Shown one piece after another: positions 1 to 64,000 of a stretch of 64,000 nucleotides of DNA; positions within the stretch are counted from its first letter, which is position 1; each line of letters begins with the position of its first letter. A program made the position numbers and the translations under genes. The stretch spans positions 73,906,001 through 73,970,000 of the forward strand of contig OZ076409.1 in the NCBI GenBank assembly GCA_964187785.1. Direction: 5' to 3'. The notes under the pieces are model-generated. The model saw only the letters and a program-made list of their open reading frames with translations, was not told the origin of the DNA and searched no databases. The DNA comes from Amphiscolops sp. MND2022. Taxonomy: Eukaryota.

Positions 1-129
1 AACTACCTCCATTGGTTGGTTTATTGACTTGACAATGAATTTATTTTTATTTCCTACACTTGTTTCAACTGACATCTATTTTTTCGAACGTGTTGGTTAA
101 TTAATACTACTCCTTTTTAGATACTACAA

Positions 130-693
130 ATGTTGGTGCGACATGGCAACTTTTCATTCAAGTGCTTCTACAACGGGCACAGGAACAATATTCTCATTCT
201 TGGAGATTCCTTATTGAAGTCTTTATACATGGGCGAGGTCGATTTTTTATGTTTCCCTGGAGCCAGAAGTGATGACGTGTTAGAATTTTTGAACAATCGA
301 GAAATCCGCAATATTGTCCGTCGGTACGATAAAATTGTGTTATTTTTTGGCGGAAATTCTGTGAACGATTTTCCAAAGCAAGGAGTTTTACGGCAAGCCG
401 AAAGACCTAGTGAGGTGTTCCATAATTTCGTATTTATAATCGAGCAAATGAAAATTCTTCGTAATAGTGTAAAAATTGGAGTTCTGGGGTGCCCGAATCG
501 CTTCAATGGAACTTGGGATAGAATCAAAGAGTTAAACGAACTTCTTCGAATATTACCCTGCGAGTACCGGTTTTTTGGCCTGGGTACAAAATTGAGCTGC
601 AAAGTTGTCATCGATGAAGATCAAGTTCATTTGAACCAATTAGGGGTAACATGCCTAAAAAGCATCATAAAACATAAAATTGTCAAATGGTAA
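130..693 (+). CDS. SGNH/GDSL-type hydrolase (esterase), transposon-associated
   Basis: All four SGNH blocks in order: ILILGDSL (I), FPGA (II), FFGGNS (III), DQVHLN (V, DxxH). Preceded by a pyrimidine tract + AG at 119-120, so it may be a spliced exon. Confidence 0.85.
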   Translation: MLVRHGNFSFKCFYNGHRNNILILGDSLLKSLYMGEVDFLCFPGARSDDVLEFLNNREIRNIVRRYDKIVLFFGGNSVNDFPKQGVLRQAERPSEVFHNFVFIIEQMKILRNSVKIGVLGCPNRFNGTWDRIKELNELLRILPCEYRFFGLGTKLSCKVVIDEDQVHLNQLGVTCLKSIIKHKIVKW

Positions 694-1120
694 ACAAATT
701 TCGTTTCATCATGTCAATTCTGTTGCAGAATACTTTGATCTTGTGTAATACATACAGTGACATTTCAATGCATTAATTGATGTCAAAACAGTTAAAAGTT
801 TTGATTTGACCGCCTTCGCCACTTTCTTTGTTGCATAAAAACCAATTGTTTACTATTGTCGATAGTTGATTTTGCATACGTAATGGTTTTTGACTTGTTC
901 AGTTTTGCAGTGACATTTAAGATCTAATTAGACGTTAGAAAACATTCATTGTGTCATAGTTCCTTTCTTTCGGAGTTTGGCGTTAAATGGACAGGTTTAA
1001 TAAAATGATTTCTGATTTGAATATTTTTATCAACATAATGTATATGTAGATTGCAGAACCAATTACAACTTTCTTGTAGTGTTGTACGTTTTCAGTGCTT
1101 ATGTTGAGAAAGAGTTCACA

Positions 1121-4100
1121 ATGCCAAAGCGTAGATTTAAAGAAAATGACTGCCTGAAACGTGCCAAAAGGTCATCTACGAAATGCTTGACCTGCGGCAG
1201 ATTCAAAACACAAGCAAATTGTCACAATTGCAACAGACCAGGATACAGCGCCGATGATGACGATGACGTCTCTGAACTGTCGCCTTTACCGCCCACAAAC
1301 GCTGATGAAATAAACTATCCGGATGCGGAATACTGTTACAGTTGTAAGAGACAGTCAACTGACAAATACCCCCTTGTTTTGAATTCGGTTTGTGGAAAGA
1401 ATCTGATGCGAAGAAAAATTGGTCCTGAAACAACCAACCAACAAATTCTTTTGTGTTCTTTGTGCAGTAAATATTTGAATACTTTGTCCCCTGAGTACCA
1501 ACAAAGTGCTAAATTTAAACATGCACGGCCAGCTGTATTTTGGTTTCTTCTGTCTGACAAAAACATCGAAGTCAATTTTTGGCATTATATACCAATTGAA
1601 ATGCGCTGCAGTTGGTTACATAGCGCTTCCATTTGTAATTCAGTTTTTCGTCAACGTATGGATCTGGTATCTCTGCCAATTTTTGTTGACATTTCATTTC
1701 GAAGTCGTGTTTTTAACCAGTTTAAAATTCATTGGTCATCTAGTGAAATGGTGCAAAATGTAAACAATGAATTTTTTCCATGTATAAAATGTCCTGTCGG
1801 CTGTGGGGAGTTCATAGACAACTTTGGTAAAATAGATTTTGTACATTATTTATCCAAATTAATTCCTTATCTGAAAAGTTTTCGTGGTGACGTAATTTCC
1901 TACCTTAGCGGTATGCGAACCGATTATGAAATTCCTGACTTTATATTTCCTGATGACCCTTTTGCGCCTATTGTCAAACCATCACTTTTGGTGTCGGATG
2001 ATGGAATTTTTCTGTTGACATGCAAGGATCATGATAAAAAAATCAAAGAGCAATATTGTCATCTACCAAAACACCCTTGTGGACGAATTTTCAATCCCCT
2101 ACCGGACCGCTTTGCACCAGCCATTTTGAGTGTCAGATCGGTGAAGCCTTTCAGAGAAAATTTTTCGTCAGCGTCCTACAAAATGGTCAAGTTGAATAGC
2201 TCTTTTTGTGGTTCCAACACTTGTTTCATTTCGCACGGAAAGTCTTTAGATAAGGTTACTGATTGCAGCGTGAATCACGAAAGTTTTTATCTGCATTGTA
2301 GACAAGATACTCAGTGTGTTGTAAGAAAACTTGCAGATAAAGGATTTTTGTCACAAGAAAATGCAGAGATTATTCTGAAAAATCGAAATGATCATTGGCT
2401 CAGGGAGATGCGTGATTTGAAAGAGCATACTAACTTCGTTCCACTTGAAACAGTGGCCTTCATGAGAGAAATTAATGAGAGACGTTTTTTTGATCCAATG
2501 ACGACAATTATGGAAGAGGAAGTGCACGCTGTTGATGCACTATCCGCTGATAATGAACTTGTAACCACTGAAACTGGAAGTGAGAACGTTTCTTTTTGTA
2601 ATACAGCATCGGATGAAAGTTGTCAAGTTAACCCCCGTGAAACAAGCGGAGCGGCATCGTTCATTGAAAATTTGATGTTTCCTTGCGCGAAAGTGTTGGA
2701 ACGAAATTTAGGCGCACCGCCTACCAGTTATCTCTGTCGATCAGAAAATAGTAAAATTGTGATTGACTTGACTGCTAACTCAGTACTTTTTTATAGCAAT
2801 TTAATTGGAGCAACTTTGAGAAAAAGTAAATATGCTTGGAAAATTTTATCATGTTTCACTAAGAAAAAAGGTTTGTCTGCCAGTTCATGTTTCAAGAATG
2901 CTTTGAGGATTTTAGAAGATGATGCAGGACACCAAAGTCTTGCGGACATTTTCTCGCAGTTGTCCTTTGTTTCTCTCGTAAACGTTCCCAACAGACAAAT
3001 GCCTATCCAATTCGATACTAGCTTTTGCGAAAAAGACTTTGTTGTTGTTGTTAGCTCTTGTTCGAGACAAAGATCTCTTTTGCCACTTGAAAAAACGGCA
3101 AAAATCAACAATGATCTTTTCCAGTTGGTGTATGTTGTTGCATGTAATCGTGACTGTTTTTTCCGTTATAAGTTTTGCGATAAATGGTGGAATATAACTA
3201 AAGCTGACAGACCACAACCAACTGTTTATGATAACATCAGCAATTTGTTGAATAAGAACTCCTGGAAAATAGCTATTTATGAAAAATTGGAGACTTCATT
3301 GTCACAAAAAGAATCGAGTCAGGCGACAAATAGTATTTATGGTCAGGATAAGGTTTACTGTGAGAAACATGAACTTCCGTTGGCTTGTGATTTTCCAAAA
3401 AATTGTTTCGTGTGTCAATTTGATTGTGAGTGTAGGTTGAAGTCAGCTTGGAGATGTCCATCTGAGGGTTGTGAAAGTGCTTTATGCAAAAAACATTTCA
3501 ATACCATTTTGGAGAAGAGTTGGGTGGTACCACATGAAGGGAAAAACACCCGTCACCAACTCCTTGTTGACGACCTAATTGGTGAAAGCGTTGTCAATTT
3601 GGAGTCCTGCAGTGAAGACATGGTCCTGCCATGTGATCCTTTAACACTTATTGAAATGCCTTCTGAGGCTGGATTGGTTGACGACGTGGAGGCTACAGAC
3701 ACAGATACAGCGGCCACTGCAGTTGAGTACCACAGTAACGATGACTTGCAAAGTATTGGTAGTCATTTTATAATCAATGGAGTTTGTTCTTTGCTCAATA
3801 GGCCAAAAAACCCGTCTCACTTCCGTAAAAAAGATTGGCGGTTTTTGCAATCTTTCGTAGCCAATTGTCCAGACGAATCTGTTCCTTTAACGTTTCCCGA
3901 AGCTGCGTTGTTGCCATCCATTTATTATGTAATGCTGAAAAATACCATCGGTGGCGCAATTCCTTCCCCAATTTACAGCCCCGCTGTGGCGAAACGTTTC
4001 AATTTTGCCAATATTGTTTCACATATTAGATCTCGGTTGAAAAACATCAGTCTTCTTACGTCTGGTGATCCGCGTCTTCTGCAATTTTATTTCGATTGTT

Positions 4101-7100
4101 ATTTCAATTTCCAGTCACTTCGCAGAGATTCAAGATTGGTGTTGAACCGGGGACTGCAAGAATTTACAAAAGTACATAGCGAGACCAATAACCGTGCAAA
4201 ATTTAGAATGAATGAGGTAGATAGTCGAAAAATTGTGAATGAACTTGCAGCTGCCATACGATTAGAGGAACCTACCTTTTTTCTTACTTTCACACTAAAC
4301 ATGTCTCGAATGTTTGGAGTTGCGCCGCTCTTTCAACTCATTGAAAAAAATTGCAAGGGTTTGAGCACTGAACAACAACACATTCTCAAGGAAAGTTTCA
4401 TGCCACTTTATATGAGACTGTGGGAAAGGGCTGTAGTTTTTTTCATAGAGTATCTTGAAAAGTCCACTGAAAAACCTTTGGGTACAGTAACAAACATTTT
4501 CCCGAGGTTTGAATTCCAAACATCCAAGGGAAATGCTCCCCATTTACATGTAATTGTTTGGACCGCTGAATCTAAAAATGATCCAGTTATTCTGAATAAA
4601 GTTTTGGGTTCATTCAGACAACTTCTTCATCAGTTAAATGTAGAATTGTTTGACTCATCGAACAAAAACGTAACGTCTAAAGAAGATGTTGATGGTTTAT
4701 TAACTTTGGCAAAGTCCCTTCTCAGTCATAATTGTGAAAAGGCCTCTTATAGATGTCACAAAAAATGTGACAATTCGGGTAAAATGGTTTGTCGCTTCCA
4801 TATTTTCGAACCTTGTTCTGAAACGTTTTTCAAGCCTGTTGAAAGGCCACATACACCTGAGGTTTGGTCAATTTTACAGCATCTCGGGCTGGCCAGGCCA
4901 CATGACAAGGTGGACGGGGCATTTCACATAGATGAGGTTTTGCAAGGTGGTAAATTTAATTATGCAGCTGATTACGGCGAAACTTTCTCACCAGTGAATT
5001 GTAAACTGTTTTCACTGCTCCAGTGCAGTATGAATTGTTTACTATGTGACAGAGTAATGTCTGCCAGCTACTTAGCAAAGTACGCTGCAGGAATTGAAGA
5101 ACATGCTACGGTGAATATTTCCGGTAAGTCTGACACAACTGTTTCGATATGTGTGAAAAGTTTGAAAAACTTAAAGATAGCTGGTGCTGAGTTAGCTGCG
5201 AAATCTGAAAAAACAAAGACTTCAACTAAAAACTGCAGAGTCCTGTCTACAACTGAATGCGTTTGGTCCATGTTGGATCTAAGATATGTTTTTCCAACAT
5301 ATGAATGTGTTCATGTTAACACTCTCCCTTTAGAAAACAGGGGCGGTTTTGTTAAACGAAAAAGTAATGCTCCGGTTGCAGACAGTGCAGCTGAGGAGGA
5401 CCAAGCGTTACATTTTGTGAAGATGCGAATAATTTTGCAATCAGACAGTCGACGTTATTTCACAATTAATCAAATACGAACTGTTAAGGAGTTTACGAAG
5501 TCCGGTTTAACAATCGACAAAGTTTCCCTTTTTGCTATGCGTCCACCAGAGTTACTTTTTGTCAACAACATAGAGTTTTTTTTCAGACATTTCACTTTTG
5601 TGAAGTTGGACAAAAAATCAACTACCTCGATGTATTCCAATTCATTGCATGATAGCTGTTGGATCGATGCTATCGGAAATATAGTTAAATTGCGCTCTCA
5701 AAGTATTCCTTTTTTCCAGCAGTTTCTTTTTCAGTCGAGACAGAGTCCCTCCTCCAGTTATTCCTTTTTTTCAAATTTTTATGAAAATTTTTTCTCTACA
5801 ACTTTTAATATCAATCATTTAGTGGACTATTCAGCAGAAAAGCAAAAACCAGCTGTTGTTGTTTTCCCTAATGTTATACCAAAGCACGTGCCGAACTTTC
5901 TGATCAGCTTTCTCTTGCAATTTGGACGGTATGAAACAGAATTCGATCTGTTTGAAACTGGAAACATTGCAACTGCGTACGCAAGAGCCGGTTTGATCAA
6001 AGATGCCGCTTCGGTTAATGATATGGATACCAATGAGTTGCTCAAACTCTTTATACTTCAAAGGGTAATGTTTATACCAGGGTCACATGTATCTCAAGAT
6101 CGACAAATTGTTGACGCCAAAAATGCTTTTTGTTTTTTAAATGAAAGTCAGGAACTGATTGAAACGCCAACCATTGTGTACAATGCATTACAGCAAGAAT
6201 GTTCTGAAGAACTGAATCGAAGTGTTACGAGTAAAATCACAAATGTCACCAAACAAGTTCATAGTCTCATAACTGATGCTCAAAAACCAACAATTGACTC
6301 ACTAATTGATTGTCAGGTTGATATTCCTCTAAATTACAACCCGCTACACTCCAATGGCCTTCATTTCAATGCTGAGCAAACCTTCGTACTGCAAAATTTG
6401 ATTCACATCATTGATTCTTTTGTTAATTCAGCAGCTTCGTTCTTCAAGTATCAGTTCGTTGTTGGAATGCCTGGCTCTGGGAAAACGTTTGTTACAATAC
6501 ATTCTTTGTTTTACGCACTTTGTAAGGGTCTGAATGTTATGATTACTTCATTAAGCAGCGAAAGAGCCATGCAGTTCTCAGGAATGCATATTCACGATTT
6601 ATTTGGCCTACCAGTTTCTCAAAGTCTCAGTGTGGATGAAATTGTGGAAAAAGCTCTTCAAAAACTTGATTTTGATTTTGTGAAACTAACTCTTTTGAAG
6701 CGTTTAGACGTCCTTTACTTTGAGGAAATTGGTATGGTTTCGTCTGAAGAGTTTGCTTCTATTGATCTCATCTTGCAGAAAGTGAGAGAAAATTATCAGC
6801 CATTCGGTGGTGTTTTGGTCTTTGCTACGGGTGACCCCAAACAGTTGCCTCCTCCTCAGGGTCGCTTGATTTGGACATCTCCAATAGTCATAACCATAGT
6901 CCAGATGTATGCGTTAAAACAATGTGTTCGAATGGTTGAAAAAGTCGGTCGTAAATTTTTAGACATGTTGTCAGGCTCTGATATAGATGAGGCAGAATGC
7001 AAACTCATTATAGATACGTTTGCGCAACATTGTAGTTTTGTATCACATGATAACTGTCCAATTGATGCTGTAAGAATTTTCGGAACGAGAGCAGCTGAGA

Positions 7101-8251
7101 GCAAAGCAGTTGCTCATCAAATCAGTGTTCTGCGGTCTTCGGGTATTTTTGTATCAGAAATCAAGAGTTCCGATGAGGTGAAAATAAATTCCAGTAGTAA
7201 TTGGAAAGAAGTATCTAGCGTTCACGTTAAGGTGTTGTCAAAAGTGTGTTTGGAGCCCCGGATTCTTTATTGCTACGAAAATGCCCTTTTTAGATTCACG
7301 ATGAATATGCCTTCTTTGCATGTTTCACAAGGACAATTGTGCGTTTTTTTAAATTTTTTGGGTTCTGTCACTATAGAAGTTATGGCTGCACCCCCAGGTG
7401 TTCGTTGTTTACCACCAAGAGATACTTTCGGCAATTTTTTGTTTGAAGAAAACGGTTGGTTTAGGGTCATTGTTCATAAGCAGGCAGGATTCGTACATGG
7501 TTGTCGAGGTTCATCTGTTCGCCGTGTGCAGTATCCTCTGAAAAATTTCCTGGCAATGACCATTCATAAAGCTATGGGGGAAACCATTGGCAAAATAGTC
7601 ACCAGAATTGATTGCATTGAGCGGGAATATAATTTATGGGAGAAGGAACAACTTTATGTTTTGGCTAGTCGGGTGCAGCGTCTGAGTGATTTGACTTTCA
7701 TTGGTAGTAAGCAAAACACACTTAATGCAATAAAGTGTCTTCTCATCAAAAAAAATCAGTGGGATAAATACACAGAACAACTTGTGAATACAGCTTCTAA
7801 TCAAACACCAGCTGTTTTTGATGTTGCCAAATTTTCTCCATTTAGACCACAAAAATTGGAAATACCGAACGAAGCAGTAGGATTCGTCTACCTTTTAGTG
7901 AGCATAAAAGATGTGACATCTTTTTATGTAGGTGAAACTAGTGAATTACGTAGAGGGCTCCTGCAGCATAATTCAGGACAAAGTTCTTTTTTCACCTTTC
8001 AACCGCATCTTCGCCCTTGGGGTTTGCTAGCTTTCGCTACGGGTTTCAGCGACATTGCTGAAGAAAACCAAATCCAACGAAAAACTTTAGAAAGAACAAT
8101 TAAGGATGAGATCTTTAAAAAATTCCATGCATTCAACAGATCCGGCTCACCAAATGAAGTACTCGGAGTTTTCCTTGATTGCATTCAACAAGCTAAATTT
8201 GAAATCAACTGTCTACGAGCTGTCATTACTGGATCAATTTTACAGTCATGA
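1121..8251 (+). CDS. Helitron-like Rep/helicase transposase with N-terminal Cys/His clusters and C-terminal GIY-YIG endonuclease
   Basis: Uninterrupted ORF; first in-frame ATG at 1121 (the track starts at a GTG, 1079). Rep motifs FFLTFTLN (~4277), EFQ..GNAPHLHVIVW (~4511-4561), YLAKY (~5069). Pif1-like motifs GMPGSGKT (~6464), FEEIGMV, PFGG..GDPKQLPP, QYPL..AMTIHKAMG, QLYVLASRV. GIY-YIG motifs GFVYLL..FYVGET..QHNSG..RPWGLLAFATGF (~7880-8050). Confidence 0.93.
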   Translation: MPKRRFKENDCLKRAKRSSTKCLTCGRFKTQANCHNCNRPGYSADDDDDVSELSPLPPTNADEINYPDAEYCYSCKRQSTDKYPLVLNSVCGKNLMRRKIGPETTNQQILLCSLCSKYLNTLSPEYQQSAKFKHARPAVFWFLLSDKNIEVNFWHYIPIEMRCSWLHSASICNSVFRQRMDLVSLPIFVDISFRSRVFNQFKIHWSSSEMVQNVNNEFFPCIKCPVGCGEFIDNFGKIDFVHYLSKLIPYLKSFRGDVISYLSGMRTDYEIPDFIFPDDPFAPIVKPSLLVSDDGIFLLTCKDHDKKIKEQYCHLPKHPCGRIFNPLPDRFAPAILSVRSVKPFRENFSSASYKMVKLNSSFCGSNTCFISHGKSLDKVTDCSVNHESFYLHCRQDTQCVVRKLADKGFLSQENAEIILKNRNDHWLREMRDLKEHTNFVPLETVAFMREINERRFFDPMTTIMEEEVHAVDALSADNELVTTETGSENVSFCNTASDESCQVNPRETSGAASFIENLMFPCAKVLERNLGAPPTSYLCRSENSKIVIDLTANSVLFYSNLIGATLRKSKYAWKILSCFTKKKGLSASSCFKNALRILEDDAGHQSLADIFSQLSFVSLVNVPNRQMPIQFDTSFCEKDFVVVVSSCSRQRSLLPLEKTAKINNDLFQLVYVVACNRDCFFRYKFCDKWWNITKADRPQPTVYDNISNLLNKNSWKIAIYEKLETSLSQKESSQATNSIYGQDKVYCEKHELPLACDFPKNCFVCQFDCECRLKSAWRCPSEGCESALCKKHFNTILEKSWVVPHEGKNTRHQLLVDDLIGESVVNLESCSEDMVLPCDPLTLIEMPSEAGLVDDVEATDTDTAATAVEYHSNDDLQSIGSHFIINGVCSLLNRPKNPSHFRKKDWRFLQSFVANCPDESVPLTFPEAALLPSIYYVMLKNTIGGAIPSPIYSPAVAKRFNFANIVSHIRSRLKNISLLTSGDPRLLQFYFDCYFNFQSLRRDSRLVLNRGLQEFTKVHSETNNRAKFRMNEVDSRKIVNELAAAIRLEEPTFFLTFTLNMSRMFGVAPLFQLIEKNCKGLSTEQQHILKESFMPLYMRLWERAVVFFIEYLEKSTEKPLGTVTNIFPRFEFQTSKGNAPHLHVIVWTAESKNDPVILNKVLGSFRQLLHQLNVELFDSSNKNVTSKEDVDGLLTLAKSLLSHNCEKASYRCHKKCDNSGKMVCRFHIFEPCSETFFKPVERPHTPEVWSILQHLGLARPHDKVDGAFHIDEVLQGGKFNYAADYGETFSPVNCKLFSLLQCSMNCLLCDRVMSASYLAKYAAGIEEHATVNISGKSDTTVSICVKSLKNLKIAGAELAAKSEKTKTSTKNCRVLSTTECVWSMLDLRYVFPTYECVHVNTLPLENRGGFVKRKSNAPVADSAAEEDQALHFVKMRIILQSDSRRYFTINQIRTVKEFTKSGLTIDKVSLFAMRPPELLFVNNIEFFFRHFTFVKLDKKSTTSMYSNSLHDSCWIDAIGNIVKLRSQSIPFFQQFLFQSRQSPSSSYSFFSNFYENFFSTTFNINHLVDYSAEKQKPAVVVFPNVIPKHVPNFLISFLLQFGRYETEFDLFETGNIATAYARAGLIKDAASVNDMDTNELLKLFILQRVMFIPGSHVSQDRQIVDAKNAFCFLNESQELIETPTIVYNALQQECSEELNRSVTSKITNVTKQVHSLITDAQKPTIDSLIDCQVDIPLNYNPLHSNGLHFNAEQTFVLQNLIHIIDSFVNSAASFFKYQFVVGMPGSGKTFVTIHSLFYALCKGLNVMITSLSSERAMQFSGMHIHDLFGLPVSQSLSVDEIVEKALQKLDFDFVKLTLLKRLDVLYFEEIGMVSSEEFASIDLILQKVRENYQPFGGVLVFATGDPKQLPPPQGRLIWTSPIVITIVQMYALKQCVRMVEKVGRKFLDMLSGSDIDEAECKLIIDTFAQHCSFVSHDNCPIDAVRIFGTRAAESKAVAHQISVLRSSGIFVSEIKSSDEVKINSSSNWKEVSSVHVKVLSKVCLEPRILYCYENALFRFTMNMPSLHVSQGQLCVFLNFLGSVTIEVMAAPPGVRCLPPRDTFGNFLFEENGWFRVIVHKQAGFVHGCRGSSVRRVQYPLKNFLAMTIHKAMGETIGKIVTRIDCIEREYNLWEKEQLYVLASRVQRLSDLTFIGSKQNTLNAIKCLLIKKNQWDKYTEQLVNTASNQTPAVFDVAKFSPFRPQKLEIPNEAVGFVYLLVSIKDVTSFYVGETSELRRGLLQHNSGQSSFFTFQPHLRPWGLLAFATGFSDIAEENQIQRKTLERTIKDEIFKKFHAFNRSGSPNEVLGVFLDCIQQAKFEINCLRAVITGSILQS

Positions 8252-8387
8252 AAATTGTCTCTATCGATTCGAACACACTTTCGTTTTCGCTAAAAGCTTG
8301 AAAAATCTGTTTCGCAAGGGTGTTTTCAATCAAAATCAGTTACTATTTTTTTAAAAGAAGCTTGAAATGTTGCTGCCCTCATAGTAA

Positions 8388-8468
8388 TGCTCTACTCATA
8401 TTATAGTGGGCATTGCGCTACTGAGGTCATTGGGGGTTTTGCTCTACTCATATTATAGTGGGCATTGC
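8388..8468 (+). repeat. 29-bp direct repeat x2 (TGCTCTACTCATATTATAGTGGGCATTGC)
   Basis: Identical copies at 8388-8416 and 8440-8468. Confidence 0.9.
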
Positions 8469-8659
8469 TCTTCTCAGGTGGGTCGCACATTGGGTAGCAT
8501 TTCAAAGTAAAAAGTTTAAAACTACACTGCACTGTTTCAAAAATATGTCTTTGATCATGGTCCTTTTAGTTGACAGTCGTTTTTTGGTCAAAACTAACTA
8601 TTTCAGTCGCTTTCACTTTTTTAATCTATTAATTTCATGATGTATAAGGATCCTTCAAC

Positions 8660-8708
8660 CCGCACGCAGGCTGTTAAGGCTGCGTGCGGCGTTCCTTTTC
8701 GACTCTAG
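8660..8708 (+). other. Candidate Helitron 3' terminal hairpin + CTAG
   Basis: Perfect 10-bp stem CCGCACGCAG/CTGCGTGCGG with 10-nt loop, then 15 nt, then CTAG. The next base is C rather than the usual T. Confidence 0.6.
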
Positions 8709-9273
8709 CTTGCCTAACCTTCTGGAGCCGAGACAACTTCAATTGAAGATCAGAACATTTGTCAGACACAATGGAATAACCACGGTTTCATATTTTGTTC
8801 ATTTACTTATGTTCTTTTGACGATTGTTCACTTTTATTGATAAACATTCAGTTTGTTTGAATTATCCAACTGCGTTTGAGTAGGTTGGCATCAAACTTAT
8901 GTATAATAAAGCATTTAAAAAGTTCATATTAGCAGAACTCTTTCCCAGACTTTCAGCGACGTGCCCCGGGATAAATCGAAATCGCTCGCTTGAGAGTTGT
9001 TAACTTGGCTGTTTTGGGGTTGGAATTGTTCTAACAAAAATTTCGAAAGGTCATGCATCATTATCCTTACCTTTGTAAAACACAGCATTTGGTCTTTGTT
9101 TATCATTTAAATGGTTAAAACTTCCAATAAAAAATCGCGAAAAACTTTTTTTTAACAAGTTGTTTGCAAGTACTTTTGTAGTTTATAAAACACTTGTTGA
9201 CATGTCGAGGTTTCACCACCTTGGTTTCCTTTTTTCAGTTGTTGTTTTGTGACCGACATTCTTCATTGCAAAC

Positions 9274-10355
9274 ATGAATTCAGGTTTTGCTAGCTCACTG
9301 ACCCCTGCGGCAGCTCACGTGTTGTCCTTAGAATATGAAGAAATTTCCTTTGTCAACTTCATTGCTGGCGATGATACCGAGGACAGAAAGTTGTATTTGG
9401 TTTACCTTCATGGGAAACGATCCACAGAACCGATAAAATATAAGATGCCAAGTGGCTCAAAATCTAACATTGCTTACAAGCAAAGACTCTTACCATTAAC
9501 ATATGACCGGTTTTTCTTATTTGGTGACCCTGCTTCCAACAGAGTCTTGGCTCTTTTCTCATCAAATGAGAAAGAGAGCAGAATATTGACCCGGTACCAC
9601 ACTTTGATAAAACCCGGTCAGGTTGTCGTCATTATTGAGCCTAGAATAACAGGTACAATGGTTGACTCACAGAATGTTCTAATAACTACAAGCAATCCAA
9701 TTCTCGCAGTCCCAGAAACTGAATGCACATTAACCTTCAATGAGATGCCGCCCTATGACATCGAAAGTGAAACTGATATATAACTTTCAGTGATATTTTC
9801 CACTTCATAACAAAAGACCTCAAATTGAAGTTTGTCACGCCGACAACGGACTTATGTTCCGGCTCTTTTTGCGATGGTCAAGCGGCTAAAGAGACGATGT
9901 GTGCTTGCATCGAAAAAACAGGTGTGAAAGAGTGGGGAATAAGAGCTCTTGTGGAATGCACGGAGTTATCTCTGGAGCGAACTTCTCACCAAAAATCCTC
10001 GTTTCTCTCCGTAGCTTTTGCGAAATTGGCAACGGTTGGTCATAGAAACCTCCGCCCACAGGACGGAATGGCTTTTAACTGGATGACTTTCAAACGAAAT
10101 ATCCGGGAGTTCATCGAGGCAATCAATAACCCGAATGGGGTACTTCCTGACGCCCAACTTACGCAATTACAGCGAGGATTCAAGGTAATTGGTTGGTTCA
10201 AGCCTTCCAAAATTGATTCAGAGAGCTTTGTGGAAGTTCACGAATTCCACATAATATCGATTACAACAGTCAGTAAGTCGAATGAATTACCTCAGCAAAT
10301 ATTGGATTTGCGTTTCCCAAGGCCGCCTGTATGTGATTCTGACGAAAATGAATAG
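9274..10355 (+). pseudogene. Frameshifted ~360-aa accessory gene (two overlapping frames), possibly OB-fold + Cys cluster
   Basis: Frame 1 stops at 9781-9783. The second frame is already open from 9777 (YITFSDIFHFITKDLKLKF...), overlapping in a TATATA run. Contains CSGSFCD..CAC. Could also be a sequencing indel. Confidence 0.6.
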
Positions 10356-11943
10356 TGGCTCTTGGAGTCTACTAACTCAAGAGGTGCACGTTCAAGTGCA
10401 GGTAACTGTAAATGCATATTTAGAAGTGATGGAAGAATTTATATTAGTGTTCGTTTCTATGTTGTTGCTAATTCCTATACTCTGACTTTGTTTGATGATG
10501 TAAGTGACAGTTGAATATGAATGTTGTTTTAATTGTAGTTGTGTGGAAACGTTCTTAATTGAGCAAAAGAGTCCTCTTGAGCAGACATAATGAGTAAAGA
10601 GCGCAGTAAATTGTTTTGCAAAAAACTGTTAGCCTTGGAGACTCGGCTTTGTTGTTGTTCTCCAGCATCCAAGTATTTTGTGTTGCTGCTCGAAGATTTT
10701 ATGGTGAAAACTTTGCATGCTTTATTCAATCTCAATATCTATACTCTGTTACAAGAGGTTTGTTGCCGATCAATCTGTTTAAATTATTAATGCAAACAAT
10801 TGATGGCGGATTATCGAAAACGTTTACATTTGATAAAAACAAAAACTGTATTAGCTTGTTTCAATTAAACTAGCACTTTCGAATATTCTTTTGAATCTTT
10901 GAATGAGTCAAAAAAAGCTTGGGTTGACAAAAAAAGTCAGTTCGATTTCCAATGGTACTATCATGGCTTCATTCAAGAATAGGCTACCATTCAACAGTTC
11001 CTGTCTCAAAATGTCCATCTAAAAACATGAACGCAGATGAAGATGAGATCGTTTTAGGATCCAAAAAGGTTTTTTAAATGTAAATTGGAAGTACTGCTGC
11101 CACTTCCTCACTTATTCATTACTTTGAGTATACTTTGATTTTTCCCCTTTTCACTATACGATTATTGGCGTCTGACAGGCCTCTTAAAACTAAACAACAT
11201 TGGTGTCCATGTTTGATAGAAGATTTTTGGTACTATTGAACTCAGTTGGACAACTTAGAACAATCGCATCAATCTAATCGATGGCCTGTGATACTAATGT
11301 AAAAATTGTCTATTTAGAAAGTTCAATACTCAAAAACTCAAAACTCAAGGGTTGACCAGACTCCCGGGTTGGTTAGATATGCTTTTTAGCACATCGTTAA
11401 TAGCTGTGATAGGCACGTAAGGAGTTATTTGAATGTTGTGACGGTTTTCATAATTCTTGTTCAAAAACATCACTGATGATTTGGGCACACAAACATGTTG
11501 GTCTGGCACGATTTTCTCCACCACGTTGTCGCATTACGTCGTGATACGTTGATGGTAATTGAGATGTTAACCAGACAAAGTTTTTATCTGTCTACTGTAA
11601 GGGTTTTCATTAAAACACGATTTTGGTCTATAGCGTCTATTGAGTGGACTCATACAGTTTAACGATGACATTTGTTATGATTACTAGCATTTCCATTTGT
11701 AATTACAATTCCATCAGAAATGTTATTAAAAGGTAGTCCACATTTCAAATTTTACGTGAAGAGGAAGTTCTCTCTTCGTATGAGTTCCTGCTACTTCAAG
11801 GGTATAGTTTTTGCGAAAGAAAACAATTCTTACCAGGATTCTCTTTTTCGTAAATTGCTAGAATTAAGTCTAAAATTTCTTCAATTCGGTTGTCGGACTA
11901 GTGAAAAAAAAACCGTTGTATCAGTCACCCTACCATTGGAAAG

Positions 11944-12790
11944 TCTATTATTATTCTATTCTACTCTTTTCTTTTCTATTCTATTGTCTTTTATTCTATT
12001 CCAGTCTGTTCTGCTCTATTCTATTCTATTCTATTCTATTCTATTCTATTCTTCTATTATATTCTTTGCTATTCTATTCTATTCTATTCTATTCTATTCT
12101 ATTCTATTCTATTCTATCTATTCTGTTCAATTTTCTCTATTGGGTTCAATTTCATTATTTTTGATTCCCTTCTACTCTATCCTATTTTACATTATTCTAC
12201 TATATTCTATTCTATCCTATTCTATTCTATTCTATTCTATTCTATTCTAATCTTTTCTATTCTATTCTATTCTATTCTAATCTATTCTATTCTATTCTTT
12301 TCTATTCTATTCTATTCTATTCTATTCTATTCTATTCTACTCTATTCTATTTTATTCTATTCTATTCCATTCTATTCTATACTATTCTTTTCTATTCCAT
12401 TCTATTCTATTCTATTATATTCTATTCTATTCTATTCTATTCTGTTCTATTCTGTTCTATTCTGTTCTATTCTATATTTCTTTCTCAATATTACCTCTAT
12501 TTTATTCCATTTCTTTCCATTCTATACTAGCCTATTAGGTTATATTCTTTTTTATTCTGTTGTTTTCTATTCTTCTGTAGTTCTCCTACCTTTTTTCTCT
12601 ATTGTCGTATCTTTTTTCAATTTTTTCTCCTTCACTATACAAGTCTGTTCTACTCTGTTCTTTTCTATTCTACACATTTCTATTCTGTTCGCTCATCTTC
12701 TCGTCTGTTCTGTTTTTTCATTAACTTTATTCTGTTCTTCCATTATAATATTTTCTTTTCTGTTATATCCTATTCTTTTATTTTCCATTC
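11944..12790. repeat. (CTATT)n/(AATAG)n pentanucleotide microsatellite, degenerate at edges
   Basis: Long runs of TTCTA, purest at about 12015-12475. Confidence 0.97.
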
Positions 12791-13449
12791 TCTTTTTTGG
12801 GGCCCAGATAGCGTGTGTCCTCGTCGCGGCCCTGGGTACTGGTGAAACATCACCAGTAGCAAGAGCGCTATCAAACATACTTTTCGCCAAGGAGCCATGT
12901 TTCCAAAAAGTAATAAAACTGGTAATATAATCTTATGGAGGGTAAAACGAAAGGTATTTGAAATATAATGAGGGTTTTCGACGACACTGATTCTGAAAAC
13001 ACTAACAGAATTTGTTAGACATCGGGAACATACATTACTAGAGATGGGCGCTCGCCCAGAGGTGGCGCTCTGCTGAAACAATGAAAAAAGCCTCATATTC
13101 ACTAACATTGTTTTCAGGCCTTCTCCAATGGTTTTCTCGGCTAGTTCACACCGTACTAACGTGATAAAACCAAGTAATTATTTGAGACCCGACAAAAGTG
13201 CCAAATCCCATGATTCTCCCGGCTCAAATTGGTCTCCGAGCGCCTTTTCAACCGTTAAATAATAAAAAACGGTATTCAATTTATTGAGTTGAAAATTTTT
13301 CTATGGTGTCATCCAGACAAAGAATATTTGAAGTTGAGGTACGCAAAAGAGCGTAGTCTTCTTCAACATCAAAAACTCTTGCCAATGCAAACCGTCTGTG
13401 CCAAAAAAGCGAACCTATTTTATGTGTTCTTTTTTGCGGTAGCAGCTAG

Positions 13450-15442
13450 GTGGGCGGTAGGTTTCCCGTAGTCAAAAAAAAATTGCAGGCCGGGGTAGGG
13501 GCCCTGGCCGAGGCAAAATACCATAGAAAAGGTACCAAATTATGTGAGTTTAGAAAATTGAGCCATACAAATTCTCTGAAAATTGCTGTGTGTACCCTAT
13601 CGCCCAATCTAAGAACTTTTTCCTGCTGACGTTTTGCCCTCCAAATGTTACTAATATGACTTTTTGAAAAATTTATCTCTGGTTTTTCATCAAAAATAGT
13701 GATTTTGGCAATTTTTGTGAAATATCTCTGATTGCAATAATTTTTGGACGTTGACTGTGAAACAAGCTCGGAACCATCATTTCGTGACCATGGCAATGCA
13801 CTAAACACAAAAGATGTAGAGTTTTTAAATTTTTTGAAAATTTGACATTTTTAAATTTTTTTCACTACTATCAGTACCATATATGTCAAAATAACCTCAG
13901 AAAAATTTTTTATTTTATTTAATTTAGAATCCTTGCTATCCATGGTTTCTGTTAGTATCTACTCGCTGCCAGAGACTCAACAGTTAGCATCGAATCTGAA
14001 ATTAAAAATTTTTTCGAGGTCATAGGTGTTTCACAAGGATTTCACAACATAGTCTTGTTTTACAAATAGGTCATTTACAACATCATATTTTCATCGAGGC
14101 ATGTCGGATATAGTCTTATTGCTCACGAACGGTCCTACTGGCAACGTAATAACCATTTATAGAAATATAAAAGTTTTAAAAAATCTTTTCACCCGTTCTT
14201 CAGACATTTTTCAGACATTCGGAACTTAACTTAGAAAAATTTCGTCTCAAAAACCCATTTTTCGTCAGGTCGAAATTTGAAATTCAGCTTTTGAAGCACA
14301 AATATGCACTCTGACGTAACCAGTAGGGCCAATGATACTCAACAACACCATTGAGACTGGTATCAGTCGCTCCAAAAACATATGAGCCGTGATAAGACGT
14401 TTTTTTCAACAATACTGTTCAATTGATGTAAACATCGCGGAAGCCTTGGATTACAGTGAAAGTTGATTTGAACAAAAATTTACTCTTTTTTGTCAATCAC
14501 TATGTAGACAGAATGCGTAGGGTAAGTTTCAGCACTAATATGAAGATTTTGAAGGAATCGGGTTGCTCAAGGCAGGGTATGAGACACTTTTTTCTCAAAT
14601 ACTAGTGTTTTTCAAAACCTTTTCGTTAAATATCTCGAAAAGCAAACAATAAAAAATACTTTCTGATATCTAATTTAATTCCTAGAATATAAATGAATCA
14701 TGTGGTTGATCAGAAACTCTCTACTTTAATGTTTCCAGAAAAAAATCCCTTCCCATGTTTTATATCTGTAGCAGTAAAAAAAGTAGACGCTAAAAAATAC
14801 GCTATTTTGCTAAGATTGAATTGCAATTGTTTAGCTTTAAAACTCTTTTAATACTTCTAACGCCACCTTAAGGACTCAAGATGATTGAAAATGTCAATCA
14901 CAATGCTGACATGTAGTCTTTCTACGATCCTGGCTGGACAGATTTTGATTATTTTTCAAGTACCTGTTAACTGAATCTCGTGATAGCCTTCTAAGTTGAC
15001 CTTCTGCGTCAACTTGAGAAGGCTATCACTAAAATAAACTAAATTCTGATTTGTTTGTTTGTTCCTAACGTCTTTTGGTACGATCGTCTGACGGTTAGTT
15101 GGTTAAACCAGGTCGCTTATACTTCCACAATTTTCGACCACCGTCCGTGTATTCGGTTCACACGACTTTACATTTTCAGTCGTTTGTTTTCGATAACTAT
15201 CACAATGTACTGCCATTAGCGCAAAATTCATAATAGTACTTGGTTGGTTGAAATACTTAAACAACTGTTTCCATAGTTATTCGCGGTGATGGTACAATCC
15301 GCGCGCCTACATACCTACGGCGTCTTGTCACTACAACGCCTCATAGGGAAACAACGCCCATAGTCTGTAGGCATGCCGAGGCATGCCTTTCGACGACGCG
15401 CGCCAAATCTATGCGCGCCCGCACTTGTGCGGTAGCTGCTAG
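13450..15442 (+). mobile_element. Cassette 1, family A (1993 bp)
   Basis: Bounded by CTAGGTG junctions; homologous to cassette 33; GATAGCC-type hairpin 14980-15029. Confidence 0.75.
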
Positions 15443-16831
15443 GTGGTTGGGGCGGTCCCCAGAACGCACAAGGAGGCGCGGGGAGGGTCCTGCGCCGACG
15501 TAGAATAATTTCATATAATACTAGTATCCTACATGGGTGTTTTAGAGGCGATTTTGGAATCTAACCGTAGGATTTGGATAATTTTTTGCATGCGGCCATA
15601 ACTCGAAATTCTAAGAACTTTTTCCTACTGTCATTTTCCCCGCAAATTGTTTTTTGTTGACTTATGGCCGAAAAACCGGAAATAACGTCCTTTTTAGACG
15701 TTATATCCGAAGTGTCGTCATAACTTTTTTCCAGGGCATGCTAGCGTTCTCGTTCACTCTTACACTTAGTTGCAGCATCTCAAAATACAACTGGTGGAAA
15801 ATTTTGGTTGCATTCGGATCACCCCCCACCGAGATAGAAGGGTTCCCCCCTCCAGTTTTACCCCCCAAATTTGCAAAATAGCCAATTTTGAGCATGAAGC
15901 CGAGGATTTAGCGTACCCATACCCTCCTGATGTTTTGTTGTACGTATTGGGGTCAATCTGACGACATGTGTGGTTTTCACCCCCAACCCCCCCTTGGACC
16001 GGAAATGACACTTTTTTGTGTTTTTTGGCAGAATTTAGCCTTTTTCATTATTAGGCAGTCGTTTTAGGGACTCCTAGCAGGATATCGAAATTGAAATACA
16101 ACCTGATCACAACCCAGTGACAACATAGTGGCCACTTGGAGGTATCATCATGACCGGAAGTGGGGTCAACCCCCCTTTTTGTGACCGCTTTTTGACCTTG
16201 TGCACCAAAATGCCAACATCTTGAGGCCTAATGAGGCATTCAAATCTGTACCAAGATAAAATGTTAGACAACCGAAGTCCCGGAAGATCTTTAGCATATA
16301 CCGGAAGTTACCCCCCATGACCGGAAGTTACCCAATGTGACCGGAAATGGTCCAAAAATTAATGTAAAGTTGAATTTTTTACTATTTCAAGACCACTTAA
16401 TTGAAACTTTTCAATCTATAAACTAGCGTACTGGCTTGTTTTGCTGAATTTATGGAAATTGATGAGCTCTATCGCCCCCGATAGCCTTCGAAGTTGACCT
16501 TGCGTCAACTTTGTAGGCTATCGATAAAGAATAAGAAACAACAAAGTACATTGTTGCTCTCGTTTTTTTCCCGTTGTTTTTCCTCAAACATTCTTGAGAC
16601 ATATACATGGCCGTTAGTTGAAATCAATATTTAGCCCATGTTATAGCTGGAGCAGCGAAGCGTTACACAGACTAGTGTGGTTTTGAAATCACACTATTTA
16701 AATTAACAACTGACCGTCTTAGTCAACTCCACACATTCATACCAACGCCCACCGTCTGTGGGCATGCCGAGGCATGCCCTTCGACGACGTATGACGAATC
16801 CACTCCAACGACACCCGCAGTCCTCAGCTAG
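15443..16831 (+). mobile_element. Cassette 2, family B (1389 bp)
   Basis: Starts GTGGTTGGGGCGGTCCCC, ends CAGTCCTCAGCTAG; CCGGAA repeats; GATAGCC hairpin. Confidence 0.8.
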
Positions 16832-19800
16832 GTGGTCAGTGCTGTTGCGTTCATTTTTTTCCGGCCGTGGGGGAGGGCCCCTCTGAGGCCGGTCATTTTT
16901 CAGGTAACAGCTTTCTTATACAAAAAAGCGGGAAAAAACCTCAGTGCTCAAATCCCAACCGTCAGAATGAGCTGAAATTTGGCATGTAGCTAGTGCATTG
17001 CAAATGATTACGATGGGTTATAACGCTATGTTTGGCAAAATTGGTTTTGTTGCATTTTTTTTGTCATATAGGGCCAAAAATGGCCTTTTTTGCGTATTTT
17101 TTGCTTGACTAGCTAATAACTCGCGTTGGGTTGGTACTAGCGATACGGGTGTGGGGTATGGAATTGAAAGATTACCAAGTACCTTGCTGATGACGTTATT
17201 TGATTTCCGCTCACATCACCCCCCACGCCGGAAATGCCCAATTTGTCACTTCCGGTCGCAATTTTTGACTTTTTTGGATGGAGTTAAAACCCATTTCCGG
17301 TGTGAAGGAGTGGGTTGAGCGCTTCGACCCCAATATACTAAAAGTAGGTTTAGACAAAGTCCTATTAGGAAAAAAGTAATGTAAGCCCGTACCTATCACC
17401 CCCTCACCGGAAATAGGGGTCACGCCTCCTTTTTCTGTGTTGCAAAAGTGACATGTGCACATTTGTCCAACTCCGAAGCCCCGGAGCACCGTGGGACCGT
17501 TATACTTTCTAAACACCTATCCCACACGCTACCGGAAATGACCGGAAGTTTCACCGGAAATGACATCCTTGGACCGGAAATGGTCAAAAAAGGACTTTTT
17601 CAATAAAAAAAAGACACTTTTGGTGCAATTTTTAGGCAAAAAGCATAATTCGTGATACGCTTGTTGCAGTTGAAAGGGCCATTGTTCAGCAAGAATGCAT
17701 ACAGCATTACGTAGCACATCAAGTGGTTGATAATTTTTCGTCCATAATATCCATAGGACCGGAAATGGCCATTTTTGAATCGGAAATTTCTTCAGCTTGA
17801 TTTTTAACAAGTTTTTCCACAATATTAGTGTAGGAATTGCTCGTCGGATGCTTTAGGTCTATTTTAAAACTAGCTGACTGCTTCTTAGAAATGTATTTCA
17901 GAAATTCCAACCAATTCGAGATTACCGGAAATGGGAGTAATTGCCTCCTTTATGACCTTTGAATGATAAATTGTTAAAATCCGCAAATTATTTTATTCCA
18001 CAACTGTTGCTCAGGTTATATCTAAGCAATAACATCTGCTTGTTTTGAAGTGCTGTATTGTGGGAGATACAAATATTGCTTTTTAATAGTAATACATACG
18101 TGATATTCGCCGCAATAAAGATTTTTCAAATCAACCATTTTGAAGTCCTACTGGTGTTCCGCACACCCGAAATAATTTAAGTTTCTAGTTTCGATTTTCA
18201 GGCTTCCGCGACTATTGAGTTGAGATGATAGTTTTCACGTTCTCTGCAAAACGGGCATTTCATTGTGTATGTGACATTTATTGGGTTGTTTCACATGGTA
18301 ATTCAAAACTAATTGATCTTACAATTTAGAACAATTGAAAATTTTCAATTGAACAATAAATGTTTTAATAATTTCTCTTTCGTTAAAGATACTCTTTTGT
18401 GGCCATTAGAACAGGTTGAATTGGTTGAATAAGTAACCAGTGCGATACATCGTTTAATACATAACGTTTGACATCGTTTTCTTGCGAACAAAGACAAGCA
18501 TGATTTGTTGGAAGTTTTTACCATATCGCTTCAAATCGGTCGTGACAAACAATGAATTTCTCGTTTTAATTGCTACTTCGAAAGCAGCCTGAAAACGCAA
18601 ATCGATCTATTGAGTTATGGAGATGCAACTAAGCATTTCAAGTCTGGGTTTCAATTTAATACTATCACTCCGGACTATTTTTATGTCGCAAAAGTGATAA
18701 AGGGTGTTAGCAAGGTTAAAAACATCGAACAATTTTAAAAATGATGCCTCCGGAAAGGGAAGAAAAATGAGTTTTCCTGTCAAAACAATGATAACCACGT
18801 ACGAAACATCAAGTATTTGCATTGTTCAATAGTCCAAAACATGAATGAAGTTTTTAAATATCCAAGAGTTTCTAATCAAGCATGCGTTTCAAATGTCTCA
18901 CAGGGCAGCATCGTTTTCAAAAAACAGTGCTTTCAATGTGGTTTCATACCAGCAAAACGAACGCAGGCACAACCACACTCTCAAAATTCTTGCACAACAA
19001 CCAATTTCTTTGAAAATCCTATTTGATTCCTCAAGGTATATGGTGAGAACCCTGTTGGGTTCCAAAGTTGATGTGCTGTTTTCTTGGGTTTGCGAGATAA
19101 GTTACAACGGAAATCTGAAAGCAGGTCGTCTCAATAAAATACCTGTTGCTCTTTAAACGATTGGACTTAAGTAGTCGAAATTTATTCTCAGACACTTTCG
19201 ATCAGAGAATGTTTGAGTCCTAACGTTCGAATCAGGTTGGTTTCAGGTGGCTCGAAGTGCCAGCTGAACCAACCTTTCAAATAAAGAAAAACCCCACACC
19301 TCCCTTCATGCCACGCTACCCCGTATAGCGTTTCAACTTGACAGAAATTGGAACGTTTGATTTTGGCGTCGCTTGGGATTGACACACCAGTGTTGATACT
19401 AAATTTGGCAAAGAGAAATCGCACAAATGATTGTTTCTGTTTTTCCCTTTGATTTACTGTGTCGAGCGTACAAAGCAGTTTGGGAAACTAACTTGCATTT
19501 CCACTGAACGAAAAGCAAAAGTAGTAACATTGAAAACTTTCGGAATAAATTTAATCAGGTTTCCGTATTTGTGAGATCAGCTGCCACTCAGTTATCAGTT
19601 ACATCTTTCAAATTTTTAAGAACAACTAATCAAACTTTGCTCGACTCTCTTGGATAAGGCAACAATAGTTTACTAATCTGTACTCGTGGAAAAAAGTCAA
19701 CTGCCGGGTCAAAAACAATCTGTATGTAACTTTTCTCTCGTGCAAAGTTATTTTTTACCCCCTCTGACTCAACTATAGCATGTACGTAATGAAACCAATA

Positions 19801-19903
19801 ACACCTTCAACTGTTAATCAACGCCCACCGTCCGTAGGCATGCCGAGGCATGCCTTTCGACGACGCGCGCCAAAAACAATATAACGGCGCCACCCGCTTC
19901 TGG
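16832..19903 (+). mobile_element. Cassette 3, family C (3072 bp, unique interior)
   Basis: Shared 5' and 3' modules; ends in variant CTGG. Confidence 0.7.
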
Positions 19904-21174
19904 GTGGCCGCGTCTTTTAGATGGACTTTTAGCCCTGAGGCGCGGGTAGGGTCCTGCGCCGAGCTGGTGAAAATATACTACGTCCAAATCGCCCGTTCCG
20001 GAAACGATCTCGAAAACTGACCGTTAGAAATTCCTGAAAATTTGCATGTGGCCCCCAATTGGCGAGCAATGAAAAAGTGTAGGAGGTCATTTTTCCCAAA
20101 TTCCACTGTGAGACGAGATATATGAAAAAAACGGACCCCAAAATGACGGAAATTTCACTTTTTGACCATTAATGGGACATTATCTCCCCAGACAAGGCTC
20201 GGAGCAAAATTTGTCAGAACCCAAACCTGCAGCAGACTGTTAGAGCAGTACACACAGTAATTTTGAAAGAAATCCGATAATCACATGTTGAGAAATTGAC
20301 GTTTTTCCGGCGAAATTTCTAGCAAATGCAGTCTATCTCTGCCGTTTTTTGCCCAAAATTTTTCCGAGACACTCGCCTAAAGGCCTCCCCTGGCCGGTTT
20401 ACCTCCCAAAAAAACCATTTGGCCCTAAATACGAGGTTTCAGCGTTCTAGCTTTTCCCAGTAAAAAGTTATGGGACTTAGAAGTTTTTCAAAACTTTTCA
20501 AAATTTTTCTAAAAAAGTTCAGGCCGCCCAAAGTGAAGAAACTTCCACACAACTAGTATTGCAAGTGAATGCATGTGGAAAGCCCTGCACTTGACGAGAA
20601 AAATGCCGTTTAGAACGTCTTTTTATCTCAACTTGATGTTGACTTATGATCTTTTGAGTAGCGTATAACACGTGATCACAGTAGTGAAAACCCTAATTTT
20701 CAAAAATTTTCGAACAATAACGCATGAAAAGAACCTGGAAAAGGTTCCGATGGGTCAGTTGGGATGTCTGAAGCTTGTGTACATTCCCGTAGTGTATAGC
20801 GGATGTATTTGGGACTTATTAGAAATTGTGATATGTTTTATACAAGTCTTTGTTTCTCTTAGAATCTTATGCAGTTGAGTACATTCCATCTCCCTCTCAG
20901 GGGAGATGTGAATGTACGTTTGTCAAATGCCTTGTATATTTCACATCTTTGATGGATTCAAATAACTAAACAAGTGTGATTTGCGTTTGCCGAACCACTG
21001 CGACAAAATACCCTAAATCTATAGCGAGATTGTATGGTTTTTGTCTTTAGTGTTTCGTCTTGTGTAGCCGACTTCCACATCCAAATATAAACGCCCGCCG
21101 TCCGTAGGCATGCCGAGGCATGCCTTTCGACGACGTATGCCAAATACCCAATGCCACGCTGTCATTATCGCTAG
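19904..21174 (+). mobile_element. Cassette 4, family D (1271 bp)
   Basis: Junction-bounded; close relative of cassette 11. Confidence 0.8.
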
Positions 21175-22435
21175 GTGCCGGGATTTTCTATTCGTTTGGG
21201 GAAGATGCGCGCTGTTGGGGAGGGTCCCGGGCGCGCTCAGGTGTTTGTGGTTTTCCAACTTTGGAATCAGCACCCGCTGGGAACGATCTCGAGAACTATC
21301 CATACGATTTGGCTGAAATTTTGCATGTGGCTCCCAATGAACATTGTAAGAACAAATCCCTACTGGCGTTTTGCTGGGAAAAATCAAAATGTTGGTCAAA
21401 AATGCGATTTTCCGACGAAATTTTTGACTTTTTTTACTTTGACAGTCAAAATCTCGCCACAGGGTCACGCTAGGTACCCTAAACCCTGCTAATTATAATT
21501 TGCAATCTGTCTCAGGAATGCGGTGTGAAATTTTCAGGTCAATCGGGCTTAAACTCAGTGACTTAGAGCGATTTTTTAGGTGCATTTTTTGACATTTTTT
21601 GCATTTGCTGATTTATCTCTGCCGTTTTTTGCCCAGATTTTTTTGCGACCCTCTCCTAAAGACCTCCCCTGGCCGGTTTACCTCCCAGCAAAACCATTTG
21701 GCCCTAAATACGAAGTTTCAGCGTTCTAGCATTCCCGGGCGAAAAGTTGTGGGACTTAGAAAATTTTTTTGGAAACGCAAAATGTGTAAAGTCAACTTCA
21801 GGCCTCCCAAAGTCAAGGAACTTCCACACAACTAGGATTGCAAGTGGATGCATGTGGAAAGTACTGGGATAGACGAGAAAAATGAGCTATAGAACGACTC
21901 TGTAGCTTAACTTGACGTTGACTTATGATGTTTTGAGTGTGTGCTTGCTAAGGGGTCCGAAATTGAAAATTTTTGAAGAAAATTAATATCGTTAAAAATT
22001 CATCGGAATGCCTGCAATATACAGTAGAGCGTGTTCAATTGTAGCTGACTAATGCATCAACGCTGTTCAAGGTCTTTTAACTCAGTTTAAAAATTTTTTA
22101 CTTTGTATTATCCATCCGAGAGATCGAAACAGTTGAGTACATTCCATCTCCCTCCCGGGGGAGATGAGAATGTACTCGCTAAAGTCCAGATACCACAGCC
22201 CATATTTGTTTCTCTGCAACGCCATCTTTGCTACTGCACATAACTACTAATCTTAAGACTGAATTTCACTTTGACTTGACATATGCTGAAGGTTTGATCC
22301 TTTCACACATCATCTTTACCTGAACAAAACAACCCTAACATCAACGCTCCACACTCATATCAACGCCCACCGTCCGTGGGCATGCCGAGGCATGCCCTTC
22401 GACGACGTATAGCAAACAAACGCGGTAGCCGCTAG
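21175..22435 (+). mobile_element. Cassette 5, family D (1261 bp)
   Basis: Junction-bounded; related to cassette 22. Confidence 0.8.
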
Positions 22436-23716
22436 GTGCCGGTGTTTTTCACGACAAAGAAAGTTGCGCGCTTTGGGTAGGGTCCCGGCGCGCTTTTGGG
22501 GTTCATTTTAACAACCTGATCTCCCGTTGCACGTATGTCCGATTTTCCAAACTATCCTACCAATTTTGCTGAAATTTTGCATGTGGGTCCCTATGGACAT
22601 TCTAAGAACAAATCCCTACTGGCGTTTTGACCGGAAAATTTTTTTTGTTGACTTATTGACAATTTTAGGTGCCGAAAATGACGTTTTTTCAAAAAAAAAA
22701 TTTTTAAGAGCCCATATCTCGCTCCCAGGTGCCCGGAGCGGGTCGCATGTGGACGTTGATATTGCTAGGCACTTCGTAAGGAGTCTGTAGACAAATTTTG
22801 GTTCAGATTGGATGAAAATTGATTGAGTAATAGCCGCAAATTGGACGCATTTTGTCGAATTTTTTCGAAAACCCAGTCTATCTCTGCCGTTTTTTGCCCA
22901 GATTTTTTTCTAGACCCTCTCCTAAAGGCCTCCCATGGCCGAATTACCTCCCAGAAAAACCATTTGGCCCTTTTGCCGCAGTTTCAGCGTTCCAGGATTC
23001 CCCGGGTAAAAGTAAAATGTCTTAGAATTTTTTCGAAAAATTTTCAAAATTTTTTTTTCAACTTCAGGCCTCCCAAAGTCAAGAAACGTCCACACAACTA
23101 GTATTGCAAGTGGATGCATGTGGAAAGTGCTCGAATAGACGAGAAAAATGAGCTATTATAAACCTCTGTAGGTCAACCTGACGTTGACTTATGACAATTT
23201 TAGTGTGAGCTTGCTATATGGTAAAAAATTTCAAAATTGAAAATCGAAGCTAAGTCTCATCCAAAACTCATCGGAACACGTTCAATCCATCCCAGAGCGG
23301 TTTAATTCCAGCTATATAATGCAGCAACACTATTCAAGACCATTTGATCCACTTACATTAGTTTTGACACCGTATTATTCATCCGAGAGCACAAAACAGT
23401 TGAGTACATTCCATCTCCCTTTCGGGGGAGATGAGAATGTACTCGCTAAAGTCCAGGTAATACAGCCCATATTTGTTTTTATGCGACGCTTTTATGGTTT
23501 GTATGCTAGTGCGTACACGTATTAATCTTTTAACATATTTTTTGTCGTCTGCAGTTTGCTTTTGACTTGACATAAACTGAACGTTTTGTCCTTACAACAT
23601 ACACATTACTAACGTCAACGCCCCATCCTTGCATCAACGCCCACCGTCCGTGGGCATGCCGAGGCATGCCCTTCGACGACGTATACCAAGATATACATAA
23701 GCGCGGTAGCCGCTAG
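22436..23716 (+). mobile_element. Cassette 6, family D (1281 bp)
   Basis: Junction-bounded; very similar to cassette 24. Confidence 0.8.
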
Positions 23717-24975
23717 GTGCCGGTGTTTTTCACGACAAAGAAAGTTGCGCGCTTTGGGTAGGGTCCCGGCGCGCTTTTGGGGTTCATTTTTACAACCTGA
23801 TAGGACACATGCTGAAATGACCGATCTCCTAAACTACCCTACCAATTTTGCTGAAATTTGGCACGAAGCTTCCTTGGAACATTCTAAGAACAAATCCCTA
23901 CTGGCGTTTTGCTGGGAAAAATCAAAAAGTTGGTCAAAAATGCGATTTTCCGACAAAATTTTGGGGTAAAATTTTTTGAAACGTTATATCTCGCCACAGG
24001 GTCACGCTAGCGCCTCGCAACCTATGATCGTGTTTTGTTGGGCGTTGTCTGTAGAACACGTATGCCAAATTTGGTGGCGATCGGACTTAAACTCAGGGAG
24101 ATATAGCGATTTTTTAGGTGCATTTTTTGACATTTTTTGCATTTGCCGATTTATCTCTGCCGTTTTTGCCCAAATTTTTTTTGAGACACTCTCCTAAAGA
24201 CCTCCCCTGGCCGGTTTACCTCCCAGAAAAACCATTTGGCCCTAAATACGAAGTTTCAGCGTTCTAGCATTCCCGGGCAAAAAGTTGTGGGACTTAGAAT
24301 AGTTTTTATGGTAACGCAAAATGTGTAAAGTCAACTTCAGGCCTCCCAAAGTCAAAGAACTTCCACACAACTAGGATTGCAAGTGGGTGCATGTGGAAAG
24401 TACTCGGATAGACGAGAAAAATGAGCTATAGAACGACTTTGTAGCTTAACCTGACGTTGACTTATGACAATTTTAGTGTGAGCTTGCTATTTGGTGTAAA
24501 AATTCAAATGATGAAAATCGAAGCTAAGTCTCATCCAAAACTCATCGGAATACGTTCAATGCACCCCAAAGCGGATTAATTCGAGATGTTTAGTGCAGCA
24601 ACACCATTCAAGACCATTTGACCCATTTTTATAAGTTTTGACAACGTATTATTCATACGAGAGCACGAAACAGTTGAGTACATTCCATCTCCCTTTCGGG
24701 GGAGATGAGAATGTACTCGCTAAAGTCCAGGTACTACAGCCCATATTTGCTTTTATGCGACGCTCTTATGCTAGTGCGCATACTTTTTAATCGTTTAACT
24801 GAATTTTCTTCTGTCTGCACTTTGACTTTGACTTGACATATAGTAAACGTTTTGTCTTACAACTTACAAATGAGTAACGTCAACGCCCCATCCTTGCATC
24901 AACGCCCACCGTCCGTGGGCATGCCGAGGCATGCCCTTCGACGACGTATGCCCTCACAATCGCGGTAGCCGCTAG
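23717..24975 (+). mobile_element. Cassette 7, family D (1259 bp)
   Basis: Junction-bounded; 5' end like cassette 6, next block like cassette 22. Confidence 0.8.
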
Positions 24976-26241
24976 GTGCCGGGATTTCTATTCGATAAAG
25001 TAAGTTGCGCGGTTGGGTAGGGCCCCGTGAGCGCGCCCGTGTCTGTGTTTTTTGAACCTGAATTTGCGGGTGCCAAAATAGACGATCTCCTAAACTATCC
25101 ATACGATTTGGCTCAAATTTGGCATACGGGTTCCTGAGACAGATATAAGAACTAATTCCTACTGGCGTTTTGCCCGGAAAATTTTTTTTGTTGCGCAAAC
25201 TTGAAATTTTTGACAAAAAAATGCGATTTTTTTTGAAAAATTTTTTTTGAGAGGCCATATCTTTTTTCAGGGTGCCCGGAGCAGGACGCGTTAAACTGAT
25301 TATAAACTCAACGGTTCATGGGCTTTACAGAGAACCTAGGCTCGTTTCGCTCGGACAAATAGTCTTGGAGATATAACGGTATTTTTCGGGAATTTTTTGA
25401 AAATTTTTCTAACGGTCCAGCTTATCTTTGCCATTTTTTCGAAAATGTACTCGCCTAAAGGCCTCCCCTGGCCGGTTTTATTCCCAGAAAAACCATTTGG
25501 CCCTAAATACGGAGTTTCAGCGTTCCAGCATTCCCGGGCGAAAAGTTATGGGACTTAGAAAATTTTTTCGAAAACGCAAAATGTGTAAAGTCAACTTCAG
25601 GCCTCCCAAAGTCAAGGAACTTCCACACAACTAGTATTGCAAGTGAATGCATGTGGAAAGTACTCGAATAGACGAGGACAATGAGCTATAGAACGTCTCT
25701 GTATCTTAACCTGACGTTGACTTATGGGGTTTTGAAAGTGGGCTTCCTGAGGGGTCTGAAAAGCAAAAATTAAAAATGGAAACTAAGTCTTATTGAAAAC
25801 TCACCGGATTCCGTGCAATCGACCCCAGAACGTGCTCAATTGTAGTTTCCTAATCTATCAACGCCATTCAAGGTCTTTTGACTAATGTTGAAAAAATTGA
25901 TACCGTATTATTCATCCGAGAGCACGAAACAGTTGAGTACATTCCATCTCCCTTTCGGGGAGATGAGAATGTACTCGCTAAAGTCCAGGTACTACAGCCC
26001 ATATTTGTTTTAATGCGGCGCTCCTTATACTAGTGTGTAGACGTATTAATCTTTTAACTGAATTTTCTTTTGTCTACACTTTGAGTTTGACTTGACATAT
26101 ACTGAAAGTTTGTGTCCTTACAACATACACATGACTTACGTCAACGCCCCATCCATGCATCAACGCCCACCGTCCGTGGGCATGCCGAGGCATGCCCTTC
26201 GACGACCCGCACCAAAATATACGTCGAGCGCGTTAGCCTAG
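24976..26241 (+). mobile_element. Cassette 8, family D (1266 bp)
   Basis: Junction-bounded; D core blocks present. Confidence 0.8.
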
Positions 26242-27516
26242 GTGGCCGGGAACTTTTTTTCCTGCATTTTTCTGTCCAATTGGGGGAGGGGCCCCAAGTG
26301 GCTGTTATCCGGTTTTACTACCTACCCTAAACACGCTCAAAAAATGACGATCTCGAAAACCACCCCTTAGATTTTCCTGGAACTTTGCATACAGGCCTAG
26401 AATCAAATCCTAAGAACTATTTCCTACTGGCGTTTTTCCGAATTTTTTCAAAAAGTTGGTCAAAAATGCAACAAAAGTTGCCAATGGACATAAAAAACGC
26501 AACTTTTCAACTTTGAGGGCCCATAACTTTTTTCAGAGTGCCCGGAGCGATTCGCACAATAACAACAATATTGCTCAGCAGTGTCGGGGGAGTGCGTGGA
26601 CAAATTTTGGTTTGAATCGGATGAAAAATGACTGAGAAATAAACGCAAATTTTCGTGCATTTGTTGCAAATACCAGTCTATCTCTGCCATTTTCACCCAA
26701 AATTTTTCCCAGAGCCTTTACAGGAGGCAACCCCTGCCCAAATTTCTGCCGAGCAAACCCATTTGGCCCTAAATACGAAGTTTCAGCGTTCTAGCATTTC
26801 CGGGCAAAAAGTTGTGGGACTTAGAAAAATTTCAAAAAAACGCAAAAATTGTAAAAAGTAACTTCTGGCGTCCCAAAGTCAGGAAACTTTCACACAACTA
26901 GTATTGCAAGTGAATGCATGTGGAAAGTACTCGGCTGGACGAGAAAAATGAGCTATAGAACGACTCTGTAGCTTAATTTGACGTTGACTTAGAACATTTT
27001 GAGTGTGAGCGTCCTATAGGATTTTAATGTCAAAAATGAGATTTTGTAAGTCATGACTCATCAAAAACTCATTGGAATACGTTCAATCATCCCCATAGCT
27101 GTTCAATCACCGTTGCTTAGTAGAGCAACGCCATTTAATGTCTTTGGACTCATTTTGAAAATTCTTCTTACCGTCTTATTCGTCCGATATCACGAAACAG
27201 TTGAGTACATTCCATCTCCCCCCTTGTGGGGGAGATGAGAATGTACTCGCCAAACACCTGACACAATGGCCCATATTGGTTTTTATTTGACCTTTCTCAC
27301 GATATTACACACGGATAGCTGTGTTTGGTAAAAGTTTTCCATTGCACCATGTCTCCAGAAGCTAAACCACTTCTTTAGCCTACTACTTCTACTCAAACAT
27401 CACTAACGTCAACGCCACATACTCGCATCAACGCCCACCGTCCGTGGGCATGCCGAGGCATGCCCTTCGACGACGTATGCCAAATAGCGCCACCTGGCGC
27501 CCCCAATTTCCGCTAG
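26242..27516 (+). mobile_element. Cassette 9, family D (1275 bp)
   Basis: Junction-bounded; close relative of cassette 13. Confidence 0.8.
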
Positions 27517-28909
27517 GTGGTTGGGGCGGTCCCCAGAACGCACAAGGAGGCGCGGGGAGGGTCCTGCGCCGACGTAGAATAATTTCATATAATACTAGTA
27601 TCCTACATGGGTGTTTTAGAGGCGATTTTGGAATCTAACCGTAGGATTTGGATACTTTTTTGCATGCGGCCATAACTCGAAATTCTAAGAACTTTTTCTT
27701 TCTGTCATTTTCCCCGCAAATTGTTTTTTGTTGACTTATGGCCGAAAAACCGGAAATAACGTCCTTTTTAGACGTTATATCCGAAGTGTCGTCATAACTT
27801 TTTTCCAGGGCATGCTAGCGTTCTCCTTCACTTTTACACTTTGTTTTAGCATCTCAAAATACAACTGGTGGAAAATTTTGGTTGCATTCGGATCACCCCC
27901 CACCGAGATAGAAGGGTTCCCCCCTCCAGTTTTACCCCCCAAAATTGAGAAAATACCAATTTTGAGCATGAAGCCGTGGATTTAGCGAATCCTCACCCCC
28001 CTGATGTTTTGTCGGACATGTTAGGGTCAATCTAGTGACATGTGTGGTTTTCACCCCCAACCCCCCCCCTGGGACCGGAAATGACACTTTTTTGTGTTTT
28101 TTGACAAAAATGAGCCTTTTTGATTAGTAGGGAGTCGTTTTTGGGCCTCCTAGCAGGATATCGAAGTTGAAATACAACTTGATCACAACCCAGTGACAAC
28201 ATGTTGGCCAGTTGCAGGTACCATCATGACCGGAAGTGGGGTCAAACCCCCCTTTTTGTGACCGCTTTTTGACCTTGTGCACCAAAATGCCAACAACTTG
28301 AGGCCTAATGACGCATTCAAATCTGTACAAAGATAGAACGTTAGACAACGGAAGTCCCGCAAGCTCTTTAGCATATACCGGACGTCACCCCCCATGACCG
28401 GAAGTTGTCCAATATGACCGGAAATGGTCCAAAAATTCATGTAAAATTAACTTTTTCACTTATTGAAGACCACTTCGTTGAACATTTTCAATCCCAAAAC
28501 TAGCGTACTAGCTGGTGGCGTTGAATTTATGGAAATTGAGGAGCTTTATCACCCCCGATAGCCTTCGAAGTTGACCTTGCGTCAACTTTGGAGGCTATCG
28601 ATTCTGAAAATGAACAACAAAGTACTTTGTTGGTCTCGTTTTTTTTTCCGTTTTTTTCCTCAAATATTGTTGAGACATACACATGGCCGTTAGTTAAAAT
28701 CAATATTTTAGCCCATGTTATAGCGTGAGTAGCGAAGCGTTACACAGGCTGGTGTGGTTTTGAACTGTAATTATTTTAAAATAAAAAAAGACCCTCTTAG
28801 TCAACTCCACACATTCATACCAACGCCCACCGTCTGTGGGCATGCCGAGGCATGCCCTTCGACGACGTATGACGAATCCATTCCAACGACACCCGCAGTC
28901 CTCAGCTAG
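27517..28909 (+). mobile_element. Cassette 10, family B (1393 bp)
   Basis: B termini; subtype shared with cassettes 21 and 25. Confidence 0.8.
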
Positions 28910-30181
28910 GTGGCCGCGTCTTTTGTCGAACTTTAACCATGGAGGCGCGGGTAGGGTCCTGCGCCGACTTAGTGCCTTTACTATGATACAAAAATAGGTA
29001 CCTGAGTAAACGATCTCGAAGATGAGCCGTCAGAAATTCCTGAAAATTTGCATGTGGCCCCCAATTGGCGAGCATATGAAAAGTGTAGGAGGTCATTTTT
29101 CCCAAATTCCACTGTGAGACGAGATAAACGCGAAAAATGAGGTAAAAAATGGACCCATTTTTGATAAATTTTGCAATATCTCGTTCCAGAGGCATCGGAG
29201 GTACCGTATACCTGACGTGGAAAATGCTCGGCATGTGAAGGGGGTTACGTGGACAAATTTTCGTCCAAATCGGATAAAAATTGACAGAGTAATAACAAGT
29301 TTTTTTGTGCATTTTGGCGACTTTTTCAGAAAACCCAGTTTATCTCTGCCGTTTTTTGCCCAAAATTTTTTCGAGACCCTCTCCTAAAGACCTCCCCTGG
29401 CCGGGTTACATCCCAAAAAAACCATTTGGCCCTAAATACGAAGTTTCAGCGTTCCAGCATTATCGGGCGAAATTTTATATGACTTAGAAAATTTTCAAAA
29501 ATTTTCAAAACTTTTCTAAAAAAGTTCAGGCCGCCCAAAGTGAAGAAACTTCCACACAACTAGTATTGTAAGTGAATGCATGTGGAAAGCCCTGCACTTG
29601 ACGAGAAAAATGCCATTTAGAACGTCTTTTTATCTTAACTTGATGTTGACTTATGATCTTTTGAGTAGCGTATAACACGTGATCACAGTAGTGAAAATCC
29701 TAATTTTCAATAATTTTCAAACAATAACGCATGAAAAGAACCTGGAAAAGGTTCCGATGGGTCAGTTGGGATGTCGGAAGCATGTGTACATTCCCGTAGT
29801 GTATAGCGGATGTATTTGGGACTTATTAGAAATTGTGATATATTTTATACAAGTCTTTGTTTCTCTTAGAATCTTATGCAGTTGAGTACATTCCATCTCC
29901 CTCTCAGGGGAGATGTGAATGTACGTTTGCCAAATGCCTTGTAAAGCTGACAATTTTGATGGTTTAAAATGATTAAACAAGTGTGACTAGCGTTTGCCGA
30001 ATCATTGCTGCAAAAAATCTTGAAACTTTAGTGAGATTGAATGCTTTTTGTCTCTAGTGTTTTTTCTTGTGTAGCCGACTTCCACATCCAAATATCAACG
30101 CCCACCGTCCGTGGGCATGCCGAGGCATGCCCTTCGACGACGTATGCCAAATACCATATGCCACGCTGTCATTATCGCTAG
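28910..30181 (+). mobile_element. Cassette 11, family D (1272 bp)
   Basis: Junction-bounded; relative of cassette 4. Confidence 0.8.
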
Positions 30182-31581
30182 GTGGTCGGGTATTTTTTTT
30201 TACTCGTAGATGGCGTTTGCGAGGCTTTGGGGAGGGCCCCGTGCCGAGCCTGTACCGAAATTTACCACATACCAGAAGTGTCCGATTTAATCGAGATCTC
30301 AAAAACTAACCGTTAGAATTCTCTGAAATTTTGCATGTGGCCCCTAATCAATGAGTAATGAAAAAGTGTAGGAGTGACGGTTGCTGAAAAACTTGTCTTT
30401 GTTGCACTTTTTGCGCAATTTTTGTCGCATTGTTGCGTTTTTTATGTCATTTTCGACTTTTCAAGCAAAAAACTCATAGATGCTTTGTTCCTAGCGTATC
30501 AAGTGTGGAGCACGAAAAGTTGCAGCATCTTCCATTACGTATGCTGAGAAAATTTGGTTGCCCTCGGATTACCCCCCACAGAGATAGAGGGGCGCATCCG
30601 GGTATTTTTGACACCTAAATTTGGAAAATTGCTAATTTTCTTAAGAAAGCCGTAGATTTAGCGCGTGCACACCCTGCTGAAGATTTGTTAGGCATTTTGA
30701 GATAGATCCGATGATATGCGTTGAGTTCACCCCCATCACCCCCTTGACCGGAAATGAACGTTTTTGTGCACTTTCAGACCGGAAGTCTCCATTTTCACCG
30801 GTAAGGAGGCATTGTACGAGCAACTAGCAGGATATCAAAAGTGAAGTATAACCTGGGGTAAACTTAATGACCACGTGTTGTCCAGTCATGGGTTTCGCTA
30901 TGAGCGGAAATGGGCTTGAAACCCCCTTTTTGGTAGTATTTTTATCAATTTGAATAGTGTTTGGTCCACATTCAGGTGACGTAAGTCACTTGCACAAGGG
31001 TGAGTATTAACTGCATGTTCCCTGCGTAGACGTAACTGACACTGACAGATTCCGGAAGTAACCCCATGTGACCGGAAGTGGTCAATTTTGACCGGAAATG
31101 GTCCAAAAAGTAGCGTAAAAGCAGTTTTTCACAACTTTTCAAGGCAAATTTTCACTTTTTTTCAATCTGAATACCTCCTTTATACTCCCAAAGCTAACAT
31201 CGTTGCCTGTTTTGCTAAAGATTTGACAATTGATTACCTTTATCAACCCCGATAGCCTTCCAAGTTGACCTTGGGTCAATCTTGAAGGCTATCTATACTT
31301 AAAACAAAAAATAGAGATAAGTTGTTTTCTCCATTACGTTGATATTTTTTCCTTGATGTCAAATTGTTAAGCAAAGAGTTTTAAGCAAATTAATGATCTG
31401 AATCTTGTTCAGAGGTCTCACCCTGAGGACGATTATTTGAGATTTAAGTAAACTGAGAATGAGGTTAGTATTTGTCAACATCAGAGAATCTTATCAACGC
31501 CCACCGTCTGTGGGCATGCCGAGGCATGCCCTTCGACGACGTATGCCAAATAGCGCCACAGGGCGCCCACTCTTTCGCTAG
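30182..31581 (+). mobile_element. Cassette 12, diverged B-related (1400 bp)
   Basis: CCGGAA repeats and GATAGCCTTC hairpin (~31251) like B, but otherwise diverged. Confidence 0.75.
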
Positions 31582-32850
31582 GTGGCTGGGAATTTTTTTT
31601 CTGCTCAATTCTTTGCCAACTGGGGGAGGGGCCCCTGGTGGCTGTTACCCAAAATACATACCTACTAAAATCGTCCGCTCTGAGTACGATCTCGAAAACC
31701 ACCCTTTGGATTTTCCTGAAACTTTGCATACAGGCTTAGAATCAAATCCTAAGAACTATTTCCTACTGGCGTTTTTCTGAATTTTTTCAAAAAGTTGGTC
31801 AAAAATGCAACAAAAGTTGCCAATGGACATAAAAAACGCAACTTTTCGACTTTGAGGGCCTATAACTTTTTCCAGGGTGCCCGGAGCGGTTCGCACGTGG
31901 ACCACAACATTGCTCAGCATTGTCGGAAGAGTGCGTGGACAAATTTTGGTTAGAATCGGATGAACATTGACTGAGAAATAAACGCAAATTTTCGTGCATT
32001 TGTTGCAAATACCAGTCTATCTCTGCCATTTTTGCCCAAAATTTTTCCCAGAGCTTTTACAGGAGGCAACCCCTGCCCAAATTTCTGCCGAGCAAACCCA
32101 TTTGGCCCTAAATACGAGGTTTCAGCGTTCTAGCATTTCCGGGCAAAAAGTTGTGGGACTTAGAAAAATTTCAAAAAACCGCAAAAATTGTAAAAAGTAA
32201 CTTCCGGCGTCCCAAAGTCTAGAAACTTTCACACAACTAGTATTGCAAGTGAATGCATGTGGAAAGTACTCGGATGGACGAGAAAAATGAGCTATAGAAC
32301 GACTCTGTAGCTTAATCTGACGTTGACTTATGACATTTTGAGTGTGAGCACCCTATAGGATTTTAATGTCAAAAATGAGAATTTGTAAGTCATGTCTCAT
32401 CAAAAACTCGTCGGAATACGTTCAATCATCCCCATAGCTGTTCAATTACCGTGGCTTAGTAGAGCAACGCCATTTAATGTCCTTGGACCCATTTTGAAAA
32501 TTTTCGTTACCGTCTTATTCGTCCGATATCCCGAAACAGTTGAGTGCATTCCATCTCTCCCTTAGGGGGGAGATGAGAATGTACTCGCCAAAGACCTGAC
32601 ACAATGGCCCATATTGGTTTTTCTTTGACCTTTCTCACAATATTGCACACGGATAGCTGTGTTTGGTAAAAGTTTTCCTTTGCACCATGTCTCCAGAAGC
32701 TAAACCACTTCTTTAGCTTACTACTACACAAAAATCACTAACGTCAACGCCACATACCCACATCAACGCCCACCGTCCGTGGGCATGCCGAGGCATGCCC
32801 TTCGACGACGTATGCCAAATAGCGCCACAGGGCGCAAACTTGTCCGCTAG
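31582..32850 (+). mobile_element. Cassette 13, family D (1269 bp)
   Basis: Junction-bounded; 5' end like cassette 29, remainder like cassette 9. Confidence 0.8.
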
Positions 32851-34227
32851 GTGGTTGGGGCGGTCCCCAGAACGCACAAGGAGGCGCGGGGAGGGTCCTG
32901 CGCCGACGTAGAATAATTTCATATAATACTAGTATCCTACATGGGTGTTTTAGAAGCGATTTTGGAATCTAACCGTAGGATTTGGATAAATTTTTGCATG
33001 CGGCCATAACTCGAAATTCTAAGAACTTTTTCCTACTGTCATTTTCCCCGCAAATTGTTTTTTGTTGACTTATGGCCGAAAAACCGGAAATAACGTCCTT
33101 TTTAGACGTTATATCCGAAGTGTCGTCATAACTTTTTTCCAGGGCATGCTAGCGTTCTCGTTCACTTTTACACTTAGTTGCAGCATCTCAAAATACAACT
33201 GGTGAAAAATTTTGGTTGCATTCGGATCACCCCCCACCGAGATAGAAGGGTTCCCCCCTCCAGTTTTACCCCCCAAATTTGCAAAAAAGCCAATTTTGAG
33301 CATGAAGCCGAGGATTTAGCGTACCCGCACCCTTCTGATCTTTTGTTGTACGTATTGGGGTCAATCTGACGACATGTGTGGTTTTCACCCCCAACCCCCC
33401 CTGGGACCGGAAATGACACTTTTTTGTGTTTTTTGGCAGAATTTAGCCTTTTTCATTACTAGGCAGTCGTTTTATGGACTCCTAGCAGGATATCGAAATT
33501 GAAATACAACCTGATCACAACCCAGTGACAACATGTTGGCCACTTGGAGGTACCATCATGACCGGAAGTGGGGTCAACCCCTCTTTTTGTGACCGCTTTT
33601 TGACCTTGTGCACCAAAATGCCAACAACTTGAGGCCTAATGACGCATTCAAATCTGTACAAAGATAGAATGTTAGACAACTGGAGTCCCGGAAGATCTTA
33701 GCATATATCGGAAGTTACCCCCCATGACCGGAAGTTACCCAATGTGACCGGAAATGGTCGAAAAATTAATGAAAAGTTGAATTTTTCACTATTTCAAGAG
33801 CACTTCATTGAACATTTTCAATCGCAAAACTAGCGTACTGGCTTGTTTTGCTGAATTTATGGAAATTGATGAGCCCTATCACCCCCGATAGCCTTCGAAG
33901 TTGACCTTGCGTCAACTTTGGAGGCTATCGATACTGAAAATGAACAACAAAGTACATTGTTGCTCTCGGTTTTTTCCCGTTGTTTTTCCTCAAACATTCT
34001 TGAGACATATACATGGCCGTTAGTTGAAATCAATATTTAACCCATGTTATACCTGGAGCAGCGAAGCGTTACACAGACTAATGTGGTTTTGAAATTACAT
34101 TACTTAAATTAACAACAGATCGTTTTAGTCAACTCCACACATTCATACCAACGCCCACCGTCTGTGGGCATGCCCTTCGACGACGTATGACGAATCCACT
34201 CCAACGACACCCGCAGTCCTCAGCTAG
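32851..34227 (+). mobile_element. Cassette 14, family B (1377 bp; 10-bp deletion in terminal palindrome)
   Basis: B termini; only GGGCATGCCC remains at ~34166. Confidence 0.8.
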
Positions 34228-35517
34228 GTGGCCGGAAATTTTTTTTTTCATCAAAATCTTTGCCATTGGGGGAGGGGCCCCGGATGGCCAGTAGTACGGC
34301 ATAGCTTCCTACCAAATCCAGATGGAAAAAACGTGATTTCGGAAACTAGCCGTCAGAATTTGCTCAAAATTTGCATACGGCTTCCTATGACAATCCTAAG
34401 AACTAATCCCTACTGGCATTTTGCCCGAAAAACGCAAAAAGTTGGTCAAAATCTTAGTTTTTTGGTCAAAAAATGGCGTTTTTTCGAAAAAAAAATTTTT
34501 CAGAGACAATTACTCGTAACTGGTTCACCCAGCGCAAAAACGCCTAGCTGATTTATTGTTGGGCACTTCATCAGGAGTACGTATACAAATTTTCGTCCAA
34601 ATCGGATAAAAGTTGATTGAGAAATTACTGAAAATTTGAGGCATTTTTTTGGAAATTTTCGAAATCCCAGTCTATCTCTGCCGTTTTTTGCCCAGATTTT
34701 TTTCCAGACACTCTCCTAAAGACCTCCCCTGGCCGGTTTACCTCCCAGCAAAACCATTTGGACCTAAATACGGAGTTTCAGCGTTCTAGCATTCCCGGGC
34801 GAAAAGATGTAGGACTTAGAAAAATTTCAAAAATTTTCAAAATTCTTTTTTTTTGCGTTTCCCGGCCCCGCAATGAAGGGGAACGACCCCCCAACTAGGA
34901 TTTTTGGTGAATCAATGTGAAAAGGCCTTGTTTAGTGGAGCAAATTGCCGTTTAGAGCGACTTTTTATCTTAACTTGACGTTGACCTCTGTCGTTTTGAA
35001 TTTGATATTAGTATGTGTTGAGCATGTGAAAAGTTGATGATTTCAATTGTTCTCTCGTGTTCAAGCCATTGAGATACAAGCGGTAGTGATCAAAATGTGA
35101 TTTATCGCAATTTGGTGGTGCTTTTGGTGTATTTTGAATCTTTTAAATAAAAAGTTGTTCTTTATATATTTGGTGTATTGATTCAAATTAACAAGAAACA
35201 GTTGAGTACATTTCATCTCCCCCCTTGTGGGGGAGATGAGGATGTACCCGCTAAATGACACGCACAATGGCCCACTTTTACTTTTATGCGACGTTTTCTA
35301 GGCTTTTGCGCAAGCCCATTAATATTTAGACTGGTTTCCTTTTCTTTTACTACAAAATTTTCCGTACCAACCACCTTACGCACCACCAGCTCAACGTAAC
35401 TTCTGTAACGTCAACGCCACATACTCGCATCAACGCCCACCGTCCGTGGGCATGCCGAGGCATGCCCTTCGACGACGTATGCCAAAAAGCGCCACAGGGC
35501 GCAAACTTGTCCGCTAG
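34228..35517 (+). mobile_element. Cassette 15, family D (1290 bp)
   Basis: Junction-bounded; very similar to cassette 30. Confidence 0.8.
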
Positions 35518-37710
35518 GTGGAGGTTATTTTATAATAATTAAAGTGTTTTTTTCCGGAGTTTGTGGCTTTGGAAAAAACAAAAGGCGAGAAATTGGGCAC
35601 TCCGGGCTGAACCGTATACACTCAAAATTCGCCCAATATTTATACGATCTCGAAACCCAGCCGTACGATTTGGCTGAAAATTTGCATGCGGCTAAAGAAT
35701 CAGATTCTAAGAATTATTTCCTGCTGACATTTTTTTGAAATTTTTGTGTACGTTTCCCCCCCGCCCCCTAAAGGGGTCAATTTTACCCAATTTTGCACTT
35801 ATGAGTCAAATTCTCAAAACTGGTGGATCTGAGCGCATTCCCGACGGGGACAACTTTTAACAAGCGCTCTTCAGTAGACCATTTTGAATTTTTACTTTGG
35901 TGGTACGTTTACCCCCCAAGGAGGAAATGGCGTTTTTGTGACTTCCGGTCGAGACTTTTTTCACCCAAAAAATAGAAATAAGCCAGTTTTGAGCAGGAAG
36001 GAGTGGATTTAAAGTGTCTGTACCCTGCTAAAAATTTGTTGGGCTTGTAGCGATATATCTCATACCAAGTCTGGTTTTCACCCCCAAACCCCCCTCGAGA
36101 CCAAAATTCACCCAAACGTTTTACCTCTATTTGTGGTTTTTTTGCACAAAATGTCGTCATTTCCATCGGCAAAGATTTGAATTAGGGGCTCCTAATAGGG
36201 TACCAAAGTTCAAGTACACTTGGAGTGCAACTAAGTGACCCTTTTTGGGCCTCTCGTGTGTTCGGCAATGACCGGAAGTGGTATTAACCCCCCTTTTTTG
36301 ACGTTTGTTGACCTTGAGACTCGTGCTTAGATGACGTTTATGTCGCGCAAATCCTACAAACCAGTATTAGGATGACATGCTAGCCAACTAGAGAGCAATA
36401 AGGGAAACTATACTATACCGGAAGTAACCCCCTCTTGACCGGAAGTTGTCATTTTTGACCGGAAATGGTCCAAAACCTAGCGTGAAAGCAGTTTTTCATT
36501 GCTTTTAAAGTCAACTTATTACTTTTTTCACTCTGCGCGAGCTTGCCTTCAGGTTCGTTAGTGTTGCCCGTGCACACTGCAACAAATATACATCTGTAAC
36601 ATTTTCGCTATAATATCGTCGGAGAGAGAAATAACGGGTTTTTGGGATTTTTTTCAAAAATATTAGTCTTTATCTGTCATTTTTACCCAACGTCGTTATT
36701 GAACAGTAGAACCATAGGGGTTAGTCTTTGCCCAAATATATGCCTAACACAAGCACTTGTCCCATTGGTTGCAGTTTGAGCGTTCTAGCTTTGCCTGGTC
36801 ACAAGTTAGGGGACTTGAAAAACTTTCAAAATCATTTCCGAAATTTTTTTCTATACGTCACGTCTCCCAAAGTTAAGAAACTTCCTCACAACTAGGACTG
36901 CAAGTGAAAGCATGTGGTAAGACCTATAAATGGAGAGAAAAACTCCGTTTAGAACGTCTCTTTATCGTAACGTGATGTTAAGAGATGTTGCTTTGAATGT
37001 GAGTTTGATAATGCGTCGAGAAGTAAAAGTGTGTAAATGGAACCTTTGTCTCGATAAATACTCATCGCAATACATGCGATGAACCCCAATTACCCTCAGT
37101 TTCAGTTGCTTAGTACATCAACGTCCTCCAAGGACATTTATCTATTTTGAAAAGTGTCGAAATCATTATTAAAATCAGTTATCAAGAAACACTTGAGTAC
37201 ATTCTCATCTCTCCCCATCGGGTGAGATGAGAATGTTCTTGCTAAAAGCCAGGTACTACGGCCCCCTTTTGTTTTGATGCGATGCATTCTCTGCTTTAGC
37301 ACATAGATATTTTATTTCGCCTCATTGTTTGTATACTCTCTGACTTGTTGTTATAAATCTCTCGTCATTACTTTACATAAATATACAACCAAAAATCATC
37401 ATCGTCACGCCACATACATTTAGACGCCCACCATTCCGTAGGTATGTCGAGGCATACCTTTCGATTACGAATGTCAAAACGCAAACGCGATAAAAAGTGC
37501 TGAATGTCTGAAACAGTGACAAACACTTTTGACTATTTGACATATGGTAGGTTTTAATATGGGAGTTACACATCACTGACATTTCACATCATTCCAGCTG
37601 ACGCCCACATACCAACAACAACGCCCACCGTCCGTGGGCATGCCGAGGCATGCCCTTCGACGACGTATGCCAATTTCTGTAAATATACACCCAATTGCGG
37701 TAGCTGCTAG
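35518..37710 (+). mobile_element. Cassette 16, family E composite (2193 bp)
   Basis: B-like left half, D-like right half, duplicated terminal module. Confidence 0.78.
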
Positions 37711-39899
37711 GTGGAGGTTATTTTATAATAATTAAAGTGTTTTTTTCCGGAGTTTGTGGCTTTGGAAAAAACAAAAGGCGAGAAATTGGGCACTCCGGGC
37801 TGAACCGTATACACTCAAAATTCGCCCAATATTTATACGATCTCGAAACCCAGCCGTACGATTTGGCTGAAAATTTGCATGCGGCTAAAAAATCAGATTC
37901 TAAGAACTATTTCCTGCTGACATTTTTTTGAAATTTTTGTGTACGTTTCCCCCCCGCCCCCTAAAGGGGTCAATTTTTCCCCAATTTTGCACTTATGAGC
38001 CAAATTCTCAAAACTGGTGGATCTGAGCGTACTCCCGGCGGGGACAACTTTTAACGCGCGCTCCTCAGTAGACCTTTTTGACTTTTAACTTTGGTGGTAC
38101 GTTCACCCCCCGAGGAGGAAATGGCGTTTTTGTGACTTCCGGTCGAGGCTTTTTTCACCCAAAAAATAGAATTAAGCCAATTTTGAGCAGGAAGGAGTGG
38201 ATTTAAAGTGCCTGTACCCTGCTAAAAATTTGTTGGGCTTGTAGCGATATATCTCATACCAAGTCTGGTTTTCACCCCCAAACCCCCCTTGGGACCAAAA
38301 TTCACCCAAACTTTTTTTACCTCTGTTTGTAGTTTTTTTTTGCAAAATGTCGTCATTTCCATGGGTAAGGAGTTGAATTAGGGGCTCCTAATAGGGTACC
38401 AATGTTCAAGTACACTTGCAGTGCAACTGAGTGACCCTTTTGGGGCCTCTCCTGTGTTCGGCGAGGACCGGAAGTGGTGTAAACCCCCCTTTTTTGACGT
38501 TTGTTGACCTTGAGACTCGCGCTTAGATGACGTTTATGTCGCGCAAATCCTACAAACCAGTATTAGGATGACATGCTAGCCTACTAGAGAGCACTAAGGG
38601 AAACTATGCTATACCGGAAGTAACCCCCCGTGACCGGAAGTTGTCATTTTTGACCGGAAATGGTCCAAAACATAGCGTAAAAGCAGTTTTCATTGCTTTT
38701 AAAGTCAACTTATTACTTTTTTCAGTCTGCGCGAGCTTGTCTTCAGATTCGTTTTTGTTGTCCGTGCACACTACAACAAATATACATCTGTAGAACTTTT
38801 GCTATAATATCGTCGGAGAGAGAAATAACGGGTTTTCGGAATTTTTTTCAAAAATGTTTGTCTATATCTATCATTTTTACCCAACGTTATTCAACAGTAG
38901 AACCACAGGGGTTAGTATCTGCCAAAATATATGCCTAACAAAACCACTCGTCCCATTGGTTGCAGTTTGAGCGTTCTAGCTTTGCCTGGTCACAAGTTGA
39001 GGGACTTCAAAAAGTTTCAAATTTTTTTGGAAAATTTTTTTTAAACGTCACGTCTCCCAAAGTTAAGAATTTTCCACACAACTAGGATTGCAAGAGAATG
39101 CACATGGTAAGACCTATAAATCGAGAGAAAAATTCCGTTCAGAACGTCTCTTTATCGTTACGTGACGTTAAAAGATGTTGCTTTGAATGTGAATTTGATA
39201 ATGCGTCGAGAAGTAAAAGAGTGTGAATGGATCCTATGTCTCGACAAATACTCATCGCAATACATACGATGAACCCCAATTACCCTCACTTTCAGTTGGC
39301 TAGTACATCAGCGTCTTCCAAGGACCGTTTACCTATTTAAAAATTGTCAAATTCATTATTAATATCAGTTAGCAAGAAATATTTGAGTACATTGTCATCT
39401 CTCCCCATCGGGTGAGATGAGAATGTTCTTGCTAAAAGTCAAGTACTACGGCCCGTTTTTGTTTTATTGCGACGTTTTCTGTGCCTTAGCACAAGGATAC
39501 TTTTATGTCATCTCACTTTTGTTATACAATCTGACTTGTTGTTATAAAATTCTCGTCATTACTTTACCTAAACTTACTACCATGCATCTTTAACGTCAAA
39601 GCCAAATTCATTTAGACGCCCACCATTCCGTAGGTATGCCGAGGTATGCCTTTCGAAGAAGTATGGCAAAACACAAACGGGCAAATGAAAAGAGCTGAAA
39701 TTCAGAAACAGTCACAAACAATTTTGACTATTTGACCGATGGTAGGTTTTTATATGGAACTTACACATCACTGACATTTCAAAACATTCCAGCTGACGCC
39801 CACTTACAAACATCAACGCCCACGGTCCGTGGGCATGCCGAGGCATGCCCTTCGACGACGTATGGCAAATACCTTTTACGACGTCCCAACTTTCCCTAG
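37711..39899 (+). mobile_element. Cassette 17, family E composite (2189 bp)
   Basis: Collinear with cassette 16. Confidence 0.78.
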
Positions 39900-42089
39900 G
39901 TGGATGGTATTTTATAACAATTAAAGTGTTTTTTTCCGGAGTTTGTGGCTTTGGAAAAAACAAAAGGCGAGAAATTGGGCACTCCAGGCTGAACCTAAAA
40001 ACACCCTAAAATTCGCCCGATTTTTTTACGATCTCGAAACCCAACCGTACGATTTGGCTGAAATTTTGCATGTGGCTCCTAATCAATGAGTAATGAAAAA
40101 GTGTAGAAGTGACTTTTTCTGACAAAATTGTTTTTGTTGCACTTTTTGCGCAATTTTTGACCGATTGTTGCGTTTTTTATGTCACTTTCGACTTTTCAGG
40201 CAAAAAACACATGGATGCTTTGATCCTAGCGCATCAGGTGTTTCGACCAAAAAGTTGCAACATGTTCTTTTACGTATGGTGAGAAAATTTGGTTGCCATC
40301 GTATTACCCCCCACTGAGATAGAGGGGGACTTCCGGTGTATTTTAGCACCCCAAAAACGAGGACCTTCTAATTTTCAGCATGAAGCGGAGGTTTTAGCGT
40401 GCTCATACCCTGCTGAAGTTTTGTTGGGCATATTGAGATATACCTGATACCATGTGTTCAGTTCACCCCCCAACACCCCCTGGACCGGAAATGAACTTTT
40501 TGTGCACTATCATACCGGAAGTCTTCAAATTCACCGTTAAGCAGTCCTTGTACGAGCAACTACCAGGATATCAAAATTGAAGTACCACCTGAGGTTAAAT
40601 TATTGACTACGTGTTGTCCAGTCCTGGGTTCCGCTATGACCGGAAACGGGGTCAAACCCCCCTTTTTGGTTGTTTTTTAACAATTTGACAAGTGTTTTGT
40701 CCACGTTCAAGTCACATAAGTCAATTGAACCAGAGTGAGCGTAAACTGTATGTTCACTGCGTAGACGTAACTGACACTGACAGATACCGGAAGTAACCCC
40801 CCGTAACCGGAAGTTGTCATTTTTGACCGGAAATGGTCCAAAATGTAGCGTAAAATCAGGTTTTCACTGCTTTTTGAAGTCAACTTAATACTTTTTTAAA
40901 TCTTCGCGAGCTTGTATTCAGGTTGATTTTCGTTTCCCGTGCACTTTGCAACAAATATACATCTTTAAAATTTTCTCTATAATATCGTCGGATAGAGAAA
41001 TATCGTGTTTTTGGGACTTTTTTCGAAAACTAATGGACTTATTCTGTCATTTTTACCCAAAGTTTTTCAACAGTACAACCACAGTGGTTAATATCTGCCC
41101 AAACATATGCCTAACAAAACTATTTGGCCCATTGGCCTCAGTTCGAGCGTTCCAACTTTGCGTGGTCATAAGCTAAGGGACTTGAAAAAAATTCAAACTT
41201 TTTCAAAAAAAAAATTTCTCACATTCATGTCTCCCAAAGTAAAGAAACTTCCACACAACTAGGATTGCAAGTGGATGCCTGTGGCAAGCCCTATAATTGA
41301 AGAAAAAAACGCCGCTAAGAACGTCTCTCTATCGTTACTTGACGTTAACATATTGTGCGTTGAATGAGAGCTCGATAAGAGGTCGAGAAGTCAAAGTGTG
41401 TAAATGGAACGTCTGTCTTGTCGAAAACTCATCGGAAAACATGCAATGAACCCCAATTGTCCTCAATTGCAGTTGCCTAGTGCAACAGCGTCTTTCTGGT
41501 ACTTTTTATTCTTTTTCATAAGTATCAAAATTATTTTTAAATCCAGTTAGCAAGAAAAAACTTGAGTACATTTTCATCTCTCCCCATCGGGTGAGATGAG
41601 AATGTTCTTGCTAAAAGCCAGGTACTACGGCCCAATTTTGTTTTCTTGCGACGCATTCTGTGCTTTAGCACATAGATACTTTTATTCCGTCTCACTTTTT
41701 GTATACACTCTAATTTGTTATTATAAATTTCTCGTCATTACTTTACCTAAACTTACTACCATGCATCTTTAACGTCAAAGCCTTGCATCTTTAACGTCAA
41801 CGACGATCACCATTCCGTAGGTATGCCGAGGTATGCCTTTCGATTACGTATGTCAAAACGCAAACGCGATAAAAAGTGCTGAAAGTCTGAAACAGTGACA
41901 AACAATTTCGACTATTTGACATATGGTAGGTTTTTATATGGAACTTACACATCACTGACATTTCACAACATTCCAGCTGACGCCCACATACCAACATCAA
42001 CGCCCACCGTCCGTGGGCATGCCGAGGCATGCCCTTCGACGACGTATGCCAGTTTTTTTATATCTACATCCAATTGCGGTAGCAGCTAG
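39900..42089 (+). mobile_element. Cassette 18, family E composite (2190 bp)
   Basis: 5' end like cassettes 16/17, then cassette-12-like, then E 3' half. Confidence 0.78.
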
Positions 42090-43477
42090 GTGGTTGGGGC
42101 GGTCCCCAGAACGCACAAGGAGGCGCGGGGAGGGTCCTGCGCCGACGTAGAATAATTTCATATAATACTAGTATCCTACATGGGTGTTTTAGAAGCGATT
42201 TTGGAATCTAACCGTAGGATTTGGATAATTTTTTGCATGCGGCCATAACTCGAAATTCTAAGAACTTTTTCCTACTGTCATTTTCCCCGCAAAATGTTTT
42301 TTGTTGACTTATGGCCGAAAAACCGGAAATAACGTCCTTTTTAGACGTTATATCCGAAGTGTCGTCATAACTTTTTTCCAGGGCATGCTAGCGTTCTCGT
42401 TCACTCTTACACTTAGTTGCAGCATCTCAAAATACAACTGGTGGAAAATTTTGATTGCATTCAGATCACCCCCCACCGAGATAGAAGGGTTCCCCCCTCC
42501 AGTTTTACCCCCCAAATTTGCGAAAAAGCCAATTTTGAGCATGAAGCCGAGGATTTAGCGTACCCGCACCCTCCTGATGTTTTGTTGTACGTATTGGGGT
42601 CAATCGGACGACATGTGTGGTTTTCACCCCCAACCCCCCCTGGGACCGGAAATGACAATTTTTTGTGTTTTTTGGCAGAAATTAGCCTTTTTCATTATTT
42701 GGCAGTCGTTTTAGGGACTTCTAGCAGGATATCGAAATTGAAATACAACCTGATCACAACCCAGTGACAACATGTTGGCCATTTGGAGGTACCATCATGA
42801 CCGGAAGTGGGGTCAACCCCCCTTTTTGTGACCGCTTTTTGACCTTGTGAACCAAAATGCCAACAACTTGAGGCCTAATGACGCATTCAAATCTGTACAA
42901 AGATAGAATGTTAGACAACCAAAGTCCCGGAAGATCTTTAGCATATACCGGCAGTTACCCCCCATGACCGGAAGTTACCCAATGTGACCGGAAATGGTCC
43001 AAAAATTAATGTAAAGTTGAATTTTTCAATATTTCAAGACCACTTGATTGAACATTTTCATTCCCAAAACTAGCGTACTGGCTTGTTTTGCTGAATTTAT
43101 GGGAATTGATGAGCTCTATCACCCCCGATAGCCTTCGAAGTTGACCTTGCGTCAACTTTGGAGGCTATCGATACTGAAAATGAACAACAAAGTACATTGT
43201 TGCTTTCGGTTTTTTCCCGTTGTTTTTCCTCAAACATTCTTGAGACATATACATGGCCGTTAGTTGAAATCAATATATAGCCCATGTTATAGCTGGAGCA
43301 GCGAAGCGTTACACAGACTAGTGTGGTTTTGAAATTACATTATTTAAATTAACATCTGACCGTATTAGTCAACTCCACACATTCATACCAACGCCCACCG
43401 TCTGTGGGCATGCCGAGGCATGCCCTTCGACGACGTATGACGAATCCACTCCAACGACACCCGCAGTCCTCAGCTAG
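42090..43477 (+). mobile_element. Cassette 19, family B (1388 bp)
   Basis: B termini. Confidence 0.8.
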
Positions 43478-45853
43478 GTGGTCGGGGTGTGTTTCCCAGC
43501 CAATTTTGCCGCGCGGGGAGGGACCCGTTCAGCGGCCCAGGTAATTATTTTTTTACATTAAAAAAAACGATACCCCGGAAAGCGATTTCGAAACCCACCC
43601 GTAGGATCCCTCTGAATTTTTGCATACACCTCCGTATAACAGTTCTAAGAAAAAGTCAGCAAGGGCGTTTTCAGTTCTAAACGGGGAATGTTGACCAAAA
43701 AGCGCAATTTATGTCCAAAAAAATGCAATTTTTCGACTTTTTTATTTTTGACGGCCTACAGCTCTTTTCCAGATGCCCGCCCAAGTCATAAACCGGAGAG
43801 AACTTTTGTTGGGCACTTCGTGAAGAATCTGTAGGGTGATTTTCGTTTCAATCCTATTTCCTGACGTTGACTTATGGTTGGGTGAAAAAACGCAACATTT
43901 GTTACAAAAAGTGCTTTTGGTACTCAAGGGCCCATAACTCGTGACATAATCAATTGAGCAAGTTCGTGTATTATTACGATTTTCTTGCCTATCTATAGGA
44001 GAACAAACAAGCAGACACAAAATTTTCTGTGGGAAATCGTCAAAAAAAGATATCACAGGTTTTATACTCAATAAAACAGTGTGTTTCGGTTATCGTGGAA
44101 AAAATGTAAAATGGTGGCATTTCTCGGCTGTTCACGGTAGCGGGTCTTTTATTGCAGTTATTAACTCGCCTCTAGTAGTCATTTACTTGGATGATTTTCA
44201 CTTTTGATAAATTGCATGATAAACTTCATTTTTTGCGTCACCAATATTGACACCCACGATTACAGTCAAATTTTTCGCGTTCACGTTTTTCAATGGATAT
44301 AACTTTTTTCCAGTGTGTTTTACGGTTCTCACACAGGAGTGCAAAATTGTTGCCCGTCTTAAATGGAAAGTATATGGTGAGTTTAGAGTAATTTGAAAGG
44401 TTTTTGAAAAGTCCAGAGATGCACAAATTTACAGTTTTTTTGCCCACAAAACACTATTTTACGAAACCCAACACTTTTTGCCAAAAAAGTCAAACTTCGT
44501 CCACACAACTTTGATTGCAAGTGGATGCATGCGAAGAGTACTTGAAATGATGAAAAAAATGAGCTATAAAACGCTCCTTTACGACAACTTGACGTGGACC
44601 GAGGATAATTTGAAAAATCACGAAAAAAAAGAACAACGGTTCCAAAACAATCAGTTTGTAGTTAATGGCCAATAACTCCATACACAACCCTCCGCGCAAG
44701 CTAGTGTCCAAGTACGTTTTTGTTACCCGTGAACAGTGCAACAAATAAGTAAAGGTAAAACATTATGTTGAATTTCGTCAGTGGAAGAAATAACGTGATT
44801 TTATATCACATTTGAGTGACAAATTTGAAAAATTAGTCTATTCCGGGCATTTTACCTAAACTTTTTCGACAGTACACATACAGGGGGTAAAATTGGCCAA
44901 ATATCATGCCTAACAAAACTATTTGATCCATTGGCCGCAATTTGAGCGTTCCACCTTTCCCAAGTCATAAATTATGGGACTTCGAAAATTTTCAAAATTT
45001 CCATTTTTCAACAAAATTTCAAATTCAGGCCCCCCAAAGGTAAGAAAGTTCCACACAACTAGGATTGCAAGTGGTTGCATGTGGAAAGTACTCGAACTGA
45101 CGAGAAAAATGGGCTTTAGAACGTCTCTCTATCGTAACCTGACGTTGACTTATGATGTTTTGAATGTGAGATTGCTACGGGGTCGAGAAGTGTAAGTGGA
45201 ACATATGTCTCGTTGAAAACTCATCGGAATACATCCAATGAACCCCAATCACCCTCAATTGCAGTTTCCTAGTGCAACAACGTCTGTCAAGGACCTTTTT
45301 TGATAAGAGTCGAAATTATTATTAAATTCAGTTAGCAAGAAACACTTGAGTACATTCTCATCTCTCCCCATCGGGGGAGATGAGAATGTACTTGCAAATT
45401 GGCCTCATTTGTTTTCATGCGAGGCATTCTGTGCTTTGGCACACATAGATAACTTTGTTTTGTCTGTCTTTTTGCATATACTTTAAATTGTCATTAGAAA
45501 TTTGCCGACTTTACTTTACGTAAAATTAACTTTCTACAATGCACCTTTAACGTCAAAGCCACATAAATTTAGACTCCTATCGTCGAAAAACATACCGCGG
45601 CATCTTTTTCGATGACGTATGCCGAAACACAAATGTGAAAAAGTGATGAGATTCAGAAACAGTGACAAACAATTTTTACTATTTGACATAAGGTAGGTTT
45701 TTATATGGAACTTACACATCACTGATATTTAATAACAATCCAGCTGACGAACACATACCAACATCACCGCCCACCGTCCGTAGGCATGCCGAGGCTTGCC
45801 TTTCGACGACGTATGCCTAATCCACTCCCCGACGCCCCCACTCCCCCGTCTAG
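43478..45853 (+). mobile_element. Cassette 20, family F (2376 bp)
   Basis: Junction-bounded; E-like 3' half; CCACACAACT block present twice. Confidence 0.75.
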
Positions 45854-47240
45854 GTGGTCGGGGCGGTCCCCAGAACGCACATGGAGGCGCGGGGAGGGTC
45901 CTGCGCCGACGTAGAATAATTTCATAAAATACTAGTATCCTACATGGGTGTTTTAGAGGCGATTTTGGAATCTAACCGTACGATTTGGATAATTTTTTGC
46001 ATGCGGCCATAACTCGAAATTCTAAGAACTTTTTCTTACTGTCATTTTCCCCGCAAATTGTTTTTTGTTGACTTATGGCCGAAAAACCGGAAATAACGTC
46101 CTTTTTAAACGTTATATCCGAAGTGTTGTCATAACTTTTTTCCAGGGCATGCTAGCGTTCCCGTTCACTTTTACACTTAGTTGCAGCATCTCAAAATACA
46201 ACTGGTGGAAAATTTTGGTTGCATTCGGATCACCCCCCACCGAGATAGAAGGGTTCCCCCCTCCAGTTTTACCCCCCAAAATTGAGAAAATACCAATTTT
46301 GAGCATGAAGCCGTGGATTTAGCGAATCCTTACCCCCCTATTGTTTTGTCGGACGTATTAGGGTCAATCTGGCGACATGTGTGGTTTTCACCCCCAACCC
46401 CCCCTGGGACCGGAAATGACATTTTTTGTGTTTTTTGACAAAAATTAGCCTTTTTGATTAGTTGGCAGTCGTTTTTGGGCCTCCTAGCAGGATATCGAAG
46501 TTGAAATACAACTTGATCACAACCCAGTGACAACATGTTGGCCAGTTGCAGGTACCATCATGACCGGAAGTGGGGTCAAACCCCCTTTTTGTGACCGCTT
46601 TTTGACCTTGTGCACCAAAATGCCAACAACTTGAGGCCTAATGACGCATTCAAATCTGTACAAAGATAGAACGTTAGACAACGGAAGTCCCGGAAGCTCT
46701 TTAGCATATACCGGAAGTCACCCCCCATGACCGGAAGTTGTCCAATGTGACCGGAAATGGTCCAAAAATTCATGTAAAATTAATTTTTTCACTTATTGAA
46801 TACCACTTCGTTGAACATTTTCAATCCCAAAACTAGCGTACTAGCTGGTGGCGTTGAATTTATGGAAATTGAGGAGCTTTATCACCCCCGATAGCCTTCG
46901 AAGTTGACCTTGCGTCAACTTTGGAGGCTATCGATTCTGAAAATGAACAACAAAGTACTTTGTTGCTCTCGTTTTTTTCCGTTTTTTTCCTCAAATATTG
47001 TTGAGACATACACATGGCCGTTAGTTAAAATCAATATTTTAGCCCATGTTATAGCGTGAGTAGCGAAGCGTTACACAGGCTGGTGTGGTTTTGAACTATA
47101 ATTATTTTAAAATAAAAAAAGACCATCTTAGTCAACTCCACACATTCATACCAACGCCCACCGTCTGTGGGCATGCCGAGGCATGCCCTTCGACGACGTA
47201 TGACGAATCCACTCCAACGACACCCGCAGTCCTCAGCTAG
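45854..47240 (+). mobile_element. Cassette 21, family B (1387 bp)
   Basis: B termini. Confidence 0.8.
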
Positions 47241-48507
47241 GTGCCGGGATTTCCATTCGATAAGGAATTCTGCGCGTGTGGGTAGGGCCCCTGGCGCGCT
47301 CCTGTGTTTTCGGTTTTCCTACTCCAAATTCACACCCCAGTTATCTCCGATCTCGTAAACTATCCATACGATTTGGCTGAAATTTGGCACACAGCTCCGT
47401 TGGAACATTGTAAGAACAAATCCCTACTGACGTTTTGCCCGCTAAACATTTTATGTTGGTCAAAAATGCGATTTTCCGACAAAATTTTTGACTTTTTTTT
47501 CTTTTTCAACTCATATCTCGCCACAGGGTCACGCTAGCGCTTTGCAACCTATGATCCTTTTTTGTAGGGCATTGCATGTAGAACACGTATGCCAAATTTG
47601 GTGGCGATCGGACTTAAACTCAGCGAGATAGAGCCATTTTTCAGGTGCATTTTTTGACATTTTTTGCATTTGCTGATATATCTTTGCCGTTTTTTGCCCA
47701 GATTTTTTTTGAGACACTCTCCTAAAGACCTCCCCTGGCCGGTTTACCTCCCAGCAAAACCATTTGGCCCTAAATACGAAGTTTCAGCGTTCTAGCAATC
47801 CCGGGCGAAAAATTATGGGACTTAGAAAATTTTTTTGAAAACGCAAAATGTGTAAAGTCAACTTCAGGCCTCCCAAAGTCAAGGAACTTTCACACAACTA
47901 GGATTGCAAGTGGATGCATGTGGAAAGTACTGGGATAGACGAGAAAAATGAGCTATAGAACGACTCTGTAGCATAACTTGACGTTGACTTATGATGTTTT
48001 GAATGTGTGCTTGCTAAGGGGTCCGAAATTGAAAATTTTTAAAGAAAATTAATATCGTCAAAAATTCATCGAAATGCCTGCAATATACAGTAGAGCGTGT
48101 TCAATTGTAGCTGACTAATGCATCAACGCAACTCAAGGTCTTTTAACTCAGTTTCAAATTTTTTTACACTGTATTATCCATCCGAGAGATCGAAACAGTT
48201 GAGTACATTCCATCTCCCTCCCGGGGGAGATGAGAATGTACTCGCTAAAGTCCAGATACTACAGCCCATATTTGTTTCTCTGCAACGCCATCTAAGCTAC
48301 TGCACATAACTACTATGCTTAAGACTGAATTTTGCCTTCACTTTGACTTGACATATGCTGAAGGTTTGATCCTTACACACATCAACATTACCTGAACAAA
48401 ACAATCCTAACATCAACGCCCCACACTCACATCAACGCCCACCGTCCGTGGGCATGCCGAGGCATGCCCTTCGACGACGTATGCCAAATGAGCGCGGTAG
48501 CCGCTAG
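47241..48507 (+). mobile_element. Cassette 22, family D (1267 bp)
   Basis: Junction-bounded; related to cassettes 5 and 7. Confidence 0.8.
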
Positions 48508-49794
48508 GTGCCGGGATTTCTATTCGATAAAGTATGTGGCGCGTGTGGGTAGGGTCCCTGGCGCGCTCTTGGGTATGGTGTTCACCAGCTAGGAAATAGG
48601 GGTCGATTTTTCGGGATCTCCTAAACTAGCCACACGATTTGGCTGAAATTTGGCACACGTACCCCCCTCGGCACGGTGAAGATGATTTCCTACTGACGTT
48701 TTTCCCGCAAAATTTTTTTTGTTGTCCAAAATAACGGTTTTTGGGGTAAAATTTTGAATTTTTTTTAAATTTTATCTTATATCTCGCCACCGGTTTACGC
48801 TAGCGCTTGAAAACCCTGCTAAAGAAAGCTTGCAAACTGTCTCAGGAATGCGTTGTGAAATTTTCAGCTCAATCGGACTCAAACTCGGGGAGATATAGCG
48901 TTTTTCCGGAGCGGGGGGGTTTCATTTTTCTAACGGTCCAGCTTATCTTTGCCATTTTTTCGAAAATGCACTCGCCTAAAGGCCTCCCCTGGCCGGTTTT
49001 ATTCCCAGCAAAACCATTTGGCCCTAAATACGGAGTTTCAGCGTTCCAGCATTCCCGGGCGAAAAGTTGTGGGACTTAGAAAAGTTCAAAAATTTTCAAA
49101 AAAAATTTTTTCCGTTATTTGGGCCCCCAAAGTGGGGGAAAAGACCCCCCAACCAGGAAGGCAAGTAAATGCATGTGGAAAGCCCTTGTTTAGAGGAGAA
49201 AAATGCCGTTTAGAACGTCTTTTTATCTTGGCTCAACGTTGACTTATGACGTTTTGAAGGTGATGTTTGGAGGTGTAAAGCACGAGAATAGTAAACGTTA
49301 TGAGTATTTATCTGATCTGAAAGCCATTGAGATGCAATATGGTTTGCTCAAAACGTAATTCATGGCAGTTTAGCAATCAATCAACACCCTTTGTTGTAGT
49401 TTGACATACTTTTTTGTTGTTATAATAAAAAATTTTGTGTATTTATTCATTTTTTTCTCATCAAATAACTTGAAACAGTTGAGTACATTCCATCCCCCCT
49501 TTCCGGGGGAGATGAGAATGTACTCGCAAAAAGCACCGAACTACGGCCCTTACCTTCCCGAGCTACGCAGTATAAGGATTACATATTGGTTCCGACATTT
49601 TCATAGAGTTAAATCTTGGTAATCTGTCTGGATATGCAGAAAAATCAGCACGTGCCTTTTAATATCAAGTTGCTTACAACGGCAATTATTTTATATCAAC
49701 GCCCCCATATTTATCAACGCCCCCCGTCCGTGGGCATGCCGAGGCATGCCCTTCGACGACGTATACCAAGTTATGCGTTAACGCGTTAGCCTAG
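48508..49794 (+). mobile_element. Cassette 23, family D (1287 bp)
   Basis: Junction-bounded; diverged 3' half. Confidence 0.78.
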
Positions 49795-51076
49795 GTGCCG
49801 GTGTTTTTCACGACAAAGAAAGTTGCGCGCTTTGGGTAGGGTCCCGGCGCGCTTTTGGGGTTCATTTTAACAACCTGATCTCCCGTTGCACGTATGTCCG
49901 ATTTTCCAAACTATCCTACCAATTTTGCTGAAATTTTGCATGTGGGTCCCTATGGACATTCTAAGAACAAATCCCTACTGGCGTTTTGCCCGGAAAATTT
50001 TTTTTGTTGACTTATTGACAATTTTAGGTGCCGAAAATGACGTTTTTTCAAAAAAAAAATTTTTAAGAGACCATATCTCGCTCCCAGGTGCCCGGAGCGG
50101 GTCGCATGTGGACGTTGATATTGCTAGGCACTTCGTAAGGAGTCTGTAGACAAATTTTGGTTCAGATTGGATGAAAATTGATTGAGTAATAGCCGCAAAT
50201 TGGACGCATTTTGTCGAATTTATTCGAAACCCCAGTCTATCTCTGCCGTTTTTTGCCCAGATTTTTTTCTAGACCCTCTCCTAAAGGCCTCCCCTGGCCG
50301 GATTACCTCCCAGCAAAACCATTTAGCCCTAAATACGAAGTTTCAGCGTTCTAGCATTCTCGGGTGAAAAGTTGTGGGACTTAGAAAAATTTTTTTGAAA
50401 ACGCAAAATGTGTAAAGTCAACTTCAGGCCTCCCAAAGTCAAGGAACTTCCACACAACTAGTATTGCAAGTGAATGCATGTGGAAAGTACTCGGATAGAC
50501 GAGAAAAATGAGCTATTATAAATCTCTGTAGCTTAACCTGACGTTGACTTATGACAATTTTAGTGTGAGCTTGCTATGTGAGAAAAAAATTCAAAATTGA
50601 AAATCGAAGCTAAGTCTCATCCAAAACTCATCGGAACACGTTCAATCCATCCCAGAGCGGTTTAATTCCAGCTATATAATGCAGCAACACTATTCAAGAC
50701 CATTTGATCCACTTACATTAGTTTTGACACCGTATTATTCATCCGAGAGCACAAAACAGTTGAGTACATTCCATCTCCCTTTCGGGGGAGATGAGAATGT
50801 ACTCGCTAAAGTCCAGGTAATACAGCCCATATTTGTTTTTATGCGACGCTTTTATGGTTTGTATGCTAGTGCGTACACGTATTAATCTTTTAACATATTT
50901 TTTGTCGTCTGCAGTTTGCTTTTGACTTGACATAAACTGAACGTTTTGTCCTTACAACATACACATTACTAACGTCAACGCCCCATCCTTGCATCAACGC
51001 CCACCGTCCGTGGGCATGCCGAGGCATGCCCTTCGACGACGTATACCAAGATATACATAAGCGCGGTAGCCGCTAG
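49795..51076 (+). mobile_element. Cassette 24, family D (1282 bp)
   Basis: Very similar to cassette 6. Confidence 0.8.
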
Positions 51077-52464
51077 GTGGTTGGGGCGGTCCCCAGAACG
51101 CACAAGGAGGCGCGGGGAGGGTCCTGCGCCGACGTAGAATAATTTCATAAAATACTAGTATCCTACATGGGTGTTTTAGAAGCGATTTTGGAATCTAACC
51201 GTAGGATTTGGATAATTTTTTGCATGCGGCCATAACTCGAAATTCTAAGAACTTTTTCCTACTGTCATTTTCCCCGCAAATTGTTTTTTGTTGACTTATG
51301 GCCAAAAAACCGGAAATAACGTCCTTCTTAGACGTTATATCCGAAGTGTCGTCATAACTTTTTTCCAGGGCATGCTAGCGATCTCGTTCACTCTTACACT
51401 TTGTTTTAGCATCTCAAAATACAACTGGTGGAAAATTTTGGTTGCATTCGGATCACCCCCCACCGAGATAGAAGGGTTCCCCCCTCCAGTTTTACCCCCC
51501 AAAATTGAGAAAATACCAATTTTGAGCATGAAGCCGTGGATTTAGCGAATCCTCACCCCCCTGATGTTTTGTCGGACATGTTAGGGTCAATCTGGTGACA
51601 TAAGTGGTTTTCACCCCCAACCCCCCCTGGGACCGGAAATGACACTTTTTTGTGTTTTTTGACAAAAATGAGCCTTTTTGATTAGTAGGGAGTCGTTTTT
51701 GGGCCTCCTAGCAGGATATCGAAGTTGAAATACAACTTGATCACAACCCAGTGACAACATGTTGGTCAGTTGCAGGTACCATCATGACCGGAAGTGGGGT
51801 CAAACCCCCCTTTTTGTGACCGCTTTTTGACCTTGTGCACCAAAATGCCAACAACTTGAGGCCTAATGACGCATTCAAATCTGTACAAAGATAGAACGTT
51901 AGACAACGGAAGTCCCGCAAGCTCTTTAGCATATACCGGACGTCACCCCCCATGACCGGAAGTTGTCCAATATGACCGGAAATGGTCCAAAAATTCATGT
52001 AAAATTAACTTTTTCACTTATTGAAGACCACTTCGTTGAACATTTTCAATCCCAAAACTAGCGTACTAGCTGGTGGCGTTGAATTTATGGAAATTGAGGA
52101 GCTTTATCACCCCCGATAGCCTTCGAAGTTGACCTTGCGTCAACTTTGGAGGCTATCGATTCTGAAAATGAACAACAAAGTACTTTGTTGCTCTCGTTTT
52201 TTTCCGTTTTTTTCCTCAAATATTTTTGAGACATACACATGGCCGTTAGTTAAAATCAATATTTTAGCCCATGTTATAGCGTGAGTAGCGAAGCGTTACA
52301 CAGGCTGGTGTGGTTTTGAACTATAATTATTTTAAAATAAAAAAAGACCGTCTTAGTCAACGCCACACATTCATACCAACGCCCACCGTCTGTGGGCATG
52401 CCGAGGCATGCCCTTCGACGACGTATGACGAATCCATCCCACGACGCCCGCAGTCCTCAGCTAG
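51077..52464 (+). mobile_element. Cassette 25, family B (1388 bp)
   Basis: B termini. Confidence 0.8.
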
Positions 52465-53853
52465 GTGGTTGGGGCGGTCCCCAGAACGCACAAGGAGGCG
52501 CGGGGAGGGTCCTGCGCCGACGTAGAATAATTTCATATAATACTAGTATCCTACATGGGTGTTTTAGAGGCGATTTTGGAATCTAACCGTAGGATTTGGA
52601 TAATTTTTTGCATGCGGCCATAACTCGAAATTCTAAGAACTTTTTCCTACTGTCATTTTCCCCGCAAATTGTTTTTTGTTGACTTATGGCCGAAAAACCG
52701 GAAATAACGTCCTTTTTAGACGTTATATCCGAAGTGTCGTCATAACTTTTTTCCAGGGCATGCTAGCGTTCTCGTTCACTTTTACACTTAGTTGCAGCAT
52801 CTCAAAATACAACTGGTGGAAAATTTTGGTTGCATTCGGATCACCCCCCACCGAGATAGAAGGGTTCCCCCCTCCAGTTTTACCCCCCAAATTTGCAAAA
52901 TAGCCAATTTTGAGCATGAAGCCGAGGATTTAGCGTACCCGCACCCTCCTGATGTTTTGTTGTACGTATTGGGGTCAATCTGACGACATGTGTGGTTTTC
53001 ACCCCCAACCCCCCCTTGGACCGGAAATGACACTTTTTTGTGTTTTTTGGCAGAATTTAGCCTTTTTCATTATTAGGCAGTCGTTTTAGGGACTCCTAGC
53101 AGGATATCGAAATTGAAATACAACCTGATCACAACCCAGTGACAACATGTTGGCCACTTGGAGGTATCATCATGACCGGAAGCGGGGTCAACCCCCCTTT
53201 TTGTGACCGCTTTTTGACCTTGTGCACCAAAATGCCAACATCTTGAGGCCTAATGAGGCATTCAAATCTGTACAAAGATAAAATGTTAGACAACCGAAGT
53301 CCCGGAAGATCTTTAGCATATACGGGAAGTTACCCCCCATGACCGGAAGTTACCCAATGTGACCGGAAATGGTCCAAAAATTAATGTAAAGTTGAATTTT
53401 TCACTATTTCAAGACCACTTCATTGAACATTTCCTTTCCCAAAACTAGCGTACTGGCTTGTTTTGCTGAATTTGTGGAAATTGATGAGCTCTATCACCCC
53501 CGATAGCCTTCGAAGTTGACCTTGCGTCAACTTTGGAGGCTATCGATAAAGAAAAATGAACAACAAAGTACATTGTTGCTCTCGTTCTTTTCCCGTTGTT
53601 TTTCCTCAAACATTCTTGAGACATATACATGGCCGTTAGTTGAAATCAATATTTAGCCCATGTTATAGCTGGAGCAGCGAAGCGTTACACAGACTAGTGT
53701 GGTTTTGAAATCACACTATTTAAATTAACAACTGACCGTCTTAGTCAACTCCACACATTCATACCAACGCCCACCGTCTGTGGGCATGCCGAGGCATGCC
53801 CTTCGACGACGTATGACGAATCCATTCCAACGACACCCGCAGTCCTCAGCTAG
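52465..53853 (+). mobile_element. Cassette 26, family B (1389 bp)
   Basis: B termini; very similar to cassette 2. Confidence 0.8.
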
Positions 53854-55122
53854 GTGGCCGGGAATTTTTTTTCCACTCAATTCTTTGCCAACTGGGGGAG
53901 GGGCCCCTGGTGGCTGGTGTTCGGATTTACATACTACTGTATTCGGGGCTACATTTTAACGATCTCGAGATCTAACCATACGATTCGCCTAAAACTTTGC
54001 ATGCAGGCCCAAAATGAGATTGTAAGAACAATGATATAAGCGTTTTTCCTGAATTTTTGCAAAAAGTTGGTCAAAAACGCAAAAAATGGGCCAAAATTGA
54101 CCTCTTTTTCAACTTTTTTATTTTTGAGAGCCCATATCTCGGAACGAGGTGGCCGTAGCGGGCCGCATAAGGACTCCGTTTTTGCTGGGCACTTGATGAG
54201 GAGTGCGTGGACAAATTTTCGTCCAAATCGAAGGAAAATTGACTGAGTAATGAGTGATTTTTTGACGACCTTTTTTGCGAACCCCATTGTATCTCTGCCG
54301 TTTTCCGCCAAAATTTTCAAAAATGCTTCTACAGGAGGCAATCCCTGCCCAATTTTCTGCAAAACAAAACCATTTGGCCCTAAATACGAGGTTTCAGCGT
54401 TCTAGCATTCCCCGGTGAAAAGTTATGGGACTTAGAAATTTGTCAGTGAAACGCAAAATTTGTAAAGTCAACTTCCGGTGCCCAAAAGTCACAAAACTTT
54501 CACACAACTAGTATTGTAAGTGAATGCATGTGGAAAGTACTGAAATAGACGAGAAAAATGAGCTATAGAACGACTCTTTACCTTAACTTGACGTTGACTT
54601 ATGATGTTTTGAATGTGAGCATCCTATCTGATTTTAATGTCAAAAATGAGATTTTGTAAGTCATGTCTCATCAAAAACTCAACGGAATACGTTCAATCAT
54701 CTCTATAGCTGTTCAATTGCCGTGGCTTAGCGCAGCAACGCCATTTAATGTCTTTGGACCCATTCTGAAAAATTTTGACACCGTCTTATTCGTCCGATAT
54801 CACAAAGCAGTTGAGTACATTCCATCTCCCCCTTGAGGGGAGATGAGAATGTACTCGCTAAAGAGCTGGTACTATGGCCCATATTTGTTTTTAATTGACG
54901 CTTCCTATGAGGTTTCACACGGATACCTCTATTTGGTAACACATTTTCTTTTGCACCATGTTTATATATGCTAAACCACTTCATTAGCTTCTACTATCTA
55001 TACTCACACATGACTAACGTCAACGCCACATACTCGCATCAACGCCCACCGTCCGTAGGCATGCCGAGGCATGCCTTTCGACGACGTATACCTAGTATAC
55101 GCGTTAGCGCGGTAGCCGCTAG
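53854..55122 (+). mobile_element. Cassette 27, family D (1269 bp)
   Basis: Junction-bounded; cassettes 27-29 are closely similar neighbours. Confidence 0.8.
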
Positions 55123-56391
55123 GTGGACGGGAATGTTTTTTTCCAACCAATTCGATGCCAACTGGGGGAGGGGCCCCTGGTGGCTGTTACCCGAATTACA
55201 TACCTACCCAAATCGTCCGCTCCGGATACGATCTCAAAACTGAGCCACACAATTTTCCTGAAACTTTGCATGTGGGCCTAAAATGAGATTGTAAGAACAA
55301 TGATATAGGCGTTATTCCTGAATTTTTTCAAAAAGTTGGTCAAAAACGCAAAAAATGGGTCAAAATTGACCTCTTTTTCAACTTTTTTTATTTTTGAGAG
55401 CCCATATCTCGGAACGAGGTGGCCGTAGCGGGCCGCATAAGGACTCCGTTTTTGCTGGGCACTTGATGAGGAGTGCGTGGACAAAATTTCGTCCAAATCA
55501 AAGTAAAATTGATTGAGTAATGAGTGATTTTTTGGCGACCTTTTTTGCGAACCCTATTGTATCTCTGCCATTTTCCGCCAAAATTTTCAAAAGTGGTTCT
55601 ACAGGAGGCAACCCCTGCCCAATTTTCTGCAGAACAAAACCATTTGGCCCTAAATACGAGGTTTCAGCGTTCTAGCATTCCCCGGTGAAAAGTTATAGGA
55701 CTTAGAAATTTGTCAGTGAAACGCAAAATTTGTAAATTCAACTTCCGGTGCCCAAAAGTCACAAAACTTTCACACAACTAGTATTGCAAGTGAATGCATG
55801 TGGAAAGTACTGAAACAGACGAGAAAAATGAGCTATAGAACGACTCTCTACCTTAACCTGACGTTGACTTATGATGTTTTGAATGTGAGCATCCTATCTG
55901 ATTTTAATGTCAAAAATGAGATTTTGTAAGTCATGTCTCATCAAAAACTCATCGGAATACGTTCAATCATCTCTATAGCTGTTTAATTGCCGTAGCTTAG
56001 TACAGCAACGCCATTGAATGTCTTTGGACCCATTTTGAAAATTATCGATACCGTCTTATTCGTCCGATATCACGAAACAGTTGAGTACATTCCATCTCCC
56101 TCTTTGGGGGGAGATGAGAATGTACTCGCTAAAGAGCTGGTACAATGGCCCATATTTGTTTTTAACTGACGCTTCTCATGATATTTCACACGTACACCTC
56201 TATTTGGTAACACATTTTCCTTTGCACCATGTTTATATATGCCAAACCACTTCTTTACCTTACTACTTCTACTCAAACATCACCAACGTCAACGCCACAT
56301 ACTCGCATCAACGCCCACCGTCCGTAGGCATGCCGAGGCATGCCTTTCGACGACGTATACCTAATATACGCGTTAGCGCGGTAGCTGCTAG
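55123..56391 (+). mobile_element. Cassette 28, family D (1269 bp)
   Basis: As cassette 27. Confidence 0.8.
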
Positions 56392-57658
56392 GTGGCCGGG
56401 AATTTTTTTTTCCACTTAAATCTTTGCCACTGGGGTAGGGGCCCCTGGTGGCTGTTACCCAAAATACATACCTACTAAAATCGTCCGCTCCGGAGACGAT
56501 CTCGAAAACCAATCCATAACTTTTTCTGAAACTTTGCATGTGGGCCTAAAATGAGATTGTAAGAACAATGATATAGGCGTCATTTCTGAATTTTTGCAAA
56601 AAGTTGGTCAAAAACGCAAAAAATGGGTCAAAATTGACCTCTTTTTCAACTTTTTTATTTTTGAGAGCCCATATCTCGGAACGAGGTGGCCGTAGCGGGC
56701 CGCATAAGGACTCCGTTTTTGCTGGGCACTTGATGAGGAGTGCGTGGACAAATTTTCGTCCAAATCGAAGTAAAATTGATTGAGTAATGAGTGATTTTTT
56801 GACGACCTTTTTTGCGAACCCCCTTGTACCTCTGCCATTTTCCGCCAAAATTTTCAGAAGTGATTCTACAGGAGGCAACCCCTGCCCAATTTTCTGCAAA
56901 ACAAAACCATTTGGCCCTAAATACGAGGTTTCAGCGTTCTAGCATTCCCCGGTGAAAAGTTAGAGGACTTAGAAATTTGTCAGTGAAACGCAAAATTTGT
57001 AAAGTCAACTTCCGGTGCTCAAAAGTCACAAAACTTTCACACAACTAGTATTGCAAGTGAATGCATGTGGAAAGTACTGAAATAGACGAGAAAAATGAGC
57101 TATAGAACGACTCTCTACCTTAACCTGAGGTTGACTTATGATGTTTTGAATGTGAGCATCCTATCTGATTTTAATGTCAAAAATGAGATTTTGTAAGTCA
57201 TGTCTCATCAAAAACTCATCGGAATACGTTCAATCATCTCTATAGCTGTTCAATTGCCGTAGCTTAGTACAGCAACGCCATTGAATGTCTTTGGACCCAT
57301 TTTGAAAATTATCGATACCGTCTTATTCGTCCGATATCACGAAACAGTTGAGTACATTCCATCTCCCTCTTTGGGGGGAGATGAGAATGTACTCGCTAAA
57401 GAGCTGGTACAATGGCCCATATTTGTTTTTAACTGACGCTTCTCATGATATTTCACACGTACACCTCTATTTGGTAACACATTTTCCTTTGCACCATGTT
57501 TATATATGCTAAACCACTTCTTTACCTTACTACTTCTACTCAAACATCACCAACGTCAACGCCACATACTCGCATCAACGCCCACCGTCCGTAGGCATGC
57601 CGAGGCATGCCTTTCGACGACGTATACCTAGTATACGCGTTAGCGCGGTAGCCGCTAG
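56392..57658 (+). mobile_element. Cassette 29, family D (1267 bp)
   Basis: As cassette 27. Confidence 0.8.
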
Positions 57659-58945
57659 GTGGCCGGAAATTTTTTTTTTCAGCAAAATCTTTGCCATTGG
57701 GGGAGGGGCCCCGGATGGCCAGTAGTACGGGATAGCTTCCTACCAAATCCAGGCGGAAAAAACGTGATTTTGGAAACTAGCCGTCAGAATTTGCTCAAAT
57801 TTTGCATACGGCTTCCTATAACAACCCTAAGAACTAATCCCTACTGGCATTTTGCCCAAAAAACGCAAAAAGTTGGTCAAAATCTTAGTTTTTTGGTCAA
57901 AAAATGGCGTTTTTTCGAAAAAAATTTTTTTCAGAGACAATTACTCGTAACTGGTTCACCTAGCGCAAAAACGCCTAGCTGATTTATTGTTGGGCACTTC
58001 ATGAGGAGTGCGTATACAAATTTTCGTCCAAATCGGATAAAAGTTGATTGAGAAATAACTGAAAATTTGAGGCATTTTTTTGGAAATTTTTGAAATCCCA
58101 GTCTATCTCTGCCGTTTTTTGCCCAGATTTTTTTCCAGACACTCTCCTAAAGACCTCCCCTGGCCGGTTTACCTCCCAGCAAAACCATTTGGCCCTAAAT
58201 ACGGAGTTTCAGCGTTCTAGCATTCCCGGGCGAAAAGATGTGGGACTTAGAAAAAATTCAAAAATTTTCAAAATTTTTTTTTGCGTTTCCCGGACCCCCA
58301 ATGAAGGGGAACGACCCCCCAACTAGGATTTTTGGTGAATCCATGTGAAAAGGCCTTGTTTAGTGGAGCAAATTGCCGTTTAGAGCGACTTTTTATCTTA
58401 ACTTGACGTTGACCTCTGTCGTTTTGAATTTGATATTAGTATGTGTTGAGCATGTGAAAAGTTGATGATTTCAATTGTTCTCTCGTGTTCAAGCCATTGA
58501 GATACAAGCGGTAGTGATCAAAATGTGATTTATCGCAATTTGGTGGTGCTTTTGGTGTATTTTGATTCTTTTAAATAAAAAGTTGTTCTTTATATATTTG
58601 GTGTATTAATTCAAATTAACAAGAAACAGTTGAGTACATTTCATCTCCCCCCTTGTGGGGGAGATGAGGATGTACCCGCTAAATGACACGCACAATGGCC
58701 CACTTTTACTTTTATGCGACGTTTTCTAGGCTTTTGCGCAAGCCCACTATTATTTAGACTGGTTTCCTTTTCTTTTACTCCAAAATTTTCCGTACTAACC
58801 ACCTTACGCACCACCAGCTCAACGTAACATCTGTAACGTCAACGCCACACACTCTCACTAACGCCCACCGTCCGTGGGCATGCCGAGGCATGCCCTTCGA
58901 CGACGTATGCCAAATAGCGCCACAGGGCGCAAACTTGTCCGCTAG
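57659..58945 (+). mobile_element. Cassette 30, family D (1287 bp)
   Basis: Very similar to cassette 15. Confidence 0.8.
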
Positions 58946-60248
58946 GTGGCCACGACCATGGTTTCTTGCGTATCTTGTCGAATCTTTTGTCGTTGCCGGC
59001 CGGGGAGGGACCCGTTTGCCGGCGTGTGTAGTGTGGGGCCCCCATACCCAAAAAGTGGTATTTTTTTCAGAGATCTCAAAATCGGCCCATCAGAATTGCC
59101 TGAAATTTGGCATGAGGCTCCCAATTGGGGAAAAAATAAGAAGTGTAGGAGGCGACTTGTTCGGGTAAATATTGTATGTTGACTTTTGGCCAAAATAGTG
59201 TTCCCCCCCAACATGGGCAAAATCACATGAGGTGTAAAAATATGATCACAACTTTTGAACCTTTGGATTTAGGGGTACGGTCGTGGACCACATTAAGCAA
59301 GAGCTTTGGTGAGCGGGTAGGATAGATGGGTTTTGATCCCAGTACCTTCAACCACTTTTGAGAAATTAACGTTTCAAACAAACATCCGGGAGGTATATGT
59401 TGCCCCTGAAGGCAGGTTTTTCGCCATTTTCAATGTGAAGGAGTGGGTTTAGCGCAACGTGTGTGGTGTGCTTTTTTGTTGCCCGTGTGCGGAGCGTTGT
59501 ATAGAGGTGCTGGTTGTTGAAATTGGAAAAGTTGGTAAAAAGTTATACCTATACCCCCCCTACTGTCTCTGCCATTCAATTTTTTTTCAACTTCAGGCCT
59601 CCCAAAGGTGAGAAACTTCCACACAACTAGAATTGCAAGTGAATGCATGTGGAAAGTACTCGGATAGACGAGAAAAATGAGCTATAGAACGACTCTGTAG
59701 CTTAACTTGACGTTGACTTATGACATTTTGAGTGTGAGCTTGCTATGTGAGAAAAAAAATCAAAATTTAAAATCGAAGCGAAGTCTCATCCAAAACTCAT
59801 CGAAATACGTTCAATCCATCCCAAAGCGGATTAATTCCAGAAATATAGTGCAGCAACACTATTCAAGACCATTTGACACAATTTTAATAGTTTTGACATT
59901 GTATTATTCATCCGAGAGCACAAAACAGTTGGGTACATTCCATCTCCCTTTCGGGGGAGATGAGAATGTACCCGCTAAATGACACGCACCATGGCCTAAT
60001 TTTTACCGTTATGCGACGTTTTCTAGGCTTTCGCGCAAGCCCACTAATATTTACACTGGTTTCTTTCTCTTTCACTCCAAACATTCCGTCCGTACTAACC
60101 ACCTTACACACCACCAGCAGCTCAACGACACATCTGTAACGTCAACGCCACATACTCGCATCAACGCCCACCGTCCGTGGGCATGCCGAGGCATGCCCTT
60201 CGACGACGTATGCCCGTTGTCACAACAGGGCGCCCCTACATTCTCTAG
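58946..60248 (+). mobile_element. Cassette 31, family D variant (1303 bp)
   Basis: Distinct left half, D right half, 3' tail like cassettes 15/30. Confidence 0.75.
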
Positions 60249-61521
60249 GTGGTCGGGGGATTTCCCAACCTCTTCCGGCCGCGTGGGGAGGGACCCACTG
60301 CCGGCCCCCCAGCTCAGAAAACTAACCTCATAAAACACCCCCTCAAAACAACGATCTCGAAACCCACCCATACGATTTTGCTGAAATTTTGCATGCGGCT
60401 CCCAAATTCCGATAGAAGAACAAATCCCTACTACCATTTTTCCGGCTATAGCCAAAATGTTGGTCAAAAATGACAATTTATGAGTGAAAAATGGCTTATT
60501 TTCAACTTTTTCAACTTTGAGCGGCTATTACTCCTTCCAGGGTGCTCGGAGCGATACGGTACCGGACGGCAATATTGTTCAGCACTTCGAGGAGAACCTA
60601 TAGACGTATTTTGGTGCTATTCGGATAAAAATTGGTTGAGTAATAGCCGGAATTTTGACGATTTTTTTTGAAAAATTCTCACACCCTAGTCTATCTCTGC
60701 CGTTTTTTGCCCAGATTTTTTTCCAGGACCTCTCCCAAAGGCCTCCCCTGGCCGGTTTACTTCCCAGCAAAACCATTTGGCCCTTTTGCCGCAGTTTCAG
60801 CGTTCCAGCATTCCCCGGGTAAAAGATAAATGACTTAGAATTTTTTCGAAAAGTTTTCAAAAAATTTTTTTTTCAACTTCAGGCCTCTCAAAGACAGGAA
60901 ACTTCCACACAACTAGTATTGCAAGTGGATGCATGTGGAAAGTGCTCGAATAGACGAGAAAAATGAGCTATTATAAAACTCTGTAGCTTAACTTGACGTT
61001 GACTTATGACAATTTTAGTGTGAGCTTGCTATGTCGTAAAAATGAAAAAAACTTAAAATGGAAGATAAGTCTCGTCCAAAACTCGTCGGAAAGCCTCCAA
61101 TCGACCCCAGGGCTGTTCAATCAACACTGTTTAGTGCCGCAACGCTATTTAGGGCCTTAGGACCCATTTTGGTAGGTTTTGAAACCGTCTTATCCTTCTA
61201 AAAGCACAAAACAGTTTCGTACATTCCATCTCCCTTTCGGGGGAGATGAGAATGTACTCACAAAAAACCAAGTATTACAGCCCCATTCTACCTGTAGTGG
61301 CGTTAGAAAGGCATCAGTGTGAGCTCCAGGTAGCTTACAGTAGTCTCTACCTATGTTGTGACTCTGTTATAAATGTATTTATGTTACCAAACGTGAATGA
61401 TTTGTTTTACTCCAAAATTATTTTACATTTAATGTCATCAATGCACGCATTTCAATCTATCTGCAACTACTACTACCTACCCATTCCCCCGTGCTAGTCA
61501 CGCACAAGCCTGCAGCGCTAG
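60249..61521 (+). mobile_element. Cassette 32, family D lacking the terminal palindrome (1273 bp)
   Basis: D core; last ~250 bp unrelated to siblings but still ends GCTAG|GTGG. Confidence 0.75.
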
Positions 61522-63509
61522 GTGGGCGGGGGTAATTCCCCAACAAAAAAATCGGCCGGCGGGTCGGGTCCTGCCGGCCGTCCAAAATCAAAATTATACT
61601 AGTAGAAAACGGCCGGTCAAACGAGCTATTTTTTTATTTAACCGTTAGAATTTGGGTTTAGATTGCATGCGGCCATGAAATGGCCATACGAATCGAAGTT
61701 CCTGTTGACGTTTTGCGATTGAAACACTTTATAAAAAGTTATGGCCAATTTGTCAGTCACCTAGAAGGGCAAAATGAGGAAAATTTTAACAAAGTCGCTG
61801 ATATCTCAAAATGTGTTAATTTTTGGACTTTGACTGTGAAACAAGCTTGGAACCTTCATTTCGTGGCTGTGGCATTGCACTGAACACAAAAGCTGTAAAG
61901 TTTTCACATTTTTTGAAAATTCGACATTTTTGAAATTTTTTTCACTACTATCAGTACCCCATATGTCAAAAACACCTCAGAAAAATTTTTTTATTTGCTT
62001 TAAGTTGGAAACCTTGGTATCCATGGTTTCTGTCGGAACCTACTCGCAGCCAAACACCCAACAGTTTGCATCCAATGTGAAATAAAAAATTTTTTCGAGG
62101 TCATAAGCGTTTCACAAGGTTTTCATGATTTAGTATTAAATTACATAGTGGTCATTTTAAACATAAAATTTTGGTCCAGGCATGTCGGATATAGTCTGAA
62201 TGCTCACGAACGGTCCTACTGGCAACGTAGGAACCATTTATAGTAATAAAAAGTATTAAAAATTTTTTTCACCCGGTCTTCAGTCATTTTTCAGATATTC
62301 GGAACTTAACTTAGAAAATTTTCGAACCAAATACCCATTTTTTGTCAGGTCGAAAATTGAAATTCAGCTATTAAAGCAAAATTTTTTACTCTGACGTAAC
62401 CAGTGGGGTCCATGATACTCAAAAATACGATTGGGACTGGTACCAATGGCTCCTATATCATATGAGCCGCGATAAGACGTTATTTTGAGCAATACGTCTC
62501 AATTGAGGTAAACATCTCGCAAGCCTGGGATCACAGTGAAATGTAATTTCATCAAAAAATTACTCATTTTCGTCAATCACTATGTGCATAGAGTGGGTAG
62601 GGTGAGTTCCAACACTATAATGAGGTTTTTGAAGGCATCGGGTTGCTCAAGGGGTGGTATGAGTCATTACTTTCCTATATACAACTGTATTTTCAAAAAC
62701 TTTTAGCCCATTATCTGGAAAAACTAACTTGACAAAATACTTTCAATTACTTTATTCAAAGGTTACAATATAGATGAACACTGTGGTTGATCAGAAACTT
62801 TCATCTCTTTCGTTTTCCGAAATAACTCCTTTCAAATGTGTTACATTTGTAGCAGGAAAAAAAACTGAAACTAAAAAATACGCGATTTTGCTGAGATAGA
62901 ATCGCAATGGTTGCGCCTAAAATCTCTTTAAAAACTTCTAACGCAGCCTTATGGACCCAAAATGATTGAAAATGCCATTCACAATGCTGACATGTGCTCT
63001 TTCTACGATCCTGGCTGGACAAGTTTTGCATTTTTTTCAAGTACCTGTTAACTGAACATTGTGATAGCCTTTCAAGTTGGCCTTGTGTCAACTTGGGAAG
63101 GCTGTCACATCAAAAAACTGTCCACAAAAATACCATTTGTTTATAGGATATTGCTGTCGATGCTTCACTTCGTGATTCGATCATGTCGTGAGTTCCTTCC
63201 ATCAGGTCAGCTAACATTTGGATTCAGTGTTGGATAAGAACCTATGATTTTCATGACAATTTTCGTTTTTTTTTTGCCAACAAAAAGTACAAATAAATGA
63301 TATAAAACATATTTGTAACCTCTAGGAAGTTTAACTTTACCTTTTTTACCGTTACCATCACAACCCACCCCCTACGACCTCGCAGTGTCCTCATTACAAC
63401 GCCACATAGTGTAGCGACGCCCACAGTCTGTGGGCATGCCGAGGCATGCCCTTCGACGACGTATGCCAAAAATAGCGCCCTCCGCGGTCACTACCGCGGT
63501 AGCAGCTAG
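61522..63509 (+). mobile_element. Cassette 33, family A (1988 bp)
   Basis: Collinear with cassette 1. Confidence 0.78.
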
Positions 63510-64000
63510 GTGGTCGTTAGCATGGGATTTTCTTTATGAGCGTAGTCCACTTTTTTTAGGCCGGGGTAGGGTCCCGGGCCGTTACCAATTTCTTACGGAG
63601 GAAAAATGTGAAAATCTGCGAGTTTAAAAAATTGGCCCGTACGATTTGGCTGAAAATTGGCACACAGCATCGTCTTGGTAAACAAATGACTTTGTCCTAG
63701 TGACATTTTGCCCAGAAAATTCAAAAAGTTGGTCAAATTGAAAATTTTTTGACCGTCTAAGGCTAAAATTTGACTTTTTCGCTTTTTTTGGTCAATTTCC
63801 TCAGAACTGGTTGATTTTGGTGAAGTAAGTCATAAGAGGTTATAAGGTCTGCAAAAAGCCATCAATTGGCTTGCATAATCAGATTTTGTCAAAAGTGTTT
63901 AGTTTTTTCAAAATTCCACACTTTTTTTTCATGTCAGTGTTTTTTGATACAATTTATTGAATTTTTACTAAGTTCCACTAAATATTTTTAAAATGTTTTT
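63510..64000 (+). mobile_element. Cassette 34, partial (runs off window)
   Basis: Follows CTAG|GTGG; has GGGGTAGGGTCCC and CGATTTGGCTGAAA 5' modules. Confidence 0.7.

Follow-up and report, generated by a model that had tools for sequence, protein, structure and literature searches.

The question raised by this locus is how units of many different sequences came to be joined head to tail at one short word, CTAGGTG, and what the transposase gene lying in the same tract has to do with them. We analyzed a window of 64,000 nucleotides from Amphiscolops sp. MND2022 (contig OZ076409.1, positions 73,906,001 to 73,970,000). The explanation we consider probable is a divergent Helitron-like rolling-circle lineage, with autonomous and non-autonomous members, that preferentially integrates at the junctions of resident elements. 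Between 13446 and 63512 the plus strand carries 33 copies of CTAGGTG, against a mean of 1.1 and a maximum of 5 in 200 dinucleotide shuffles, which confirms the head-to-tail array reported in the initial annotation. The array is larger than first described and does not start at 13446, as had been stated, but continues at least 70 kb upstream and at least 90 kb downstream. A 34th junction, overlooked at first, has the variant form CTGG^GTG (the caret marks the boundary, here 19903/19904), and because of it an apparent 4,343-bp unit resolves into units of 3,072 and 1,271 bp. The count of 33 complete units nevertheless stands, with one partial unit in addition, and the units do abut without spacer DNA. 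The description of about six size/sequence families holds for size (classes of ~1.26-1.30, 1.38-1.40, 2.0, 2.19, 2.38 and 3.07 kb) but not for sequence, where there are 18 families at thresholds of at least 85% identity and at least 80% coverage. Likewise, the terminal module said to be shared by all units, a hairpin-TTCGACGAC 3′ module found on the plus strand only, is present in 32 of the 33; it is missing from unit 60249-61521 and is 10 nt short in unit 32851-34227. No ATG-initiated ORF longer than 117 aa was found in the 42 non-autonomous representatives scanned, and no unit gave an Rfam match to a structured RNA. The features of the window, all on the plus strand, are as follows.

1..13449, plus strand: 3′ portion of an autonomous element of 23,130 bp, itself an array unit, which starts with GTGG 9,680 bp before the window begins and ends in CTAG.
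121..693, plus strand: ORF of 190 aa with SGNH/GDSL-hydrolase-like motifs, a weak match (Pfam Lipase_GDSL_2, E 0.035).
1016..8251, plus strand: RepHel-GIY-YIG transposase ORF of 2,411 codons between stops; translation from the first ATG, at 1121, gives 2,376 aa.
4268..5095, plus strand: HUH-Y2 Rep core with motifs 1-3, whose model matches 7LCC.
6368..7690, plus strand: PIF1-family (SF1B) helicase, E 1.1e-12.
7880..8107, plus strand: GIY-YIG-like nuclease domain at the C-terminus (Pfam E 6e-4, below cut-off).
9253..10355, plus strand: accessory OB-fold protein gene, split over two frames in the window copy.
11952..12573, plus strand: (TATTC)n microsatellite within the autonomous element.
13446..13452, plus strand: first window junction, CTAG^GTG, between the end of the autonomous element (13449) and the start of a unit (13450).
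13450..63509, plus strand: head-to-tail run of 33 complete non-autonomous units belonging to 18 families.
15475..15496, plus strand: example of the 5′ subterminal hairpin, GGG(T/G)AGGG(T/C)CC, a putative origin.
16753..16786, plus strand: example of the 34-nt 3′ hairpin, a putative terminator.
19900..19906, plus strand: variant junction CTGG^GTG.
43478..45853, plus strand: 2.38-kb unit of a family that matches the first ~1.8 kb of the window's autonomous element at 90%.
60249..61521, plus strand: unit with another 3′ end type, without the GCATGCC hairpin module but with the CTAG end kept.
63510..64000, plus strand: partial 34th unit of 1,278 bp that ends beyond the window.

Where one unit stops and the next begins can be read from the families themselves. 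Tails at junctions track the upstream family (similarity 0.66, versus 0.165 with the downstream one) while heads track their own, and in agreement with the empty sites described below this places the boundaries where they were first drawn, with a GTG start and an end at the CTAG^GTG core. Starts are GTGG in 146 and GTGC in 45 of 191 units, which had been cut at a GTG motif, and empty sites fix the identical boundary; ends are CTAG in 158 and CTGG in 33 of 193. The 34-nt hairpin lies 16-90 nt (median 43) ahead of the end, and one of its stem pairs covaries, being G-C in 107 and A-T in 43 of 150 matched units and mismatched in none, so that the proposed likeness to a Helitron 3′ end is borne out. 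Other end types do not have this hairpin. The 5′ hairpin begins ~30 nt inside the element rather than at its terminus, and the same hairpin opens L108, a related metagenome element. Terminal or asymmetric inverted repeats were considered and rejected, as the initial annotation had done for TIRs: no match between 5′ and 3′ ends exceeds 7 nt in any of the 53 family representatives, and the longest matches are no different in length from those between unrelated families (5.2 versus 5.3).

Empty sites in host repeats show that insertion is exact, in fixed orientation and without target duplication, at CT(A/G/T)G^(G/A/T)T. For a solo copy, the flanks are continuous in 10 of 10 paralogous host copies. 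For a two-unit array they are continuous in seven of nine, one more carries a 1-nt indel, and in the ninth a different family has inserted independently at that very base. At a third site the flanks likewise run together in one diverged copy. Among 33 insertions of one family, the upstream word is CTAG in 16, CTTG in 8, CTGG in 7, and ATAG and CTGT in one each, and T occupies base +2 past the free ends in 31 of 33 cases. Because the element's 3′ end recreates the target word, each inserted copy leaves a new target there, and the junction with the next unit is the element's own end-to-start joint. Arrays begin in unrelated host DNA. The idea that units insert at the end of a previous unit is right in that junctions are strongly favored, but solo copies enter unrelated DNA at a short, degenerate word.

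How strong is this preference? About 96% of sampled 3′ ends of one end type adjoin another unit, versus ~0.1% expected from the short target alone, since units hold ~0.1% of genomic target words. For that end type, GTG(G/C) follows 1,870 times versus 33 + 18 free ends, a free-end count made with a filter that keeps ~75% and leaves out ends before GTG(A/T) or diverged sequence. Two other end types are followed by units in 94 of 100 and 87 of 100 cases among the matches listed. Both arrays and solo copies were recovered, the latter in unrelated DNA. The window is part of a head-to-tail stack of ~6 Mb (C1:70.46-76.47 Mb), outside which smaller stacks and solo copies occur elsewhere in the genome. 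We also asked whether IS608-like base pairing across the junction guides target choice and rejected it, since pairing between real neighbors was no stronger than after shuffling (p 0.13 over all 169 junctions, 0.23 over the 136 mixed ones).

The preference for junctions could alternatively reflect local hopping or a permissive chromatin niche, whereby the same elements use the short target without recognizing resident ends and, as every insertion leaves behind a word that can be used again, arrays arise by "double insertion". A degenerate 6-nt word does suffice for solo copies, 3′ end types cluster locally, and one host site was hit twice independently; in addition, McGurk and Barbash, in the accessible part of their report, attribute TE dimers mainly to insertion-site preference (10.1101/158386). 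But the target-word background of 0.0019 per strand-base amounts to ~5 internal target words per 1.3-kb unit over both strands, and yet no unit lies inside another among 193, in keeping with the earlier remark that nested insertions are absent. Of nine fully covered samples of the 6-Mb block, eight show a single orientation. With local hopping alone, nested and inverted units would be expected, so both observations argue against it, and we consider it an unlikely explanation.

It is also possible to imagine a satellite-like history, in which rolling-circle concatemers of single families were mixed later by unequal crossing-over or gene conversion at their terminal modules. Same-family runs are indeed present: the 224-kb contig has 20 same-family neighbors versus 4.3 after shuffling, an excess from which we conclude that concatemer formation or local duplication also contributes, although the window alone shows 4 versus 2.0 (p 0.11, not significant). 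Differing 3′ tails within some families fit this history too, and the same 34-nt 3′ hairpin occurs in elements whose transposases are only 30-40% identical, which suggests end exchange. However, the family switch falls at CTAG^GTG and not within the shared hairpin, as the tail similarities show, and two-unit arrays of different families have an exact empty site. Moreover, none of 38 near-identical unit pairs (at least 98%) has an equally close neighbor pair, so units arrive singly and higher-order repeats are absent; since 371 of 432 long alignments also cross no junction, block duplication was rejected as the origin of the family mix. We regard the satellite-like history as rather improbable. 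Nearest-copy identity, a noisy measure, showed no trend along 7 small arrays, and so gave no sign of growth polarity.

The autonomous elements connect the stack to its transposase. The RepHel gene had been taken for a neighbor of the array, but it lies in a 23-kb element that is itself an array unit, as are 13 other RepHel elements. Its non-coding companions had been proposed to be non-autonomous partners, and this is supported: the first 0.6-1.8 kb of autonomous elements recurs, at 88-98% identity, in particular non-coding families, and the units flanking an autonomous element have the same 3′ end type as the element. One autonomous element is found on both C1 and C10 at 98.5% identity with different neighbors on both sides. 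The window copy has lost the 3′ hairpin module, which a close copy at C1:71.32-71.35 Mb keeps. A site-specific recombinase (integron-, Crypton- or DIRS-like) swapping cassettes at CTAGGTG, with RepHel elements as passengers, would account for exact joints at a short common core, one orientation and cassette-like units, but it is hardly credible given that no recombinase ORF was found in 14 delimited autonomous units, the core is asymmetric about the exchange point, solo insertions obey HUH rules and the cassettes share 5′ sequence with autonomous RepHel elements. The label "integron-like" is accordingly withdrawn, there being also no tyrosine integrase, no fixed attI or other entry site and no polarity seen in the 7 small arrays, and the transposase elements being cassettes themselves.

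The transposases of this lineage are 2,200-2,850 aa long with GIY-YIG at the C-terminus. The Rep motifs are FLTFTLN (motif 1), FEFQ..GNAPHLH (motif 2, with H1176 and H1178) and YLAKY (motif 3, with Y1352 and Y1356), and these two histidines and two tyrosines are invariant in 12 of 12 proteins. The predicted Rep fold is that of a Helitron transposase: the model (mean pLDDT 54, which is low; core 70-88) matches 7LCC at Z 11.9 (rmsd 3.9, 222 aligned), the next match scoring 5.5. A profile search of Rep sequence against the PDB gave nothing meaningful; only the fold search matched. The GIY-YIG score, below the Pfam cut-off in the window copy, is above it in many relatives. That this domain supplies target specificity, as first suggested, is unsupported: what the target resembles is the word cleaved by the HUH domain, and the same junctions are also occupied by one RepHel subfamily in which the GIY-YIG motif has decayed, although that subfamily could be mobilized in trans. 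The accessory protein, a predicted ssDNA-binding protein with two OB folds and a Zn-ribbon that resembles RPA/Teb1, is present in 12 of 12 autonomous elements aligned; its gene is in one frame in the close copy, and the protein matches no Pfam family and has 15 homologues, none named. ORFs similar to the SGNH/GDSL-like one occur in 4 other autonomous elements, and profile searches of the transposase ORFs found no match to DUF6570.

Judged by its sequence, Rep appears to be a long-branched lineage apart from both HLE1 and HLE2. In a tree of 48 rows (a quick, unrooted search with a long-branch warning, which left out 8 clade and 4 HLE1 proteins that missed the motif pattern, and for which clade rows were picked by similarity to the query), 29 clade rows are split off by a branch with SH-aLRT 100. 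They do not group with HLE1, and they fall outside 7 HLE2-like rows, which were assigned by motif and size, are thinly sampled and sit in this unrooted tree. Relatives occur in other genomes, and the clade is large (393 cluster representatives at E<1e-30); since it scores close to the Pfam Helitron cut-off or under it, routine annotation may overlook it. The ESM Atlas holds generic Helitron_like_N clusters only, and 19 metagenome loci are too short for arrays, with a 5′ end visible in L108 only. Viral contigs yielded no Rep relative, and the junction pattern gave 8 single matches there and no arrays. The accessible text of the HELIANO paper mentions at least 4 unclassified HLE clusters in 19 genomes. 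We found no description of the target rule or of mixed RepHel stacks in a literature search that did not cover subscription journals and Repbase reports.

The comparisons that follow extend as far as the accessible parts of the cited papers. A two-Tyr HUH Rep fused to a PIF1 helicase and the absence of target duplication are traits of the Helitron superfamily. A 3′ subterminal hairpin, a CTRR-like end, an RPA-like accessory protein and non-autonomous derivatives recall HLE1 and Helraiser (PMC4778049, PMC11417382), but HLE1 starts with TC and targets A^T, whereas here we see a GTG start, a 5′ hairpin and the target given above; here also the 3′ hairpin lies ~43 nt from the end, the transposase has 2,200-2,850 aa and carries a C-terminal GIY-YIG, the elements occur mostly in mixed stacks, and Rep is 15% identical to Helraiser on a separate long branch. 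With HLE2 the lineage shares hairpins at both ends, a motif 2 of the EFQ..G..PH.H type and larger transposases that carry additional domains (OTU in some relatives), and a captured GIY-YIG is reported in one HLE2 family, but the 8-15 bp asymmetric inverted repeats (0 of 53 families with at least 8 nt), T-rich ends and T^T target of HLE2 are absent here (PMC3627910, PMC5148889, PMC11417382). IS91, IS801 and IS1294 are likewise Y2 HUH rolling-circle transposons with palindromes at both ends and orientation-specific insertion without target duplication, and the word they target, CTTG, is similar to the one cleaved at the terminator (CTCG or GTTC), much as target and terminal word resemble each other here; unlike our elements they are bacterial, have no helicase and an unrelated Rep, and long mixed stacks are not reported for IS91 in that source (PMC13181058). 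Head-to-tail rolling-circle clusters are described from plant centromeres, Drosophila, bats, Meloidogyne and Hydractinia, but as single-family or truncated concatemers or interleaved with satellites (PMC5148889, PMC13404089, PMC11934779), whereas here full-length units of 55 families, with many intact autonomous ones among them, follow one another in alternation at an exact joint. Replitrons are eukaryotic HUH transposons inserted in fixed orientation 3′ of a short word, but have a CRESS-virus-like Y1 Rep, no helicase and terminal direct repeats (PMC10288648). TrwC relaxase and AAV Rep are HUH-helicase proteins that integrate DNA where a copy of their own origin, or a mimic of it, is already resident, TrwC into oriT, but belong to plasmid or virus systems without cumulative chromosomal stacks (PMC6049929).

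Returning to the rolling-circle lineage that we favor, we propose a mechanism modeled on Helraiser, whose circles have exact head-to-tail joints (PMC4778049), and on IS91. The HUH-Y2 Rep would nick 3′ of CT(A/G)G at the element's 5′ end, the PIF1 helicase and OB-fold protein would peel off one strand, and the 3′ hairpin would halt peeling at CT(A/G)G; a circle closed at CTAG^GTG would then join a target carrying a nick 3′ of that word. A resident junction would offer a full origin (word, GTG, 5′ hairpin and conserved 5′ block), and the transposase should therefore bind and nick it far better than a bare word, so that the junction might serve as an integration site as oriT does for TrwC. By positive feedback, a stack of mixed composition could grow from a solo copy, with same-family runs probably arising from read-through or multi-round rolling. 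More speculatively, the GIY-YIG domain is likelier to act in second-strand resolution than in site choice.

Helitron target choice is held to be a loose dinucleotide preference, tandem Helitrons are usually explained as concatemers of one element, and HUH target choice and nicking are the least understood step of Helitron transposition. If our reading holds, this would be a eukaryotic RepHel lineage with IS91 logic, which lands almost always at the joints of earlier elements and so builds exact, mixed megabase arrays, and the arrays would be a natural test of how a HUH transposase chooses and nicks its target. If true, the enzyme might also serve as a tool for scar-free, repeated insertion of large cargo (up to 23 kb) at one landing pad. 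A broader proposal, which we hold to be evenly balanced, is that this is a widespread third Helitron-like lineage whose transposase acts as a sequence-specific integrase at resident origins, and whose diverged families share ends, cross-mobilize and build for themselves single-orientation megabase "safe harbour" arrays where intact autonomous copies find protection. Stacking would let a transposon give rise directly to an array of heterochromatin scale, with no need for unequal crossing-over, and would explain how many diverged autonomous families survive intact side by side.

The head-to-tail stack of units proposed in the initial annotation is real. On the + strand of the window (G000:C1:73,906,001-73,970,000, in a eukaryotic assembly of 1.07 Gb) we count CTAGGTG 33 times from 13446 onward (200 shuffles average 1.1), and a variant junction, CTGG|GTG, lies at 19903/19904. 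The window holds 33 complete units, abutting without spacer as first described, and one partial unit; the six size/sequence families proposed for them stand as size classes, while by sequence there are 18 families. Every unit starts with GTG(G/C), and most have a 5' hairpin with GGG(T/G)AGGG(T/C)CC ~30-55 nt inside the start. The expected shared terminal module is a 34-nt 3' hairpin present in 32 of the 33 window units; among 150 matched units, one pair of its stem is G-C (107 units) or A-T (43). End-against-end comparison found no inverted repeats, an ORF scan of the non-coding units no long ORFs and an Rfam search no match, in keeping with the earlier description of the units as non-coding and lacking TIRs. 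A second imperfect palindrome (42-45 nt, two sequence types; window 16484-16528) lies ~320-520 nt from the 3' end in several families. The words GATCTC, GCTGAAATTTTGCATG and TAAGAA..CCT.CTG form a conserved block 100-500 bp from the 5' end of most unit families, repeated internally in larger units, and possibly a protein-binding or lagging-strand signal; L108, one of 19 metagenome loci matched by our Rep profile, opens with the same 5' hairpin and carries this word block.

The array spans the whole 224 kb that we read in and around the window and belongs to a block whose first and last marks lie at C1 70.46 Mb and 76.47 Mb. Nine of ten 4-kb samples from C1:70.85-76.05 Mb were wholly unit-covered (8 on +, 1 on -) and one was 28% covered; outside the block, none of three 4-kb samples was fully covered. 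Searching the whole genome, we count 4,919 exact matches to the hairpin module and none to its reversed control. Scattered solo copies and small arrays also occur elsewhere. Cutting, clustering and mapping the units, as the initial annotation suggested, delimited 193 units in 55 families from ~0.8 Mb of sequence, with arrays and solo copies both present. Other clusters of Rep genes are as follows.

C2:102-104 Mb, Rep gene cluster
C3:2.4-3.9 Mb, Rep gene cluster
C4:77.1-77.6 Mb, Rep gene cluster

Array orientation flips, probably by inversion, at L027 (C1:23.97-23.98 Mb) and L160 (C1:76.05 Mb), and ~3.3 kb within the block (L154, C1:72.30 Mb) match no sampled unit and hold no long ORF. At C6:53.116-53.162 Mb a local segmental duplication has taken in element ends, so that four free 3' ends share one host flank. 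Ordinary HLE1 (Helitron1) and several HLE2-like (Helitron2/Helentron) elements are also dispersed in the genome, and no unit junctions were seen at these seven loci (L083-L089).

The RepHel element, first taken for a neighbour of the units, is itself a unit: its 23,130 bp run from a GTGG start 9,680 bp upstream of the window to a CTAG end at 13449. Fourteen autonomous elements (12-23 kb) are bounded by the same junctions, and their 5' sequences bear out the suspected association of units with RepHel: 13 have their first 0.6-1.8 kb in common with a non-coding family at 88-98% identity, one of them once a hidden CTCG|GTG junction is passed; the fourteenth matches at 83%. The match for the window's element is the family of unit 43478-45853. 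Copies of one autonomous element on C1 and C10 are 98.5% identical yet differ in their neighbours on either side, and the genome holds 131 Rep region matches (30-100% identity), many in open frames >2,200 aa. The four 3' end types are locally clustered, and autonomous elements lie among units of matching type; the 3' hairpin is gone from the window's autonomous copy and kept in a close copy. Because autonomous elements (L031-L068) bear the same 34-nt 3' hairpin on transposases just 30-40% identical in the Rep core, and differing end types on others 51% identical, ends seem to have been exchanged or homogenised between families.

The window transposase (2,376 aa) combines a PIF1 helicase (E 1e-12) with HUH and YxxKY motifs that are unchanged in all 12 proteins aligned; its C-terminal GIY-YIG domain is found also in 9 of 13 relatives scanned. 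A fold search with its predicted Rep structure (mean pLDDT 54, core 70-88) placed the Helitron transposase 7LCC first, with Z 11.9 against 5.5 for the runner-up. At E<1e-30 the Rep profile returned 393 cluster representatives, and at E<0.001 it returned 2,026. A quick, unrooted Rep-core tree of 48 rows, which carries a long-branch warning and from which 12 rows were dropped for a missed motif, sets 29 rows of this clade apart from 12 HLE1 and 7 HLE2-like rows (SH-aLRT 100). The gene downstream, present in all 12 elements aligned, encodes an accessory protein with no family in a Pfam search and a predicted fold of RPA/Teb1-like OB domains (pLDDT 86; Foldseek E 4e-5; Z 9.0); an SGNH-like ORF also recurs among autonomous elements. 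Some clade members have OTU- or Ulp1-type protease domains (P0093, P0107, P0119 and P0190 by Pfam; L061:8321-9169 (-) by eye from the motif). In one subfamily (L065-L066, C1:70.557-70.565 Mb; L106-L108; P0081), present in this genome as well as in a metagenome, the RepHel frame terminates directly past the helicase at ~2,200 aa; in this genome an additional ORF follows in another frame, and the break before the C-terminal domain is possibly an intron or programmed frameshift. GIY-YIG had been put forward as the source of target specificity, but its motif is decayed in one subfamily located at normal junctions, so on sequence grounds the domain is unlikely to define the site; that subfamily may receive help in trans.

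Insertion is exact and without target duplication at CT(A/G/T)G^(G/A/T)T, as follows from empty sites and flanking-base counts. For two insertions located in multicopy host repeats, empty copies run uninterrupted from left to right flank in 10 of 10 cases at one site and 7 of 9 at the other, where the two remaining copies show, respectively, a 1-nt indel and a separate, independent insertion at the identical base. The tetranucleotide upstream of one family's start is CTAG (16), CTTG (8), CTGG (7), ATAG (1) or CTGT (1; n=33), and 33 free 3' ends whose next base is not G continue with A (25) or T (8), the second base being T in 31. Since left flanks end CTGT/CTGC and right flanks begin A/T, the boundary lies between tetranucleotide and GTG. 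A host repeat was hit twice, independently and at an identical base, by two different families, once in its copy at C2:28,530,633 and once in that at C1:91,803,185 (L102, L136). A solo copy at C6:59.22 Mb (L098), which is preceded by CTGT and ends early at a CTAG right after its hairpin, combines an alternative end with a non-consensus target; a unit on C10 (L067:2995-4298) ends CTCG|GTG, its word identical to the IS91 terminator.

Junctions are preferred as insertion sites, and units arrive singly. After one 3' end type, GTG(G/C) comes next in 1,870 cases and host DNA in 33 + 18 (free ends counted through a filter that passes about three quarters), so that ~96% are unit-followed whereas units make up only ~0.1% of genomic target words, which upholds the idea of insertion at the end of a previous unit. 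Among the first 100 listed ends of each of two other types, 94 and 87 had a unit next. Family identity changes at the junction, tail similarity being 0.66 with the same upstream family versus 0.165 with the same downstream family. Of 38 near-identical non-adjacent unit pairs, none was flanked by neighbours as similar to each other as the pair itself, and no junction was crossed in 371 of 432 long alignments; beside these counts, satellite-like mixing of units is quite improbable. The long contig has more same-family neighbours than shuffling gives (20 observed vs 4.3), so concatemers or local re-insertion contribute, counter to a pure insertion model; that the stacks arose by local hopping onto a short target word (10.1101/158386) is unlikely, and a site-specific recombinase hardly credible. 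No polarity of array growth was seen, and cross-junction base pairing, considered as a guide of neighbour choice, does not account for the neighbours.

The data establish where the units end, which target they use, that they insert exactly and one at a time, that they prefer junctions and that they share 5' sequence with RepHel elements. We consider the following scheme of transposition probable. By analogy with Helraiser, for which circles with exact head-to-tail joints are described (PMC4778049), a nick 3' of CT(A/G)G would be followed by helicase-driven strand displacement, halting at the 3' hairpin, and a circle would form and then join a nicked target. A resident junction would be a complete origin, likened to the oriT described as the substrate of TrwC (PMC6049929), and hence the best substrate.

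The lineage differs from HLE1 in 5' end, target and tree position, and from HLE2 in inverted repeats and target; their reported targets, A^T and T^T respectively (PMC11417382, PMC3627910), are not the one found here. The target logic is like that of IS91, whose target CTTG is described as resembling its own terminator word CTCG (PMC13181058), whereas Replitrons, as described, have a different protein (PMC10288648). Tandem Helitrons are on record as concatemers, isolated cases of nesting or elements associated with satellites (PMC5148889, PMC13404089, PMC11934779), and the available text of a centromere atlas names Helitrons just in passing (10.64898/2026.09.17.752431). We found no account of this target rule in the literature searched, with Repbase and subscription journals outside its scope. 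Its protein places the lineage within the Helitron superfamily, and the unclassified clusters of HELIANO may include this clade.
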